Below are positions 1 to 64,000 of a stretch of DNA of 64,000 nucleotides, piece after piece (the stretch's first letter is position 1; each line of letters begins with the position of its first letter). The notes under the pieces were generated by a model. The model was not told where the DNA came from, made no database searches, and was given only the letters and a program-made list of their open reading frames with translations. A program made the position numbers and the translations under genes. Origin of the DNA: Candidatus Altimarinota bacterium. Its GTDB lineage: Bacteria > Patescibacteriota > Gracilibacteria > 1-14-2-50-48-13. Location of the stretch: positions 736,001 to 800,000 of the forward strand of contig JBKBWQ010000001.1 of NCBI GenBank assembly GCA_046314355.1, written 5' to 3'.

Positions 1-78
1 ATTCTCAAGAGAAAAAGTAAGAGTTGACTAGGAGAAAATTGATTTGTATGGGATAACCACTCCTACATGAACACATTT

Positions 79-1566
79 TTAGGACAGCAAACCTAGCTCT
101 AGACGAAGTCCATTGATATCTCTTTTCATATTTTCGTCCTTTTTCATAGCCTTCTCTACTTTGTTACATGCATGCATTACAGTGGAATGAAGCCTTCCTC
201 CAAGCAGCTCTCCGATACGTTCAAAAGTCATGCCTAAATCCTGCTTTGCAATATACATAACTACACTTCTTGCTGTGACAATTTCCTTTTTTCTCGTCTC
301 TCCTAGAATATCCTCTCCGGTAACATGATAGAATGGTCCTACCACATTCATAACATCTTCCACAGTTGTCGCCTTTGTTCGAGGTCCCTGGAAAGAATTA
401 TATCCGATAATTCTCTGATTTTTATTAAGCTTCATGAGTGTAGGACCAATTGTCTTAATAGTAGGAGTTACATGAGTAAGCTCATACTGTGCAACTGCCT
501 GCTGAAGTACCCCCTCAAGCTCTCTAATACTTGACTGCACATTGTGTGCAATAAATTCTATTACTTCATTAGAAAGTATGATTCCTCGATCCTGACATTT
601 TGAATGAAGGATAGCACATCTCGTCTCGAAATCAGGCATAGAGACATCTACGATCATTCCCCATTCAAAACGGGACTGAAGTCTTGCTTCAAGCTGTGAG
701 AGTTCCTTTGGAGGTCTGTCAGAACTTAGGATAATCTGCTTTTTTGCCTGATATAGTTCATTAAAAGTATGGAAGAACTCTATCTGTGTCTGCTGCTTTT
801 GTGCAAGAAACTGCACATCATCCACAATCAACACATCTATGTTTCTATACTTGCGTCGGAGTTGATCAGTCTTATGATTACCAATAGCTTCGATAAGCTC
901 ATTCATAAATTTCTCTGATGTGACATAGACAATCCGCTTTTTAGGATAGCGTTTGAGAATCTCATTCCCTGTTCCCTGGAGCAAGTGAGTCTTACCAAGT
1001 CCTACTCCACCATAAATAAATAAAGGATTATATGCTTCTCCCGGTGCCCTAGCTACAGCACTACATGCTGCATATGCCAGCTGTGTTTCTGGACCTACGA
1101 CAAAGTTATCAAGTCTATATTTAGGGTTTAGTACTTTACTTGTAATTCCGTCTATAAGTAGGACTTCCGTCGGCATCACGACTTCCTCATGCTGCGCATT
1201 ATGTGTATTATTATCCTTTGCCACTCCTTCAGCAATTTCCTCAGTATGCATTTGAGATATACCTACAATATCTACAGATCTTTTCTTCTGAAGATAGAGA
1301 GAACCATCTACCACAAGCCTAACGTGCTCCACTAACGGCAACTCTTCCTGTACAGATTCTTTAAGAGCCGAGAGAAATTTTTCAGCAATATTATTAAATG
1401 CCATCTCTGTCGGTACTGCTACCACAAGTGTATTATCATTAATCTCAGCAACTTCTGTATTGCGGAACCATGTGAGGAACTGACTTTTTGGAATCTTTTT
1501 CGTCAGATGCCCTAGTATGTTTTTCCACAAAGACTTTAGCTCTTTCTCATCCATGTGCATACTCAA
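79..1566 (-). CDS. dnaA: Chromosomal replication initiator DnaA (true start may be ATG 1560 or 1554)
   Basis: YNPLFIYGGVGLGKTHL Walker A, DDVQFL Walker B, SDRPPKEL, RLQSRFEWG, domain IV GGRLHSTVMHA. Confidence 0.98.
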   Translation of the reverse strand: MSMHMDEKELKSLWKNILGHLTKKIPKSQFLTWFRNTEVAEINDNTLVVAVPTEMAFNNIAEKFLSALKESVQEELPLVEHVRLVVDGSLYLQKKRSVDIVGISQMHTEEIAEGVAKDNNTHNAQHEEVVMPTEVLLIDGITSKVLNPKYRLDNFVVGPETQLAYAACSAVARAPGEAYNPLFIYGGVGLGKTHLLQGTGNEILKRYPKKRIVYVTSEKFMNELIEAIGNHKTDQLRRKYRNIDVLIVDDVQFLAQKQQTQIEFFHTFNELYQAKKQIILSSDRPPKELSQLEARLQSRFEWGMIVDVSMPDFETRCAILHSKCQDRGIILSNEVIEFIAHNVQSSIRELEGVLQQAVAQYELTHVTPTIKTIGPTLMKLNKNQRIIGYNSFQGPRTKATTVEDVMNVVGPFYHVTGEDILGETRKKEIVTARSVVMYIAKQDLGMTFERIGELLGGRLHSTVMHACNKVEKAMKKDENMKRDINGLRLELGLLS

Positions 1567-1687
1567 ATAGGTAGATAATATTGGAAGAAATATGTAGTAT
1601 TGTTGTAATCTTTTTGGACTTCATAGGCAAGACAAAAAATTGATTAAGCGTATACAAAAAATGTTCTATAGTTTTTTAAAAGTATAC

Positions 1688-1719
1688 AAATAGAGATCTC
1701 CAGAAGAGATCTCTATTTT
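1688..1719. terminator. Intrinsic terminator hairpin between STAS gene and dnaA
   Basis: AAATAGAGATCTC-cagaa-GAGATCTCTATTT inverted repeat. Confidence 0.65.
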
Positions 1720-1746
1720 CAACAACTATATAAGAAACAATAACTA

Positions 1747-2244
1747 TTATGCAGCCTTACTTCCTGTATTATTTTCATTTGTAAACGGTATGATTTTTTC
1801 TACCTGAGCATCATTTGATGAATCTGCCAACTGCGTAGGCATGTTTGTGGTTGCCTTCTCTGTCGTACCATTATTAAGGACAGCAAGCTTTGATTCATCT
1901 ACAGAATGGAACATCTTAATAAAGTTATCAAGCCCCACAGTCCGCAAAATATCACTAATATTTTCTCTAGGTGCAGCAATGAGTAGCTCTGCTCCCTTTT
2001 CAGAAATCTTTGAAAACCAGTCGCTTAAGTACCCAATAGATTTAGAGTTCATATAATTGAGCTGGGAGAAGTCAAAAATAAATGGAGTATTTACTGGTGC
2101 ATCTGCGATAATCTTATAAATTTGAACTGCAGTGTCATCAATATTGCTCTCATCAAGTTCTCCGCGAAACTCTACTACCATAACCTTGTGATCCGGCATG
2201 TCGAGAATATCGCTTCTGAAATGTACTTCGATAGGAGTAACCAT
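1747..2244 (-). CDS. STAS-domain anti-sigma factor antagonist (RsbV/SpoIIAA-like)
   Basis: VVEFRGELD, FDFSQLNYMNSKSIGYL (phospho-Ser position), ILRTVGLD. Confidence 0.88.
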   Translation of the reverse strand: MVTPIEVHFRSDILDMPDHKVMVVEFRGELDESNIDDTAVQIYKIIADAPVNTPFIFDFSQLNYMNSKSIGYLSDWFSKISEKGAELLIAAPRENISDILRTVGLDNFIKMFHSVDESKLAVLNNGTTEKATTNMPTQLADSSNDAQVEKIIPFTNENNTGSKAA

Positions 2245-2267
2245 ATAGTTGTTTTTTAAATGTAAAA

Positions 2268-2756
2268 TTATGCAGATTGGATATATTTTCTTGCTCTTAC
2301 CAGCATACCACCTTCAGGACGGTTTTTGAATTCAAGTTCATCAGTCCATCTGGCGACAATCCTTGCAAGACCTCTTCCTCTCAGACCATGTACTTCCGAG
2401 TCTGGAAGATCCTTGCGAGCATTGATAAGAACAGTAAGTTCCTTTGCGTCGATTATCTTGCCTCCATTTCCCTTGTCCTCTACGATTATCTCCAGCCATT
2501 GTGAAGGTTTTGTATAAAAGCTCAAGACAATCTCCTCGCCTGGATAAGAACCATGTTCTATAGCATTATTACAGAGTTCATCTACGATAGTCTGGAAGCG
2601 GAATGCCCATTGATCAGCAAGACCAGTAAGATTTCGTACCATTTCGAGGGTAAAGTCCCGGACGCCTGACTGGAAATACAATGCGCTTGGCATAATAATC
2701 GCTATGCGCTGTATATCAGGGTCGGATTGATAAAGCTGTGAGGTGGCTGTAATCAT
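2268..2756 (-). CDS. Anti-sigma factor Ser/Thr kinase (RsbW/SpoIIAB-like HATPase_c)
   Basis: N-box ELCNNAIEHG, G1 VEDKGNG, G2 RGRGLARI; adjacent to STAS gene. Confidence 0.88.
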   Translation of the reverse strand: MITATSQLYQSDPDIQRIAIIMPSALYFQSGVRDFTLEMVRNLTGLADQWAFRFQTIVDELCNNAIEHGSYPGEEIVLSFYTKPSQWLEIIVEDKGNGGKIIDAKELTVLINARKDLPDSEVHGLRGRGLARIVARWTDELEFKNRPEGGMLVRARKYIQSA

Positions 2757-2765
2757 AAAAGAAAA

Positions 2766-3416
2766 TTAGACATGAATGGAAGACATTGCTCGTCTTCTGA
2801 CCGTGTTCCAGTCGTAGGAGAATTTGAATACTCCATAAACTTCTACTACTTCAGAGAAGGCACTCCAGGGATTATACTGGTCATACAAGAAAGAGCTGCC
2901 TCTTTCAGTAAAAGGATTATACTGTTCAACAAAAGGCGGAAGCTCTTTTTGCTTATAAGCAATCACCACTCCGCCAAATCCAAGTACTCTTTGCATATAC
3001 ATCGCACTATTTCTCACTTTTTTCTCTACAAAAAGAAATGCATCCGCTCCACTAAGCAGTTCTACATTTGTAATACCATCATCTGAAGAGAGATAGTATG
3101 GATACTTGCCTGCAAACTCCTTGGACTCCAGAGCATCATCCGCAAAAACAAACACTGGCGATACAGAGGACACTGATACGAGTGCCTCTTTAGACCTTAC
3201 AAGCATATCCTTCTCTTCCTGAGAAAGATCTTTCCAAGACTTTGTAACCACAATAGCTACAAGCAAAGTTTTTTTACTTGTAGAAAGACCAAGACTAGTA
3301 AGTAAATACTCTTTATTAGTATTTTTCTTAGTAATGTTGAGTTCTGTATAAGGTTCTTTAAGTCCTTTCACAGTGGATGGATGAAGAAAGAATGATGCTT
3401 GTTTGTGTGGAGCCAT
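2766..3416 (-). CDS. Hypothetical protein resembling the C-terminal domain of glycogen synthase (GT-B fragment)
   Basis: C-terminus YNPFTERGSSFLYDQYNPWSAFSEVVEVYGVFKFSYDWNTVRRRAM parallels the GlgA C-terminal pattern; no N-terminal catalytic domain. Confidence 0.5.
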   Translation of the reverse strand: MAPHKQASFFLHPSTVKGLKEPYTELNITKKNTNKEYLLTSLGLSTSKKTLLVAIVVTKSWKDLSQEEKDMLVRSKEALVSVSSVSPVFVFADDALESKEFAGKYPYYLSSDDGITNVELLSGADAFLFVEKKVRNSAMYMQRVLGFGGVVIAYKQKELPPFVEQYNPFTERGSSFLYDQYNPWSAFSEVVEVYGVFKFSYDWNTVRRRAMSSIHV

Positions 3417-3710
3417 ATGTGTTTGCTTTTTATTTGTAAGTTGTAGAGATTCGTATCTATCTGTTAATTATACCAGCATGCAATTGCTGTGTCTTACGAC
3501 TCTACTATACATTTTTTGAAATAACGTTATAGTTATCTATTTTCTCTACTCTGTATTTTATCACAAGAATACAGTTTTTGCAAATACTGTAGCGGGATTA
3601 CCTAGGTCCATACGCTTTTTAAAAATAAAGGTCGCTTTTTTTAATTTACCTTGACTTATAGCTCTCTGATTCATAAGATTAGACGGTCTCACACTTTAAC
3701 TACCGAGCTT

Positions 3711-4217
3711 ATTAAAACTGCGCGAACCAATAACGAAATCCGCTCTCCAAGAATCAACTTAATCATAGGAGAAGCTGCACCAGTAGTCATGTCTATAGAA
3801 GAAGCACGACGTGTTGCCGAGGAGCAGGAGATGGATCTCGTAGAAGTAAATCCAAATTCTACCCCGCCTCTCTGTAAACTGATGGATTACGGAAAGTTCA
3901 TGTATAAAAAGAAGAAGCAGGAGCAGAATGCGAAGAAGAGTCAAAAACAGGTAGAGGTAAAAACACTGCGTTTCGGATTTCGTATTTCTGAACATGATCT
4001 CGATATCAAGAATCAGCAGGCAAGAAAGTTTCTTGAGAAAGGTAATCTCATTAAGATTCAATCCTCTGGAAAAGGACGTGAACTAGCTTATGTTGAACAA
4101 GCAAAGAAAAAAGTTGAAAAATTCATTGCAAATCTTGCAGATATAGCTACAGTGGAACAACAACCGAAGGTAACAGGAGGAAATATTCACTGTATTATCA
4201 AGCCTACGAAAAAATAA
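3711..4217 (+). CDS. infC: Translation initiation factor IF-3, probable ATT start at 3711
   Basis: NNEIR, MDLVEV, PPLCKLMDYGKF, ISEHDL; followed by rpmI-rplT; in-frame ATT at 3711. Confidence 0.95.
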   Translation: MKTARTNNEIRSPRINLIIGEAAPVVMSIEEARRVAEEQEMDLVEVNPNSTPPLCKLMDYGKFMYKKKKQEQNAKKSQKQVEVKTLRFGFRISEHDLDIKNQQARKFLEKGNLIKIQSSGKGRELAYVEQAKKKVEKFIANLADIATVEQQPKVTGGNIHCIIKPTKK

Positions 4218-4244
4218 TTATTTATTCTACTCTACAAATTAACT

Positions 4245-4442
4245 ATGAAGCTCAAAACACATAGTGGTACTAAGAAAAGAGTGAAGGTCACTGGAACCGG
4301 AAAACTTATCTTCAACAAGCCATGTTCTAATCACTTGATGACTAACAAGTCTAAGCAGTCAAAGAAAAGAAATCCAAACGGAATTCTTGTATCTAAAGCA
4401 ATGGCAAAACGAATGAAGAGACTTATGCCATACGGAGCGTAA
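4245..4442 (+). CDS. rpmI: 50S ribosomal protein L35
   Basis: MKLKTHSGTKKRVKVTGTGK; operon position. Confidence 0.96.
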   Translation: MKLKTHSGTKKRVKVTGTGKLIFNKPCSNHLMTNKSKQSKKRNPNGILVSKAMAKRMKRLMPYGA

Positions 4443-4479
4443 TTTATATTTATACTTTGATTTTCTTACATAATCAGCC

Positions 4480-4824
4480 ATGAGTCGAGTAAAAAGAGGT
4501 GTCGTAACTAAGAGAAGACACAAAAAAATCATGAAGCTTGCGAAGGGATATAGAAATATACGACATTCAAGTTTCCGAAGAGCAAAAGAAACTATCATGA
4601 AGGCAGGTATGCATGCATTTGCAGACCGAAGAAAGAAGAAGAGAGTATTTAGATCTCTTTGGATTCTCCGAATCAATGCCGCAGTACGAGAGCATGGACT
4701 TAGCTATAGTGTATTCATGAACAAACTCATGGAAAAAGGTATCACACTCAACAGAAAGACTCTTTCTGAAATGGCAGTAACTCAGCCTGAGACATTTGCA
4801 AAGATTGTAGAGAGCGTAAAGTAA
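4480..4824 (+). CDS. rplT: 50S ribosomal protein L20
   Basis: [29 protein letters not shown]. Confidence 0.98.
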
Positions 4825-4851
4825 ATTTCTCTCCGCTAAAGAATAAAATTA

Positions 4852-4884
4852 AAAAGACCAGAGATTACAATCTCTGGTCTTTTT
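4852..4884 (+). terminator. Intrinsic terminator of infC-rpmI-rplT
   Basis: AAAAGACCAGAGATT-ac-AATCTCTGGTCTTTTT. Confidence 0.8.
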
Positions 4885-5007
4885 ATATTACACTTTTTAA
4901 AGCAATCATTGACTTTATCCTAAAAATATTCTATACACATACATCTATATTTTTACTAATTAGTAAAAATATAGATAAGATCATTAAAATCTATAAAGGA
5001 GGGTCAT

Positions 5008-5457
5008 ATGACCAATTCAATTACCTTTACTGCGGCTACGACATTAGCTTTCATTGCAGTACTCTTCTACGGATGCCAGAACTGGATTCTGGAAATGAAA
5101 TTATCGCAGTATAATCCTGCAATAATTCTTTTAATAGCATATGCGGTTATGGTACCGCTAACGCTGGCAATCTACTTTTTAGTACCTCCACCTGCTGGAA
5201 CAATCCCAGGATTACCTAAAGACAAGGATTTATACTGGACCATTGGCGCAGGTCTTCTATTCTTTCTTGCTGATATTCTCTTTGTTACAGCATATGGCAT
5301 GAAAGGTCAGAGTTTCAATATTGGTATCTTACTTATGTTTATACCAATCATAGTTCTTTTGATCAAAATGATTACAGGAGGCATAATGCCTAACGTACAA
5401 CAATGGGCTGGATATGTATTCGCTGCCCTCGCAGTTGTATTGATCTTAAAAAAATAA
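5008..5457 (+). CDS. EamA/DMT-like small membrane transporter
   Basis: About five hydrophobic segments, single EamA-type repeat; AAGGAGG SD and TTGACT-17-TATACA promoter upstream. Confidence 0.6.
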   Translation: MTNSITFTAATTLAFIAVLFYGCQNWILEMKLSQYNPAIILLIAYAVMVPLTLAIYFLVPPPAGTIPGLPKDKDLYWTIGAGLLFFLADILFVTAYGMKGQSFNIGILLMFIPIIVLLIKMITGGIMPNVQQWAGYVFAALAVVLILKK

Positions 5458-5522
5458 AAACATTTAACCGTGAACGCTATAAGCGCTTCACGGTTCTTTT
5501 TAGTAGAAAAATTCGAATGTAA

Positions 5523-6251
5523 TTACACGATCTCCACCCTCCCCTCCGTCGTTTTTTCAACAATTTTTGAAGACTTCAATGTTTTACGAATCTTATTATT
5601 AATATCAAAATGCAGTGCTTCAATATCCATCTCCAACACATATAATGAGACTATTCTAATCCTGCCGTGCTTGTCTACAATAAAATTTCTTAATATCTCC
5701 TCTAAGCTTTTTTCTTTTCCTACTAACGCGAACTTCAATGAAGTAAGGAGATTTTGGATAGTACATGCATAGGTGATAGACTGCGAAGCCTCCTGGGTCT
5801 GCAATACTTTAAATGCTCCCATAAGCATCCTTTTAAACTGCAGCTGTAAGTCCTCACTATCTGTTAGGTCACTCAGAGACAAATGTCTGCCTGGGATATA
5901 TTCCTGTTTTATATAAAACAGTTCCGGATCTTTTTGGAAAAGCACAACTTCAGTAGTTGGAAAGAGTATGGGATTTCGATGCTGTTCTTTATTATACTTC
6001 TGGATAGCTTCGAGCTCACTTATCACCTCTGAATAAGACATCTGTGTCTTAGGGATTTTGACTAGATAGTCTTTCTCTTTTCGAAGCAAGACGCGATAGG
6101 TGTGTGAGTGTTTTAATTCCTCTGCGCCTGACATAGCCTTTGACCTAGAAAACTCTTTGAAGAAAGTTTTAATAGGCTCAAAATCTCCATTTGCATACTT
6201 ATTATAAAAACGCCCCTTTTCTGTTAAGTACCTTTCTAAGCTATTCTCCAA
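5523..6251 (-). CDS. Hypothetical protein with degenerate protein-kinase-like motifs
   Basis: YLVKIP, SELEAI, KQEYIPG, RNFIVD, IRIVSL in kinase subdomain order. Confidence 0.5.
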   Translation of the reverse strand: MENSLERYLTEKGRFYNKYANGDFEPIKTFFKEFSRSKAMSGAEELKHSHTYRVLLRKEKDYLVKIPKTQMSYSEVISELEAIQKYNKEQHRNPILFPTTEVVLFQKDPELFYIKQEYIPGRHLSLSDLTDSEDLQLQFKRMLMGAFKVLQTQEASQSITYACTIQNLLTSLKFALVGKEKSLEEILRNFIVDKHGRIRIVSLYVLEMDIEALHFDINNKIRKTLKSSKIVEKTTEGRVEIV

Positions 6252-6501
6252 GATGACTATTAAAATCTATTGTGACTATTTGTAAAGGATTCTAGGAAAA
6301 AGTAAAGGAGAACTTAATAAAAATGTTTATACTCTCATGAGATGAAAAAGACTCTCCATACTAGAAGTTCAGATATTGACTTATGTATATATTTTATGTA
6401 CAACACACATGTTGAGCAATTATGGCTTTCATGAATTGCGTATGCGTTTTTTGAAAAACAGTAATTGCTTTGAATATAGAAGTATAAAAGGAGAATAGAT
6501 A

Positions 6502-7020
6502 ATGTTTGCAACACCAGAAGTGTTTTCATGTATAAGATGTGGAAAAGACTTTAAGCCAGATGCCTTAAAAAGTGGGGATTATGGAATAAAGGCAAAAAAA
6601 TTAGGACTTGTATGTCAGTATGGTCATGTCGATCCTATCTATAGTGAATTGGCTTCGGTTTTTGTCATATGCACAGAAGGAGATCCAAAGAGAGTACTGT
6701 TCACAGAATCAAAAACGGGACTTAGACTTCCATACTCTTCTACTGTTAAAGATGAAGACATTGGACATGACGTTGAGATAATAACAGCTCAAAAGGTGAT
6801 TTCAAAAACTCATATCAATGAAATACTTGGAGGAATTATTGCAAGAGGTTTGGTATGCTACAGTGCCAATAAATTATACCAAGTGACAGTAGAAGAACGT
6901 CCTTTAAAATCCTCTAACTTTGCATGGTATAACGTTAATGATCTACTGAGAGAAGATCCAAGCTTAACTATAGTGACTCCTTCTGAGAGGGTAGTTATAA
7001 AGACACTATTTTCAAAGTAA
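6502..7020 (+). CDS. Hypothetical protein: N-terminal Zn-ribbon plus degenerate Nudix-like region
   Basis: CIRC...CQYGH; RVLFTESKTGLRLP...FAWYNVNDL; AGGAG SD. Confidence 0.5.
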   Translation: MFATPEVFSCIRCGKDFKPDALKSGDYGIKAKKLGLVCQYGHVDPIYSELASVFVICTEGDPKRVLFTESKTGLRLPYSSTVKDEDIGHDVEIITAQKVISKTHINEILGGIIARGLVCYSANKLYQVTVEERPLKSSNFAWYNVNDLLREDPSLTIVTPSERVVIKTLFSK

Positions 7021-7176
7021 ATGCTGTTATCTTACAACACTCAAATCATAAGATTTGAGTGTTGTTTTTATTGTTCACAAGATTATAGTATTCAATTTGT
7101 AGTAAAAAAATTTACCCCTATTATCACTGTGATAAGTCCTATTGTCCTATGCAGAATATGTCTATGTAATTTAAAC

Positions 7177-8625
7177 TTACTTTCTCCTTACCTTCGTACC
7201 GTCCTTCCCATCTTCCAGCATGAACCCTTCCTCTTCAATCTGCTTACGGATCTCGTCTGCTTTTCCAAAATCCTTTGCCTGCTTTGCTTTTACACGCTCC
7301 TCCGAGAGAGCAAGAATATGAGACGGCACTTCTACTTCATCCTCTTCCCAAGGGAGCAGAACCTCTACGACACTATCTATTGTTTCAATAAAAGCAAGCG
7401 TTGCATCTGCTTCGGGACCGCTTACATTATCGTGATCCATCATACTATTTACCACACGCATAAATTCGAAATACTCACTGAAGAAAAGCGGTGTATTAAA
7501 ATCTGCCTCGAGAGCTTCTACCATTTTTCCAAGTGTCTCATTGAGAAGTGTAGAAAAAGTCTTCGTGACTTCTCCCCCATCTGGGATATCTTCAACTCTT
7601 TCAAGAAAACGGTCAAAACTTGCAATCATAGTCTTTGACTGTTCCATAGATTTCCATGAAAAATCCATAGAGCTTCTATAATGCGCCATAAGACACATCA
7701 GTCTATACGTACGAAGAGTGTACCCTTTTGCTTGAATGTCCTTTGGTACAATAATATTTCCCTTACTTTTAGACATCTTTTCTCCATCCACAGTCATATG
7801 TCCTGCATGAGTCCAATATTTTACAAAAGGTTTCTTCTTATTTGCTCCTTCGCTCTGCGCGATCTCACATTCATGATGAGGAAATTTATTATCTACTGCA
7901 CCACCATGGATATCAAGCTGATCACCTAAATATTTCTTAGCCATGGCTGAACATTCAATATGCCATCCTGGATATCCTCTTCCCCACGGACTGTCCCACA
8001 TCATAGTCTGCTCTTTACCTACCACCCATAGTACAAAGTCATGCTGAGAATGTTTCTCCTCTCTTTCTTCTACACGTCCGCTTGCATGTGCCTGAAGTTC
8101 CTTCAATGTATTTCCTGAAAGATCTCCATACTTAGGAAAGCTCTTTATATCATAATATACTCCAGTCTCAGTGACATATGCATGTCCCTTTTCGATAAGA
8201 ATCTGGATCATTTCAATCATTTCCTGAATATGATCTGTTGCCCGCGTAATATGATCTGCATGATCAATATGCAGCGTATCTAAAGTAGAAAGAAAATCTT
8301 CTTCGTAGAATTTCGCAATATCCCAAACTGTTTTATTCTCGCGCTTAGCTGCTTTCTCCATCTTATCCTCCCCAAGATCACTTGCAAGGATATCATCGTC
8401 CGTAAGATGCCCTACATCAGTGATATTCATCACATGAGTCACTCTATAATCCAAAAAAATCAAAGTCCTACGCACAAGGTCCCAGGATAGATATGTTCTA
8501 TAGTTTCCAATATGAGGAAAACCATACACCGTAGGTCCGCAAGTATAAATCTTTACTTCCCTATCACGTAAAGGTTTAAAACGTTCAATTGTTTTGCTAA
8601 GTGAAGAGTAAAGCTCTAGAGCCAT
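7177..8625 (-). CDS. cysS: Cysteine--tRNA ligase
   Basis: YTCGPTVY, HIGN, PGWHIECSAM, HHECEIAQSE, KMSKS. Confidence 0.98.
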   Translation of the reverse strand: MALELYSSLSKTIERFKPLRDREVKIYTCGPTVYGFPHIGNYRTYLSWDLVRRTLIFLDYRVTHVMNITDVGHLTDDDILASDLGEDKMEKAAKRENKTVWDIAKFYEEDFLSTLDTLHIDHADHITRATDHIQEMIEMIQILIEKGHAYVTETGVYYDIKSFPKYGDLSGNTLKELQAHASGRVEEREEKHSQHDFVLWVVGKEQTMMWDSPWGRGYPGWHIECSAMAKKYLGDQLDIHGGAVDNKFPHHECEIAQSEGANKKKPFVKYWTHAGHMTVDGEKMSKSKGNIIVPKDIQAKGYTLRTYRLMCLMAHYRSSMDFSWKSMEQSKTMIASFDRFLERVEDIPDGGEVTKTFSTLLNETLGKMVEALEADFNTPLFFSEYFEFMRVVNSMMDHDNVSGPEADATLAFIETIDSVVEVLLPWEEDEVEVPSHILALSEERVKAKQAKDFGKADEIRKQIEEEGFMLEDGKDGTKVRRK

Positions 8626-8692
8626 AGTGCCTGCGTAAGAAATAATACGTGGTCTATTGTATAGGAAGGAGAGGAAGGAGTAAATGAAAGAA

Positions 8693-8822
8693 GTAATTGA
8701 GTAATTAAGTAATTAAGTAATTGGACTCAATAACTGGGCACTATAATTGGGCTGCAATAATTGAGCTCAATTATTGAGTCCAATGATAAGAGCCCAATAA
8801 TGTGCCCCAATTACTTCATTAC
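8693..8822. repeat. Modular palindromic intergenic element, copy 1
   Basis: Perfect 22-bp palindrome CAATAATTGAGCTCAATTATTG at 8755-8776, flanked by inverted ~13-nt units and GTAATTRA 8-mers. Confidence 0.85.
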
Positions 8823-8885
8823 TTTCTTTCTCTTACAAAAAAACCGCCTCAGCATTTCTGCTAAGACGGTTTCTTCTAAACACTA

Positions 8886-10700
8886 TTATCCTTGTGCTTC
8901 CGCTGTATCCTTAAGATACATGATTGGAGGATTCTCCGGCATAATAAATGCATCATCTTTGATTGTAGGAACTACAACCTTTACTTCCTGGGCTGGTGCA
9001 GTACTTCCCGCTGGTGTTGGGAATGTACCTGTAAATACAACTGCAGGAACGAAGAATTCATTTGGTGCTGTATAATAATCATTTCTACTATACTGTCGTA
9101 CAAGTACCTCTGCCTGCTCTGCTCTTGTAAGTGTTACTGTGATGTCAGCAGGTAGAGATGGAGGTGTTACTGTTCCGCCGTCAGCTGCAGGCATTGTAGT
9201 AGCATCCGGGGTACCATAGTAATAGTATGGTACATACGGCATATGGAGACCACCCTTAAGCGCTCCTGCTACGATTTCATTCCAAGATTTTGTATCATAG
9301 TTGGATGCAATTACTTCCTTATTTATCATTCCATTTACTGAATTAACTTTCATAGTAGCTGCGTTGATACCTACTGTGATCGCACTATCATAATATCCCC
9401 ACTCAGACATTACTTTCTTTCCGTCAATCATACGAGGAAAGTTTACAGTGTAATACTGTGGGAATGGATACTCTTCATTGGAGTTGTAAGGAATATAGTT
9501 CTTCCAGCTCATATCGACTTCTCCTGGAGCATATCCCTCGAGACTTACACCTTTCTGTGCAAGGAAATTCTGAGCTAACTGCGCAAGAGCAGCCGCGTTT
9601 GGTTCAGTCTTTAGACCATATACCTCTGGCGTATTCTGGATTGTCATCTTAGTCCAGTCTTCATACATGGAATAGTTTGCATTTGAAAGGTCAAGGTAGT
9701 ACTGATATCCACCTGTTACACCATCAGAGAAACTAATATTATTTACTTCAAGAGAAGAGTTTCCTCCAAAGAATTTAACAAACTCCTTAGGGACAATATC
9801 CTGGAGTTTGGAAGTCATGATCATCTGAACAGACTTTGGTATTGACTTATAAACCGGCATAGAAGCTGGGATATCCGTAAGTGCAGCACCGCTGAATGTA
9901 AATGTAATATTTGTCTGAGGTTCTGGCGCTCGTATCTTATCAATCATGTTTGCACCACTCTCAGTAAGTGGAGCGGAACCATCGACAGAAAGTCCTCCCC
10001 CTGCCCCCATACCACCTCCAGATTGAGATCTCTCAGGATTTTCTCCAAGAGCGATTTTTCCAAAAGCCTGGTTAGGCATAGTATTCAATGCATTTACATA
10101 TGAATAGACAATCTCTGCAGTCTCAGCTCGAGTGAGTTCCTTGTTTGGATTGAAAGAAATACCTGCAGGAATCAAGAATGTAGTAGATGCCCATTTTACT
10201 GCTGGATAAGACCAGTCGCTTGGCTGAACATCATTAAAGGAAATACTCTCTCTACTAGCTGTAAGTTCTGTACCAAGTAATGCGTAATGCATTCTGAAAA
10301 GCATAGTAAGAAACTCTGCCTTTGTTACATTATTACCAAGCTTGATCGTGTTATCACCGTATCCTTTGATAATACCAAAAGATGCTCCAGCTTTTAGATA
10401 TGGAGTATACCAATCCTCACCAGAGATATCAGCAAAGTTAAGCTCAATATCTTTTACCTGAGTCTCTTTAAATACTTGAGATGCTTTTAGAATAAGCTTC
10501 AAAGCTTCAGCACGGTTTAGGTTACTGTCCGGACGGAATAAGTTTGCGTTATTTTGAGAGACAATCTGTTTCTGCATCAAAACTTCTAATTTTGCAGAGA
10601 GACTTGTGTCTACATCTGTAAAAGCTGCAGATGCAAACGGCAGCATACTTGCCTGAATGGCAAAGATGGCAACCCCTGCGATACTTTTTCTATACTTCAT
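8886..10700 (-). CDS. S-layer homology (SLH) domain surface protein
   Basis: Signal peptide; FRPDSNLNRAEALK, VTKAEF, LTRAETA SLH motifs; unknown C-terminal domain. Confidence 0.85.
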   Translation of the reverse strand: MKYRKSIAGVAIFAIQASMLPFASAAFTDVDTSLSAKLEVLMQKQIVSQNNANLFRPDSNLNRAEALKLILKASQVFKETQVKDIELNFADISGEDWYTPYLKAGASFGIIKGYGDNTIKLGNNVTKAEFLTMLFRMHYALLGTELTASRESISFNDVQPSDWSYPAVKWASTTFLIPAGISFNPNKELTRAETAEIVYSYVNALNTMPNQAFGKIALGENPERSQSGGGMGAGGGLSVDGSAPLTESGANMIDKIRAPEPQTNITFTFSGAALTDIPASMPVYKSIPKSVQMIMTSKLQDIVPKEFVKFFGGNSSLEVNNISFSDGVTGGYQYYLDLSNANYSMYEDWTKMTIQNTPEVYGLKTEPNAAALAQLAQNFLAQKGVSLEGYAPGEVDMSWKNYIPYNSNEEYPFPQYYTVNFPRMIDGKKVMSEWGYYDSAITVGINAATMKVNSVNGMINKEVIASNYDTKSWNEIVAGALKGGLHMPYVPYYYYGTPDATTMPAADGGTVTPPSLPADITVTLTRAEQAEVLVRQYSRNDYYTAPNEFFVPAVVFTGTFPTPAGSTAPAQEVKVVVPTIKDDAFIMPENPPIMYLKDTAEAQG

Positions 10701-10764
10701 ATCGATATAAGTTAAGTGGATAGATTACACTTAAAAATACACCATTTCCAATAAATTTGCAACG

Positions 10765-11238
10765 TTATGGACGTGCACATCTTAGACATATATGCCTAAT
10801 CCTATAATCCATAAATACCACTGCTCCTAAAAGACAAAGAAGACTAAGTCCCTGCAGCACTCCAATATATGGAGATAAAAATTGGAGATTCACTGCAAGA
10901 CCAAAAAATACTAATATGCCAAGATTGCACACTGGACATAAAAGTACGAGAATACTGAGTACAAGCCCGACGCCTGAGAGAGATGCTTCCCTTTTAAGTA
11001 CTGTTTCCTTTGCCTCACCTATAAGATATGCAAACCCAGTGAGTATTAATGCAAATAAACATCCTGCACTACCGGCAAAAATAATATCTGTCGTACTGGG
11101 AGAGAGTGCCTGCATACTTTTAATATGTAAAAACGGCAGCTCAAATGCTCCTATTTGCCATAAAAGCACTACTTCCATACAGCACAGAAGCAGAAAGAAC
11201 AACATCAGAAACCTTGGATTTTTTAAAATTGAAAACAT
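10765..11238 (-). CDS. Membrane protein with CPVC and C-terminal CxxC motifs
   Basis: Four to five TM segments, CPVC, ICLRC. Confidence 0.65.
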   Translation of the reverse strand: MFSILKNPRFLMLFFLLLCCMEVVLLWQIGAFELPFLHIKSMQALSPSTTDIIFAGSAGCLFALILTGFAYLIGEAKETVLKREASLSGVGLVLSILVLLCPVCNLGILVFFGLAVNLQFLSPYIGVLQGLSLLCLLGAVVFMDYRIRHICLRCARP

Positions 11239-11241
11239 ATA

Positions 11242-11373
11242 CTACTGAATGATAAAGCTATTCTCCGGCATAATACATGCACTCGGAGCAGAAAATCCGA
11301 ACTGTAACACATAAAGTACAGCAAAAAGCAGTATAGGAAAAAGAAGTACTAGAAATATATGCTTATTTTTCAT
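11242..11373 (-). CDS. Small 43-aa single-TM protein not in the ORF track
   Basis: MKNKHIFLVLLFPILLFAVLYVLQFGFSAPSACIMPENSFIIQ*; fills the gap between neighbouring minus-strand genes. Confidence 0.55.
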   Translation of the reverse strand: MKNKHIFLVLLFPILLFAVLYVLQFGFSAPSACIMPENSFIIQ

Positions 11374-11611
11374 GTGTGTCATCTGTAGGACTAGTATTGA
11401 GCTTATATACCCAATGAAGTAGAGAGCATCCTACGAATGCTTCAAGCACCATAGAATAACTTGCCACAAGTATACTCCAAAATATAAATGGAGGTATATA
11501 GTCGATCAAGAAAAGAACAATAGTATTAATTGCAATACCAGTTCCAGCTCTAATAGCTCTACTTTTCCAGCCTATTCGACAGGCAATGAATCTATTAAAA
11601 TATCGTATCAT
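11363..11611 (-). CDS. Small membrane protein, DUF2892/YgaP-like
   Basis: IGWKSRAIR..G, two TM segments, EAFVGCSLL. Confidence 0.55.
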   Translation of the reverse strand: MIRYFNRFIACRIGWKSRAIRAGTGIAINTIVLFLIDYIPPFIFWSILVASYSMVLEAFVGCSLLHWVYKLNTSPTDDTHEK

Positions 11612-11682
11612 TGTAATTGTTAGCTCTAACTTTAGAATTATACCATATTTTCCTAGCTATTTGGATAATTTTCATAATTCTC

Positions 11683-11713
11683 TTTACCCTCACGTTAGGT
11701 AAGACTATATAGT
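11683..11713 (+). promoter_or_regulatory. MerR-type promoter with 19-bp spacer
   Basis: TTTACC-N19-TATAGT with dyad TTACC...GGTAA spanning -35 and spacer, directly upstream of the MerR gene. Confidence 0.6.
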
Positions 11714-11744
11714 CCTTACGTAGCTACATTTTACACACTTTATT

Positions 11745-12467
11745 ATGGAAAGCTGGAATATTGGTACCCTCGCAAAAATACTTGGGATCTCGGTACGTAC
11801 TCTTCATCACTATGAACAGATCGGTCTTCTCTCCTCTACCAAACGCGGACAGAATAATTACCGAATTTATAACAAAGAGAATCTTGCCGAGCTCCAGAAG
11901 ATTATATGTCTTAAATACCTTGGCTATAGTCTTAAAGATATAAAAAGTATGCTGCAGGATACCCGTCATACTCCTCTTGCCATAATAGATACTTCCTTGG
12001 AGAAAGTAGAGAAAGAGATCAGCGTACGGAAAGAGCTGTCTTTAAAGCTCTCACATCTCAAACGGTTTATGCAGCAGCATCAAGATATTTCTCCGGAAGA
12101 GTTTATCTCATTTATTTATTTTATGAATACTATGCAGGATCATTACACAGAAGAAGAAATGGACTTCTTTGAAAAGCGCAGAAAGGAAGTAGGAGAAGAA
12201 CGCATCAAAGAGGTTGAAAATGCGTGGCCAATACTCATACAAAAAGTCAAAGATGCTATGAAGAAAGGTCTAGATCCGAAGGATCCTTATGTGCAGACAC
12301 TAGCTACGCAGTGGAAAGGACTTGTTGCGGAATTTACAGGCGGCAATATACAGATAGAGAACAAAGTTAAAAATCTCTATGAAAAAAGCTATGAGCAGAA
12401 TACTCAAGTGTATGAAGGTGCCCCTACGAAGGAGATGATGGAATTTATCGGGAAAGCGATGCAGTAA
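11745..12467 (+). CDS. MerR-family transcriptional regulator with TipAS-like C-terminus
   Basis: IGTLAKILGISVRTLHHYEQIGLL, NNYRIY; GLDPKDPYVQTLATQW. Confidence 0.9.
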   Translation: MESWNIGTLAKILGISVRTLHHYEQIGLLSSTKRGQNNYRIYNKENLAELQKIICLKYLGYSLKDIKSMLQDTRHTPLAIIDTSLEKVEKEISVRKELSLKLSHLKRFMQQHQDISPEEFISFIYFMNTMQDHYTEEEMDFFEKRRKEVGEERIKEVENAWPILIQKVKDAMKKGLDPKDPYVQTLATQWKGLVAEFTGGNIQIENKVKNLYEKSYEQNTQVYEGAPTKEMMEFIGKAMQ

Positions 12468-12517
12468 GAAGTTTATGAAAGACTCTTTAGAATTCTAAAG
12501 AGTCTTTCATAAACTTC
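12468..12517. terminator. 50-bp perfect palindrome between convergent genes (probable bidirectional terminator)
   Basis: GAAGTTTATGAAAGACTCTTTAGAA|TTCTAAAGAGTCTTTCATAAACTTC. Confidence 0.65.
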
Positions 12518-12549
12518 ACTATAACAAATTGAAGTGGTGAATATTACAT

Positions 12550-13020
12550 TTATTTATTACTTTTTCTTGAATGATACAAAATATAAAGAAATACTATTAT
12601 TAAAATATCACATAATATGACTATTAATAATGAGCATATTTGACCTAGAACAAGATAATAACTTAAGACCCAAACTATAGTAAAAATTCCAAAGTTATAG
12701 AAATATGCTTCTCTTCCTTCTAGAATGTGCTTTTCTCGTTTAGGTAATTTTTCATTACCAAGTATTGCTTTTAGAAATATATTAAGACCAGCACTTAACA
12801 TTACTAAATAGTGCCAGAGTACAATTGGTAATAAATTCAAGATAGCAATCAATATTAATCTCAATTTTTCTGCTGGAATAGGAAGTAATGCATTATTAAG
12901 CGATGCAAGTCCAGTAAGACCAGCAAGCAAGCTTATTGAAATAATAATAGTCCTATTTCTTTCTGACATTAGCTCAAATATCTTATCTAAAAAAATTTCA
13001 CTTCTTTTATTATCAGCCAT
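12550..13020 (-). CDS. Hypothetical membrane protein (very AT-rich)
   Basis: 156-aa ORF with about four TM segments. Confidence 0.6.
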   Translation of the reverse strand: MADNKRSEIFLDKIFELMSERNRTIIISISLLAGLTGLASLNNALLPIPAEKLRLILIAILNLLPIVLWHYLVMLSAGLNIFLKAILGNEKLPKREKHILEGREAYFYNFGIFTIVWVLSYYLVLGQICSLLIVILCDILIIVFLYILYHSRKSNK

Positions 13021-13060
13021 AGAGATTATTAAGTATAAAAAAAGTTGTTTCTAATTACTC

Positions 13061-13573
13061 TTATACATGTACTAATTCTTTAAAAGCAACAATAAGAGAC
13101 ACAAGCAGAATATTCAGCGCCCCCACCTTCAATGCGCCAAGTCTTGTTCGACCACTCCTTCTTCCATAGAGATATCCATATTCGAACAAGAGTATAAAAG
13201 AAGCAACCTTTGCGATCATAAATGCTGTCGAAAGTGTCCAAAGACCTAACCCTGCAGCAACAAAAGCAAACAACGGTATAGATGACCCACCGAATACATA
13301 TAAACTTTCCTTAAATATTTTATGACGTTCATGATCTTGAATAGGCGTTTTTTTATCAATATGTACACCTATTGATTCGGTATATGCTTCAGCAATGCTT
13401 ATAGAAAATAAGGTCGCAACAATCGAAAGAGCGACCGCCCAAGCACTCGCACTACTATTTTCAAGTGCTGCGAGAAGAGCCATCGTGATAATAATACCGT
13501 ACATAGAACGGGAGATGACACGACCGATGAGAGTAGGTTGCATAAGTGGTATTGAAATTGTAGTTAAAACCAT
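13061..13573 (-). CDS. Membrane protein, VIT1/CCC1-like
   Basis: Five TM segments; YG.I, AEAY, GYLYGRRSG pattern. Confidence 0.55.
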   Translation of the reverse strand: MVLTTISIPLMQPTLIGRVISRSMYGIIITMALLAALENSSASAWAVALSIVATLFSISIAEAYTESIGVHIDKKTPIQDHERHKIFKESLYVFGGSSIPLFAFVAAGLGLWTLSTAFMIAKVASFILLFEYGYLYGRRSGRTRLGALKVGALNILLVSLIVAFKELVHV

Positions 13574-13610
13574 TTTATACTGTTCAGATGATCAGCCAAG
13601 ATAATCATTT

Positions 13611-13964
13611 CTACTTTCTTAAAAGTAGTTCTTTAATGAGTACTGAAAGCAATCTGGAAACTTGCTCTAAACTATTTTTTAAATATGATATCTGCTCAAT
13701 CGAAACAATACTTGTATCTTGAATAAGATCTAGAAGACTTGCACATTCGTAAGTAGAGCCGCGAGCAATAACATAAAAGTTTTTTCTATCATTCGGAGAT
13801 AATTTTCCAGTACCTTCAGCAATATTAATCACCATGCTTACTAATGCTCTTTGAAGTTGATCACGTATAATTGGCGTAAGCTTATAAAAAGGGATCTTAT
13901 TTTGAATAACTTGATAGGTTTCTCTCGCCTTCTTATATGCAATAAGTTTCTCAAAATCAAACAT
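13611..13964 (-). CDS. Four helix bundle protein (23S rRNA IVS/bAvd-like family)
   Basis: FEKLIAYKKA, DQLQRALVSMVINIAEG, FYVIARGSTYEC. Confidence 0.92.
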   Translation of the reverse strand: MFDFEKLIAYKKARETYQVIQNKIPFYKLTPIIRDQLQRALVSMVINIAEGTGKLSPNDRKNFYVIARGSTYECASLLDLIQDTSIVSIEQISYLKNSLEQVSRLLSVLIKELLLRK

Positions 13965-14072
13965 AGCATCAAATATAATTTATATTAAAACTATGCTCCC
14001 ACTTTTTTATGAGACAAATATATTATTCAACTACTGTTCGTAAAAAATAACTACAAGTGTAAAACTTGATTC

Positions 14073-14113
14073 TACTAGTGACTAGATTCTAGTGACAGTC
14101 ACTAGTTACTAGT
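14073..14113. repeat. CTAGT(G/T)A-type short repeat cluster between tRNA-Pro and four helix bundle gene
   Basis: CTACTAGTGACTAGATTCTAGTGACAGTCACTAGTTACTAGT. Confidence 0.65.
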
Positions 14114-14127
14114 CCAGCTTCGCTGGA

Positions 14128-14203
14128 TGGTCGGGAAGACAGGACTCGAACCTGCAGCCCCGTGGTCCCAAACCACGTGCGCTACCAATTGCGCTACTTC
14201 CCG
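14128..14203 (-). tRNA. tRNA-Pro(TGG)
   Basis: CGGGAAG...TT-TGG-GA anticodon loop...GGTTCGAGTCC...CTTCCCGACCA; 76 nt with encoded CCA. Confidence 0.97.
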
Positions 14204-14384
14204 AGAAATCTGTAACGTACAGACGTTGCGTATAGTAGCGAGCTTTAAGAAAGAAATCAAGGTGATTTCAGTGTTTTTTCAAAAAGCCGTACTTCCCCGC
14301 TCTATTATTATTTTCAAAAATAGAAATTTGACTGTTTATTTTTTTAAGGTTAAGATAGTTAATCTACTTTTTAAAACAATCTCT

Positions 14385-14879
14385 ATGGATGCAATTACAC
14401 TTCTCAAAGCAGATCACGATAAGGTAGCTGATCTTCTCGATAAGGCAGATAAGACTACAGAAAATGGTGTAAAAACCCGAGAGGAACTTTTTTTGAAGAT
14501 TATCCAGGAACTTACACTTCATGCAAAAGTAGAAGAGGATATACTCTATCCAAAACTACTCAAGATAAAAGAAATGGAGGATCTTTCGAGAGAAGCAACA
14601 GAAGAACATCATGAAGTAAAATTCATGCTGAAAGAACTCGATGAACTTCCAAAAGATCATCCTCAATGGGGAGCAAAACTTACTGTGCTGAAAGAAAATA
14701 TCACTCATCATGTAAAGGAAGAGGAGAAAGAAATGTTTCCGCAGATGAAATCTTACTTCTCAAAGGAGCAGCTTGAAGAAATGGGAGCTGCCATGGAAGA
14801 GGAAAAGAAAATGCTAAAACCGCGGGTGGAGGAAGAAATCGAAGTAATGAAGCAGCAGGCAATGACAAAAGCAGAATAA
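14385..14879 (+). CDS. Hemerythrin/HHE cation-binding domain protein
   Basis: MDAITLLKADH, HAKVEEDILYP, EEHHEV, HHVKEEEKEMF; the track's upstream extension overlaps the tRNA. Confidence 0.9.
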   Translation: MDAITLLKADHDKVADLLDKADKTTENGVKTREELFLKIIQELTLHAKVEEDILYPKLLKIKEMEDLSREATEEHHEVKFMLKELDELPKDHPQWGAKLTVLKENITHHVKEEEKEMFPQMKSYFSKEQLEEMGAAMEEEKKMLKPRVEEEIEVMKQQAMTKAE

Positions 14880-14931
14880 TGCGATTTTAAAAAAGAGATA
14901 CACCTGATGGTGTATCTCTTTTTTATACAGC

Positions 14932-16833
14932 TTATTTTATTAACGGTCCGCTTTCCACAGCCTCAAAAGCACTTCCTGGAACCTCCTTTAACTGCTCGAG
15001 ATCCTCATCGTTCCATCTAGAATCCGTAGCTCCCGAGATAAACCAGTCAGATCCGTTATCTGCGACGATCATGCCATAGGTCTTTAATGCTTCAAGAATT
15101 ACTTTTGTATCCCCAGTATAGCTAGAGATATCGAAGTCAGCTTTTAATCTTAGACGAAGTCCCATCGGAGGTAGATTTGCATCCGTAGAACTGCTCGCAA
15201 AATGAGTAGCTGGGTGTATAAAAGCTTTCTGAGTTTTACTTACTGTGAATCTCAGTGCATGAGTTATCTTTCCTGATTTCACTTCATCATATTTTACAAG
15301 TCCTGGAAAAATAGGAAGTCCTGCAGCATCTGCGGAAGTCCAATAGTCAGGTCTTAATATATTGGAAGCTAAATCAAAGATCGCAGCAGAATCAGCATTC
15401 CAGCCGGTAGATGTCTTCTCAGCTCCATAGAGCTCGTAGAGTTTGCAGTTATCTTTATCTGCCACGAGTACATGATGATCACTTCCCGCTTCTACTTTCT
15501 GATTATCTGGAATAGGATAAGAACCAAGATCACTTTCATCAGCATAAGAGACGACATTGATAGGTACTTTTTTCTGACTACTGTCTACAATGCTGTATGG
15601 AATACCGTAGTCAGGATTAGATCCAAAGTCAGGATGAAGCTTGGTTTTACCTTTTAAGATACTTGCAATATAGTTTGCAGAATTTACATGAATGGGATCC
15701 TTTGAGATATCCCGGTTCCAAGGATTATCTGATGGAAAGACACTACATGTAGAAGAAAGTTTTGTAGAACTTAATCCTCCACCTGGATTAGTAGTATTTT
15801 GATTCGTATTTGCTGGAGGTAATACGGGAGCATTCCATCCAAATACGGTAGCAATAATCTTAGCAGCCTCTGCACGTGTAATAGAATCTCCAGGTAGAAA
15901 CTTTCCACTCTGTTTTCCTGATACAAATCCCTTCACATAAGCAAAGGCGATATATTTCTGATACCAGCTTGAGATATCTACATCATTAAAGAATTTAGTC
16001 TGATCATTTCCAATAAGCTCTTCAGAGAATCTTGCACGTAGAATCATCTTTAATCCTTCTGCTCTATTCATATTTATAAAAGGTCTGAACGTCCCGTCAG
16101 CGTACCCCTGAACCCACCCTGCTTTGAGAGCAATAGATAGTGCCTCCTCATACCAGCTTCCCTGCTCTACATCAGAAAATTGTACATCCTGATTCTCAGG
16201 TGACAGTTCAGAACAATCTGAGAGCATCTTTAAAAGTTCCGCACGTTTTATCGGTTCATCAGGTTTGAATATTCCGAGCAATCTTCCCATACTGTCTTTA
16301 TAGCCTAATACACCGCAGTGTGTAGCGAGTGACGTTATATATGACTTTGCCCAATGAGTCTCAGTATCTTTAAAAGTAAATTCAGCAGCATTTAAGGATG
16401 GTGTTACTGCAGTGACTCCGCGTACTACTTTCTCAGTTGGACTACAGTAGGTATGTGCTCCTGCATAAGTACAGATTCGGTAATATAGTGTGCTGTCTGG
16501 TATATCGTCATCTTCATAAGTAAGATCACTTTTATTTGTCGTAAAATAAATGTAGTCATCCTCTGGATACATCGGTTCTGCATTTTTTTCGGAACGGACG
16601 ATTTGATAATATTCGAACTCATCAGGAGATATACGGATCCATTTGAGATCAACGTTGCCGTCGGCATTAAAGTTAGCTGTAAGATTAAAGTCTTGGATAA
16701 TCTCTGGAGTAGGAAGCTCATCTGAAGCTGTCACAGGTACCATTGTCTGAAGTGCACATATTCCAATACATGTTGTGGCTATCAGTTTTTTCAAAAGTAA
16801 ACGGGTGTCTTCGGAGATCTGACACGTATCCAT
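14932..16833 (-). CDS. SLH-domain surface protein with conserved uncharacterised C-terminal domain
   Basis: FKPDEPIKRAE, GTFRPFINMNRAE, ITRAEAAKI; C-terminal FPSDNPWN...WTSADAAGLP...HALRFT. Confidence 0.85.
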   Translation of the reverse strand: MDTCQISEDTRLLLKKLIATTCIGICALQTMVPVTASDELPTPEIIQDFNLTANFNADGNVDLKWIRISPDEFEYYQIVRSEKNAEPMYPEDDYIYFTTNKSDLTYEDDDIPDSTLYYRICTYAGAHTYCSPTEKVVRGVTAVTPSLNAAEFTFKDTETHWAKSYITSLATHCGVLGYKDSMGRLLGIFKPDEPIKRAELLKMLSDCSELSPENQDVQFSDVEQGSWYEEALSIALKAGWVQGYADGTFRPFINMNRAEGLKMILRARFSEELIGNDQTKFFNDVDISSWYQKYIAFAYVKGFVSGKQSGKFLPGDSITRAEAAKIIATVFGWNAPVLPPANTNQNTTNPGGGLSSTKLSSTCSVFPSDNPWNRDISKDPIHVNSANYIASILKGKTKLHPDFGSNPDYGIPYSIVDSSQKKVPINVVSYADESDLGSYPIPDNQKVEAGSDHHVLVADKDNCKLYELYGAEKTSTGWNADSAAIFDLASNILRPDYWTSADAAGLPIFPGLVKYDEVKSGKITHALRFTVSKTQKAFIHPATHFASSSTDANLPPMGLRLRLKADFDISSYTGDTKVILEALKTYGMIVADNGSDWFISGATDSRWNDEDLEQLKEVPGSAFEAVESGPLIK

Positions 16834-16986
16834 AAAGTGTGGGAAAAAGGATCATAATTACTCTGTAGTATACTTCAAGACCATGACTAGTAAATACTTT
16901 CAAGGGTGAGAGCCAATTTTTTACTTGTCGAAAATGAAAAATACGGGTACTGTGAAGTTTGGTTTTAACCTATTACCCCATTGTAT

Positions 16987-17322
16987 ATGGATATTATCGT
17001 ATCACTTCTCATCACAGCGGTAGCAGTAATGGTCACAGCCTACATTCTTCCAGGTGTAGCAGTCAGTAATTTTTGGTCAGCATTAGGAGTAGCTGTTGTT
17101 CTTGCACTTTTAAATGCATTTGTAAGACCAATCCTAACAGCTCTTACTCTTCCTATTAATGTTCTCACTCTTGGTCTCTTCACGTTAGTGATCAACGCAG
17201 TCATCATCTTGATTGCAGATAGAATCATTGATGGATTTAAAGTTGATAATTTCTTGATAGCAGTTGTGTTCGCTATCATCCTTTCTGTTATCAATTCTAT
17301 ACTGTTCTCTATTGCATTCTAA
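16987..17322 (+). CDS. Phage holin superfamily IV (YvlD-like) membrane protein
   Basis: LLNAFVRPIL..LTLPINVLTLGLFTLVINA. Confidence 0.88.
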   Translation: MDIIVSLLITAVAVMVTAYILPGVAVSNFWSALGVAVVLALLNAFVRPILTALTLPINVLTLGLFTLVINAVIILIADRIIDGFKVDNFLIAVVFAIILSVINSILFSIAF

Positions 17323-17437
17323 TCAATGCATTGAAAAACCTCTCCCAGAGTAATCTGCGGGGAGGTTTTTTATACTTCTGTTGTTTTTTTAAAGCAAACT
17401 TCTACACTGTACTATACCCTTAGCTTTTTTATTATTT

Positions 17438-18388
17438 ATGGAATTCCTTCTCTACATTCTGCCAATGGCAGTCACTGTTTTTGGACTTTGTCTCTTTGAG
17501 ACGATCAGCAGTATTGATAATGCTGTTATAAATGCAGAAGTACTGACAACAATGTCAGAAAAAGCACGAAGATGGTTCCTTGTTTGGGGACTTTTCTTCG
17601 CAGTATTTGTAGTCCGAGGTCTTCTCCCTTGGGCAATTGTATGGGCGGCTCTCCCTCAGCTAGGACCTATTGGTGCTTTGACTGCAACCTTTAGTGATGA
17701 TCCAAATGTTATTACAGCCATAGAAACTGCAGCTCCTATCCTTCTTGCTGGAGGTGGAGTATTTCTAGTGTTTCTTTTCTTTCACTGGTTATTTCTCGAA
17801 GACAAACACTTCGGATTACCTGGAGAAAAATTCTTTGCTCGTCAGGGAGTCTGGTTCTTCGCAGTAGTATCACTTATCCTAGCCACAGTGGTATGGTACG
17901 CTCAAGCTATCAATCCTCTTATGGCCTTCGGTGCTGTAGTGGGATCCACAGCCTTCTTTATTACACACGGATTTAAAGAGAATGCGGAAGCAAGTGAAAA
18001 GGTACTAATGAATAAGAACAATGGCATGTCGGATTTGAGCAAAATACTCTATCTTGAAGTCATCGATGCTACATTTTCCATCGACGGTGTACTTGGAGCA
18101 TTCGCGTTTACACTCTCCGTTCCGCTCATTCTTTTAGGTAATAGTCTTGGTGCCTTTGTGGTGCGAGAGCTTACTATTAGAAATGTTGAAACTATCAAGA
18201 AATATAAGTATCTCAAGAACGGAGCAATGTATTCTATCCTTGTACTTGGATCTGTAATGCTCGCCCATGCATTTGGAGTACATATACCTGAGTGGTTTTC
18301 ACCATTAGTAACTACAGTCATTGTAGGATATTTCTTCTGGTACTCAAAAAAGCAGATTGCGATGGAAGCAATCCCAGCGCTTAAGTAG
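17438..18388 (+). CDS. DUF475 / TerC-like membrane protein
   Basis: SIDNAVINA, LYLEVIDATFSIDGVLGAFA, YLKNGAMYSI. Confidence 0.88.
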   Translation: MEFLLYILPMAVTVFGLCLFETISSIDNAVINAEVLTTMSEKARRWFLVWGLFFAVFVVRGLLPWAIVWAALPQLGPIGALTATFSDDPNVITAIETAAPILLAGGGVFLVFLFFHWLFLEDKHFGLPGEKFFARQGVWFFAVVSLILATVVWYAQAINPLMAFGAVVGSTAFFITHGFKENAEASEKVLMNKNNGMSDLSKILYLEVIDATFSIDGVLGAFAFTLSVPLILLGNSLGAFVVRELTIRNVETIKKYKYLKNGAMYSILVLGSVMLAHAFGVHIPEWFSPLVTTVIVGYFFWYSKKQIAMEAIPALK

Positions 18389-18473
18389 TTCACACATTAC
18401 CCTTTGAAATACTAACTATGGATATCAGTATAAAGTACATCTTTGCCCCTGATATCCATTTTCTTATCCCACT

Positions 18474-19811
18474 ATGATCCAAGAAAGAATCCGAAAGCTC
18501 AATCAGTATGAATACAAAGAAGGTCCTGTTCTGTATTGGATGAACCGGGATATGCGTGTCCATGATAATTGGGCGTTGCTCTTTGCAGAACATATTTCAC
18601 AAAGATCAGAGGCTCCGCTCCTTGTACTCTACAATCTTGATCCAGAGTTTTTAGGAGGAGGAAGACGTCAGACAGACTTTAAAATACAAGGCTTAAAGGA
18701 AATAGAAACAGAGCTTCAAAAACTTACTATCCCCTTCTTTCTCGTATGTGGAAATAATACTGAGGATGATATTATTACTTTTTGTGACAAGCACAATATT
18801 GGTGCATTAGTGACAGATCTGTTTCCTTTAAAAGTCCCAAAAAGCTGGCTGGAAAAAATAAAGAAAAAAGTAAAGATACCTCTCTATCAGGTCGATGCTC
18901 ATAATATAATTCCAGTATGGACAGCCTCACCAAAACAGGAATTTGGTGCATACACCATTAGACCAAAAATTCATAAACTTCTCCCTCGGTTTCTTGATGA
19001 ATTTCCAAAGCTCCAGAAGCAGAAAATAGAATATACATATGAGAAGATAAACTGGGATAAAGTAGAAAAATCCATTAAAACAGATGAGAACATACAACCT
19101 GTAGATTGGATTACTTCAGGACAGAAAGCTGCAATGAGGAGGTTAAAAACATTTATAAAAGATATACTTCCAAACTATTCAGAGCAAAGAAATGATCCTA
19201 ATAAAGATGTGCTCTCAAACCTTTCGCCTTACCTGCATTACGGTCAGATATCCGCTCAAAGAATAGCTCTCGAGGTTTCAAACTCTTTAGCTCCAGAGAA
19301 TGCAAAGGAGACCTTTTTAGAAGAACTTATCGTTCGCAGAGAGCTTTCGGATAATTATTGTTATTATAATGAGCATTATGACAGCTTCGAAGGATTTCCA
19401 AACTGGGCAAAGATCACTCACGAGAAACATAGAGAGGACCGAAGAGAATTTCTCTATACAAAAAAAGAATTTGAGGAAGGTAAAACCCATGAAGCCTTAT
19501 GGAATGCATGTCAGCTTCAGATGGTAAAGACTGGAAAAATGCACGGCTATATGAGAATGTACTGGGCAAAGAAAATACTAGAATGGACAAAGGATATTGA
19601 AACTGCACAAAAAATAGCCATCTATCTCAATGATAAGTATGAGCTTGATGGACGTGACCCTAACGGCTATGTAGGTATAGCCTGGGCACTAGGAGGGCTT
19701 CATGATAGAGCCTGGGTAGAGCGGGATATCTTTGGACAGATCCGGTATATGAATGAGAACGGATCAAGAAGGAAATTTGACGTAGATAAATACATTGATA
19801 CCTGGCTCTAA
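18474..19811 (+). CDS. phrB: Class II CPD photolyase
   Basis: YWMNRDMRVHDNWAL, LSPYLHYGQIS, MHGYMRMYWAKKILEW, DGRDPNGY. Confidence 0.95.
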   Translation: MIQERIRKLNQYEYKEGPVLYWMNRDMRVHDNWALLFAEHISQRSEAPLLVLYNLDPEFLGGGRRQTDFKIQGLKEIETELQKLTIPFFLVCGNNTEDDIITFCDKHNIGALVTDLFPLKVPKSWLEKIKKKVKIPLYQVDAHNIIPVWTASPKQEFGAYTIRPKIHKLLPRFLDEFPKLQKQKIEYTYEKINWDKVEKSIKTDENIQPVDWITSGQKAAMRRLKTFIKDILPNYSEQRNDPNKDVLSNLSPYLHYGQISAQRIALEVSNSLAPENAKETFLEELIVRRELSDNYCYYNEHYDSFEGFPNWAKITHEKHREDRREFLYTKKEFEEGKTHEALWNACQLQMVKTGKMHGYMRMYWAKKILEWTKDIETAQKIAIYLNDKYELDGRDPNGYVGIAWALGGLHDRAWVERDIFGQIRYMNENGSRRKFDVDKYIDTWL

Positions 19812-19833
19812 ATGTAAAATCGCCTTTCCTAGA

Positions 19834-20442
19834 TTATGGGCGGATCTTATACTCTAAACTCTCTTTTTGAGGTGTTAGCGACTCATATGATAGGACCATA
19901 TCTCCTGTCGCAGTTTTCTTATCAACTTCAAAATATAAAGCACCCTGCACAGTTTTCCCATTTGCTAATTGGACTTGCTGCACAATGTGATCCTGAACTT
20001 CATTTGCACTACCTAATTCTGATTCAAGGATAGTTTTTGCAATAGGTGTATCTAAAGAGAAATTCAGACTATCAAATGGAAATGCTTGTTCTGAAATACC
20101 TGTAATCCTTACTCCAACTCTTACAAGCTGGTATTCCTGTGCTACATTCCTTTTAAAAAGAGGATTTTTATCCTGATAATTCCCTTCTAAAGATACTATT
20201 TCAAAACGTGCACTGCTCATTCTATTCAGAACCACTGTGCCCGTTTCTTCTATAGTAGAATTGGAGTTTTTATTTACATTGATATTCTCCGGCTCTAATG
20301 CGGAAAGATCGGTCATCTTTATCTCAGATGTATTTTCATTTTCCAATACACTATTCTCGTTCTTCTGCGGAGTAATCTCAGGATCGCTGCAGGCAGCTAT
20401 AATCCCTACAAAGAGAAATACAATAAAAACAAGTCGTCTCAT
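19834..20442 (-). CDS. Lipoprotein, DUF4352-like
   Basis: Lipobox IAAC; LANGKTVQGALYFEV. Confidence 0.65.
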   Translation of the reverse strand: MRRLVFIVFLFVGIIAACSDPEITPQKNENSVLENENTSEIKMTDLSALEPENINVNKNSNSTIEETGTVVLNRMSSARFEIVSLEGNYQDKNPLFKRNVAQEYQLVRVGVRITGISEQAFPFDSLNFSLDTPIAKTILESELGSANEVQDHIVQQVQLANGKTVQGALYFEVDKKTATGDMVLSYESLTPQKESLEYKIRP

Positions 20443-20453
20443 AAGTATGTAAA

Positions 20454-21041
20454 TTATGCTTTAGGCTCTTCAAGCATAGCATCTATAATCATAGCCTGAA
20501 GTTTAGGTGCTTTTGAAGAGTATGGATATACGCGGCATCCAGGTGCCTGCATCTGAATATTGCGGAGTATTTTTGACTCTTCACTCTTTTTCACTTTATC
20601 GATTTTATTAGCAATAACGATTATCTGATACCTATCCTGATGATGAGAGAGAGTATCTAACATATCAAGGTCCAGCTCAGTGGGTCCTATATTTGCATCT
20701 ACGAGAAGTACCACAGTACGAAGTGGGATCGTATCATCAGTAAGGTACCAGAATATTCTATCTTCAATCTGTTCACGGAGCTTTCTAGGCTGTTTTGCAT
20801 ACCCATATCCAGGAAGGTCAACGAAATAGAACTTTCTATTCACAAAGAAAAAATTTACCTCCAGAGTACGTCCAGGCATAGAACTGCTCTTTGCAAGTTT
20901 CTTGTTATTTACAAGAGAATTGATAAAGCTCGATTTACCTACGTTTGAACGTCCGATAAAAGCAATCTGAGGACGCACGTCTCTAGGAAGCCCCTCTCTG
21001 TCCACCGCTCCTTTTATAAACTCTGCTGTCGTGATTTTCAT
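20454..21041 (-). CDS. engB: Ribosome biogenesis GTPase YihA/YsxC
   Basis: GRSNVGKSSFIN, DLPGYGYAK, NKID. Confidence 0.95.
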   Translation of the reverse strand: MKITTAEFIKGAVDREGLPRDVRPQIAFIGRSNVGKSSFINSLVNNKKLAKSSSMPGRTLEVNFFFVNRKFYFVDLPGYGYAKQPRKLREQIEDRIFWYLTDDTIPLRTVVLLVDANIGPTELDLDMLDTLSHHQDRYQIIVIANKIDKVKKSEESKILRNIQMQAPGCRVYPYSSKAPKLQAMIIDAMLEEPKA

Positions 21042-21111
21042 AATAATGATGCAATTGAAATACGCGATGAATAGTATAGGAAAAAGAAGAAAGGCTCAAG
21101 GGGGAAAAAAT

Positions 21112-21250
21112 AGGGCTCGAGTAATTGAGTAATTGGGGCTCATAATTTGGCGCACATTATTGGGCTGCAATAATTGAGCTCAATTATTTAATGATGTGAG
21201 CCAAATTACTGAGCCTAATTATTGAGCCCAGTTACCGAGCCCCAATTACT
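21112..21250. repeat. Modular palindromic intergenic element, copy 2
   Basis: GGGCTG-CAATAATTGAGCTCAATTATT core at 21168-21188 with inverted ~13-nt units. Confidence 0.85.
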
Positions 21251-21319
21251 TTTTCAAAGTCCTTGACCTTAAAGGTAAAACCAGGACAATGGGCTTATAT
21301 TTACGGTTTATCATTACTT

Positions 21320-22408
21320 ATGCAAAAGCTCCGTATAGCACTACTTTTTGGAGGAAAATCCGCTGAACATGAAATCTCCATTAAATCCGCAAAGGCGATT
21401 TATGAAAACTTGGATAAGGAAAGATATGATGTCTACCCTATCCCCTTCACCAAGGAGAATTTCTGTGTACTATCTCTTGATGAAGAGACTCAGGAAATGT
21501 CCTTTGAAAAAGGCTACGAGGTACTGGAGAATGGCTTTATCGATGGTAGCGAGCGAGGCCTGCCCCCTGCGGTACTCTCTTATGCAGATATTGAGCTTAT
21601 TATTCCTATCATCCATGGTTCCTTTGGCGAGGATGGAAAACTCCAGGGAATGCTTGATATGCTTGAGATCCCGTATCTGGGAGCAGGAGTACTTGGAAGC
21701 GCTATAGGGATGGATAAGGAAATTCAGAAGATTTTGGTAAAGTCTCAGGGTATTGAGATCGCTCCGTTTAAGGTATTTCATCATGCGGACTGGAGCAAAG
21801 ATCAGACAGCTATACTGTCAGAGATTCAGGATAAACTTTCACTTCCATATTTTGTAAAACCGGCAAATGCAGGTTCTAGCGTAGGTATTTCAAAAGTAAA
21901 AAGCGCAGACATGCTAGAAGCAGCAATGAACGAAGCATTTCTTTATGATACAAAAGTGATCATCGAAGAAGGACTCTCATCTGTACGGGAAATTGAATCC
22001 GCGGTTATCGGAAACTCTGAGATAGAAGTTGCAGAAGCATTTTCAGAGGTTATACCCGACCGTGAGTTTTATGATTATGAAGCTAAATATGCTTCTGATT
22101 CCAAATCACAGGTCATCATCCCAGCAGCCTTTACAGAAAAAGAGCACCATACATTAAAAGAGACAGCAAAAAAGATTTACCGCATTCTTCAATGTTCTGG
22201 ATTTGCAAGGGTAGACCTATTTGTGGATAAGGAAGGAGTAATATATTTTAATGAGATCAATACTCTTCCGGGATTTACTCCTATTAGTGCTTTTTCAAAG
22301 ATGTGGAAGGCTTCAGGAGTCAGCTATCCGCAGTTACTTGATAAACTTATACAGCTTGCCCTCGATAGTGCAGAAGAGAAACAGAGATTAAGATACAGCA
22401 AGGCATAA
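21320..22408 (+). CDS. ddl: D-alanine--D-alanine ligase
   Basis: GGKSAEHEIS, HGSFGEDG, KPANAGSSVG, FYDYEAKY, NEINTLPGFT. Confidence 0.96.
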   Translation: MQKLRIALLFGGKSAEHEISIKSAKAIYENLDKERYDVYPIPFTKENFCVLSLDEETQEMSFEKGYEVLENGFIDGSERGLPPAVLSYADIELIIPIIHGSFGEDGKLQGMLDMLEIPYLGAGVLGSAIGMDKEIQKILVKSQGIEIAPFKVFHHADWSKDQTAILSEIQDKLSLPYFVKPANAGSSVGISKVKSADMLEAAMNEAFLYDTKVIIEEGLSSVREIESAVIGNSEIEVAEAFSEVIPDREFYDYEAKYASDSKSQVIIPAAFTEKEHHTLKETAKKIYRILQCSGFARVDLFVDKEGVIYFNEINTLPGFTPISAFSKMWKASGVSYPQLLDKLIQLALDSAEEKQRLRYSKA

Positions 22409-22419
22409 GAAAAAAGTAA

Positions 22420-22490
22420 GAGCAGCAAAATAATTGAGCTCAATTACTGAATGATGTGAGCCCAATTATTGAGCCCTAATTACCGAGCCC
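22420..22490. repeat. Modular palindromic intergenic element, copy 3 (core plus right arm)
   Basis: AATAATTGAGCTCAATTA at 22429-22446 then GAGCCCAATTATT-type units. Confidence 0.8.
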
Positions 22491-22495
22491 CACAC

Positions 22496-23203
22496 TTACC
22501 TATACTTCTTCATCTCCGCTCTCAGCTCCTTCCAATGAGGCATTGCACTCTCTACAATACTCCAGAATTTATCGGAGTGATTCATCTGCTGGAGATGAGC
22601 TACTTCATGCACGCAAACATATTCAAAGAGTTCTTCAGGCAGCAGAAGGGTCTTTAGAGATATACTTATATTCCCTCCTCCAGAGCAGCTCCCCCATCTT
22701 GATTCATTGTGGCGGATCTGTACATTTTCAAGTTTTTTATAGCCAAAATAATCAGTCCACTCTGCAATCACTTCTTCCACATAGGTTTGCAGGTACTTCC
22801 TTGCATAGGAAAGAAGAGCTTTTATGATCATCTCCAAAGTAATATGATCAGAGTATTCTGAGACTGGCACTAGGTGGATTGCACGGTCCAGCTTCGAGAT
22901 TTTGAATACAATTTTTGTTTCCTCCACAATAATCATGTTCCTGGCTCCCCAGCTTACAAAAATATCTACCGATTTATTGTGTACAAAATCAGCACGGGAG
23001 TTTTTTAATATCTGCCTCAAGATAAAAGTTCCCTGTTCCATCTTACTGAGCTTTGGAAGTATCCTGGAGAGCAGCTTATCAATATGTATTTTTCTCTCAC
23101 TCTCTGACAGAAACGAAGAAATACGAAGAATAACCTCGCCATTTCGTACATATGCTGAGGAATGTCTCTTGCGGACATATTCGATGTGAATCGGAGGGGA
23201 CAT
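22496..23203 (-). CDS. YgjP/DUF45 (M48-like) metallo-domain protein
   Basis: SRWGSCS, YVCVHEVAHL, NHSDKFW. Confidence 0.9.
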   Translation of the reverse strand: MSPPIHIEYVRKRHSSAYVRNGEVILRISSFLSESERKIHIDKLLSRILPKLSKMEQGTFILRQILKNSRADFVHNKSVDIFVSWGARNMIIVEETKIVFKISKLDRAIHLVPVSEYSDHITLEMIIKALLSYARKYLQTYVEEVIAEWTDYFGYKKLENVQIRHNESRWGSCSGGGNISISLKTLLLPEELFEYVCVHEVAHLQQMNHSDKFWSIVESAMPHWKELRAEMKKYR

Positions 23204-23213
23204 GAGATGAAAA

Positions 23214-23322
23214 CAATTAATTTATTGGACTCAATAATTGAGCTCAATTATTGAGTCCAATTATACTACCCAATGTACTAAATTCAATTACCAATTACTC
23301 AATTACTATTTACTTAATTACT
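23214..23322. repeat. Modular palindromic intergenic element, copy 4
   Basis: Perfect 38-bp palindrome ATTGGACTCAATAATTGAGCTCAATTATTGAGTCCAAT at 23224-23261, then CAATTAC repeats. Confidence 0.85.
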
Positions 23323-23328
23323 TCCCCC

Positions 23329-23718
23329 CTACTTCACCTCAAACGGCGCACTCACATGCGGTGTTCCCTTGATCTGTATCAGGAGCGCATCTCCTTTTTC
23401 TAGCATCTGCTGATCTTGTACTGCTGTACAAGCACATCCAGCAGGAGAAGTACATGGAGGTATTACTATATCTGAACGAGTAAGCTGTGTATTTGAAGTA
23501 TTGAGAGCTTCTGAGTACTGAAAACATCCCTGAATCATTCCGTACTGTCCGGGGCATTTATCATCTGAGGCATCATCAAAGCCGTCTCTGTCTGCGTCTA
23601 TAGCAACTGTAGTCTGCGCATAGGTACTATCAATATATATTACTGCACATGAGAAGAGCAGAAACGAGAAACTGCACAGTATAATAAGTTTATTTCTTAA
23701 GTTCGCCACAGTCATCAT
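23329..23718 (-). CDS. Secreted Cys-rich protein with thrombospondin type-3-like Ca-binding motif
   Basis: Signal peptide; DADRDGFDDASDDKCP; CTSPAGCAC; overlaps upstream gene. Confidence 0.65.
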   Translation of the reverse strand: MMTVANLRNKLIILCSFSFLLFSCAVIYIDSTYAQTTVAIDADRDGFDDASDDKCPGQYGMIQGCFQYSEALNTSNTQLTRSDIVIPPCTSPAGCACTAVQDQQMLEKGDALLIQIKGTPHVSAPFEVK

Positions 23719-25057
23719 TGATACGATGTAAATGAGTCAGACATACAAAGGTAAAATCGTCTGCAGAGGAAGCGCTGGTATTATTTATACGGGAAAGAGT
23801 ATCTGTCATCTGATCCATTTTACCAAGAAAATATTGAGTTGTCTCATATTTTCCTAAAGTATCGTAGTTCTTTGCCATATACTGTTCAAGAGCCTCTTCT
23901 TTCTGTCTATCAACAGTATACACCTGTTGGCTGTAAGTTACAGGGATATCTGTAAGAGATTTTCTTGTGATCTTTCCTGTAGTTGCATCTATCTGGACGA
24001 TTTGATCCTGCAGCTGCGTAAAGGTAAAATTATTTACTGGTGCACCATTGAGACGGAGAGTATCGTTGAACCCCGCAAGTTTTCTAGCAGCCTCGGTAAA
24101 CTCAGTAAGCGGAATTCCAATAACTCCTTCAAGGACATTTCTTGCAAAAGTTCTCTCTTCTCCTTTCTGTATACCTTGCCCAGTAATAATCGTACTGCCG
24201 TCTGGTCCTCTGACTTTTATCTGACCAAGTAATTCATTGAGATCAAATTTAATTGTAGAGAGACTCATAACTGCATCTCCAAACTCTTCAGCCGTCTCAC
24301 TGATGGAGGAGACAGCCTGGGTAAGGTTATCGAGAGAATAGTTAATATCATCTAAACCATATTCCTGCGACTGACAAGATGTCAAAGATGCATCCTTGTA
24401 GTCCTTTATATATGAGAAAGGATTCTGATTCTTAGTCGCAGTTGTGTAGCGGGCTAAAACCGCATTTGTTACCGCGCTAAGCGTACCATCAAGACCATTT
24501 GGATAGTAGGCGGTGGTCTGGTCAGACTGCATCATCCAGAGATAGAGCTGTCTGTAGGCAAGGTATCTGGCTTGGATGTCCTGATAGAGTGGAAGTGTCT
24601 GTATCTTTTCTCCCTGCATCACGTCTGTCACATTAATAGACATACATGCATCCATAGACTTATTCATAAGACCTCTCATTTCTTCCAGCTGTTTTTCAGC
24701 TAATTCCACATCCTGTAGAAGTAATGCTGAGGTTTTTGTATTTGATCCATTGAGAGCAGTTCTTATCGTATTAATAGTAGGATCACCATATTTCTCTAGA
24801 AAAGCTTTTGAAAGCTGATCTTCCTTGGCACTTATAGAAGTCAGATCCAGTCCGAATACAGTTATCTTAGGGATAATACATCCCTTTTGCTGAAGGAGAT
24901 CCCGAACTGCTGCATTGTAAGCTTCCATTTCTATGAGATAAGTCCTTGTTACTTTTGGAGTTACACAAAGGGCTTCCTTTGCATAGCTCACTCCTGGTAC
25001 AAGCAGGAAGCACCAGAGGAGAAAAAATATTCTAATTATATGAGTTGTATATTTCAT
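23690..25057 (-). CDS. Secreted hypothetical protein
   Basis: Signal peptide ending VSYA; helical; several Cys; starts 2 nt after upstream stop. Confidence 0.8.
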   Translation of the reverse strand: MKYTTHIIRIFFLLWCFLLVPGVSYAKEALCVTPKVTRTYLIEMEAYNAAVRDLLQQKGCIIPKITVFGLDLTSISAKEDQLSKAFLEKYGDPTINTIRTALNGSNTKTSALLLQDVELAEKQLEEMRGLMNKSMDACMSINVTDVMQGEKIQTLPLYQDIQARYLAYRQLYLWMMQSDQTTAYYPNGLDGTLSAVTNAVLARYTTATKNQNPFSYIKDYKDASLTSCQSQEYGLDDINYSLDNLTQAVSSISETAEEFGDAVMSLSTIKFDLNELLGQIKVRGPDGSTIITGQGIQKGEERTFARNVLEGVIGIPLTEFTEAARKLAGFNDTLRLNGAPVNNFTFTQLQDQIVQIDATTGKITRKSLTDIPVTYSQQVYTVDRQKEEALEQYMAKNYDTLGKYETTQYFLGKMDQMTDTLSRINNTSASSADDFTFVCLTHLHRINDDCGELKK

Positions 25058-25059
25058 AG

Positions 25060-26622
25060 TTAGTTGTGTTGAACTTTAGTACTAGCAAAGTTTTTGCTTA
25101 TTTTCTTCAGAGCTTCCATCTGAGTAAGTAAAGCCTGCAGTTCTTCAGTCAAATGTGTAAGCTGTCCACCGATCACTTCTTCATAATCAGTGAGATTCTT
25201 GGCATTGATTTGCTGCGTTTGAAGTTTTATAGCTAACTCTTTGGTTTCCTTCTGTTTAGCTAGCATATTGGCATATTGAGCTGCATAATCACCAGAAGCA
25301 ATATTTGCAGGTGCGACCGCATCAGAAGCATTATTACTACCTGCTACAGCATTCCACATCTTTCCAAGCAGTCCAATAAGATCAGGATCAGTAAAGTCTG
25401 CCTTATCCACCCTAGGAACGATAGGAACCCATGAAATCTGCAGAAAGTTATCCGGCACTTCAAACTTTAAGTCCTGCCACCCAAAGCTAAAGATAGCCCG
25501 AGGTTCATTTTTCAGCTGCAGATTCTGTGCAGAGAGCTCTGATGTAGCATCAGAAAGCTTTGTAAGACTTGTTCTCAATGCAGGACTATCTAGGCCTACT
25601 CGTCTTGTGGTAAACATAGTGCCTGCTTCATCAGCAAATCCTGTTTGAAAATAGACTTTAATACAGAAAGATTCCCAAAGACAATTCCACTTATCTAAGT
25701 TTTCAACAGTCCCATTTATACTTTGCTGAGCATCATTCAGGATTTTTTGAGCAGCACTCAGAATATTTGATGTATCTTTTTTTAGAACAGCTTCGTTGTC
25801 AAAAGATGGATCTGGTGTAGTCTTTGCTCTTTCAAAACGTGCAAAACTCTTTGAAATAGCTTCCTTCTCCGGCTCAGAGAAGGTCTGCGTACTAGCTGTC
25901 ACAGGAGCTGCACCGGGCAATGGACAAAATCCAAGAGTATTCGGATCAGTATTTGAGAAAGAAAAACTCTTCATAGTATCCGCAAGGCTTGAAGCGGGTA
26001 CTTGTACATACTCAGGTTTATACCAGTTTCCTGTGAGATATTTTGCATCTGGAGATATATCCCTTGTCCATCCTGGAAGTTCTCGGTCCTTTGCACCATT
26101 AATTTTTTCCTTCAATAGTGCGATATCGTTCAAAAGATCAAATCCTGAATTTTTGGTATCGCCGTCAGAAAATACATTTTGATACCGTATGCTTGAAATT
26201 TTCTGTCCAAAGCGCTCATTTAAGGCAGTAATTTCCTCACATTTTTTCTGATAATGTGTACTGTCATTAATTCCCTGAGTAGTTCCCTGCACACTTGATA
26301 CCCCACCTGCAGTTTTCGGCAGACAGTTTTGAGGTAGAAGGCGTGAGAGAGCACTATCTGTAAATTTTGTCAGTCCTTCTTTTCTATCATGTTCAAGCAG
26401 ACGCTGCATTTCGATCATAGTCTGTTTTGGAACAAATTCACGCACCTCCTTATCTATTCTGAAATACTGAGATTTCAGAGGAGAGTCCAGTAATGAAACC
26501 CCTGGGGTATTCTTTAGAAGAGCAAATAGTTTATCATCTTGTTCATCTGCAAAAGCAGTATGAGAAAACAATACTCCGATTCCAAGGACGATACCTAGTT
26601 GTAGAAGTAGTTTATATGACAT
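25060..26622 (-). CDS. Secreted hypothetical protein with C-terminal coiled coil
   Basis: ATG 26622 directly after upstream stop; signal peptide ending AFA; heptad-rich C-terminus. Confidence 0.8.
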   Translation of the reverse strand: MSYKLLLQLGIVLGIGVLFSHTAFADEQDDKLFALLKNTPGVSLLDSPLKSQYFRIDKEVREFVPKQTMIEMQRLLEHDRKEGLTKFTDSALSRLLPQNCLPKTAGGVSSVQGTTQGINDSTHYQKKCEEITALNERFGQKISSIRYQNVFSDGDTKNSGFDLLNDIALLKEKINGAKDRELPGWTRDISPDAKYLTGNWYKPEYVQVPASSLADTMKSFSFSNTDPNTLGFCPLPGAAPVTASTQTFSEPEKEAISKSFARFERAKTTPDPSFDNEAVLKKDTSNILSAAQKILNDAQQSINGTVENLDKWNCLWESFCIKVYFQTGFADEAGTMFTTRRVGLDSPALRTSLTKLSDATSELSAQNLQLKNEPRAIFSFGWQDLKFEVPDNFLQISWVPIVPRVDKADFTDPDLIGLLGKMWNAVAGSNNASDAVAPANIASGDYAAQYANMLAKQKETKELAIKLQTQQINAKNLTDYEEVIGGQLTHLTEELQALLTQMEALKKISKNFASTKVQHN

Positions 26623-26623
26623 A

Positions 26624-27595
26624 TTATTTACCTTTATTTTTATCTCCGTCCACGGAGGAATTTGGAAGTTTATAGCGCAGCTGATCCATGACTCGAGCCA
26701 TTCTATCAAATTGAGTAGTGGTTTCTTTTAGCTGCTTCTTCATGTAGGTGTATTGAAGATGCTGAGGGTAGCTTAGAAAAAATTCCTGATACCACTCCAG
26801 CATGTTGTCATCTACCATATCAGCAAGCTTACTTTCCTGAGCTTTAAACGTAGTCAGGTTTACTCCTGATAGTGCTGCTCCAAGGTTTGTACCACCAGAG
26901 GTATTCTTTTGTTCTTTAGGCGCGTTATTTGAAAGGATAGTCAGAGCATCCTTGTAGTTTCTTGTTTCATAAAACAGACGGAAACGCAGTATAGTAAGAG
27001 GATTTTCTTCATCAGGAATCGCTACTTCTGCCGGAGAGCTACCTGCCGCTTTCTTCTTGTCCTCTGCCTGCTTGACCCGGAATTCACTCACACTTTTCTT
27101 TATACCTGCACGCTCAGCATCAGTATACTGAAAAGAATATTCAGGAAGATCCTTATCTGATGCCTGCTTTTTACCAAGATTCTCACAAATACCTGCAGAA
27201 GCATCTCCCCCATCAAGCACTGCTAGAGCAGAACATATCTGGTATTGAGTAAAATAAATATCCTTCGCTATTGTTGCAGAAAGATTCAAACACTCAGCAG
27301 ACATGGAATATGGTTTTGGATCAAACTCATCAGGAGTAAGTACTTTACTCATCTTATTGTCGTAATAGTATTGTACCGCAAGAACCGAAGCATCCACATA
27401 ACAGCTTTGCGCCTGTGCATGATAATTTCTTAGGTATTGAAATTTGGTAGAAGTATCAAAACCTGCGTCCAAAATTCTACTATATCCATCTCCTCTTGGT
27501 GGTTCTACGGCTTTCGAAGTAGAAAAAGCATTATATGAGAGTAATGTACATTGCAGAATACCTATAATAAAAATTGTTTTTGTTGTGAGTTTCAT
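26624..27595 (-). CDS. Secreted hypothetical protein
   Basis: Signal peptide; Cys pairs; long amphipathic C-terminal helix. Confidence 0.8.
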   Translation of the reverse strand: MKLTTKTIFIIGILQCTLLSYNAFSTSKAVEPPRGDGYSRILDAGFDTSTKFQYLRNYHAQAQSCYVDASVLAVQYYYDNKMSKVLTPDEFDPKPYSMSAECLNLSATIAKDIYFTQYQICSALAVLDGGDASAGICENLGKKQASDKDLPEYSFQYTDAERAGIKKSVSEFRVKQAEDKKKAAGSSPAEVAIPDEENPLTILRFRLFYETRNYKDALTILSNNAPKEQKNTSGGTNLGAALSGVNLTTFKAQESKLADMVDDNMLEWYQEFFLSYPQHLQYTYMKKQLKETTTQFDRMARVMDQLRYKLPNSSVDGDKNKGK

Positions 27596-27604
27596 AGTTG
27601 TAGA

Positions 27605-28276
27605 TTATTGACCTGCGTTTTGACCGGTAATCAGATAATTAACTCCTTGGATTATCTTATCTAGCCGCCCCCTTACTATTTCAAAATCCTCATTGAAGCT
27701 TCTCAGAGCAAGATTGAGATCCTCAATAGCCTTTGCATAAGCATAGGTCTTTTTAGTATTCATATCCCAGCTCGCAAAACTTAGAATGATATTCTCATAC
27801 TTCTCCCGTATATTTTCAACCTTTAATATACACTGATCCCGCAGTGTCTTTCTTTGGAGCTCATTTGTATTATTCAAAGGGCTTTTATCAGTTGGGGCTA
27901 CCTTTTCAGGACGGCATGCAGTAACTCTCTGGCTTGCAGGGATAGGAGCGTCTGGACTGAGATTTCTCTGGCATATTTCTTCAGCATCCGTAGTGAGATT
28001 GATGAGACCAGTTTTAGCACGTATGAGAAGCTCCATAGTGGGAACATCTGCAAACTGACCATACTCTGTCAGGGTGCCCTCAAAAGCAGTGGTCCTTTGA
28101 GCAAAGATAGTATCTATGCCAGCACTGCATTTCTGAGCCTCAGGACTGAATGCCTGAGCATTTTGAGTTACAGGCGTATCCTGTGCTTTGACCGACTGCA
28201 CCAAAAAAAACAATACCACAAGTACCTGTAGAAAAATAATCGCGGCTAGAGAAAGTTGTTGGAAAAATTTACCCAT
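27605..28276 (-). CDS. Secreted hypothetical protein, first gene of operon
   Basis: Signal peptide ending VKA; four Cys; C-terminal amphipathic helix. Confidence 0.8.
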   Translation of the reverse strand: MGKFFQQLSLAAIIFLQVLVVLFFLVQSVKAQDTPVTQNAQAFSPEAQKCSAGIDTIFAQRTTAFEGTLTEYGQFADVPTMELLIRAKTGLINLTTDAEEICQRNLSPDAPIPASQRVTACRPEKVAPTDKSPLNNTNELQRKTLRDQCILKVENIREKYENIILSFASWDMNTKKTYAYAKAIEDLNLALRSFNEDFEIVRGRLDKIIQGVNYLITGQNAGQ

Positions 28277-28342
28277 AGAATATGTAGAAATACATTCATA
28301 CTATTTTATCAAAGGCAAAGCTAAAAAGCCATTACTCCCCCT

Positions 28343-29059
28343 TTACAAATTGTTGTATTTCTCGAAGAAGATATGTTCTTTCATAATTCCCTGGGATAAA
28401 AGAAGATTTTTCACATCGTCGATCATACTTCCGCTTCCACAAATATAGAAATCCGTATCTTCCGCATGTTCATTATTTTTCTCAAGATAATGAGTCACTC
28501 GTCCTACAAAGTTACTGCACTCTCCTTCAGGTCTTGAGACGCAAGGAGCAAAAGTAAAATGCTCTCCTTCCTTTGAAGAAAAGTACTCTATGTAGCAGAG
28601 ATCCTTCAAAAAACTCACTCCAAAAAGCAAAGTTGAATGTCTCGTATCTCCTTTACTCCACATATCCTCGAGCATGGCTTTGAAAGGTGCAACTCCAGTG
28701 CCTGTAGCAATAAATACAATAGGATGGTCATTCTGCTGAAGAGTAAACCTTCCCGCCGGTCCCACAAACTGAATACTCTCTCCTATTTGAATATGCGGGA
28801 AATACCCATCTGTCGCTCTTCCCTCGGGAATACGCTTGTAGCATAGCTCAAATCTTCTACTGCTGTCAGGACCAGAGGAAATAGAATACTGACGCATCAC
28901 CATCTTCTCATCCTCATGTCGTGCCGGAACCTCTATAGATACAAACTGCCCTGCCTGGTATGAAAAATCAAACTGTGGTGGTACCTCAAATACAAGCTCA
29001 AAAACATCATCTGTTAATACTCTCCTTTCAACCAATACTGCTTCTTTCTTAAAAGACAT
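28343..29059 (-). CDS. Ferredoxin-NAD(P)+ reductase-like FAD/NAD oxidoreductase
   Basis: GQFV, RQYSISS, GPAGRF, IATGTGVAPF, YICG, FFEKY. Confidence 0.92.
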   Translation of the reverse strand: MSFKKEAVLVERRVLTDDVFELVFEVPPQFDFSYQAGQFVSIEVPARHEDEKMVMRQYSISSGPDSSRRFELCYKRIPEGRATDGYFPHIQIGESIQFVGPAGRFTLQQNDHPIVFIATGTGVAPFKAMLEDMWSKGDTRHSTLLFGVSFLKDLCYIEYFSSKEGEHFTFAPCVSRPEGECSNFVGRVTHYLEKNNEHAEDTDFYICGSGSMIDDVKNLLLSQGIMKEHIFFEKYNNL

Positions 29060-29133
29060 AGTCCATGTACATAAAATAAGTACGGACATAGTAGCAAAAG
29101 AGGGAGAAGGGATCAAGGGGGGAATTGGGGAAA

Positions 29134-29255
29134 GGCTCGATGATTAGGGCTCATTATTGGGCTCAATCATTAGGGGCTCTTATAATTGGGCTGCAATAAT
29201 TGAGCTCAATTATTTAATTATTGAGTCCAATTATGTGCGCCCAATTACCGAGCCC
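29134..29255. repeat. Modular palindromic intergenic element, copy 5
   Basis: CAATAATTGAGCTCAATTATT core at 29194-29214 with inverted units. Confidence 0.85.
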
Positions 29256-29258
29256 TTT

Positions 29259-30245
29259 CTACATCGTGAAAAACAATCCATTCACCGTTGTCAGAAAGAG
29301 CTTAATAAGGAATAGGAGTGCGAGTCCCATAAGCACCTGCTGAAGCTGCTTATAGACTTTTTTAACTGCCTCTTCCCCGCTACCTCCTCCTTTATACATA
29401 ATCTCTACTCCGCAATAAATGATCATTCCTACACCAGCGGCAATAAGAAACGGCTGGATCAGAAAGAAGAAATACCCCACAAGGCTGAAAATAATATCAA
29501 ATCCTCCCGTAGTCTTAAGAGCGATAGCATTACAGTATTTCACGTTACCTGCTTCCGATGCCTTCTTTACATCAATAAACGGCTTTGGAGTTTTACCATC
29601 AAGTGTCACTCCGGTAGAGTATCCGCCATCGGGTATGATACTGATACAGAGTGCATTTGTAGTAGCCTTGATAGTCTCAAGAGACACTGGATCAATAAAC
29701 TCCTGACATGCATATGAGCTTGCCTCAGTATTTATAGTATTACTTGTTCCTGTAGCTGCAGTATTTCGCTCTCCGGCTCTTACTGCTAATTCAAACAATT
29801 CGCAGGGTCCCATGAGCAGTTTTTTGGTACAAGAGATTACTCCTGATTTATTACTTCCAGTGATTCCAGGAGAGCTGCAAATTCCCTCATTACCAAAAAT
29901 CTGCTGAGGTTTTTGACAAGAGTTCGCTTGACCTGGGTTTGGATCACAACCAATTTTAGTCTGCATTAGTGGTGTATTTTCAATATCATTCAGCTCTTGT
30001 CTTGCTTGATCAAACATAGCATCGGCTTCTCTCGCAGCTCGATCGAGTGAAGTACCTTCAAAAGATGTATCCATTCCAGATATGCCAGATCCAAGGCTAT
30101 TAATATTGCTAGAGGACTGGTCAAAACCATTTTGAAAAAACGCGGCTTTTGTCGTAAAGTTATTTAAAGAAAGTGTACTAACTATTGTAAATACTATTAA
30201 AAGAAAAATTCTCGAACATAATGTGATACTCTTTGTTTTCATCAT
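29259..30245 (-). CDS. Cys-rich protein with C-terminal T4SS-pilin (TrbC/VirB2-like) hairpin
   Basis: Signal peptide, Cys-rich middle, GVGMIIYCG...VLMGLALLF two-TM end. Confidence 0.7.
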   Translation of the reverse strand: MMKTKSITLCSRIFLLIVFTIVSTLSLNNFTTKAAFFQNGFDQSSSNINSLGSGISGMDTSFEGTSLDRAAREADAMFDQARQELNDIENTPLMQTKIGCDPNPGQANSCQKPQQIFGNEGICSSPGITGSNKSGVISCTKKLLMGPCELFELAVRAGERNTAATGTSNTINTEASSYACQEFIDPVSLETIKATTNALCISIIPDGGYSTGVTLDGKTPKPFIDVKKASEAGNVKYCNAIALKTTGGFDIIFSLVGYFFFLIQPFLIAAGVGMIIYCGVEIMYKGGGSGEEAVKKVYKQLQQVLMGLALLFLIKLFLTTVNGLFFTM

Positions 30246-30688
30246 GTAGTCTGCAAAAAGCTAAATACAACTCTCGCAATCGTAAAAGAAGAGAAGGAGA
30301 CTATTATACCAATCACAGCATTCTTGATCGCAGTCTGCCCTTTCTTGTTGTCTTTTCCTTGGTTGAGAATGTACTGATATCCTGCATAAATGATCCCCAG
30401 AAGCCCTAAGGTTCCTAAGATATTAAAGAAAAAACCAAGCATGTACTGAAGATAAAAAATGACATCTTCAAGTCCCATACGTCCGCACTTGATCTTCAAT
30501 GCAAGCCATTTACTTGGATGCGGATCTACTTTTAAACGGTTAATCAGCTCAATACAGTTCGCAGGTACATCTCCTCCCAAGTCCTGAGTCGGAAGAATAG
30601 ACGTAGCAATAGCCGATGCAGATGGCATCGAAGCAGTATTCAGCAGACAGAGCGAGACAAGGAATGAAAAGAGAAAACGCTTGAACAT
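30242..30688 (-). CDS. T4SS-type pilin (TrbC/VirB2-like)
   Basis: GLLGIIYAGYQYI...KGQTAIKNAVIGIIV; ATGA overlap with next gene. Confidence 0.78.
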   Translation of the reverse strand: MFKRFLFSFLVSLCLLNTASMPSASAIATSILPTQDLGGDVPANCIELINRLKVDPHPSKWLALKIKCGRMGLEDVIFYLQYMLGFFFNILGTLGLLGIIYAGYQYILNQGKDNKKGQTAIKNAVIGIIVSFSSFTIARVVFSFLQTT

Positions 30689-30751
30689 GAATGGAATGAG
30701 AAACTGAGATTCTCTTTAGTATACCAGAAAGGAAGAGAAAGTGGAAGGGGG

Positions 30752-30895
30752 CAATAATTGGGCTCAATAATTAAGGCTCGTTATTGTGCTCTTGTTATTG
30801 GACTCAATAATTAGGGGCTCATTATTGGGCTGCACGAATTGAGCTCAATTACTTAATTATTGAGTCCAATTATGTGCACCCAATTACTTGAGCCC
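30752..30895. repeat. Modular palindromic intergenic element, copy 6
   Basis: About six AATAATTGGGCTC-like units, core AATTGAGCTCAATT at 30837-30850, reversed units after. Confidence 0.85.
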
Positions 30896-30897
30896 TC

Positions 30898-33549
30898 TTA
30901 CTCCCGTATCCCTATCACAACCTTTATAGGTCCTGCGCTATCCTGTGCTATACCAATTCCAATATCTGCTCCCGGCATTGTTTTTGAGAGGATATCTACT
31001 ACCTTTTTTTCTACTCCGGCGAGGGAGTCGGAAGCTACTACGTTTGCTACATAGGATCCGTTGCCTCCTTTATTGAGTAATTCTTCCAAAAGGGATTTTC
31101 CATTTAATTTAAAGCTAAGGACATGTGCCTCAGCAAGATCTTCCGCCCAATCCTGTGTCACGGTTGTGAGGACATCAGATATTTGAAGATTCTTACCGCT
31201 AGTATTTACTTGTGCAATCCACTTCGTGCGGAGGTCATTCACTGGGAACGCAGATAAAGGCTTCGCAGAAAATCCTTGAGCGATATAGACGATATTATCC
31301 TTCTGCGCAAAGCCAAATCCGGCAATCTCCACATCTGCATTCAAAATATTTTCCAAATGCGAAGGACTATGACGAAGCTCAAGATAAGCAGAGAGTATCC
31401 CTTCTGAACTATAGGCGATGTTCTCAGCCACACTTGGGTAAAAACCATACTTATATTTTAGATCATTTACACTTTTACCCTCAGGATCATAATGTGAAAA
31501 GTAATCCCGCGCCACTAAGTCATCTGCACGGGCAGTCATGATAGTATCCAGAGTTTGCGCAGGCTCAAGCATCTTTAGTCCTGATCGTGCTCTATCTTCG
31601 TTGATCCATTGGAGCATCTTACTTCTTGCTAGAGTTAGGTCGTTAGGATCAGTCTTATTATTTGCCACAAAGTCACTAGAGAGAGTGAATACATCCTGTG
31701 TTCTATACATATCTAGGTAGACAATCTTTCCATCAGGTCGGATGATTTCAAAAATATAACTTCCAGACTTAGGAATTGTATAACTCTTATTGAAGAATGT
31801 TCCAGCTTTTACCGTCTCATCATCTGCATCTACAAGTTTTTCTTTCTTGAATACTCCATCAGAAGTGAGTGTAAAAAATTCATTTTTTAGATCAACCAAT
31901 GCCTTTCCTTTAAATTGAAGAGTCTCTCCAGTAGTTACAATCTCACTTTCCTTATTGTCGATCTGCAGATTATTTGAGAGAAATACAGGATTGAATCCTG
32001 TCATAAAGGTTGCAGTCCTAGTGGATATTTTCTCCCAAGTGGTCATCCGGTCATGAGAGTATCCTGTGGATGTATACGCACCATAGACCTCGATAGTCCA
32101 ACTTCCTTCAGAGAGACCGTTGAGGCTTTGCGGATCAATGACGACATGAGTGGAGTTATTTACTAAAATCGTGCGCACAATACGATCCTGAATAAATTTC
32201 AAAAGATACATATTTACATTCTGGGAAGCATCCCAGTCAAGCTTCAGACCTGTGGTAGTGTATGAAATGTCCAGATTTCCAGAGAGTCCATTGATGCTTC
32301 TGACTGGCTTTGAGAAAAGATTATTTGTCACATATATGGTTTGCGCTGCACCACCGTAAGTGAGGGTATAGACACCTTCTGCAGGAAAATAAATAGTCGA
32401 TTCAAATGTGCTACCCTGTATATTCAGATCATACTCCTGCTCCATTCCCTTATTATCTGAAAGTACAAAACCTCCAGCAGTACTAGCGAGATTGGCTATG
32501 GTTCCACTCACTGTATAAAACTCGCCTTCTAGCATCATATTAGGCATTGGAGATGCAAGCTTAATCCCAGAGAAAGCACTCTCGGAAATATATTTTTTGT
32601 TCATGCTTCCTTTTCCTACACGGTATACTTCTCCATCAAATCTGCCTGATGACATAGCAGCCATAGTAGAAAATGCCTTTGAAGAGATATCAATAATATG
32701 AGAGGCCGTATACGGTCCCCTATCATTAATACGGACAATGGCGCTTTTTTCATGATTTTTATCTACTACTTGTGCATAGGTCCCAAAAGCAAGAGTACGG
32801 TGAGCTGCAGTAAATGAGTCTTTATCATATGGTTCTCCTGAGGAAGTGGGTTCTCCCTGAAGATCATCTGCATAATAAGAGACACTTCCCTGTTCAAAAT
32901 TCTGGAAAGCTGTCAGATTTTTTTCTTTCATATACATATAGCGGTACAGCATATCTGCAATATCACCACGAGTTACCGCCTCACCTGCCCGTATCTGGTT
33001 TTCATTATAAATATCTAACAGATTTTTATCTAAGGCAAAAAGAACATATTTTGAATACCAAAGCCCGGAATCAATCTCAAGATAAGTCTTTTGAGTAATA
33101 GTCATGCTTTTCATTACCTGTGATATTTCAAGAAGCATTTTAAGCGCTTCCACCCTATTTACATTTTGTTCAGGACGGAAAAAACCATCGGGATATCCTT
33201 TCACATAGCCATTTTTTAAGGCTTGTGAAACAAAAGGTGCATACCAAGTACTTGATGCAACATCAGGAAAAGAACTTTTCTGCGGATAAATCTGTATACC
33301 AAGACCCGTGAGAAGCATCTTTAGGGCTTCTGCTCTATTTACTTTCTTATCTGGCTGGAAGGTACCATCATCATAGCCTGTCACTACCCCTTTTTCCTTG
33401 AGGTACACTAGCGCAGACATATAAGGAGAATCCGCCTTTACATCTGAAAACGGAGAGCTAGCGGCAGACACACGACCAATAGAAAAGCATACGAAGAGAC
33501 TGATAATCACGAAGTAGATAATACTTCGATTGATGGCTTGCTGCTTCAT
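30898..33549 (-). CDS. SLH + RlpA-like (DPBB lytic transglycosylase) + CAP/SCP domain surface protein
   Basis: Three SLH repeats; SYY, TAAHRTL, VRINDRGPY, IIDIS; YFSHYDPEG, AENIA, SPSHLENIL. Confidence 0.9.
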   Translation of the reverse strand: MKQQAINRSIIYFVIISLFVCFSIGRVSAASSPFSDVKADSPYMSALVYLKEKGVVTGYDDGTFQPDKKVNRAEALKMLLTGLGIQIYPQKSSFPDVASSTWYAPFVSQALKNGYVKGYPDGFFRPEQNVNRVEALKMLLEISQVMKSMTITQKTYLEIDSGLWYSKYVLFALDKNLLDIYNENQIRAGEAVTRGDIADMLYRYMYMKEKNLTAFQNFEQGSVSYYADDLQGEPTSSGEPYDKDSFTAAHRTLAFGTYAQVVDKNHEKSAIVRINDRGPYTASHIIDISSKAFSTMAAMSSGRFDGEVYRVGKGSMNKKYISESAFSGIKLASPMPNMMLEGEFYTVSGTIANLASTAGGFVLSDNKGMEQEYDLNIQGSTFESTIYFPAEGVYTLTYGGAAQTIYVTNNLFSKPVRSINGLSGNLDISYTTTGLKLDWDASQNVNMYLLKFIQDRIVRTILVNNSTHVVIDPQSLNGLSEGSWTIEVYGAYTSTGYSHDRMTTWEKISTRTATFMTGFNPVFLSNNLQIDNKESEIVTTGETLQFKGKALVDLKNEFFTLTSDGVFKKEKLVDADDETVKAGTFFNKSYTIPKSGSYIFEIIRPDGKIVYLDMYRTQDVFTLSSDFVANNKTDPNDLTLARSKMLQWINEDRARSGLKMLEPAQTLDTIMTARADDLVARDYFSHYDPEGKSVNDLKYKYGFYPSVAENIAYSSEGILSAYLELRHSPSHLENILNADVEIAGFGFAQKDNIVYIAQGFSAKPLSAFPVNDLRTKWIAQVNTSGKNLQISDVLTTVTQDWAEDLAEAHVLSFKLNGKSLLEELLNKGGNGSYVANVVASDSLAGVEKKVVDILSKTMPGADIGIGIAQDSAGPIKVVIGIRE

Positions 33550-33756
33550 AGAAGATAAGAGTGAGTAGAACAACTTTTCTTTAGTATAGCTCTTTTTAGT
33601 ATCCTTCTCAAGTATATGACTTTTATACTTGAGTCTGAAAGCTCAAAAAAGGTAGCTACGGCGCACGACCAGCAAAGAATATACTCAGTTACTGAATACT
33701 CACTATATTTTACATTTAGTGGTATAATATACATATACACACTTCTATCGCGCCTC

Positions 33757-33930
33757 ATGAAACATCATCACGTACTCATGACAACTACAGGATTAGTGCT
33801 GGCTATATCTCTTGCTCTCTTTGATATCTGGTATCTTACTAATCAAAGACCCCAGACTTCACAGTCAGACATCCTTAGCAACTCCTCCATACAGCAGGTC
33901 AATACTAATCTCAATGCAGCACCCGAGTAA
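33757..33930 (+). CDS. Small single-TM hypothetical protein
   Basis: MKHHHVLMTTTGLVLAISLALFDIW; TGGTATAAT extended -10 upstream. Confidence 0.5.
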   Translation: MKHHHVLMTTTGLVLAISLALFDIWYLTNQRPQTSQSDILSNSSIQQVNTNLNAAPE

Positions 33931-33932
33931 AT

Positions 33933-34955
33933 CTACCCGACAATATACTCTTGTCCATTAAAGATTTCTTTGCCGTCTACGACAATAGAAGCAACATCAA
34001 AAAATACGTCGATATGATAACGTGTCTTTTTCTTATGCAGTCCAGGTTTTGAATAGATAGAGTGTTTTGCTCCTAAAGAGACATGCAGTCCTCTCATTCT
34101 TTCAAAGGCTGTAATATCATTTACCAGTCTTGATGGTCCCATAGCAGCATTTAGTCCAAGTCCGAATTCTCGTACTAGTACTTCCTCATCTACGCGTATG
34201 AGATCAAGGATATCATAGAAATCCTTTGGTGCATCTTCTCCAGCACTCAAAATGCCGTTTTCTATTAGTACTTTAAAAGGCTTGTATGTCCGTACAATAT
34301 GATCAATACCTGCAAAAGCGCAGATCATAGCTTCTCCATTTACCTTTGAAAGATCAGATGGTTCTGTAAAAACTTCACCAATCGGAAAGGTTCCACCTAC
34401 ATTTTTCATACTTGTGTAATCGCCGATATTCAGCTTTGAAGGCTCCATTGGGGAATCATACATAAGCACAGTCCCTCCCCGGCAATGCACTTCAGTACGT
34501 GTAGAAGTATCCATTGTCTTCTTTAAAAACTGTCCGTGTCCATGATAGTATTCTGGATCATAGGAAAGTGCATTAATATATGTTTCAAACTGTTCAGGAG
34601 CAATACGTCCGAGATGTACATGCTCTATGGTCTTCATATCCTGCTTAAATATTTCAATACGAAGTCTGAATTCATTTAATCTAAAGCTCCCAGTCTGCAC
34701 AAGGATGACACTATCTTTTGCCTTGAGAGAAAAAATAGTTTTAATAACATCCTCAGGAAGTGTTGTCCCGAACTCTATAAATTGAGCATCAGGTAAAGCC
34801 TTTATATATCCATCAGCAATAATAGATGAGAGTTCTGAGTCACGGTCATATATGACTAAGACGTTTTCTCCCTCTTCTATCTTAAGAGAATATTTCAAAA
34901 TATCTGATAAATTCTTTGCGGCTTTTGCTACAAGTGCCTCCATAATCTTTTTCAA
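33933..34955 (-). CDS. Aminopeptidase, M29 thermophilic metalloprotease-like
   Basis: GENVLVIYD, GTFPIGEVFTEP, REFGLGLN, FERMRGLHVSLG, HIDV. Confidence 0.75.
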   Translation of the reverse strand: MKKIMEALVAKAAKNLSDILKYSLKIEEGENVLVIYDRDSELSSIIADGYIKALPDAQFIEFGTTLPEDVIKTIFSLKAKDSVILVQTGSFRLNEFRLRIEIFKQDMKTIEHVHLGRIAPEQFETYINALSYDPEYYHGHGQFLKKTMDTSTRTEVHCRGGTVLMYDSPMEPSKLNIGDYTSMKNVGGTFPIGEVFTEPSDLSKVNGEAMICAFAGIDHIVRTYKPFKVLIENGILSAGEDAPKDFYDILDLIRVDEEVLVREFGLGLNAAMGPSRLVNDITAFERMRGLHVSLGAKHSIYSKPGLHKKKTRYHIDVFFDVASIVVDGKEIFNGQEYIVG

Positions 34956-35025
34956 AAAATAAGCAGATCTACTCTACAAAAAGAAACGAGTAATCGCAAC
35001 AGAAAGTAGCCAGCTTAAATTTGTC

Positions 35026-35760
35026 TCAAAAACTGTGAATCATACTTTCAATAGTGAAAGCATTTTTTACTGCTGCACCATTCATAGTATTATTAAAAAA
35101 TATCCATACCCGTTTTCCTGATTGAAGCCACATAGATATTTTTTCTGCATACAAAGATAATTTTTCATCTGAGTAAGAAGAGCTGTAGAGTTTTTCAACT
35201 CCATGAAATCTCAAATATATCTCATTTGAAGTACTCATTTCTTTCTGTGGGAAACGATCTCCCGCGTCTGCAATAACCCAGGATAGAGAGTATTTTTCTA
35301 ACATTTCCTGTACAGAGCAATCAAACCAAGTGGTATTTCTCGCTTCTAAAGCAAAAATCACTGCGGGATATTTTTTCCTTAAAAAAGAGAAAAAATCTTC
35401 ATACTCAGGATTATATTTTAAACTCGCAGGAAGCTGGATAAGCACTGGTCCAAGCTTCTCTTTTAAAAGAAGAAAACTATTCATCTGGGTCGCTACTTCA
35501 TTTTCTATGTTTTCAAGCCTTTTAAGATGGGTAATGCTTTTATGCATTTTCAGAGCAAATCTAAAGTTATGAGGAGTCTCCTGGTACCACTTCAGTACGG
35601 TCGAAGGTCTCGTCATATGGTAGAAGGAACTATTCACTTCTACAGTTAAAAATCGAGTGCTGTAGTACGAAAGATAGTCCTTGCTTTTCAACTCTTCAGG
35701 ATAAAATATTCCTTTCCAAGGATAGCTCCAGCCTGAGGTACCAATAAAATGATGTCCCAT
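35026..35760 (-). CDS. DUF72 family protein
   Basis: IGTSGWSY, TVEVNSSFY, QLPAS, YLRFHG, FFNN. Confidence 0.93.
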   Translation of the reverse strand: MGHHFIGTSGWSYPWKGIFYPEELKSKDYLSYYSTRFLTVEVNSSFYHMTRPSTVLKWYQETPHNFRFALKMHKSITHLKRLENIENEVATQMNSFLLLKEKLGPVLIQLPASLKYNPEYEDFFSFLRKKYPAVIFALEARNTTWFDCSVQEMLEKYSLSWVIADAGDRFPQKEMSTSNEIYLRFHGVEKLYSSSYSDEKLSLYAEKISMWLQSGKRVWIFFNNTMNGAAVKNAFTIESMIHSF

Positions 35761-35886
35761 AAAAGATAATAATTTTATATCTTACAGTACTCCTATTTAC
35801 CTCTCTTAAAAAATTTTTTTCAACGATTGCATTTGATACACATGTGCTTTAGGCTTACTATATACACCATCTCACCCTACTCTCCT

Positions 35887-36600
35887 ATGATCTCAGATAT
35901 CAAAAAGGACCTCTCGTTTATGATGAATCCGGAAAAAGCAGCATTTTTTCCATATTTTTTTAAAACAGGAAAAGGAGAATACGGAGAAGGAGATCAATTC
36001 CTAGGTGTCACAGTTCCTCAGCAGCGTATCATTGCTAAAAAGTATGTAAATCTCGCAAATCTCAAAGATATCGCGGCACTTCTTGAAAGTCCTATCCATG
36101 AGCATCGTCTCACTGCCCTTCTCATCCTAGTCTATAAAAATGAAAAAGCTTCCCCAGAAGAGAAAAAAGCAATCTTTGATTTCTATCTCGCTCACACAAA
36201 AGGTATCAACAACTGGGATCTTGTAGATGCATCTGCCAGATCCATCGTAGGTGATTACCTTTTATCTGCAGAGAAAAAAGATAAAACTCCAAAATTATTG
36301 ATAGATCTTTCTCATTCAAAGGATCTATGGGAGCGAAGAATTGCAATAGTTGCTACCTACGCATACATTAAAAAAGGTATAATATCTCCTACCTTTGAGA
36401 TTACTGAACTACTTATGAAAGATGCTCATGATCTGATTCATAAGGCCTGCGGCTGGATGCTGAGAGAGACAGGTAAAAAAGATATTGAAGCGTTGATTGA
36501 ATTTGTAGAGAAGCATAAAGCAGTGATGCCTAGGACTATGCTCCGGTATGCCATAGAGAGGATGGATAAGGAGACGAAGGTGGAGCTGATGAAAAGATAA
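35887..36600 (+). CDS. DNA alkylation repair enzyme (AlkD-like)
   Basis: FFKTGKGEYGEGD, NNWDLVD, LWERRIAIV, IHKACGWMLRE, MPRTMLRYAIE. Confidence 0.92.
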   Translation: MISDIKKDLSFMMNPEKAAFFPYFFKTGKGEYGEGDQFLGVTVPQQRIIAKKYVNLANLKDIAALLESPIHEHRLTALLILVYKNEKASPEEKKAIFDFYLAHTKGINNWDLVDASARSIVGDYLLSAEKKDKTPKLLIDLSHSKDLWERRIAIVATYAYIKKGIISPTFEITELLMKDAHDLIHKACGWMLRETGKKDIEALIEFVEKHKAVMPRTMLRYAIERMDKETKVELMKR

Positions 36601-36610
36601 AAGGACTTCC

Positions 36611-37206
36611 TCCCCGGAGTACGCTACGCTAGCTCCGGGGTTTCCCTCCGGGCATCATGAGCACTCAAAAACTCGTTTCCTCTGGGTACTCGTGAGCGCC
36701 CTGTTGTTCGATGTACTTTCTAACTATCTCCTCATTCAGCCCTACGGTGGATGAGAAATATCCTACACTCCAGACGCTGTTCTCTACATACATCCGCCGA
36801 ATAAACGGAAACTTCTTGATCAGCATCCTACTCGAACCACTCTTCAAGATTTGTACTACTCGACTTACCAACACATTCGGTGGAATCTCTACTTGAAGAT
36901 GAATATGATCTTCATCAACATTCGCTACATCCAAACGGAGTGTAGGGTACTTCTTAAATTCTTTGTTCAACCATGCTAAAAGTTCCTCTTTCACGTAGGG
37001 CTTCAAATACTTTCTACGGTATTTCGTACCCCACACGAGGTGGTATAAATGTTGGTACGTGCTATGGGATAGTTTTTGAATTCTCATGGGGGAATTGTAC
37101 CATACACTAGCTAGACTCCTCTAGTGTATTGCACAATCCAGGGAACATTCATCCCCGGAGTACGCTACGTCTGCTTCGCAACTCCTCCGCTAGCTCCGGG
37201 GTTTCC
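36611..37206 (-). mobile_element. IS200/IS605-family element (tnpA only) with subterminal hairpins
   Basis: CCCCGGAGTACGCTACG...CTAGCTCCGGGG hairpins at 36612-36640 and 37153-37201 flanking tnpA. Confidence 0.85.
36665..37087 (-). CDS. tnpA: IS200/IS605 HUH (Y1) transposase
   Basis: YHLVWGTKYRR, DHIHL (HUH), WSVGYF, KYIEQQ. Confidence 0.95.
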   Translation of the reverse strand: MRIQKLSHSTYQHLYHLVWGTKYRRKYLKPYVKEELLAWLNKEFKKYPTLRLDVANVDEDHIHLQVEIPPNVLVSRVVQILKSGSSRMLIKKFPFIRRMYVENSVWSVGYFSSTVGLNEEIVRKYIEQQGAHEYPEETSF

Positions 37207-37268
37207 TGTACGTAAAAAAAAGTGCTCTGAAATATTTCAGAGCACTTAATACATAGAAAAGACAAAGG

Positions 37269-38114
37269 CTATATGTCGTAAGAGTGACTAATACTTTTTA
37301 AAATTTTTTGGAATTTTACCTTTATAGTGCGCACTGAGCATTTATATTCTTTAGCTAGTAACTCATCGCAGGCTTTACTGAGACCTAATCTTACACGACG
37401 TATAAAGAACTTTATATCAGTATCTCTCAATTGAGTAAAATGCAATTTAAAAAGTATTTTATTCGTCATATGTAAGAAAGCTTCAGCTTCTTTGTCAGAG
37501 AATTTTTTTAATAAACTATCTGCAAAGTGGGTTGGATTTTTCACACTAGCAATTTTATTATCTACATACTTTTTGAAACTAGCTAAGTATATATTTGGAG
37601 TAGGCAGCAAATTATCTCTTTCAGTTTCAGCATAATATCTAATGTACTCATCCATCTCCTTTATTTGAGTTTCAATCTGATAATCACTTAATCCGATAGA
37701 AGCATCTAAACTTTTTGCACAGTCTAGTGCTTGACCTTGAGATCTGGAATGGATACGAAATAAAGAATGTGCAAGTCTATCCATTGAAGTTTGCTGCGTA
37801 AGCTTTTTAAAATGAGACTTTTCCATAATTACTGATGGTCTTACACCAAATTGTTCAGCAATTATCAATTGCTCAAAAGATTCTAAGGTTGAAAACACAA
37901 TAGCTTTCATATAACTATAATCTTTTTCCAAAGGCACAGGATGTGCTATAAAAGCCCCTCCTGATTCGAATGAAAATTTGTATTTATATCCTTGAGCAGG
38001 AATACAAACGAAAGCCACCTCTCCAAATATAATGAATGCTCTTTGTCCAACATACTCCACAATTCCTTCATATTGAAAAGCAAATGTTTCAACGGACGTA
38101 TCTTTTATATCCAT
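37269..38114 (-). CDS. Hypothetical protein, possible C-terminal HTH
   Basis: 281-aa ORF, AAGGAGG SD; ELLAKEYKCSVRTIK. Confidence 0.7.
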   Translation of the reverse strand: MDIKDTSVETFAFQYEGIVEYVGQRAFIIFGEVAFVCIPAQGYKYKFSFESGGAFIAHPVPLEKDYSYMKAIVFSTLESFEQLIIAEQFGVRPSVIMEKSHFKKLTQQTSMDRLAHSLFRIHSRSQGQALDCAKSLDASIGLSDYQIETQIKEMDEYIRYYAETERDNLLPTPNIYLASFKKYVDNKIASVKNPTHFADSLLKKFSDKEAEAFLHMTNKILFKLHFTQLRDTDIKFFIRRVRLGLSKACDELLAKEYKCSVRTIKVKFQKILKSISHSYDI

Positions 38115-38250
38115 AGTTCTGTCCTCCTTACAACAATAGCACGAGTTTATTCTCGCATACTATCTTTCACATATTGAAAAACACTATGCGAGAATAACAT
38201 TGCGTCCTTTCTACTTTTCAATGATCTGTTGAATAGACAGACATCACTTA

Positions 38251-38430
38251 AAGATTCTGGAACCAGAGTTCAACTGCTTGGTTCGTAGGTACTTTATCCA
38301 CTATTTTACAAATGTAAATTATATACCAAAATATTTGAAATTATTTTAAAACAACAATCAGCAAAAGAGCATTATTTTGTTTTACTATAAATAGATTAAA
38401 AAAATTAAATTCGTCATTTATTTTTTACAA
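38251..38430 (-). promoter_or_regulatory. Duplicated promoter/leader block, copy A
   Basis: TTCGTAGGTACTTTATCCACTATTTTACAAATGTAAA and downstream AT blocks match 39968-40003 onward. Confidence 0.7.
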
Positions 38431-38769
38431 CAAAATAATATATCTCTCATTAGAACTAGACATTTTCAAAAAACCAAGAAAAGTTATAGGCGGAATAAAA
38501 GTAGTAAATGATTGAAAAGGTTTTCTTATTAACACACTAGATTTAAAATTCTACCACTTGAAATATCCTCACAAACTCCGGAGTTTCCTATAATATAAAA
38601 ATACGGAAGCGGTGAAATCAATGAATATACTGAGATATTCGATAAAGAATATTTTCGTTTATAAAAAACCTCGTAGCTATAAACTACGAGGCAACAACAG
38701 AAAAAACTACTTTGCATTCTTTATAGCTTTTGAAATAAGGGAATTAGCATATTTCAAACATCTTTATTA

Positions 38770-39882
38770 TCATAAGTCTGTACTCCTCTCATCATCATAT
38801 TCAAAATTTATTAATTTACTTTGAGTAGAATATTTTTTATACATTTCTTTACCTTCATTGAAAGCATTAGCACTGCTATAGAAAGTTTGAAAGTGCATAG
38901 AACAATTGATGGTACCAATCCCATTTTTTTCTGCAATCGCACCTATATATTCCAGCAAACTGGCAGTAAGTGCACTTTCATGGGAAGAACTGTCTTCATC
39001 TAATTTATAAAATGTATACTCTTTGTAAATCTCTTGGAATAGTTCAGTTCCATTAAGTGTGGTTAGGTCCCTTATGAGGTATTTAGAATCACTTAAATCT
39101 ACCTTTTGAAATTCAATACGCTCAACATGTTTAGCACGCATGTTTGCATCCAAATCTGGATTATAGTTCGAAAGTAACTTTTTTTGTTCATCTGATAATG
39201 CAAAATATCCTTTTTGTTCATCATCTTTTTCTTTGCTCTCTACCCTCACCGTGAGATCCCCAAAAGATGCACTCCTACTATTATTAAGATATATCTGATC
39301 CTTTTCAGATAAGAGCATATACGGTGTTTCAAATAAAAGAATGGCTGTTTTCTTCTTCTTATTTTTACATAGAACAAGATTACTACGTAAGAAGGGTACT
39401 TTGATCAAGTCATACTTTGATTGTAAATCAACAAGTTTTTTCCCTTGAAAGATCTTTTTTATCTCAAAAATAGAATAGTTCTTTTTTGAGAAGTCTTCTC
39501 CAACCTCAGTAGATTTTTCATTTATTTCAGATTTCTTATGCAAATCTTTTTGAAGTGCTTCTAGGAAAGCAAAATATGAGTTTTCTCTAATTTCCTCAGT
39601 AAATCTCAATCTTGAAAGATTAGTTTCTTCTTTAATTCTACTTTCTATCTTACCAAAAAGCTTGGATACATCTGTACGTACTTCGTATAATGATTTATTT
39701 ATCTGCTCTGAGTCATCTAAATAGATAGGATTGCGAACTTTCAGTAGTTGCGTAATCTCACTTATTTTCTTACTCATCTCCTCTAGCAGTCCGTTCACAA
39801 TTTGATCAGCAGCACTACTTTCTATTTCTTTAATGTCCTCTACTGAGTTTACTTTTGGCGTGAGATCATGATTTGATTCCAT
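38770..39882 (-). CDS. Hypothetical protein, possibly GNAT-like C-terminus
   Basis: 370-aa ORF; SLLEYIGAIAEKNGIGTINC. Confidence 0.7.
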   Translation of the reverse strand: MESNHDLTPKVNSVEDIKEIESSAADQIVNGLLEEMSKKISEITQLLKVRNPIYLDDSEQINKSLYEVRTDVSKLFGKIESRIKEETNLSRLRFTEEIRENSYFAFLEALQKDLHKKSEINEKSTEVGEDFSKKNYSIFEIKKIFQGKKLVDLQSKYDLIKVPFLRSNLVLCKNKKKKTAILLFETPYMLLSEKDQIYLNNSRSASFGDLTVRVESKEKDDEQKGYFALSDEQKKLLSNYNPDLDANMRAKHVERIEFQKVDLSDSKYLIRDLTTLNGTELFQEIYKEYTFYKLDEDSSSHESALTASLLEYIGAIAEKNGIGTINCSMHFQTFYSSANAFNEGKEMYKKYSTQSKLINFEYDDERSTDL

Positions 39883-39937
39883 AAAATATGGGCAATTTGA
39901 TAAAATACTAGCTGTTGCTTATTTCTGAGACTACAAC

Positions 39938-40115
39938 GATTCTAATGAATCACTCGCAACTCCATGATTCGTAAGTACTTTAACCACTAATTTACAAAGG
40001 TAAAAAATATTGATTTAACCAATTTATAAAAATAACTTTATTTGTTAATAAAGTATTTATTTTGTTTACTATAAACGTTTTTTAGAAAATATATTTGTCA
40101 TTTATTTCTGACAAA
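39938..40115 (-). promoter_or_regulatory. Duplicated promoter/leader block, copy B
   Basis: TTCGTAAGTACTTTAACCACTAATTTACAAAGGTAAA and downstream AT blocks match copy A. Confidence 0.7.
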
Positions 40116-40172
40116 GATAAACATATGTACTAAAGAACATCTAAATAAGCATCAATTCCTCTAGCTACAATT

Positions 40173-40949
40173 TTATCCTTCTAAATCCTCCTTCGTCTTA
40201 CTCCCCTCCCAAAGCAAGTCAAACATATCCTTCATTGTCTGCGAGAAATCTCTAGAAGTCAGTACAAGTGCATAGTTCTCACCTTTTGTAGAAACAATAG
40301 CTACATGCTCATCCCAGATATAAATGATGGATTGAGGCTTTAATGTCTTCGGAAGGTAGCGAATCTCTCTCATCCAATCTTGTTCACCTTTCAAATAGAG
40401 AGGAATATCATCAAGAGCTTCATACGCAGCATAAGGCCGCAGGCTATACTGCATGATATCATTTTTAATACGAGTAGTGGTAATAAGCGAAAGGAACTCA
40501 TCATCATCCACAGTGCTTCGCAGAATAGATGGACTCTGAAGTACTCGAAACTTCTTCTCCACATTATTCGTCACGATCTCCATATGTACTTCCTTTATCC
40601 CTTCTATTCCTTCATAGAATCTTGTAACTGGTCGGAAAGTATCATTAGACTGAAAAAGAGCATTAAGAAGAGGAACTGTTTTTGCTACCTCATCCATTCT
40701 CTGACGCATAATAAAGTTTAGTCTCTCTGGACTCACAGCGCTGTAAATATAACTTTTTCCAGAACGCTTTTTCATGAGAAGTCCCATCTTTGTCAGCTTC
40801 TCAAGATTGGCATATACTGCGGTTCTCTGAAGCCGAGCCTTCTTTGCAATTGCCGTTGCTCCTCCAGTACCAATTGTTAAAGCTCCTACATATGTTTGAG
40901 ACATACTTTCGTCCAAATTCAGATAATGAAGGGCATGTGATATATCCAT
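40173..40949 (-). CDS. TrmB-family transcriptional regulator
   Basis: wHTH IAKKARLQRTAVYANLEKL, YSAVSPE, FYEGIEGIK, IWDEHVAIVS, FDLLW. Confidence 0.9.
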   Translation of the reverse strand: MDISHALHYLNLDESMSQTYVGALTIGTGGATAIAKKARLQRTAVYANLEKLTKMGLLMKKRSGKSYIYSAVSPERLNFIMRQRMDEVAKTVPLLNALFQSNDTFRPVTRFYEGIEGIKEVHMEIVTNNVEKKFRVLQSPSILRSTVDDDEFLSLITTTRIKNDIMQYSLRPYAAYEALDDIPLYLKGEQDWMREIRYLPKTLKPQSIIYIWDEHVAIVSTKGENYALVLTSRDFSQTMKDMFDLLWEGSKTKEDLEG

Positions 40950-41146
40950 ATTGTAACTTTATAATGACAAGTAAGTATGCTCCTATGCTTTTGATTATAG
41001 ATAAATTGTAGCACACATTATATACTTATGTCATTAAAAATCATCTATACTCGTCATCTATTTCCAAAACTATATTAGCCTAAAAATTGGCAATGCTAGA
41101 CAACTATGTTATAGTACTTTATTAGTCATTATCCCTTTCCCATTTT

Positions 41147-41533
41147 ATGGCAACATCTCTTTTTATCGCAAAGGTCCTTGGTATTATGTACGTAGTCGTA
41201 GCTCTTGGGCTATTACTCAACAGAGAGTACTATCAGAAAGCACTTGGCAACATGATCAAGGATGCTGGAGCGATGTACATCAGCGGCTATATCGGAGTGA
41301 TTGTTGGTACAGTTCTTATACTCCTGCATAATACTTGGAATGCAGATTGGACTACTATTATCACAGTCTTTGCATGGATCGTATTCTTCAAGGGAGTATG
41401 GATACTTTTAGCTCCTACAAGCATGGGAACATCTAGTCAAAAGATCCTGAATAACAACAATTTATTTATGGGATCAGCAGTCATTGCTCTTATCCTTGGC
41501 GGTATTCTTACATACTGCGGATTTATGATGTAA
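41147..41533 (+). CDS. Hypothetical membrane protein
   Basis: Four TM segments; HNTW..DWTTIIT..W..KG. Confidence 0.8.
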   Translation: MATSLFIAKVLGIMYVVVALGLLLNREYYQKALGNMIKDAGAMYISGYIGVIVGTVLILLHNTWNADWTTIITVFAWIVFFKGVWILLAPTSMGTSSQKILNNNNLFMGSAVIALILGGILTYCGFMM

Positions 41534-41605
41534 TTCCAAGAAAGATTGCATTTAAAAGACATATGTATTTCAATACCGCATATGTCTTTTTTTATAATAC
41601 CTTCC

Positions 41606-42007
41606 ATGTTCAAGAATATTCTCACTGTCCTCTTAGGGCTTGCCGTAGCATTTATCACTATGATGATTTTTGAATTTGTGAATTCTCTCTTTTTTCCATT
41701 CCCAGCCGGAATGAATATAAATGATATATCTCAAGTAAGAGCGTTTACACAGGTACTTCCATGGACTGCATATATACTTGTACTCACGGGCTGGGCAACG
41801 GGATCTCTTTTTGGCGGATATATGATGCAGAAATATAATCCTGGGAAAATAATACTTCCTGTTATTACAGGAATACTTTTAAGTATTTTAGGCGTTATCA
41901 ACTTTATCATGCTGACGCATCCTATTTGGGTAATAGTCATAGGGATACTACTCTTATTTGGAGGAGTAATAATTGGATACAGATGCTTTCACAAGAAGAA
42001 AGTTTAA
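41606..42007 (+). CDS. Hypothetical membrane protein
   Basis: MFKNILTVLLG; four TM segments; HPIW. Confidence 0.78.
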   Translation: MFKNILTVLLGLAVAFITMMIFEFVNSLFFPFPAGMNINDISQVRAFTQVLPWTAYILVLTGWATGSLFGGYMMQKYNPGKIILPVITGILLSILGVINFIMLTHPIWVIVIGILLLFGGVIIGYRCFHKKKV

Positions 42008-42173
42008 GACCTTAAAATAATATAAAAGGAGCAAAAACGCCTCATCGGCGCTCTGCTCCTTTTTCTTTTTAAGGTTTTCTAGTTTCTGTCAAGCAGTTCC
42101 AGAGTCAAGGTATTTTCAATTTTAAGTTCTATGCTATACTTGAGACATTAGATACTATTCTTCACATAGCATT

Positions 42174-43004
42174 ATGTTTGAAACAAAGAATTTAGAGTCA
42201 GGAAGTAAAGAGCTCCCTCTCTCACCTTCAATAGAGACATCGAAGGACATTCTTGGTGCTGCAAAGCAGCTCATGCTTAAATTTGGGAAGAAGATTAAGG
42301 ATATCGCACTCATGGAAGTGAAGCTTCCTAAGTTTGGTAGAGCAGAAAAGGCTGCTGCCGTTGAGGACCTTTCAAAAAATACTGCTGAAGAAAATGGCGT
42401 ATTAGCGATGAATGTGCTAGAAGATACTCTCGAGGAGAATGCTGAGACTATTGAAACAGAGCAAAATCCTGAAACAGCTACTGATATTAAAGCCTATACG
42501 TCCAGTGGCATCACACTCGTACTTGATCGAGATGACAAAAATGTGCGAAGCAATAAGGCAGATGGCTTTGGACCAGATGAGAGATCTACTAAATGGAATG
42601 ATGAAACATGGTCAGCTTATCAAAAGCTAACCAACCGAAACACTACGATGCCGGATATTAATGTACCTACAAACACACCAGATGAGATCTTACATTTCAT
42701 GGTTTTGGCGGAACAGTCATTTAATACTCCTGTAGAGAACTTTAGCAAAGATATGCTCATCGGTAGAGCAGAAGCCAGCAAAGAATATATGGAAAGAATT
42801 GGTGTCATAAAAGCATTATTAATAACAAACGCTGCACAGGCATCTGCTGAAGCAACTGAATTAAAGAATGAAATGCTTGAGACAGGAGTATACGGAAAAG
42901 CACCTTCCCTTTCTTCTAATAAAGAGTATTCAGACGGAGAGATGATAGCAGCTATGGATAAAGTAAATACACAGCTAAAGAACCAGGAAGAATTAGATAT
43001 GTAA
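42174..43004 (+). CDS. Hypothetical acidic protein
   Basis: 276-aa ORF with TGCTATACT -10 upstream and hairpin downstream. Confidence 0.7.
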   Translation: MFETKNLESGSKELPLSPSIETSKDILGAAKQLMLKFGKKIKDIALMEVKLPKFGRAEKAAAVEDLSKNTAEENGVLAMNVLEDTLEENAETIETEQNPETATDIKAYTSSGITLVLDRDDKNVRSNKADGFGPDERSTKWNDETWSAYQKLTNRNTTMPDINVPTNTPDEILHFMVLAEQSFNTPVENFSKDMLIGRAEASKEYMERIGVIKALLITNAAQASAEATELKNEMLETGVYGKAPSLSSNKEYSDGEMIAAMDKVNTQLKNQEELDM

Positions 43005-43079
43005 TAAAAAAAGCAGAATATATTTCTATATTCTGCCGGGTTGGTAAGTTTTAAGAGTTCAAAGACCTATGCTGACATG

Positions 43080-43511
43080 TTAAACTGAGATAGTTTCCCT
43101 TGCCTTCATAATCAAAAACTCCTGCGACATAACTTCTGTTTCTATTTTACTGCCATTTACGGCAACAAAGTAGTCATGAGGTTTTTCTTCGATTTTTGCT
43201 ACTGAAATGAACGGTATTTTGCCGGTGACAAATCGACCTAATTTGTTTATACCTTCCTCTCCTGAATCAAAAACCTTTTGCAAGGTTGAGGTTTTGTCTC
43301 TAAAGACAATCACACTCTTCTTTGATTCTAATAAGTAGGTTTCAACGCCTTTGATCTTAACTATCGTGGGCATGTTGTCAATGAGTCCATTATTCAATAT
43401 ATATCTACATAGTTCCCATAGTTGAGAACTATACTTAGATGCTAATGTCTCATTGTTTTTCTCAGGAGGCGGCTCGGCCTTCTGAGGAGGTATGGGAGAA
43501 TGTTTTTCCAT
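43080..43511 (-). CDS. Hypothetical protein
   Basis: 143-aa ORF with AAGGAGG SD. Confidence 0.65.
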   Translation of the reverse strand: MEKHSPIPPQKAEPPPEKNNETLASKYSSQLWELCRYILNNGLIDNMPTIVKIKGVETYLLESKKSVIVFRDKTSTLQKVFDSGEEGINKLGRFVTGKIPFISVAKIEEKPHDYFVAVNGSKIETEVMSQEFLIMKARETISV

Positions 43512-43635
43512 CTCTTCCCTCCTTTCGTACTACTGTACAACAATGATAATATGTATGTTTTTGCGATTACTTACCAATATCGCAGAGACAGTATAAGGAG
43601 AGAAAGGAAGAATGCAATATTACTAATAATTTAGG

Positions 43636-46287
43636 CTATATTGCGTTCTTCTGCTTGTAATATTCTCTTAGTGCTATAGAAGGGATTCTAGTACTAATGC
43701 TATTACCGCTACGTGCTCCATTCATGAAATTATCTACAATTTTAAACTGTGCCTCTTTACCTAGCATATCAAACTCAAGCTTTACTGCTTCAAACATAGT
43801 GACCTGCATTTCTGTATTGAATTGTTCCTGAATGCTTTGCCTTATCTGCTCCTGTTCTTCCACGCTGAAGTTAGCAAACTTTTTACCTTTCTCTAAAGCT
43901 TCAGCATAGTCTTGATAAGTACTCGGTGCATTTACTTTTACAGATTCTTGTAAATACTTAGTGATTTCATCAAAGGGTATTAAATTCCCAATTGCAGTTT
44001 GTCCTGTCATCTGAGCATCTAAAAACATTTTAAGTATCTGCTTCTTCAAATCTTCAGAGAGTACATAAAAAGGTAACTTCCCCTGACGGAACATCTCATT
44101 CTGCTGTTCAAGAGAATGAAGTTTTTCAACAGTCTTTTTTATAGTATCTTGTTCTTTTTCATTAAACTCCTCATATTTCTTCACTCCTCCGATAAGTTCC
44201 TGATATTCCTTTGATGAGTTAGGATTACTTAGCTGAACTATACTTGCTTTGTAGTTAGCTGCTGCCTGATGGACATCAAACTCATTTACCAACTGATGCA
44301 TTTTTGTAACTTTATCTATCAGGTTAACATTAATAAGACCATCTTTAAGACCTGGCGTAAGGACACTGATAATATAATCAATGGCCTCTGGAGATGGGTC
44401 AGTGAGTCCATTTGCATCTAGTTTAGTGTTAACTATATACCCTACCTGAAGCTTCAAATATTCTGGATTTGTAGATTTATATGCTCTAGAGTTTTCTTTT
44501 TCCGTAATTCTATTTGATATTCCAAGGAGCTTAGATTCAATGCTTTCAAAGCTTTTAAGCTTTTTCTCACTAGCGTCCACATCCTCTTTTTTACTTTTTC
44601 GATATTTATCTAACTGTTCATAGCTGTATTTTCCACCAAAATCATCTACAATTCCTGCTTTCAAAGGCAGCACAGGAATACTTTTTATATTTCCAAAGCC
44701 TTCTTTACATTTCTTGACGAAGTCAGAGAGTAATGAGAGCTGAGTAACTGTTCTTACATCATCCTTAGGCTGCGAAACTTCAATATCATGTTTTACAGAG
44801 AGAAAGAACTTCTCAAAGAAATTATAGAGATGTACTGATTCTTTTCCTGGCTCCTCTGTCTTAGTAAATTCTGACACTTTAGAGAGTGCACTATTAATAA
44901 ATCTTACATACATACAGAATGTATAAAGACCAATATGTAATGGTGCTTCTTCATTTGCTATAGTTCTTAGAAGTGTCCTTTGCTGAGATTCACGCGGAAT
45001 ATAGTCACATCCAAATCCTGAGACACCAAACCATTTTTGAGATCTGCTGTCTGCAGTGGAAAAGGATTTTTGCCCTTTATATAAGAGCTTCATTACAGAC
45101 TGAATATTCTTCACTGGCACGCCGTAAATAGTTCCAGATGAATTTTCATCCTTTCCATAAAGAAAATCCATCAGATCTACCGTCTCTTCAGTAGGCTGGT
45201 ACAGAGAAAGAAGAGTTTTCTTAAAGTCATTGAGGGAGAGCTTATAGTATTCGTCGATAATATCCTGCTGCAGCTGTGCAACCTTGCCGTGCTGATCATA
45301 CTTAAGAGGATCAAAACTTATAGTAATCTCTTTTACAGCTTTATGCATTTTCTTTGCCTCAAGACTGTTTCTCTCTACATTCTTTATCTGATCAAAGTAT
45401 TCTTTCATCGGCTTAATGAAGCTCAATATTGCCTCGTAATACTGCAGTTCTCTTTGGTCATTACGGCTGAGATCATAATGAGTTTTAAAAAACACTGCCA
45501 TGTTATCGATCTCATCTTTTAGTTTATTGAAGAACCCATTATCTTTTAGTCTTTTGCTTGAAAGATTGTTCTCAAAACTAATAAGCGTTTCGTAGGCATT
45601 CTTCAGCGTCATCATGTACTTCACAGTATTATAAACGTATTTTTCGTCTTTAAATGTATAGATAACTGTAGTGGAATTAATAGCACTCCTTGGAGTAATC
45701 AGGTTGAGCTTTTCAAGATGACAGACTTTTTCTGCCCACTCAGGAGATTTAATAGAGTACTTTCCATCGGTTTTATCTGCTAACTTAAAGATCTTTTTAT
45801 CCTCAAAAAGTGCGCGCACATATTTCACAGTCTCTTGCTCGCTTGGTACCCTCTTTAGAGGTAAAGAGAAGAAGCTATCCTTCATTTGAGTAATATTTAT
45901 ATCAAGCACTCCATTTGGATCAGTGAGAATACCTGTAATTGCTCTCTCATTTTTATCGAGATTATTTTTCGTTTGAGTATACGGTTTAATTATTTCCTCC
46001 AGCTCTTTGATTTTATCAGTAAAGAGTTTTTCCTTTGCTCTCTGAGATGCAACCGCATTCTCAAGTACTTGCTTATCATCAGCTAATCCATTAACAGCCT
46101 CCAGACATACTTTCTGAAGACCCTGCTCGTAATTTCTAAGAGACATATTAGCAGGCTGGTTGTCCACAATATACTCAGCTCTAGGATCCCACCCAGAGTA
46201 CTTTCTTCTCTGATTATTTGTAGTCCTGATATTGAGAGCGTTTGAGTGATTGCCGTTCCCGTTTCCATTGTTATTATTAACTTCCAT
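43636..46287 (-). CDS. Large hypothetical protein with C-terminal ~95-aa tandem duplication
   Basis: 883-aa ORF; helical; two aligned C-terminal repeats. Confidence 0.8.
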   Translation of the reverse strand: MEVNNNNGNGNGNHSNALNIRTTNNQRRKYSGWDPRAEYIVDNQPANMSLRNYEQGLQKVCLEAVNGLADDKQVLENAVASQRAKEKLFTDKIKELEEIIKPYTQTKNNLDKNERAITGILTDPNGVLDINITQMKDSFFSLPLKRVPSEQETVKYVRALFEDKKIFKLADKTDGKYSIKSPEWAEKVCHLEKLNLITPRSAINSTTVIYTFKDEKYVYNTVKYMMTLKNAYETLISFENNLSSKRLKDNGFFNKLKDEIDNMAVFFKTHYDLSRNDQRELQYYEAILSFIKPMKEYFDQIKNVERNSLEAKKMHKAVKEITISFDPLKYDQHGKVAQLQQDIIDEYYKLSLNDFKKTLLSLYQPTEETVDLMDFLYGKDENSSGTIYGVPVKNIQSVMKLLYKGQKSFSTADSRSQKWFGVSGFGCDYIPRESQQRTLLRTIANEEAPLHIGLYTFCMYVRFINSALSKVSEFTKTEEPGKESVHLYNFFEKFFLSVKHDIEVSQPKDDVRTVTQLSLLSDFVKKCKEGFGNIKSIPVLPLKAGIVDDFGGKYSYEQLDKYRKSKKEDVDASEKKLKSFESIESKLLGISNRITEKENSRAYKSTNPEYLKLQVGYIVNTKLDANGLTDPSPEAIDYIISVLTPGLKDGLINVNLIDKVTKMHQLVNEFDVHQAAANYKASIVQLSNPNSSKEYQELIGGVKKYEEFNEKEQDTIKKTVEKLHSLEQQNEMFRQGKLPFYVLSEDLKKQILKMFLDAQMTGQTAIGNLIPFDEITKYLQESVKVNAPSTYQDYAEALEKGKKFANFSVEEQEQIRQSIQEQFNTEMQVTMFEAVKLEFDMLGKEAQFKIVDNFMNGARSGNSISTRIPSIALREYYKQKNAI

Positions 46288-46594
46288 ACTATGCTGATTT
46301 ATATAGTAACTTTTATGATATTATACCATAAAGATCAATCCTTATGATACATTTTTGCAAGTATAATAATCTTTTCTATAAACACAAGGATTCTTTTTGC
46401 AGAAGGAATATTTCATCTTTAGTCTACCTAAAAAATCTAATATATAAAGTGTTTATTATTTCAACATAAATAGATTAAAATTCTGTAAAAAAATTTATAA
46501 ATCTTAGATTAGTAAATCTAGGTATTTCAACAATGTCACTATTTGACAATAATCTTGAGAGTTCTATACTAAAAAATCATTTACCTTTCTCTCT

Positions 46595-47569
46595 ATGCCC
46601 TTCAATTATCAGGAAAGAAAAGAGATCAAGACCACACGCAGAGAGCTCCTGGATCAAAAGATACGGGAATCAAAGCTGTTTTCTGAAGCTGCAGAAGGAA
46701 TATCAAATGCAGATGCAGCTGCCACGATCCTCTATGATGCTCTGTATTATACAGAACGTCTGAAAGCATTGTATGGAAGAAAATTACAGGCATTCGCAGA
46801 TGTAGGACGTGAGAGAATTCTCTATGATGCTACCTTTGAAAAAGAGATAGTACCGGAGAAAGAAGTCTTTATTGATGAAGTGCGGTCTGCTATGACTCAG
46901 CCTATGAAAATCTCAAAGGCAATGTATAAAGGGGCACGTCCTTTTTTGAGGAAACTTACAAAATACGGAAAAGTAAGAATCTGGACGCAGGGTGATCATG
47001 CAGGAAGAAAAGCAGTCATGGATAAGGATGGACAGGTTGTAGAAAAGTATTGGAGAGGAAGTGAAGAGCAGGTAAAGAAAATAAACGCATCCGGTATCTC
47101 AAGAATTCGTGAAAAAGTAGGGGCAGAAATATTTGATATGATCGTCGGAGAAGATAAATTTTCTCTACTAATAGACAAACTTGAACAGGCAAAAAGAGAA
47201 GGAATAGAATACTGCTTTATCGTTGAAGATAGGATGCGAAATCTCAAAAAAGCTCAAGACACCATTGCGAAAGAAGCTGAGAGTGGAAAAGACTTACCCG
47301 TCATTATTCCGCTTTGGATACGTCAGGGACACTTCAAGGATATGTATGAGGATATTTCAGAGGAGGATATCATGGAGCATTATCATCCCTCCTTTAACTT
47401 TGATGAAATTATTCATACTATCAGAAGCATGAAAAGTATTACCCAGGGGAAAAAAGTGCTTTTTCTTGTGGATCTTGACGGTGTTTCTATCAAAGATAAA
47501 GAATACTTTGATCTCTCAGTAGCAACTGTGGAAAAAACTATCTTGAAACATAAATGGATACATTTATAG
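46595..47569 (+). CDS. HAD-superfamily hydrolase, apparently circularly permuted
   Basis: YKGARPFL, IWTQG, IVEDR, with FLVDLDGV at the C-terminus. Confidence 0.65.
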   Translation: MPFNYQERKEIKTTRRELLDQKIRESKLFSEAAEGISNADAAATILYDALYYTERLKALYGRKLQAFADVGRERILYDATFEKEIVPEKEVFIDEVRSAMTQPMKISKAMYKGARPFLRKLTKYGKVRIWTQGDHAGRKAVMDKDGQVVEKYWRGSEEQVKKINASGISRIREKVGAEIFDMIVGEDKFSLLIDKLEQAKREGIEYCFIVEDRMRNLKKAQDTIAKEAESGKDLPVIIPLWIRQGHFKDMYEDISEEDIMEHYHPSFNFDEIIHTIRSMKSITQGKKVLFLVDLDGVSIKDKEYFDLSVATVEKTILKHKWIHL

Positions 47570-47621
47570 CAGCTTCCTTAAGAACTTTTAAAGAACGTAT
47601 CTGAAGATCCTTATACAAAGA

Positions 47622-50600
47622 CTACTTTAAACTTTTTGAGAGAATCTTTGCTGCCTCTCCCCTGGTAATAGGTTTCATTGGTTCAAACTTTTCTCTTTTT
47701 TCAATAATACCAAGTCTTGCTGCATCACTTACATAAGCCGCAAACCATGAATTGCTTGGAACATCCGTAAAGACACCTTTTGTAATAATGAGGTCCTCTG
47801 ATGTTTTTTTGCCGGCTGAGAGCACTATCTTTAAAAATTCTGCCCTAGTCACTGATCTCGTAGGCTCAAAGTTTCCTTCACTAGTACCTGATATAATCCC
47901 CTGCTCCTTTGCGATACCAATATATCCTGCGTACCAGGAATTTATAACCACATCTTTGAAATATAAGTAGCCATACGTTGGATGCAGAGACTGAAATTGC
48001 TCAATAAAATCTGTCGATTCTTTATTTGAATAAAATGCTTTTACAGCGAGCTTCACAGCCTCTGCCCTATTAAGAGTCTCATTAGGTTCAAATCTGCCGG
48101 AACTTCTTCCTTCAATGATTCCTTTAGCAGCAAGGATTGCGATGTCTACTTTAGCAAAATGTGCATTTATATCTGTAAATGTAACAGAAGGTGTAGCTTT
48201 CGGAGGAGTAAGATATGCATTTTCACACTGTCCCTTAGCCATAATCTCTGACCTGCTCTCTCCGCAGTGCCACCATACCACTTGAGGTTTGCAGGTACGT
48301 GTAGTGGTATCAAACACATAGGAAGTGTCTGTTGCAATACAGAGATCTGAATTTTTATTCAAGTTTCCTATAGGCGCACTATTGAGATTCGTGTTACTAA
48401 GAACAGTACTATTCACATTTGTATTTGAGATAAGAACACTATTGAGGTTGAGGTTGAGGTTGAGATTTATATTTGAAATATTCGTATTAGTATTCGTTTT
48501 ATACTGAACACTGTTTGCATTGAATGGTATGACTTGTGGCATAGTGGCAGCAGGGATTTTACCAGTAGATACTGCCTCTTTGATAAGTGGAAGTGAGTCA
48601 AGGAGTCCTTGCTCTAGCGTATTAGTAAATTCCTCTTCACTCAAGAATACAATGGTTCCAGGAGCAAGAGAAAGGGTAACTTCTCCACTGTTGCTTGGAT
48701 ACAAATAGTATTCTTTAATCTGAGGAAAATGATCCAGACGAAGGTCTGCTTTGTATGCAGGCACATCCTGATCCGTGATTTCCAAAGATTCAAAGAGAGT
48801 CTTTACAGCTTTATAATCCTCAGTAGCTGCAACGGCTACATCTTTAGCCATCACTCCAAGTATACCGTTTCTAAGTGATGCCAATGCAGGACGTATCTCT
48901 GCTGGAGTAACCGCAGTTTTAAAAGCATTTACATCTCTCAGAATACGATTTTTGGCATGATTGTTATATGTAGTATTCATACCTGGGATCTTAAGTCCAT
49001 CTGTCGGATTCAATATCGGCATCAATTTTTCTAACGCAACTCTAATATTTGCTATAGCTGCTGCTTGATTTTCAAAATTATAAAGACTTCCAGACCGGAG
49101 CGGTGCATCTAGAGTAAGTATTTTCACAAAAGGTACCTGAAGATTTTTCAGCTGCATCTGTTTTGTCTCCTTTCCTTGATTAATGAGAAATCCATGGATC
49201 TTCCCTGTCTCACCCTTGCCAAGTACCTCAAATACACTTCCGCTTCCTGAACGCAGTACTTTGAGATCCAGCTGATTGCTTTTTGTAAATAAGACGTCTT
49301 TCACAGCCTTTGAAGCATATCCTTGGGAAAGCATTCTCCAAAACTGATTGGTGTGTCCATCGATCATCGGATCGGCAGGAAGCAGTACACAGATATTCCA
49401 TGCAGCACTACAATCTGAAGTACTCCATTTTCCATTTGTATTATTTTCACCCAGGATTGCACCAGGGAGATTATGGTAATCAGCAAAGCGTACATCTGGA
49501 CGTCCTCCTAACTGCCATGCAGATATAAGATAAGTGGCAGTAAACGGAAATTTCCAATGAGAAAGTGCGTTAAGCGCGACGGGATTATATTCAGAAATCC
49601 AGTACTGAATTTCTCCCAATCCTGCTTCGATAAGCTCACGCCGGTACCCATCCATTCCTACTTCCCACGTAGGATAGCCATACGCATATAAGTGGTGTGA
49701 TAATCCCACAAGGTTACCTTTATACTGTACCAATTCCTTCAGCATATCCTGATAACTCATGGAGATCGTATCATCTGCATTATAAAAATAATACTTTTCC
49801 TGAATAAGCTGGTCAGGAGGATAGTTTTCACGGGTAAAAGGCTTTGGCAGTTTATTCCGAGCTTTCGCAAGGAGGGTCGCAGTTGTTGGATTATAGAGCA
49901 CGATAGAGACTTTTACCTGCGGATCTTCCACTTTCATCGCTGTGATAGATGCTTTTACCACATCCAGATACATCCGCAGGGAAAGATCACCGTAGATGTC
50001 GGCACCTGATTCATTTCCAAGTTCGAAATATACATGACGGTTTGTAGTATTCTGATATCTTTCGTTAATGAATTTTACAATCTCGGCGCTCCGTTTTGCA
50101 ACAATAGGAATACACACTGATGGATTTTCAGTAACCTTACATACTTCCTTTGTAGCAGAATCATATCCGTATCCTACATTAATAGCATAGACAGTTCTCC
50201 AGTCAGGAGTCTGTGTTTTATCTGGAAATGTCAGATCGATAAGACTTTGAAAAAGATTGTGAATAGGCATACCCTTGATAGCTCCAGTAGCATCAGTCTG
50301 AAAGATTACTTTTTTGTTATAGTCACTCTGCGTCTTTCGCGCCGCATATGCCGCATCAGTAAGATCCCCCGCAGCTTTCATACGTTCAGTAGTATCATCA
50401 AAATAACGCAAATACACTTTGCGGGCAGCGTATTCATCAATAGGATCATACCTTTCAAAAGCTCCATCACGTACTCCTGAGAGACCAAGAACTTTCATAA
50501 AAGCAGTATAGAGAGTGGTATCTCTGCCTGCTCCAAAGGTACGAACATCTCCTGTATCCGCCACATGGGCACCAAAAGTATTCCGATCAAGCATTTTTAT

Positions 50601-50822
50601 TGAAGGAGCATTGCTCACTTCTTTCATATCTATTACCTCAGGAGTCGGCAGATCTTTATATGAAGCTGAGTAAAGGTTGTTATAAAAAGGAACAGTCTGA
50701 CCGCTGCCAATAATATCTCCGCGAAGCAGGTTTAGAGGAGCGTATCCAATAAATATTCCAATAAGTCCCAGAAAGATGGGGAGTACGAAAAGCATGATAT
50801 TTTTTTGTTTTCTGCTGATCAT
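47622..50822 (-). CDS. Clan GH-A-like glycoside hydrolase + Asn-rich linker + three SLH domains
   Basis: YFELGNE, SHHLY, YWISEYN; FEPNETLNRAEAVK, VTRAEFLK, ITRGEAAK. Confidence 0.75.
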   Translation of the reverse strand: MISRKQKNIMLFVLPIFLGLIGIFIGYAPLNLLRGDIIGSGQTVPFYNNLYSASYKDLPTPEVIDMKEVSNAPSIKMLDRNTFGAHVADTGDVRTFGAGRDTTLYTAFMKVLGLSGVRDGAFERYDPIDEYAARKVYLRYFDDTTERMKAAGDLTDAAYAARKTQSDYNKKVIFQTDATGAIKGMPIHNLFQSLIDLTFPDKTQTPDWRTVYAINVGYGYDSATKEVCKVTENPSVCIPIVAKRSAEIVKFINERYQNTTNRHVYFELGNESGADIYGDLSLRMYLDVVKASITAMKVEDPQVKVSIVLYNPTTATLLAKARNKLPKPFTRENYPPDQLIQEKYYFYNADDTISMSYQDMLKELVQYKGNLVGLSHHLYAYGYPTWEVGMDGYRRELIEAGLGEIQYWISEYNPVALNALSHWKFPFTATYLISAWQLGGRPDVRFADYHNLPGAILGENNTNGKWSTSDCSAAWNICVLLPADPMIDGHTNQFWRMLSQGYASKAVKDVLFTKSNQLDLKVLRSGSGSVFEVLGKGETGKIHGFLINQGKETKQMQLKNLQVPFVKILTLDAPLRSGSLYNFENQAAAIANIRVALEKLMPILNPTDGLKIPGMNTTYNNHAKNRILRDVNAFKTAVTPAEIRPALASLRNGILGVMAKDVAVAATEDYKAVKTLFESLEITDQDVPAYKADLRLDHFPQIKEYYLYPSNSGEVTLSLAPGTIVFLSEEEFTNTLEQGLLDSLPLIKEAVSTGKIPAATMPQVIPFNANSVQYKTNTNTNISNINLNLNLNLNSVLISNTNVNSTVLSNTNLNSAPIGNLNKNSDLCIATDTSYVFDTTTRTCKPQVVWWHCGESRSEIMAKGQCENAYLTPPKATPSVTFTDINAHFAKVDIAILAAKGIIEGRSSGRFEPNETLNRAEAVKLAVKAFYSNKESTDFIEQFQSLHPTYGYLYFKDVVINSWYAGYIGIAKEQGIISGTSEGNFEPTRSVTRAEFLKIVLSAGKKTSEDLIITKGVFTDVPSNSWFAAYVSDAARLGIIEKREKFEPMKPITRGEAAKILSKSLK

Positions 50823-50894
50823 CGGAGAATGATAAAAAAGGTATTCAGATTAGTATACCATTTATATGCTCAGATCTCAAGATTGGCTAAGAGC

Positions 50895-52142
50895 TTAGAT
50901 TCTGATTCTGAGCAGTTCACTAAAACTTGTTGTATACCGTGAAGAGAGAAAATTCGCCCGAAGTGCCCACTTCTTCTCCGTGCCCATGGCTCCAAAGAAT
51001 ATGCTATCTTTTCCATACAGCTGGTTACACTCATCAATAGTCTTGAGCGCCTTACTCTGTTTTTCTGTATCTCCGGCATTCCAGAAACTACACTGTAGAG
51101 CCGTCTCTGGTATAATTTCACCCAAGCGTATTCCCGCCTTCTGATATGGAATATTCGGATAAAAAATCTCATCCAGGACTTCAAGAGCAGTACGGATCAT
51201 CTTTGCTGTATCAGCGGTCGCCACTGGAAATGACTTGTATCCTGATGTACGTGAGTACTTAGTAGTTGTACTGAATCTATCTGTATTCAAACATACTGCA
51301 ACAGCTCCCGCAAGACTTCCCTGCTTTCTTAGCTTTTCCGCCGCCCTCGCCACATGGCTTGCGATAGCCTCCGAGATGATCTGCTTATCGGTAAGTTTGT
51401 ATCCAAAGGATCGGGATTCCATGATCATTTTCTTAGGCATGATCTCCGTTTCAAAAGGAAAACATGGAATTCCCCTAAGTTCCATTGCCGTCCAAAGTCC
51501 AGGAGTCTTTAGCTGTTTTTTTATCCAGCTATCATGCATATCTGCCAACTGAAGTGCAGTCCGGATACCGTTTGCATGGAGAAATTTTGTATGTTTTCTA
51601 CCAATCCCCCACACTTCTCCCACAGGAAAATCTCTCAAGAGATCTCTATACTCGTGAGCAGATACCTGATATGCCTTCTTTTTTAATTTTTTCCCAAGCC
51701 TATTTGCAACTTTCGCCAGAGTCTTTGACGGTGCAATACCAATACTGACAGGAATACCGGTGAACTGATAGACAGTTTTTGAAAGCTCTTCGCAGAACAG
51801 ATACGGATTCTCCACATCCCGAAGATCAAGAAAAGCCTCATCAATGGAATACACCTCTACCCTGCTCACTGCAGATCTCAGTACTTTCATCACTCGCGCA
51901 CTCATGTCTCCATAGAGTGCATAATTACTGCTAAAAACCTCGATACTCTTTTCCTTAAACTTATCTTTCCACATATGGTAGGCAGCACCCATGGGGATAT
52001 CCAGTGCTTTTGCCTCATCACTCCTCGCAATCACACAGCCGTCATTATTACTCAAAATACAGATGGGCTTCCCTCTCATCGCAGGATCAAAAGCTCTTTC
52101 ACAGGAAGCATAGAAATTATTGCAGTCAACAATAGCAATCAT
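50895..52142 (-). CDS. umuC: Y-family DNA polymerase V catalytic subunit
   Basis: VDCNNFYASCE, LSNNDGC, SSNYALYGDMS, YSIDEAF, SSRYTT. Confidence 0.95.
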   Translation of the reverse strand: MIAIVDCNNFYASCERAFDPAMRGKPICILSNNDGCVIARSDEAKALDIPMGAAYHMWKDKFKEKSIEVFSSNYALYGDMSARVMKVLRSAVSRVEVYSIDEAFLDLRDVENPYLFCEELSKTVYQFTGIPVSIGIAPSKTLAKVANRLGKKLKKKAYQVSAHEYRDLLRDFPVGEVWGIGRKHTKFLHANGIRTALQLADMHDSWIKKQLKTPGLWTAMELRGIPCFPFETEIMPKKMIMESRSFGYKLTDKQIISEAIASHVARAAEKLRKQGSLAGAVAVCLNTDRFSTTTKYSRTSGYKSFPVATADTAKMIRTALEVLDEIFYPNIPYQKAGIRLGEIIPETALQCSFWNAGDTEKQSKALKTIDECNQLYGKDSIFFGAMGTEKKWALRANFLSSRYTTSFSELLRIRI

Positions 52143-52567
52143 GATTTCAAAAGATTATGAATTGCACTCGTCACGACTCCCCATACTTCAAATTCATCGT
52201 AAGGAAAAATCAAAATCTCACTATATGCAGAGTTCGCAGGAACAAGCACTACTCTAGTGTGTCTTTTATGAAAATATTTTACCGTAAATTCCCCATTGAA
52301 GATCGCGACTACGACCATTCCATGCTTCGGTTCCAATGATTTATCCACTACTAATAAATCTCCATCTAAAATACCTGCATCTTTCATAGAATCTCCATGT
52401 ACGTAGATGAAGAACGTAGACACAGGATGATGGACTAGTTCATCATGAAGATTGATGGTTTTTTCGATGTAGTCATCTGCTGGAGATGGAAAACTCGCCT
52501 TTGTAGTTGCGAATAGCAAAGGTGTAAAGATTTTTTCTATTTGTAAAATAGGTTTACGTATTTCCAT
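52139..52567 (-). CDS. umuD: Pol V accessory subunit (S24 peptidase)
   Basis: FPSPADDY, GDSM, GDLLVVD, FTVK, VWGVV; ATGA overlap with umuC. Confidence 0.93.
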   Translation of the reverse strand: MEIRKPILQIEKIFTPLLFATTKASFPSPADDYIEKTINLHDELVHHPVSTFFIYVHGDSMKDAGILDGDLLVVDKSLEPKHGMVVVAIFNGEFTVKYFHKRHTRVVLVPANSAYSEILIFPYDEFEVWGVVTSAIHNLLKS

Positions 52568-52791
52568 ACAAGTGATAAAGGATCATTTGTAGTATAGGAA
52601 TAGTTGTGTTTTTTATACAAAGGGAAAAGTGGAGATAACGCAAGTTTCTAATGGGAAAGTATTCAGAAATTTTTTGTGAAGCTTTTTAGTACCTCTCATT
52701 TTAATCTTTAATTAAAGCACTCAAAGTTAAACAATAGTAAAAAGAGAGTGATGGAGTTTCCACCACTCTCTTTTTTATCTCGCACAGACTC

Positions 52792-53619
52792 TTACATACT
52801 TGCTCCAGAGAAACTTGTACCGCTTCCAGTCATAGTATTTCCAGATCCCGTCATAGAAGTACCTGAGCCAGTATTAGTATTCAAATTACTAGATGAATCC
52901 GGCACATAACAACACGAATATCGAGACATTAAAGACTGAGAGCTTACCGCCATTTTTGCAAGCTGTCCTCGGGTCACATAGTCATGAGAACCAAAATATC
53001 CTGATGCATTTGTATCAGTTTCGCTAATAGAGTATCCATCAAGAATTTTCCAGTTGTACGCAGTATTCACATAAGTATAAAACCAGTCAGTAGGATTAAC
53101 ATCTACAAAGGGTGCAACTGGTTTAGTCATATCTGGAGCACCACTTGCAAGAGTAATAATCTTTGCAGCCTCAGCTCTACTTACAAAACCTCCAGGACGA
53201 AACATACCTGTGAGCTTACCATTACTATCACGATATCCTTCAAAAATCTTAGCCTTTGATGCTACTGCAACATAATTGCTGTACCATGCCTCATTGGAGA
53301 CATCTAAGAATTCCATACGACTTCCCGTAGCAGTCTCACTCTCTAAAACACCGCTGACTATTGCAAGCTTTACCGCAATCTTTGCCATTTCAGCCCTGTT
53401 GATATATGCATCCGGGTGGAATGTGCCATCAGGATATCCTTCTACAACTCCCATATCTACAAGATCGTAGATAAAGTCATGGGCAAAGCTATTCTCTGAC
53501 ACATCAGAAAAAGAGTTCTGCACCGCTGAAGTAGTTAGTACGGTTCCTGCCATCAGAACTACAAACAAGACGCCAGTAAGCATCATCGTTTTTAAAGGAT
53601 TGCTCAAAGTATTTTTCAT
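52792..53619 (-). CDS. SLH-domain protein with C-terminal TGSGxxM repeats
   Basis: GYPDGTFHPDAYINRAEMAK, VSRAEAAK, VTRGQLAK; paralog of 55282-56166. Confidence 0.88.
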   Translation of the reverse strand: MKNTLSNPLKTMMLTGVLFVVLMAGTVLTTSAVQNSFSDVSENSFAHDFIYDLVDMGVVEGYPDGTFHPDAYINRAEMAKIAVKLAIVSGVLESETATGSRMEFLDVSNEAWYSNYVAVASKAKIFEGYRDSNGKLTGMFRPGGFVSRAEAAKIITLASGAPDMTKPVAPFVDVNPTDWFYTYVNTAYNWKILDGYSISETDTNASGYFGSHDYVTRGQLAKMAVSSQSLMSRYSCCYVPDSSSNLNTNTGSGTSMTGSGNTMTGSGTSFSGASM

Positions 53620-53646
53620 AAACAATATAAAGAATATAACCACAAA

Positions 53647-53672
53647 GACGCTTTCAATATGATCTTGTTACA
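53647..53672 (-). promoter_or_regulatory. ECF-sigma-type promoter
   Basis: TGTAAC-N16-CGTC about 28 nt upstream of ATG 53619. Confidence 0.6.
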
Positions 53673-53826
53673 AAAACGCAATATCCGTATATCTCCCTCT
53701 CTTATCCACCTTAAGTACTGCTAATAAATATATGAATAACTGCATCTTGATCATAACTCTTTTGCTAGAAGACCTTATTTGAGCAGTGTTTTGAGACTGC
53801 AAAGATAGTAACAAATATACCTGCTA

Positions 53827-54669
53827 CTACTCTTTAAAATACTCCTGATAGTCTAATATATGGCTCGCATAACAAAGTGATTCCATGTGATCAGACAGTT
53901 CTGGAGGTAATGCAATTTCCTGAGCAACAGTTACTTTATGAGTCATAATATCTAAAACATCAGCTCTTTTAGTTTTCAGCTGAACTTCATAAGGAAGATT
54001 TTTATCAAATCCTAAAGTAATGTTACTTGCAACATAAGGCTTAGGATACGGTTTATGTGGATTTCTCCAGTCATAATAAAGATTATAGTATGCATTAAAA
54101 GTTGATACTATATTCCCATGATTTACTAACAAACTGTCCATTACTCTTTCATTATCTTTTAGCGTATCTCCTAAGATTTTTCCTCTCACAATATCTCGCA
54201 CCTGCAGAATAGTAGGGTGAATCCATGCAGTACCTGCCTCCTCCATTTCATAAATTCTCTTCTGAATGCGGTCAGGAGCTTTTACACCACCACTAACAAA
54301 AGTATACTTTGCATCCTCTATATGGCTCACCAAATATTCTTCATATTGTTTTGCAATATGAAGCGCTTCCTTTCTTCCTTCTTCATTGAAAGCATAACTC
54401 TCTACATTCTGAAATTTTCTATTCTCAAAGTAAGAGTGTTTTATTCTTCTCTTTTCTCTTTCAACTGGCAAAACATATTTCAAAACAGAGCTGCTAGGGA
54501 TTTGCCCGTGCAGTTCAAAGAACTCTTCTCTTAAATATTCAATATCTGGTAAGAGTCCTCGATATTTTGATTTAATATCTTCTAAAATAACATTAAGTTT
54601 TTGATTAAATTCTATGTCGTTATTTAATCCAAGCTTATGTATGAGGAGGTTAGTTTTCTGCTCAAGCAT
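53827..54669 (-). CDS. RelA/SpoT-like nucleotidyltransferase (small alarmone synthetase-like, divergent)
   Basis: GGVKAPDRIQKR, VRDIVRGKI, PYVASN, PYEVQLKT in synthetase motif order. Confidence 0.6.
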   Translation of the reverse strand: MLEQKTNLLIHKLGLNNDIEFNQKLNVILEDIKSKYRGLLPDIEYLREEFFELHGQIPSSSVLKYVLPVEREKRRIKHSYFENRKFQNVESYAFNEEGRKEALHIAKQYEEYLVSHIEDAKYTFVSGGVKAPDRIQKRIYEMEEAGTAWIHPTILQVRDIVRGKILGDTLKDNERVMDSLLVNHGNIVSTFNAYYNLYYDWRNPHKPYPKPYVASNITLGFDKNLPYEVQLKTKRADVLDIMTHKVTVAQEIALPPELSDHMESLCYASHILDYQEYFKE

Positions 54670-54732
54670 AATAAAAAGGATATGCTATTAAATTTTGCAT
54701 ACTTTATTACTATTTTTTAAATTGTCAATATT

Positions 54733-55154
54733 TGGTGGAGATGCCGAGAGTCGAACTCGGGTATGACAGTGAAAACCATGAGCTTCTACGTTCGTAGTCT
54801 GCTTTTTTATTAAAGAGAGAAAGCTATAAAAGCTGACAAAACACTCTCGCCTCTTACATGAGTGTAGTTTCGGTAATGAAAAGCCCACATCTCTTTTCAG
54901 CCTATCCTCTTTTTTTACGCCCTTACTCCGTAGAGGAGTCAAAAGTAATGAACGTCACCTTATATAGAAGGTGAATAGGTCCTTACGCAAATGCGAGCTC
55001 CTTATCGTTAACGAAAAGGTTCTTTACCTGTGCAAGAATTCCAGTGTTTTTAGCACTTAAATTTGCCTTGATTAGTTAAGGAGCAACAAGGCAAGCTCCT
55101 GAACGCCACTCGATGACTTTAAAGACACCATCAGCGAAGCCAAAATACATCCCC
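54733..55154 (-). ncRNA. ssrA: tmRNA (422 nt)
   Basis: 5' GGGGATG...GGCTTCG; 3' CCGAGTTCGACTCTCGGCATCTCCACCA; tag ORF 55054-54983 ending LAFA*. Confidence 0.95.
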
Positions 55155-55281
55155 ATTTGTGAAAGAACATAGAGAGTATACTTGAAATGATAAAAAAATC
55201 AAATAGAAACCTGTCTAGCACTGGATTATAAAAAAGCACATCGCGTTTGACGCGATGCGCTTTTCGTAACTATTGTAATTC

Positions 55282-56166
55282 TTACATTGAAGATCCAGTT
55301 CCGCTCATAGTACTACCTGTACCAGACATATTTGAACCTGATCCAGTCATTGTATTTCCAGAACCTGTCATAGTAGATCCGGTACCAGTCATAGATGATC
55401 CAGAACCCGTCATACTAGAACCAGAACCAGTCATTGTACTTCCAGATCCAGTATTAGCGTTATTATTCATATTGATATTTGTCACTACTCTATGGAGAGT
55501 AAGTGCAGTAATCTTTGCTACCTGCCCTCGTGTTACCATATCATTTGGTCCTACAGTACCTGTGAGGACTCCGCTTGCATTCATATATCCATTGATAATA
55601 GAGTATCCGTATGCAGCATTGATAAATCGATAGAACCAATCACTTGAAGTGCTGTCTGTGAAAGGTGCTGACGGAGCATTTGCTACCGGCAGACCTCCTG
55701 CGAGAAGCAATACTTTTACAGACTGAGCTCGAGTCACTGCATCACTAGGACCATACTTCCCAGTAAGAGCACCTGATGCATCTCTATATCCTTCAAAGAT
55801 ACCTGCTTGAGTAGCTAGTGCTACATCATTATAGTACCAAGCCGTAGGAGATACGTCTGCAAATACGATACCGCTTGCAGTAGCCTTATCTGGATCAATA
55901 GTTCCACTTAATTTTGCTACCTTCACTGCTATTTTCGCAAGTTCAGCTCTATTGATCACATTATCAGGCTTGAAAGTACCATCTGCATATCCGCCAATAA
56001 TGCCGAGATCTCTTAGCTCGTTTACTGAATCATAGGCAAAGTTTGTATTTGTGACGTCAGAGAAGTCATTCATCGCGTGAGCAGATAGCTGAGTGCCGAT
56101 TGAGAGCACTACTAATACCGCTACCGCTGCTTTCCATGTGTGCTGTTTAGCAGAGAGAATATTCAT
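55282..56166 (-). CDS. SLH-domain protein with eight C-terminal (T/S)G(S/T)GxxM heptads
   Basis: GYADGTFKPDNVINRAELAK, VTRAQ, VTRGQVAK. Confidence 0.88.
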   Translation of the reverse strand: MNILSAKQHTWKAAVAVLVVLSIGTQLSAHAMNDFSDVTNTNFAYDSVNELRDLGIIGGYADGTFKPDNVINRAELAKIAVKVAKLSGTIDPDKATASGIVFADVSPTAWYYNDVALATQAGIFEGYRDASGALTGKYGPSDAVTRAQSVKVLLLAGGLPVANAPSAPFTDSTSSDWFYRFINAAYGYSIINGYMNASGVLTGTVGPNDMVTRGQVAKITALTLHRVVTNINMNNNANTGSGSTMTGSGSSMTGSGSSMTGTGSTMTGSGNTMTGSGSNMSGTGSTMSGTGSSM

Positions 56167-56199
56167 ATATAGTGAATAAAAGAGTAAATATACATATAT

Positions 56200-56225
56200 A
56201 ACGTAGCAACACTAAGATTGTTACA
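56200..56225 (-). promoter_or_regulatory. ECF-sigma-type promoter
   Basis: TGTAAC-N16-CGTT about 34 nt upstream of ATG 56166. Confidence 0.6.
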
Positions 56226-56228
56226 AAA

Positions 56229-56540
56229 GTAGCCAATCCTAGCCCATAGTTCCTATTTTAAGTCTTGAGTAAAATTCTTTTGGAATTCTTCTTATTACTT
56301 AAGTTCCATACCTGTATCCTTGTACAATGTAATGCTCTCTCTACATTGATCAAACCAAAGATTCAAATTGGATTTCATCGAGAATGAGTCTCTCTCGATA
56401 ATAGTACTATGCAGCGCTGATTATATTCTGTCTTTTCCTACCATCAGTTAGTAGATACAGATGCTTCTTTCAAAGTACTGTGCTCTCCAAGAGATGATAA
56501 AAGGACAAATGAACAGAAATGATCGATTCGGATTGGCTAC
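56229..56540 (-). ncRNA. Candidate ~312-nt structured ncRNA of unknown class
   Basis: TTGCAA-17-TATTAT promoter just upstream; 11-bp 5'/3' pairing; multiple internal stems with minus-strand G-U pairs; ends in UUUU. Confidence 0.6.
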
Positions 56541-56594
56541 ATAGATATAATACCACATTGTATAATATATTGCAATAATTATATATTTTGTAAA

Positions 56595-57992
56595 TTAATG
56601 TATTCTTCTATAACTGCTCTTTACCTGTTCTGTACGCTCTGATCCGTCCTTCATTTTAAAAAGTCTTTCCCGTATATAATATCCCCCTTCTCTTTTCAAG
56701 TCTGCAAAACTCAGTTCTTCAAACGGCTTTGTACCAAGCATAGTAATCTTTGCAGTGCCATACCCTGGCTCTTCTTTATAATCCACATACAGCATTACAG
56801 GAGCATCAGTATTATTTCTAAACTTCAGATTTGGACTTGTGAGAAAAATACTCGCATCAAGACCAATATCTTTCATGTCGTAAAATCCTGTTGTATATAC
56901 AGAATGAGGTCTTCGCTCAGTAATCTCAAGACCAGAGAACCAAGCTGATCGAAACAGAGCTGTAGCACTTCCACAGAGACCACCTCCCCATGCCCACACC
57001 TCACGACTTCCCTGAAGCGTCCATCCTCCACCTATACCATCCATTCCTTTCTCCTTTAGAATATCCCAGTAGTTAAATTCCTCTCCAGGCTGCAGGACAA
57101 GACCATTCATTTTGTTCAACGCTGCCATGATATTTTTCTTACGGTAAGCGGCATTTGTTTTAAATTTGTATTCACCAAAACCAAGGACTTCCTTTACATT
57201 TGCTTCGCGAAATTTAGTTTTCCATTCTGCAGAATATGCACTGTCAGCCTGAAGCGGACTTTCCTTCAGTTTTTTGAGCAAAGCGGTAAAAAGATCCTGA
57301 CGTTCGTTCAAAGCCGTCCTTACACTTGCAGAGAGCTTTTGATTGCCTAAAGCCATATAATAATTGGAAAGAATAGTATTCACTCTCTCCTCATTACTGT
57401 AGGTGTTCTCATGTATGCTACCTTTATCTATGACAAGTCCGTCAAAATAAGGAGTTTCCTTTTGGAAAAAGCTAAAGGTCTTCTCTCTCATCAAAAAGAT
57501 GTCCAGATCTCTCTCAGTCAGTACTCCAAGTGCAGTGTCCTTTGTATAAAAACCTTCTTGTATAGATTCGTACACATAAGGTGCATACCATACTACCGCA
57601 GGGGTATAATTATATTTCTTTGGTATAAACGCGCTTCCCTGATCTATATAACGCATCTCATAATACATCTTGAGCATGGCTTCCTTTGTGGCAAGCATAT
57701 CAGGCTGAAACTTCTTACCATCACAAGTGAACACATCTTTCTCGCAAAGAGTCGCTGTCACGTCATAAAGAGGAGAAGCCGGCCAAATATCTGGAAAATA
57801 GAGTTTATCCTGGCTTTTAGAAACCTGTATTTCTGGCGAGATCTGCAGTGAAAGTTGAGTATAGAGCTTTTCTACTAATGCTGACTTTGAGACAACATCC
57901 TCAGGAGCCGCATGAGCAGGTACTATGCATGCAATAGCAAGCACAGCAAACAGCAACTTCGGCACAATTTTTAGGGTGGAAGGAGAGAACAT
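56595..57992 (-). CDS. VanW-family secreted protein
   Basis: NGLVLQPGEEFN, GGGLCGSATALFR, ITERRPHS, GLDASI, LKFRNNT. Confidence 0.9.
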   Translation of the reverse strand: MFSPSTLKIVPKLLFAVLAIACIVPAHAAPEDVVSKSALVEKLYTQLSLQISPEIQVSKSQDKLYFPDIWPASPLYDVTATLCEKDVFTCDGKKFQPDMLATKEAMLKMYYEMRYIDQGSAFIPKKYNYTPAVVWYAPYVYESIQEGFYTKDTALGVLTERDLDIFLMREKTFSFFQKETPYFDGLVIDKGSIHENTYSNEERVNTILSNYYMALGNQKLSASVRTALNERQDLFTALLKKLKESPLQADSAYSAEWKTKFREANVKEVLGFGEYKFKTNAAYRKKNIMAALNKMNGLVLQPGEEFNYWDILKEKGMDGIGGGWTLQGSREVWAWGGGLCGSATALFRSAWFSGLEITERRPHSVYTTGFYDMKDIGLDASIFLTSPNLKFRNNTDAPVMLYVDYKEEPGYGTAKITMLGTKPFEELSFADLKREGGYYIRERLFKMKDGSERTEQVKSSYRRIH

Positions 57993-58094
57993 AGAGGAGG
58001 AGTAATATGTTATTTGTATTATTATACCACAATTTTGCATTTTAAGTAATTCAGATGACATTCATGGAATAGTTGATCATCGGGCAATGAGAGC

Positions 58095-58295
58095 CGTCAT
58101 CCTGCAGAGAGTTATTGGAATAGTCGTTGTGTGTAGAACTGCAGGATCCAAACACGTAAAAGTGTTGTCTTCATAATAAAAAGAACTATCTAGATTTAAG
58201 TAGATAGCTCTTTTTTAGGCTTTAAATGTTCAGGTTTAATGGTTTCTGCAGTTCAATTTATTTAGAGCATTTTTTTAATACGCTGCAGAATGACG
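58095..58295. repeat. Nested inverted-repeat element around a terminator
   Basis: CGTCATCCTGCAG/CTGCAGAATGACG, GAACTGCAGGA/TTCTGCAGTTC, central hairpin 58178-58215. Confidence 0.7.
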
Positions 58296-58298
58296 CGC

Positions 58299-59810
<1,512 letters not shown>

Positions 59811-59852
59811 TTTTTTATAGATGTTCTACTGGGATCATTATAAGTGAATACA

Positions 59853-59973
59853 GTAATTGAGTAAATAAGTCATTACGTAATTGAAGAATAGGTCTTTTTT
59901 AAACACGTAAAATTTTAATTTTCATCATTTTACTTTATTACTCAATTACTCTCTTACTCAATTACTTGAGCTC
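59853..59973. repeat. Degenerate relative of the palindromic element (GTAATTGA / TCAATTAC units)
   Basis: GTAATTGA x2 on the left; TCAATTAC x2 and TTGAGCTC on the right. Confidence 0.5.
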
Positions 59974-60227
59974 CCATAGAACAAAAAAAATATTCATATT
60001 CTACACTATTTTCATACCACTAAGAACATATATAGTATTCTTCATATATAAATAATAATTGTTTTAAATACAAGATATAAATGAATACAATTTATATTCA
60101 TACAAAAACATCTTGAGATTCAAAAGATAAAAAGATTTGTCAAAGAAAGTGCACCGTTCTATACTAGATCCAACAATCCAAACAAAAACCAATAGTAACG
60201 TTCAACTACCTAATATTAAAGTACCCA

Positions 60228-61469
60228 ATGGCAAAAGAACGTATTATTGCTAGTCTGGACATTGGAAACTCCAAGGTAAGGACTGTCATCGGGATCGTAG
60301 AAGAGGGCAAAAAGGTTCCGAGTATTATCGGAATTGGAGTAGCACCTTCTCTAGGACTCAGAAAAGGACAGGTCATAGATGTGGAAGAGACTATCAATTC
60401 CATTTCCCTTTCTCTTGAAGAAGCCGAAAGAATGTCCGGAGAACCCATCCATCATGTATTTCTTGGAATTGGAGGTTCACATCTAGAAGCTACCGAAGCT
60501 AAGGGTGTAATCGCAACTCAAGGAGAAGAAATCATAGATACAGATGTAGAGCGCGTACTTGAGACTGCTCAGGCAATCTCAATACCTGCCAACAAACAGG
60601 TTCTCAAAATTATCCCAAAACATTTCACTATTGATGCTCAAAAAGGCATCCGCTATCCAGTAGGAATGGTTGGCAAAAAATTGGAAGTAGAAGCCCACAT
60701 TATCTCTGGTCTCCAGCCCGCTATCAAGAACCTTGAAAAATGTGTTCACGAAGCAGGAGTAGATATCAATGATCTTATCCCAAATTCTTTAGCAGCACCG
60801 GAAGCGGTACTTAGCAAAAGACAAAAGGAACTTGGAGTTGTAGTAATAGATATTGGTCATGGAGGAACCAGCATTTCAGTCTTCGAAGAAGGATCCATGC
60901 TCCATACTGCAGTACTCCCTCTCGGTGGCGAAAGTGTGACAAACGATATTGCAATAGGTATGAGAACAAGTCTCGATATTGCAGAGAAACTCAAAGTAGA
61001 ATATGGAACATGTAATGTAGATGAGGTACGACCTGAAGAGGAGATAGATCTAAGTGAACTCAACCCTATCGAACAGGAAAAGATATCCCGTCCTTATCTC
61101 GCAAAGATCATTGAAGCAAGATATTATGAAATGCTCATGATGGTACGCGACGAATTGAGAAAGATACGAAGAGACGGTATGCTTCCAGCTGGAGCAATCC
61201 TTACAGGTGGAGGAGCAAAGATCCCAGGTATCATTGAACTATCACGACAGGTACTAAGCCTGCCGGTCCAAGTAGGATTCCCTATGGAGACAGCAGGTAT
61301 CATAGAAAGAGCAGATGATCCTTCCTTTGCTACAGCGATAGGACTTCTGGTATGGGGAGCACGTATGGATACTCCAAACTATGGTTTTACCTTCAATATG
61401 AAAGGAATGACCGGCATTAAATCAGGATTAGGAAAAGCAAAGTCCTTCTTCCAGAAACTACTGCCTTAA
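60228..61469 (+). CDS. ftsA: Cell division protein FtsA
   Basis: [40 protein letters not shown]. Confidence 0.97.
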
Positions 61470-61504
61470 ACATTACTTTAACTACCACTTATTATCATAA
61501 ACTT

Positions 61505-62749
61505 ATGTCATCAACACTATTTAATAAAAAGGAGAAATCTAGCTCCAACGATGATACACTCAAAAACGTATTCATCTCATCAAACATTAAGAAGAAGTCT
61601 ATGGAGGTGACTCCAGATCTTCATCCTATCGCAAACATCAAGGTTGTAGGTGTAGGAGGAGGCGGATGTAATGCCATTAACCGAATGGTGGAAGCTGGAG
61701 TAGAAGGAGTAGAGTTTATCGCAGTCAATACTGATGCGCAGGTTCTCTTCAACTCTCAGGCTGACCTTAAGATCAATATCGGTAAGGCAACTACACGAGG
61801 ACTCGGAGCAGGAGCAAACCCTGAAGTTGGAGAAAAAGCAGCTCAGGAGAGTTCAGAGGAGATCAAGGCAGCTCTTGATGGAGCTGATATGGTCTTCATT
61901 ACTTGTGGACTTGGTGGTGGTACTGGTACAGGTGCCGCTCCAGTTATTGCTCAGATTGCAAAGGAGCTCGGAGCTCTTACTGTTGGTGTAGTTACTAAGC
62001 CTTTCGGATTTGAAGGAAAACTTCGAGGATCAAAAGCTTCCAATGGTTTTGATAGCCTCAAGAGTAAAGTAGATACACTTATCACGATCCCAAATGATAA
62101 GATCCTCTCTATCATCGATAAAAAGACTCCGCTTACTGATGCCTTCGCAGTAGTAGACGAAGTACTTAGACAGGGTGTCCAGGGTATCTCTGATCTCATC
62201 ACTATCAGTGGTCTCATAAATGTCGACTTCGCCGACGTGAAGTCAGTCATGAGTAATGCAGGATCTGCACTCATGGGTATCGGATACGGAACAGGAGAGA
62301 ATAGAGCACTCGAGGCAGCACGAAATGCCATCGATTCCCCGCTTCTTGAACTGTCTATCGGAGGTGCTAAGGGAGTACTCTTCAACATTACAGGCGGTAC
62401 TGACCTTTCAATGTTCGAGGTAGATGAAGCAGCAAAGATCATCACAGAGGCTGCTGATCCAGATGCAAATATTATCTTCGGAGCAGTGATCAATGAATCA
62501 TACACTGGAGAAATGAAAATAACAGTTATCGCTACAGGATTTGACGAGGAGTCCAATAAAGCTCACTCTCAGAGAAGTATTCCAAAAGTAGCTCCACGAG
62601 CTGGAACTAGCACACAGTCTGCTCCTCAGCAGAGCAACAATCCATTCTCTATCACTCCAAAAGCAGCACCGACGTCATCTCCACAGCAGAAATCAGGAGA
62701 AGATGATCTCGATGTACCAGCTTTCCTTAGAAATAAAATTAAGGAATAA
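61505..62749 (+). CDS. ftsZ: Cell division protein FtsZ
   Basis: [25 protein letters not shown]-terminal LDVPAFLR. Confidence 0.99.
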
Positions 62750-62766
62750 ATCAGTAAATAAATTTA

Positions 62767-62799
62767 TAAAAGAGCTTTCTCGGTTGAGGAAGCTCTTTT
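62767..62799 (+). terminator. Intrinsic terminator after ftsZ
   Basis: AAAAGAGCTTTCTC...GAGGAAGCTCTTTT. Confidence 0.75.
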
Positions 62800-62882
62800 A
62801 TTTTATACCTTAGAAAATATTGACCATTAAGATATTTAATAGTATAACATGCCGGTAATCAAAATAAAAAAGGAGAATAAGA

Positions 62883-63410
62883 ATGAATGATGTCGTAAGT
62901 ATCTCTAATCTTACCCAGTCAATAAATTTTCAGGAGCTCACTGCCCAGGATGCAGAAGTACTAGTCTCTTTATATTCAAAAGATATTGTGCAGAACTTTG
63001 AATTTCTTCAAAAATGCCCTACTCTTGAGGAAGAAAGAATATACATTGAAAGAATGCGAAATAGTAGTACCGATGTACTGAGAGGAATATATTTTGAAGA
63101 AAAACTTATCGGCACTATTGGTCTTCATGAGATCAATGATGAAGATAAAAGTGCTAGACTAGGAGTCATCATTTGGGACAAAAACTTCCATAAAAAAGGA
63201 ATAGCCAGCTACTCCATAAAAAGTATAGCGGACTTTGCCTTTAGTGAAGCTAGCCTAGAAAAACTTTATGCAAATATACTCTTCAATAACACAAGAGCAG
63301 ATAAGTTTTATCGAAAACTCGGGTTTAGAGCAGAACACATCCTCGAAAGATATTACTCTTTGCGGGGCAAAGAAGAGGACATGATTCACATGGTCCTCAA
63401 AAGACATTAA
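62883..63410 (+). CDS. GNAT acetyltransferase, RimJ/RimL-like
   Basis: LIGTIGL, ARLGVIIWDKNFHKKGIA, NTRADKFYRKLGF. Confidence 0.88.
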   Translation: MNDVVSISNLTQSINFQELTAQDAEVLVSLYSKDIVQNFEFLQKCPTLEEERIYIERMRNSSTDVLRGIYFEEKLIGTIGLHEINDEDKSARLGVIIWDKNFHKKGIASYSIKSIADFAFSEASLEKLYANILFNNTRADKFYRKLGFRAEHILERYYSLRGKEEDMIHMVLKRH

Positions 63411-63445
63411 TCTACTAAAAGGGCTTTCACTTAAGAAAGCTCTTT

Positions 63446-64000
63446 TTACTCTATAAACTCTACTTCTTCATGAAGCTCTACTCCAAACTTTTCTTTCACT
63501 TTTCTCTTCATCTCTGAAGCCAGATTTTTTATATCATCTGAAGTAGCACCTCCCGCATTGATCATAAAATTAGCATGTTTTTCAGAGATCTGAGCTCCTC
63601 CAACTCTACTTCCCTTGCCTCCCACCTGATCTACCACAAACCCTGCAGAGTATTCCTTTGTGGGGTTTTTAAAATAAGATCCTCCTGAACTTCCCCATGG
63701 CTGCTTTGCCTTTCTGCTTTTGAGCATCTCCTGCATTTCTGCGAATATTTCCTGAGGATTACCTCCAGGTGTCAGCTCAATAGTTGCCTCAATAATAATT
63801 TCTCTATTCTCTTTTAGTCTGCTGTAGCGGTATGCATACTGAAAATACTCCTGATCAACTGTCTTAAATTCAAGGTTCTCATCCAGCAGTATCGCAGATA
63901 CTACGAAGCTCCCCATCTCGCAGTTTGGTACTCCGGCATTTCCCCGCACCGCTCCTCCAAAAGTACCTGGCACTCCATGAAGCGCTGCAATCCCAATAAG
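63446..64000 (-). CDS. murB: UDP-N-acetylenolpyruvoylglucosamine reductase (partial, runs off window end)
   Basis: PGTFGGAVRGNAG, YRYS, SGGSYFKNP, ISEKHANF, LHEEV. Confidence 0.93.
   Translation of the reverse strand, partial: LIGIAALHGVPGTFGGAVRGNAGVPNCEMGSFVVSAILLDENLEFKTVDQEYFQYAYRYSRLKENREIIIEATIELTPGGNPQEIFAEMQEMLKSRKAKQPWGSSGGSYFKNPTKEYSAGFVVDQVGGKGSRVGGAQISEKHANFMINAGGATSDDIKNLASEMKRKVKEKFGVELHEEVEFIE

What the first reader, a model, noticed from the sequence alone, without database searches (positions are those of the whole stretch)
8693..30895. Dispersed family of modular palindromic elements centred on AATTGAGCTCAATT
Seen: six copies (8693, 21112, 22420, 23214, 29134, 30752) plus a degenerate one at 59853, all intergenic and 70-145 bp. 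Each is built from 12-15-nt units (consensus AATAATTGGGCTC) that flip orientation (GAGCCCAATTATT) across a perfect palindromic centre of up to 38 bp, sometimes capped by GTAATTGA/TCAATTAC 8-mers. Specific variants recur in the same order and orientation (GGGCTGC left of centre; GAGTCC, GTGC(G/A)CCC and TACCGAGCCC on the right), while unit number and mix differ per copy. This does not fit a CRISPR array, simple VNTR or fixed-sequence REP. Inference: a non-autonomous hairpin element or iterated protein-binding array whose units are shuffled or re-synthesised by an unknown mechanism.
Basis: partly seen in the sequence, partly recalled or inferred. Interest (0 to 1): 0.8.

Follow-up and report, generated by a model that had tools for sequence, protein, structure and literature searches.

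The report
Modular palindromic repeats in CPR bacterium
Several gaps between genes in an uncultured candidate-phyla-radiation bacterium are filled by a real family of hairpin-forming, non-coding repeats built from 13-base units; it looks like an unusual relative of the selfish intergenic repeats known in other bacteria, and nothing points to a new mechanism.

Summary
Six exact AATTGAGCTCAATT cores were found against 0.79 expected. All 25 in-element hits to the 13-nt unit point toward the core: + strand on the left, - strand on the right. Perfect central palindromes are 14-38 bp, and the elements fold as long imperfect hairpins. All copies are intergenic under codes 11 and 25. The host is a CPR bacterium with standard code, allied to Gracilibacteria by FtsZ.

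The copies share one modular plan. A 34-nt block is 34/34 identical between two copies 20 kb apart. They differ mainly by presence or absence of whole units. Unit scores show no decay from centre to edge. This fits copying of a composite element followed by slippage-type unit gain and loss. It does not fit shuffling or re-synthesis.

No match was found in Rfam, plasmids, phages or the papers searched. An 18-mer core scan of 185,579 species genomes gave only 8 chance hits.

Best reading: a lineage-specific, REP/BIME/BOX-like palindromic repeat acting at the DNA level. The mobilising or binding protein is not in the window. An iterated protein-binding array remains a live rival. The source genome and its relatives could not be scanned.

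The parts
8693..8836 (+). Copy 1. Reading left to right: 3 x GTAATTRA 8-mers; units GTAATTGGACTC / AATAACTGGGCAC / TATAATTGGGCTGC; core AATAATTGAGCTCAATTATT (22-bp perfect palindrome); units GAGTCCAATGATAA / GAGCCCAATAAT / GTGCCCCAATTAC; TTCATTAC; pyrimidine tail.
   Evidence: Sequence. DNA fold -34.0 kcal/mol, z -9.3. It lies between a - strand terminator hairpin at 8838-8878 and a promoter-like site for cysS at 8684-8656.
21090..21255 (+). Copy 2. GGCTC-type outer units, one 8-mer pair, units with GGGGCTC / GGCGCAC / GGGCTGC, the core (20-bp perfect palindrome), module TAATGATGT, then four GAGCC(C)-type units ending CGAGCCCCAATTAC.
   Evidence: Sequence. DNA fold -36.1, z -7.6. It sits between the divergent genes engB (start 21041) and ddl (start 21263).
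22426..22499 (+). Copy 3. The left arm is missing. Core (16-bp perfect palindrome), module GAATGATGT, then three right-arm units ending CGAGCCCCACACTTAC.
   Evidence: Sequence. Weak fold: -10.0, z -2.1. It fills the 87-nt gap between the convergent genes ddl (stop 22408) and the YgjP-like gene. The TAA stop of that gene (22496-22498) lies in the element's terminal TTAC.
23214..23329 (+). Copy 4. A 38-bp perfect palindrome, ATTGGACTCAATAATTGAGCTCAATTATTGAGTCCAAT, followed on the right only by a degenerate unit and about five (T)CAATTAC 8-mers.
   Evidence: Sequence (I12). DNA fold -18.3, z -5.9. It lies between the YgjP-like gene start (23203) and the stop of ORF 23329-23718.
29121..29258 (+). 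Copy 5. Five left units, the innermost being TTATAATTGGGCTGC; core (20-bp perfect palindrome); module TAATTATT; then GAGTCCAATTAT / GTGCGCCCAATTAC / CGAGCCC.
   Evidence: Sequence. DNA fold -31.0, z -6.5. Positions 29181-29214 are 34/34 identical to 8742-8775 (D3). The element abuts the stop codon of ORF 29259-30245.
30753..30900 (+). Copy 6. Seven left units; the outermost (30753) is a perfect consensus AATAATTGGGCTC. Core (14-bp perfect palindrome), module TAATTATT, then GAGTCCAATTAT / GTGCACCCAATTAC / TTGAGCCC / TCTTAC.
   Evidence: Sequence. DNA fold -36.1, z -6.9. The right half matches copy 5 at 48/51. The TAA stop of the SLH/RlpA/CAP gene (30898-30900) lies in the terminal TCTTAC.
59852..59975 (.). 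Degenerate relative. Inverted arrays of 8-mers (GTAATTGA-like on the left, ACTCAATT-like on the right) flank a roughly 55-nt AT-rich centre. There are no 13-nt units and no central core. The right end reads TTGAGCTC.
   Evidence: Sequence (I5: 30-nt arms, 80% complementary, 55 nt apart). DNA fold -16.2, z -4.5. It sits in the divergent gap between the PilT/KH-type ATPase gene and ftsA.

Best explanation
This is a lineage-specific family of composite, non-coding palindromic repeats. In kind it is REP/BIME/BOX/MITE-like, but its arms are built from iterated 13-nt units ([AT-rich 7-mer][GRGCTC]) and 8-nt units (GTAATTGA).

The dispersed entity is one composite element with a fixed order of unit variants. 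It was copied to several intergenic spacers, mostly close to one another. Each copy has since gained or lost whole units by slippage or unequal exchange between its tandem units.

The element acts at the DNA level, as a cruciform or a single-strand hairpin. The strictly conserved core AATTGAGCTCAATT, and in 4 of 6 copies the asymmetric GGGCTGC next to it, is the likely recognition site of a protein encoded outside the window: either the enzyme that copies the element or a host protein that binds it.

Shown here: the family, its anatomy, its hairpin potential, the shared module order, the single orientation and the local clustering.

Inferred: mobility, slippage as the source of unit-number differences, and the existence of a recognising protein.
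For: Statistics of core and units.

Hairpins: DNA fold z -5.9 to -9.3 for 5 of the 6 core-bearing copies, -2.1 for the truncated copy 3 and -4.5 for the degenerate one (50 mononucleotide shuffles each).

The same variants occur in the same order at unrelated loci. 34/34 identity between copies 20 kb apart (D3). No similarity between the flanking genes. Together these point to a composite element that was copied, not one built independently at each site.

The closest pairs are neighbours: copies 5 and 6 at 48/51, copies 2 and 3 at 50/57 in the right half. Five of the 6 gaps of >=20 nt between 21.0 and 30.9 kb hold a copy; clustering P is about 0.012-0.015, chosen post hoc. This is as local copying would give.

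All 6 orientable copies face the same way (two-sided P = 0.03). They lie in a stretch where GC skew keeps one sign in 28 of 32 2-kb windows. This is compatible with strand-specific, single-strand-based spread of the kind reported for IS608 and ISDra2 (PMC6006769, abstract in listing).

Copies occur in tandem, convergent and divergent gene contexts. Copy 1 lies between a terminator and a promoter-like site. This fits neutral parking of DNA better than one fixed regulatory role.

The same window carries a (TTAC)12 microsatellite and a heptamer array, so short-unit slippage does occur in this genome.

The 18-mer core is absent, beyond 8 chance hits, from 185,579 species-representative genomes, so the family is not widespread.
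Against: No transposase, RAYT or recombinase linked to the element is in the window. The only Y1 transposase (36665-37087) is IS200-type and has unrelated CCCCGGAG...CTCCGGGG end hairpins found nowhere else in the window.

No target-site duplication could be read, and the element boundaries are fuzzy. No empty site could be examined.

Only 6-7 copies from one 64-kb window were seen. Genome-wide number, spread and orientation are unknown.

The 14-nt core is invariant in 6 of 6 copies while the arms differ by 10-25%. Two of the 7 copies sit in divergent promoter regions. Both facts would also fit a selected binding site.

Each copy's left arm matches its own right arm no better than the right arms of other copies, so there is no sign that the hairpin itself is being maintained.
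Confidence: 0.5

Rival explanations
1. Iterated protein-binding arrays. The units are half-sites, and the core is a full site, for a dimeric DNA-binding protein such as a ribbon-helix-helix or HTH operator or centromere protein. The arrays would organise transcription or chromosome segregation near dnaA.
For: The core is a perfect 14-nt palindrome, invariant in 6 of 6 copies. The flanking units look like weaker half-sites.

The 8-mer arrays read as ACTC/ACTT boxes separated by 4-bp AT-rich spacers, in inverted sets. An example is 59932-59967: ACTT TATT ACTC AATT ACTC TCTT ACTC AATT ACTT. [quoted passage not shown]

The copies are clustered 7-31 kb from dnaA. Copies 2 and 7 lie between divergent genes. 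Copy 1 lies just upstream of a promoter-like site.
Against: No RHH, ParA/ParB-like or other candidate binding protein was found next to any copy. 60 ORFs were scanned with NCBIfam and 47 with Pfam. Small ORFs in the gaps were read by eye only.

Copy 3 lies between convergent genes, and copies 4-6 abut stop codons. The periods of 13 and 8 nt are not in helical phase with each other. The ACTC likeness is four bases and may be chance. The number of units varies from 0 to 7 per arm.
Confidence: 0.2
2. RNA-level element. Transcribed inside operons, the long hairpin would serve as a terminator, a 3' stabiliser or an RNase III-type processing site between cistrons, as reported for REP, ERIC and Correia-type repeats (recalled, not read here).
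For: Copies 3-6 fill the whole space between gene ends, with no other terminator. RNA folds reach -59 to -70 kcal/mol for copies 1, 2, 5 and 6. On both strands the hairpin is followed by a pyrimidine-rich tract, with T5-T6 runs beside copies 2 and 3.
Against: Copy 1 lies downstream of a canonical terminator (18-bp stem + U7, -26.7 kcal/mol, z -7.5) and upstream of the next promoter-like site. Copies 2 and 7 lie between divergent genes. These three are probably not transcribed.

For copies 5 and 6 the neighbouring genes are on the - strand, yet the + strand RNA folds better (-63.0 vs -48.9; -69.8 vs -57.5).

Elsewhere the genome uses ordinary A/T-flanked terminator hairpins. The terminator scan shows no excess: 10 found against 6.8 expected.
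Confidence: 0.12
3. Each locus builds its own palindrome in place by an unknown process, for example growth from the centre by repeated fold-back synthesis, or self-insertion of a 20-nt palindrome at GAGCTC with a 6-bp duplication. Units would be re-synthesised or shuffled.
For: Self-insertion of AATAATT-GAGCTC-AATTATT at its own GAGCTC would reproduce 13-nt units that flip orientation at a perfect centre (inference). The centre is always the most perfect part.
Against: There is no age gradient. Weight-matrix scores do not fall from centre to edge, and the outermost unit of copy 6 (30753) and the first right unit of copy 3 (22458) are perfect consensus at 22.1 bits.

Outer units share GGGCTC/GAGCCC, not the central GAGCTC.

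Locus-independent growth would not give the same variant order at different loci, nor a 34/34 identical asymmetric block.
Confidence: 0.06
4. Recombination sites of a gene-cassette array, in the manner of integron attC sites. These are imperfect palindromes in one orientation at the 3' ends of cassettes.
For: All copies share one orientation. Sizes are 75-150 bp. Four right ends abut stop codons. Five of 6 consecutive gaps are occupied. The genes between copies 4, 5 and 6 have no known family.
Against: No integrase was found among the ORFs scanned. No RYYYAAC / GTTRRRY end motifs were seen in the sequences (motif recalled). The flanked genes include the housekeeping genes ddl, engB and cysS, and one 'cassette' is inverted.
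Confidence: 0.03

Closest known systems
REP / BIME of enterobacteria and pseudomonads (RAYT-associated) and REPINs
   Same: Abundant-type intergenic imperfect palindromes. They often form composite structures and have hairpin potential. They are thought to be moved by a single-strand Y1 (HUH) enzyme with strand bias (PMC2817692, PMC3116915, PMC6006769: abstracts in listing).
   Different: REPs are 20-40 bp single hairpins carrying a GTAG or CGTC tag (PMC3733652, title and abstract in listing). In BIMEs the REPs alternate in orientation. Here the arms are runs of 13-nt and 8-nt units all pointing one way, with a single flip. GTAG is present in only 2 of 6 copies, and in both it is the neighbour gene's TAG stop. 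No RAYT is in the window.
BOX elements of Streptococcus pneumoniae (boxA-boxBn-boxC)
   Same: A modular composite repeat whose size varies through the number of an internal tandem module. It folds into a stem-loop, and its mobilising enzyme is unknown (PMC3049150, passages).
   Different: BOX has one kind of internal module, in direct orientation, between two different end modules. Here the repeated modules themselves form the two arms of the palindrome. Sequence likeness to BOX was not tested.
MITEs with long inverted arms (Correia/NEMIS, ERIC, RUP)
   Same: Size of about 100-150 bp, non-coding, AT-rich, inverted arms, intergenic, sometimes overlapping gene ends (features as listed in PMC3049150 Background).
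   Different: There are no defined terminal inverted repeats with sharp ends. No target-site duplication was read. No parent IS with matching ends is in the window. The arms are internally repetitive.
ParG operator OF / parH centromere of plasmid TP228 (ribbon-helix-helix arrays)
   Same: Arrays of degenerate ACTC tetramer boxes separated by 4-bp AT-rich spacers, in direct and inverted orientation, about 100 bp long (PMC3130281, passages). The 8-mer arrays here read ACTC-AATT-ACTC-....
   Different: The known case is a plasmid locus next to parFG. Here there are 6-7 chromosomal sites with no par genes nearby. The 13-nt units and the palindromic core have no counterpart in parH.
Integron attC sites
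   Same: Imperfect palindromes of variable length, in one orientation, at the 3' ends of genes, recombined as folded single strands (recalled).
   Different: There are no R''/R' core motifs and no integrase. Housekeeping genes are flanked.

Membership tests
REP (RAYT-associated) | Short (20-40 bp) single imperfect palindrome | tested here: not met
   The elements are about 75-150 bp, with 0-7 units per arm. Only the 14-38-bp centre is REP-sized.
REP (RAYT-associated) | Conserved GTAG or CGTC tetranucleotide at one end of the hairpin | tested here: not met
   By reading: GTAG (as CTAC on +) is found at the right end of 2 of 6 copies (copies 4 and 5). In both it is the TAG stop of the adjacent gene. 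There is no CGTC.
REP (RAYT-associated) | A RAYT gene in the genome, usually flanked by the REPs | tested here: inconclusive
   The window holds one Y1 transposase. It scores IS200 110 bits (cut-off 55) and REP_Tyr_transpos 27 bits (cut-off 80). Its end hairpins are unrelated. The rest of the genome could not be searched.
BIME | Regularly spaced REPs in alternating orientation with defined linkers | tested here: not met
   All 25 in-element unit hits point toward the centre, giving one orientation flip per element.
MITE | Terminal inverted repeats with defined ends plus target-site duplication | tested here: inconclusive
   The arms are inverted, but the ends grade into purine-rich and pyrimidine-rich flanks. 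No consistent flanking direct repeat was seen by eye. No empty site was available.
MITE | A parent IS with matching ends | tested here: not met
   The only IS in the window (IS200-type, 36606-37207) has different ends. The remainder of the genome was not testable.
BOX-like modular repeat | Variable number of an internal tandem module between conserved parts | tested here: met
   Unit number is 0-7 on the left and 3-5 on the right, with a conserved core and conserved variant order. This is a likeness in how it works, not homology. No sequence comparison with BOX was made.
RHH operator/centromere array (ParG OF/parH type) | Tetramer boxes at 8-bp period with AT-rich spacers, direct and inverted | tested here: met
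   Met for the 8-mer arrays only against PMC3130281 passages. The 13-nt units do not fit this layout.
RHH operator/centromere array (ParG OF/parH type) | Cognate RHH and ParA-type genes beside the array; binding shown | tested here: not met
   No such family was found among the ORFs scanned. Binding cannot be tested with these tools.
Integron attC | R''/R' core sites and an IntI integrase | tested here: not met
   No such end motifs were seen (motif recalled). No integrase was found.
CRISPR array | Identical direct repeats separated by unique spacers of similar length | tested here: not met
   Units abut without spacers and flip orientation.
Any Rfam RNA family | Match at or above the gathering score | tested here: not met
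   The whole window gave only tmRNA and tRNA. With permissive settings on 20.9-31.0 kb there were 3 matches to miRNA families at 22-24 bits against cut-offs of 70-80 and E 0.49-0.77, which is chance level.

The most novel reading that the evidence does not exclude
The elements are a new kind of self-propagating palindrome in a streamlined CPR genome. A folded single-strand hairpin carries a conserved apex (AATTGAGCTCAATT) and a conserved asymmetric bulge (GGGCTGC). A so far unknown strand-specific enzyme recognises it, copies it to nearby intergenic sites and can add or remove 13-nt units. Alternatively, they are a chromosomal set of ribbon-helix-helix-type centromere or operator arrays spread around the origin region. 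Either would be a first for Patescibacteria.
Probability: 0.12. Interest if true: 0.8.

Novelty: new variant of a known kind. Interest (0 to 1): 0.45.

Why it matters
CPR/Patescibacteria genomes are small and tightly packed. Four searches of the held library for MITE, REP or palindromic-repeat families in them listed no paper whose title or abstract start describes one. Passages of the Peribacteria genome paper mention no such element.

A hairpin repeat that fills 5 of 6 consecutive intergenic gaps shows that selfish or structural repeat DNA can persist even here. It is also a handle for several practical questions: strain typing by unit number, assembly breaks in metagenomes, and a hunt for the enzyme or binding protein that recognises the invariant core.

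If the arrays turn out to be binding sites near dnaA, they would bear on how these bacteria organise or segregate their chromosome. As it stands, this is a well-supported descriptive finding, not a new mechanism.

Tried and rejected
1. Alternative code. The FtsZ relatives are named Gracilibacteria, so table 25 was tried. The long genes have no in-frame TGA and several end at TGA consistent with their Pfam domain ends. The code is standard and the elements stay intergenic.

2. Link to the IS200-type transposase at 36665-37087. Its CCCCGGAG...CTCCGGGG hairpins occur only at its own two ends and are unlike the element. Rejected.

3. Restriction avoidance of the GAGCTC centre. 21 observed against 23.4 expected. 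Rejected.

4. DnaA-box clusters, to place oriC for the strand test. 20 matches against 18.2 expected, with no cluster. The origin could not be placed, so only the GC-skew sign is available.

5. Promoter or terminator content. 28 promoter-like sites against 23.7 expected and 10 terminator-like against 6.8 in 20.9-31.0 kb. No excess, although TTGAGC of the core serves as a -35-like hexamer in 3 of the 28.

6. Centre-outward age gradient, as nested self-insertion would predict. Not seen.

7. Homogenisation between the two arms of one copy. A copy's own arms match no better than arms of other copies. One possible compensatory pair exists in copy 2, TTTGG on the left and CCAAA on the right.

8. Segmental duplication as the source of the similar neighbouring copies. 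The flanks are unrelated.

9. A binding-protein gene nearby. No RHH or Par family was found in the ORFs scanned. The 33 small ORFs in the gaps were only read by eye.

10. Defence or phage origin of the unknown genes between copies 4, 5 and 6. 0 of 12 proteins hit PADLOC. 1 of 12 hit PHROGs, weakly, and that protein lies elsewhere in the window.

11. Searches elsewhere.
- 18-mer core in genome contigs: 8 loci against about 9 expected by chance for a palindromic 18-mer in 596 Gb (my arithmetic). None has units nearby, 0 of 8.
- blastn of copy 5 against plasmids and phages: no match.
- Motifs in papers: the ten best-ranked of 113 papers held only the 11-mers, as primers for human genes. None held the 14-mer core or the 8-mer dimer.

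12. The AGTATAGGAA block at the left of copies 1 and 2 was first taken for an element end. It also occurs alone at 11330 and 52591, upstream of other - strand genes. It reads as a -10-like box on the - strand. It is therefore host promoter sequence, not part of the element.

Full report
OBSERVATION.

- The 14-mer AATTGAGCTCAATT occurs exactly six times (8759, 21172, 22432, 23236, 29198, 30837). Expected 0.79; 0 of 100 shuffles reached the 7 matches found at <=2 mismatches.
- The 13-nt unit AATAATTGGGCTC has 26 matches at <=2 mismatches against 2.33 expected. 25 of the 26 lie in the six elements. All 25 obey one rule, + strand left of the core and - strand right of it.
- The 8-mer pair GTAATTGAGTAATT has 13 matches against 1.23 expected. 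12 of the 13 lie in copies 1, 2, 4, 6 and the degenerate copy near 59.9 kb.
- The perfect palindromes at the centres are 22, 20, 16, 38, 20 and 14 bp long.
- The named variants recur as stated.
- A weight-matrix scan built from the units found no further cluster. Of 46 hits, 39 were in the six copies, 1 in the degenerate copy and 6 were isolated, which is about what the threshold allows by chance.

ANATOMY (read). A unit is an AT-rich 7-mer (AATAATT, ATTATT, TATAATT) followed by a G-rich 6-7-mer (GGGCTC, GGACTC, GGGGCTC, GGGCGCAC, GGGCTGC).

- Left of the centre, units run head to tail in this orientation. At the centre AATAATT-GAGCTC-AATTATT the orientation flips. The right arm is made of GAGCCC/GAGTCC/GTGCRCCC + AATTATT-type units.
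- Outside the 13-mers, some copies carry runs of the 8-mer GTAATTGA (left) or TCAATTAC (right). The 13-mer looks like this 8-mer plus five bases.
- Further out, the + strand is purine-rich on the left and pyrimidine-rich on the right, which lengthens the potential stem.
- As single-stranded DNA, + strand, the regions fold at -34.0, -36.1, -10.0, -18.3, -31.0 and -36.1 kcal/mol, and -16.2 for the degenerate copy. The z-scores are -9.3, -7.6, -2.1, -5.9, -6.5, -6.9 and -4.5 against 50 mononucleotide shuffles each.
- The palindromes are not symmetric. GGGCTGC stands only on the left (4 of 6 copies). An 8-9-nt module (TAATTATT or KAATGATGT) stands only on the right (4 of 6). Copy 3 has no left arm, and copy 4 has 8-mers on the right only.

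HOST AND SETTING.
- FtsZ of the window is closest to unnamed metagenome proteins (95%, then about 80-83% identity). Among named ones it is closest to 'Candidatus Gracilibacteria' and 'Patescibacteria group' proteins at about 66-73%. The window's own FtsZ sits on a contig of 1,619,055 bp.
- Table 25 was tested and rejected. Long genes have no in-frame TGA, and several end at TGA where their domains end.
- The window starts at dnaA (79-1566, - strand). GC skew of the + strand is negative in 28 of 32 2-kb windows. About two thirds of the ORFs are on the - strand. No DnaA-box cluster was found, so the origin could not be placed.
- Coding density is high, with 13% intergenic.

Contexts of the copies:
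- Copy 1 lies upstream of cysS. It sits between a canonical terminator of the preceding SLH-protein gene (18-bp stem + U7, -26.7 kcal/mol, z -7.5) and a promoter-like site (TTTACT-17-TACAAT).
- Copy 2 lies between the divergent genes engB and ddl.
- Copy 3 lies between the convergent genes ddl and a YgjP-like gene.
- Copies 4, 5 and 6 lie between co-directional - strand genes. Their right ends abut or contain the upstream gene's stop codon.
- The degenerate copy lies between a divergent PilT/KH-type ATPase gene and ftsA.
- Elsewhere in the window, intergenic hairpins are ordinary A/T-flanked terminators.

HOW THE COPIES RELATE.
- The variants keep one order: GGGGCTC, then GGGCGCAC-type, then GGGCTGC, then the core on the left; GAGTCC, then GTGCRCCC, then (TAC)CGAGCCC on the right.
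- Positions 8742-8775 and 29181-29214 are 34/34 identical, and copy 2 is 94% identical over the same block (D3). The genes around the copies are unrelated.
- The right halves of copies 5 and 6 match at 48/51, and those of copies 2 and 3 at 50/57. Most other pairs match at about 78-90%, though register slippage among repeated units inflates these figures. So the most similar copies are neighbours.
- Five of the six gaps of >=20 nt between 21.0 and 30.9 kb hold a copy. Drawing six of the window's 53 gaps at random gives a range this small in 1.5% of trials, and five within 9.7 kb in 1.2%. Both statistics were chosen after seeing the data.
- All six orientable copies face the same way (two-sided binomial P = 0.03).
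- Unit scores show no fall from centre to edge. The outermost unit of copy 6 and the first right unit of copy 3 are perfect consensus.
- A copy's left arm matches its own right arm no better than the right arms of other copies.

ELSEWHERE.
About 9 are expected by chance for a palindromic 18-mer in 596 Gb (my arithmetic). None of the 8 has a unit nearby. So neither the source genome nor any genome carrying this exact core is in that collection.
- Copy 5 has no blastn match in 72,556 plasmids or 50,697 phage records.
- Rfam gives nothing beyond chance.
- In the paper library, the ten best-ranked hits for four motifs held only the 11-mers, as human-gene primers.
- Searches combining CPR/Patescibacteria/Peregrinibacteria with palindromic, MITE, REP or repeat-element terms listed no paper whose title or abstract start describes such a family. 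Passages of the Peribacteria genome paper mention only origin-proximal short repeats (PMC4736985).
The source genome and its relatives therefore stayed unchecked.

INTERPRETATION. The shared order of variants and the identical asymmetric block show that a composite element was copied between loci. Each locus did not build its own. Differences in unit number are whole-unit gains and losses. That is the expected behaviour of tandem units, and the same window holds a (TTAC)12 microsatellite and a heptamer array. It is also the behaviour reported for boxB modules in BOX elements (PMC3049150, passages). A centre-growth model is contradicted by the lack of an age gradient and by outer units sharing GGGCTC, not the central GAGCTC.

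Copies 1, 2 and 7 sit where transcription is not expected. For copies 5 and 6 the strand that is not the mRNA strand folds better as RNA. So a DNA-level role is more likely than an RNA one.

I therefore read the family as a lineage-specific palindromic repeat of the REP/BIME/BOX/MITE kind. It spreads locally and in one orientation. Its invariant core is the probable recognition site of a protein encoded outside the window (confidence 0.5).

The main rival (0.2) is an iterated binding array. The invariant palindromic core flanked by half-site-like units, the ACTC-AATT periodicity of the 8-mers (like ParG's OF/parH; PMC3130281, passages), the clustering 7-31 kb from dnaA and the promoter-adjacent copies all fit it. 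Against it are the copy between convergent genes, the copies abutting stop codons, the variable unit numbers and the absence of any candidate protein gene.

An RNA-level role (0.12), in-place generation (0.06) and attC-like sites (0.03) are less likely, for the reasons given under rivals.

COMPARISON AND NOVELTY. The element works like the known small intergenic palindromic repeats, but it fails the membership tests of each named family.
- It is not REP-sized and has no GTAG/CGTC tag.
- It does not alternate in orientation as a BIME does.
- It has no sharp terminal repeats, no target duplications and no parent IS as a MITE would.
- It has no attC core sites.
- Its closest functional analogue is the modular BOX element. 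Its closest architectural analogue for the 8-mer arrays is an RHH operator.

Arms made of iterated 13-nt units that flip once at a strictly conserved palindrome are, as far as these searches show, undescribed. No such family surfaced for CPR bacteria either. I rate it a new variant of a known kind, interest 0.45. It is solid and unusual in form, but it rests on 6-7 copies from one window, with no evidence for a new mechanism. What would decide between mobility and binding is listed under next steps.

Noticed in passing
window 58299-58346: A perfect (CTTA)12 = (TTAC)n microsatellite directly abuts the 3' end of the PilT/KH-type ATPase gene (58344-59810, - strand). TTAC is also the last four bases of the 8-mer TCAATTAC and of several element right ends.
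   Followed up: partly
window 14073-14113: An array of about six heptamers (TACTAGT / GACTAGT) lies immediately beside tRNA-Pro (14128-14203, - strand).
   Followed up: no
window 8658, 11330, 21073, 52591 (+ strand): The motif AGTATAGGAA occurs 24-92 nt upstream of four - strand genes (cysS, ORF 10765-11238, engB, umuD). At 11330 and 21073 it extends to 17 identical bases, AGTATAGGAAAAAGAAG. On the - strand it reads as a -10-like TATACT/TACAAT box.
   Followed up: partly
window 52603-52620: The palindrome TTGTGTTTTTTATACAA lies just upstream of the umuD-umuC pair (52567-50895, - strand). It may be an SOS-type operator.
   Followed up: no
window 36606-37207: A complete-looking IS200-type element. 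It has a 140-aa Y1 transposase (IS200 110 bits) flanked by CCCCGGAG...CTCCGGGG hairpins at 36612-36640 and 37153-37201. It is unrelated to the palindromic family.
   Followed up: yes
window 12468-12517: A 50-nt perfect palindrome (25-nt arms, no spacer) lies right after the MerR-family gene 11745-12467 (I2).
   Followed up: no
window 13611-13964: A four-helix-bundle protein of the 23S rRNA-intervening-sequence family (TIGR02436 / PF05635). No element copy lies next to it.
   Followed up: partly
window 23329-28276 and 29259-30688: Eight consecutive - strand ORFs, bracketed by copies 4, 5 and 6, lack informative family matches. They have no hit in NCBIfam, PADLOC or PHROGs. The only Pfam hit is a weak T4SS-pilin-like match for 30242-30688.
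   Followed up: partly
whole window: FtsZ places the organism nearest Gracilibacteria-labelled CPR genomes, yet TGA is a stop here (standard code). At least seven proteins carry SLH domains. These are 8886-10700, 14932-16833, 30898-33573, 47622-50822, 52792-53643 and 55282-56166 by Pfam, plus others by weaker NCBIfam hits.
   Followed up: partly
window 8931-8952 and 11260-11281: A 22-nt direct repeat, ATTCTCCGGCATAATA(A/C)ATGCA, is 95% identical between its two copies. One copy lies inside the 3' part of the SLH gene and the other in the gap upstream of ORF 10765-11238 (D17).
   Followed up: no
window 1-64000: dnaA sits at the left edge on the - strand. However, + strand GC skew stays negative across nearly the whole window, and there is no DnaA-box cluster. 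The origin may not be adjacent to dnaA, or skew may be gene-strand driven.
   Followed up: partly

Follow-up and report, generated by a model that had tools for sequence, protein, structure and literature searches.

A predicted 312-nt structured RNA outside the known families in a small-genome hot-spring bacterium

The minus strand of positions 56229-56540, an intergenic region of a hot-spring bacterium with a small genome, most probably encodes a folded RNA of about 312 bases that lies outside the known RNA families and whose folding has been kept by matching mutations in a relative. All coordinates, unless a genome is named, refer to the window, that is, the whole stretch of 64,000 nucleotides that was analysed. 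We favour, at a rough probability of 0.45, the reading that this is a structured RNA element belonging to a hitherto undescribed family, most likely made as a discrete, stand-alone minus-strand transcript of about 312 nt (the exact candidate has 312 nt). This reading draws on direct observations of sequence features, of fold stability, of the lack of a match to any known family and of structure-preserving changes in one homologue.

Re-reading the minus strand of the sequence bore out the coordinates of the region and its description by an earlier sequence-only reading. In minus-strand order, a gene for a PilT-type ATPase with a KH domain and a gene for a VanW-like protein precede the RNA, and a gene for a 294-aa SLH protein and then the tmRNA gene follow it. 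The tmRNA lies at 54733-55154 (105.3 bits), about 1.1 kb away, close to the 1 kb that had been noted before. The longest open reading frame overlapping the region has 40 aa, so that none reaches 60 aa, again as previously stated. A search of the host genome (G000; 1.69 Mb, 28 contigs, 98% complete) revealed no second copy, the sole match being the locus itself. The parts of the candidate RNA, with RNA positions counted from its predicted 5' end, are the following:

56547-56575, minus strand: sigma-70-type promoter-like site, with TTGCAA (56575-56570), a 17-nt spacer ending in TGG, and TATTAT (56552-56547)
56530-56540, minus strand: 5' strand of helix P1, RNA positions 1-11, GUAGCCAAUCC, pair probability at least 0.96
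56229-56239, minus strand: 3' strand of helix P1, RNA positions 302-312, GGAUUGGCUAC, followed by UUUU at 56225-56228
56512-56519, minus strand: 5' strand of helix P2, RNA positions 22-29, UUUCUGUU, with its partner at 56250-56257, positions 284-291, AAUAGGAA, as predicted in the two-sequence consensus fold (alifold)
56427-56509, minus strand: domain I, positions 32-114, a long irregular hairpin with a GAAA tetraloop at its tip (positions 70-73); variable arm
56402-56426, minus strand: linker, positions 115-139, largely unpaired and variable, with homologue changes at 119, 124, 128, 129 and 130
56377-56399, minus strand: hairpin 142-164, AUCGAGAG...UUCUCGAU, in the minimum-energy and consensus folds (repeat I9), identical in the homologue
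56305-56372, minus strand: long hairpin 169-236 with internal loops and the inner stem CAAUGUAG/UUACAUUG (repeat I4), with one change in the homologue, A228 to G, that keeps the pairing with U176
56258-56302, minus strand: hairpin 239-283, UUAAGU...AGAAUUC/GAAUUUU...ACUUAA (repeat I3), identical in the homologue

In the promoter scan the promoter-like site has 9 of 12 matches plus the TG extension. Six bases follow the -10 box TATTAT, which places the canonical +1 at G56540, the first base of GUAGCCAAUCC. The site is present and in register with P1; the number of such sites is no higher than chance (3 found in 1 kb, against 4.1 +/- 2.2 expected), and what is notable about this one is solely its position. 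P1 is a perfect 11-bp terminal helix, with GGAUUGGCUAC at 56239-56229 pairing with GUAGCCAAUCC and UUUU coming next, exactly as the sequence-only reading had it, and in the repeat finder its arms lengthen to 29 nt at 72% complementarity (repeat I1). The terminator scan detected no intrinsic-terminator-like site at the 3' end of P1 or its U run.

A 321-nt minus-strand stretch of the region folds at -94.4 kcal/mol (z -5.07), with none of 100 dinucleotide shuffles folding as well, and the plus strand of the same region gives a z of -3.78. As a harder control, the 224 intergenic gaps of at least 250 nt in the host genome were cut into 1078 strand-specific windows, and their fold energy was regressed on length and composition. 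The exact candidate has a regression z of -2.26, with 43 of the 1078 windows equal or lower (top 4%), and lies between the tmRNA (-1.21) and the RNase P RNA (-3.18) of the same genome. By itself its fold energy therefore ranks with that of real RNAs, yet it is not decisive. Adding 99 downstream nucleotides, the SLH start codon included, leaves the fold unaltered in the resulting 411-nt fold, as expected of a self-contained module.

Other intergenic windows of the host genome also fold strongly, among them L058-L063 (G000:C1:1277481-1277805, 860503-860822, 36135-36478 and 42484-42803, and, on the minus strand, 650272-650565 and 826934-827253), with regression z values of -3.5 to -5.1 and no Rfam match at E up to 0.01. 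They could be additional structured RNAs that lack annotation, or else repeats. Both strands of the window near 36.1 kb fold equally well, so that this one is palindromic.

Four public sequencing runs were compared with positions 54000-59000, and one of them, X2, a freshwater metatranscriptome from a different study, yielded a homologue. This 270-nt contig aligns to 56252-56519, that is, RNA positions 22-289, gap-free and with 17 differences; neither X3 nor X4 matched any part of 54000-59000. Within the covered span, which excludes P1, the promoter and the 3' end, 15 of the 17 differences could be placed. The contig stops 21-23 nt inside both ends of the RNA, and the SLH and VanW flanks are uncovered in X2; coming from a single study, these contig ends and uncovered parts were weighed neither for nor against a discrete transcript. 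The origin of the contig in an RNA library is no proof of transcription, and the contig itself gives neither strand, ends nor level. X2 also contains a 43-nt match to the tmRNA, with 7 differences and flanks unlike those of the window, which probably belongs to another organism.

Measured against the minimum-energy fold, 10 of the 15 placed differences fall at paired positions and five at unpaired ones. Two adjacent pairs of domain I are changed on both sides, A62-U82 to G-C and G63-C81 to U-A. A55, A92, A112 and A228, each opposite a U, are changed to G, and these four A-to-G changes keep a G-U pairing on the minus strand only. The changes at U128 and C130 break the weak junction stem 126-135/291-299. 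With this single homologue the tally thus stands at two double-sided changes, four that keep G-U pairing and two broken pairs, with P1 outside the contig and the core hairpins near-identical. When changes of the same types were placed at random positions in 20,000 simulations, 0.27% showed at least two double-sided changes and 0.065% showed at least two together with two or fewer broken pairs, in a test whose structure came from the reference sequence itself and which is therefore biased in favour of that structure. Applied to the plus-strand fold, the same changes keep four pairs and break four, so that the A-to-G changes favour the minus strand.

The differences are also spread very unevenly: 14 fall in the 109 nt of positions 22-130 (arm and linker), against one in the 159 nt of positions 131-289 (Fisher p = 2e-5). 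Between the two organisms, one from a hot spring and the other from fresh water, the 159-nt core is 99% conserved.

The consensus fold of the two sequences retains P1, domain I (32-114) and the hairpins 142-164, 169-236 and 239-283. The minimum-energy fold of the single sequence has the junction stem 126-135/291-299 in place of P2; in the consensus this broken stem gives way to 22-29/284-291, the UUUCUGUU/AAUAGGAA helix that the sequence-only reading had already proposed. Four of the other six inner stems in that proposal (AUCGAGA/UCUCGAU, CAAUGUAG/UUACAUUG, UUAAGU/ACUUAA and AGAAUUC/GAAUUUU) occur in the minimum-energy fold, and the two long-range ones, AUUUG-UCCUU/AAGGA-CAGGU and UCUGU-UCUAC/GUAGG-ACAGA, give way to local pairings. 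One of these local pairings is backed by the two double-sided changes, and the local pairing is preferred because UCUGU/ACAGA, although it accounts for one double-sided change, would lose its pairing through another.

Searches for further homologues ranged from close relatives to databases. A single species represents the genus. The VanW orthologues of the family's three other genera are 35-36% identical, gene order is not kept there, and no homologue of the RNA was found in them; in L008, where the downstream side of the VanW orthologue could be read, no comparable spacer follows the gene, and the gap upstream of the tmRNA in genome G001 folds with a z of only -1.93. BLAST of the RNA against 60 relatives yielded at best one 19-nt match. 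Against 400 genomes of the class it gave matches of 19-46 nt in 23 genomes, at per-genome E values of 3e-4 to 1e-2, which is chance level. nhmmer extended only one of these, L027, and this was rejected, as the match lies inside a 359-aa open reading frame and its fold has a z of -0.69 against shuffles. A covariance model of the core only (R1, 167 positions) found nothing credible in 149 relatives; its lone 19-bit match, L052, aligns poorly, with entire hairpins deleted, and was likewise discarded. A degenerate 19-base pattern searched in the GTDB species representatives gave four matches, about the chance expectation, and none of them extends. The family appears, from these searches, to be very narrow, or else to diverge fast or beyond their reach. 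Our literature search turned up no account of an RNA like this one from these bacteria, which does not in itself show its absence from print.

Two loci met in these searches deserve a mention of their own. L052 (G139:C37:2115-5251), a 3.1-kb stretch in a relative from the same class, has a GC content of 29% and only three open reading frames of at least 60 aa under translation table 11; it may use another genetic code or be non-coding. L005 was reached through a metagenome scan with a VanW-like neighbour (30% identity), and was rejected as a homologue: its R1 score of 11.5 bits reflects a terminator and a long perfect hairpin, with no middle arm. The 183-nt spacer itself (L005:1261-1443, on a metagenome contig), in which a terminator hairpin is followed by a long near-perfect hairpin, folds with a z of -8.19 and is unrelated to the candidate.

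The main alternative to a discrete RNA, possible though on balance less likely, is that the region forms the structured 5' leader of the SLH gene (55282-56166, minus strand). According to this explanation, one long mRNA would start at the same promoter, and the 312-nt module would stabilise the message or bind a regulator rather than act in trans. The gene, which encodes three SLH domains behind a signal-peptide-like N-terminus, starts 62 nt downstream of P1 on the strand of the RNA. No promoter-like site belonging to the gene passed the scan, which likewise detected nothing resembling a terminator between the RNA and the gene. Read-through into the SLH gene is thus plausible. Messenger RNAs of S-layer genes with long structured leaders are known, and the candidate resembles them in that an SLH-domain gene follows it directly on its own strand, with no terminator predicted between the two. 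Leaders of S-layer and cell-wall mRNAs, however, are typically of 100-200 nt and without a helix that closes start to end, whereas the candidate closes into a module whose 3' core hardly varies. In the 411-nt fold it makes no contact with the start region, and since it closes on itself, away from that region, no switch is apparent. The conserved 3' core and variable 5' part are the reverse of the usual order of aptamer followed by platform. Also against a leader, the paralogous SLH gene at 52792-53643 has an upstream gap of only 183 nt, and the genome holds no second copy of the element. No Rfam model of a known riboswitch or cis-regulatory leader matches the region. The lack of a Shine-Dalgarno sequence before the SLH gene carries no weight either way, because fewer than one in ten long open reading frames of this organism has one: an SD-like 4-mer stands 4-20 nt before the first ATG in 47 of the 567 open reading frames of at least 300 aa in the host genome, the upstream regions being A/T-rich instead. 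Judged from these sequences, Shine-Dalgarno pairing seems to play little or no part in this organism.

Several other genes around the RNA can be described. The two paralogous small SLH proteins (55282-56166 and 52792-53643, both on the minus strand) have 294 and 283 aa, with Pfam SLH E values of 1e-30 and 1e-26, and both end in Gly/Ser/Thr/Met-rich repeats (TGSGS-T/S-M). A C-terminal set of SLH-like repeats can be made out by eye in a 1066-aa protein encoded at 47622-50822 (minus strand). The second gene upstream of the RNA (58344-59810, likewise on the minus strand) encodes a 488-aa protein in which a type II/IV secretion ATPase domain is joined to a KH RNA-binding domain, and which could possibly be an RNA-binding neighbour of the candidate. 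Past the 3' end of the tmRNA, the stretch 50895-54669 (minus strand) holds a gene for a 280-aa protein with no Pfam match and then, by eye, genes for a UmuD-like protein and a UmuC/Y-family polymerase. The 3' ends of tmRNA genes are common integration sites, and this stretch may be an island.

It is improbable that the region has no function at all, being an AT-rich spacer with a fortuitous fold and inverted repeat, or a remnant at the DNA level such as a decayed inverted-repeat element. The windows of the harder control that fold as well as the candidate would fit such a spacer. On a simple count estimate, a stretch of 64 kb should contain several 11-nt inverted repeats within 400 nt, and no homologue turned up in any assembled relative searched. 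The two adjacent double-sided and four G-U-preserving changes in the sole homologue nonetheless argue against a fortuitous fold, and a neutral spacer would not show one change in 159 nt beside 14 in 109 nt. The matching contig is, moreover, present in an RNA library. The candidate is no multi-copy inverted-repeat element either, because it is single-copy in the genome; a MITE-like mobile element was rejected on the same ground, with nothing matching in the plasmids, phages and viral contigs searched.

Coding would account for the conservation if the region specified a small protein, for example from the 27-aa ATG open reading frame at 56295-56378 (minus strand) within the conserved core, where the only core change, A228 to G, falls by our own count at a third codon position; this is very improbable, as the 75 covered core nucleotides outside that frame are equally conserved, its AUG lies within a predicted 8-bp stem, and the other small frames show no codon-like pattern of change. 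In a 36-aa frame over domain I, for instance, the seven changes lie, also by our own count, at codon positions 1, 2, 3, 3, 3 and 1 and in the stop codon.

The remaining alternative is membership in a known family. In the whole window, an Rfam scan at gathering scores reported only the tmRNA and one tRNA, and in 56100-56700 no family matched at gathering score; with E raised to 10 the sole match there was a plastid intron fragment at E 4.1. The sequence-only reading had left a choice between a new RNA class and a very divergent RNase P RNA or 6S-type RNA. As far as it can be tested, the first branch has fared well: no Rfam family fits, and the homologue, a metatranscriptome contig, keeps the fold by double-sided and G-U-preserving changes. 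The second was not borne out. A canonical rnpB does exist elsewhere in the genome, at G000:C1:1260698-1261138, where the type A model RF00010 scores 149 bits against a cut-off of 100 bits and RF00011 matches the same place at 43.7 bits. An RNase P RNA at the candidate locus was accordingly rejected, with no match to RF00010 or RF00011 in 56100-56700 at E 10 and neither the conserved regions nor the P4 architecture detected. Its similarity to type A RNase P RNA comes down to a comparable length and the faint echoes of CR-I and CR-V seen in the sequence-only reading, whereas the true rnpB of the genome lies elsewhere.

6S RNA (RF00013) forms a rod of some 185 nt interrupted by a central bubble; its model matches neither the region nor the genome, and the candidate folds into a multi-branched shape, so this identification was rejected as well. 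A retron ncRNA was also rejected: the gene downstream encodes the SLH-domain protein and that upstream the VanW-like one, and none of the five neighbouring proteins scanned contains an RT domain.

An SRP RNA was rejected since RF00169 and RF01854 match neither the region nor, even at E 10, the genome. The hairpin tip GAAA followed by GAAGCA reads by eye as what we take to be a faint echo of SRP helix 8. The covarying pairs, however, set a 2 x 3 internal loop rather than the symmetric loop of SRP RNA, and the C of 'AGCA' is itself altered in the homologue. Nor does the genome offer a protein partner. Searches of G000 with PF02978 (the Ffh M domain), PF00448 (the SRP54 GTPase domain) and TIGR00959 found nothing, six-frame motif searches for SRP proteins were equally empty, and Ffh and FtsY were thus not detected. 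Among relatives, SRP RNA was found in none of 31 genomes and an SRP54-type GTPase domain above cut-off in none of 26. Across 81 genomes of the phylum, all but one of the matches listed (the exception being a weak 18-bit stretch) cover only the first 30-90 of 196 model positions, that is, the P-loop end. A passage of PMC8080830 describes SRP subunits as absent in many CPR bacteria. The loss of SRP therefore removes the reading of the candidate as an SRP RNA, and the loss itself is already known and not new. A very divergent RNase P, 6S or SRP RNA is thus largely refuted and hardly credible, for all that the size and end-paired shape are similar, that the faint likeness to SRP helix 8 exists and that the 6S and SRP models, empty genome-wide, leave slots that look vacant: the type A RNase P RNA lies elsewhere, the branched shape is no 6S rod, the genome holds no SRP protein, and Rfam gives nothing at E 10 beyond the plastid intron fragment.

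With end-paired stable RNAs in general (6S, Y-like, RNase P RNA, tmRNA) the candidate shares a promoter-like site, paired 5' and 3' ends, a length of a few hundred nucleotides, a constrained core and no coding capacity. It differs in fitting none of their covariance models and in its branched junction, unlike the 6S rod; RNase P RNA and tmRNA are both separately present in the genome. Another comparison is with raiA, OLE, ROOL and GOLLD, which we take to be large or medium structured RNAs of function not yet known that were found by comparative genomics. Like them, the candidate is a multi-helix RNA recognised through structure and covariation and not through a phenotype. Their Rfam models do not match it, however, and they have tens to thousands of representatives, against two sequences here and none in any other assembled genome searched. 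The candidate is new at the level of the RNA family, because each test of membership in a known family that was run came out negative; a stable structured RNA with paired ends is a familiar general design, and the claim of novelty rests on two sequences.

If the favoured reading of a discrete, stand-alone RNA is right, one may picture its life as follows. The TTGCAA-17-TGnTATTAT promoter would direct initiation at G56540, and the 3' end of the RNA would fall on or close to the U run that follows C56229. Its first and last 11 nt would pair as P1 and close a junction with domain I and a core of three hairpins (about 140-283). P1, and probably P2, would tie both ends together and shield them from exonucleases, as in other end-paired stable RNAs, and the product would act in trans as a stable RNA. 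These start and end points, the independence from the downstream gene, the action in trans, any partner and the function itself are what we infer from the observed features. The near-invariant three-hairpin core could be the working surface, most simply a platform for protein binding, or else a tertiary fold. Domain I would be a peripheral or spacer arm that need only stay helical, since its changes are compensatory. It is also tempting to speculate that the invariant GAAA loop of domain I docks elsewhere in the RNA.

A bolder and still more tentative proposal, which we regard as unlikely as it stands, is that the candidate founds a new class of stable RNAs with paired ends, one peculiar to a lineage of small-genome (CPR-like) bacteria in which SRP is missing and 6S RNA is not detectable. 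The core would then serve as the binding platform of a lineage-specific ribonucleoprotein, or as a catalytic or tertiary fold; the transcript itself would be abundant and have a housekeeping role.

In small-genome episymbiotic bacteria of this kind, non-coding RNA is almost unexplored, and the set of housekeeping RNAs in the host is already unusual, with no SRP and with 6S RNA undetected. If true, our finding of a 312-nt RNA with such a conserved 159-nt core would provide a concrete handle on lineage-specific RNA biology, and the candidate lends itself readily to RNA pull-down and structural studies.
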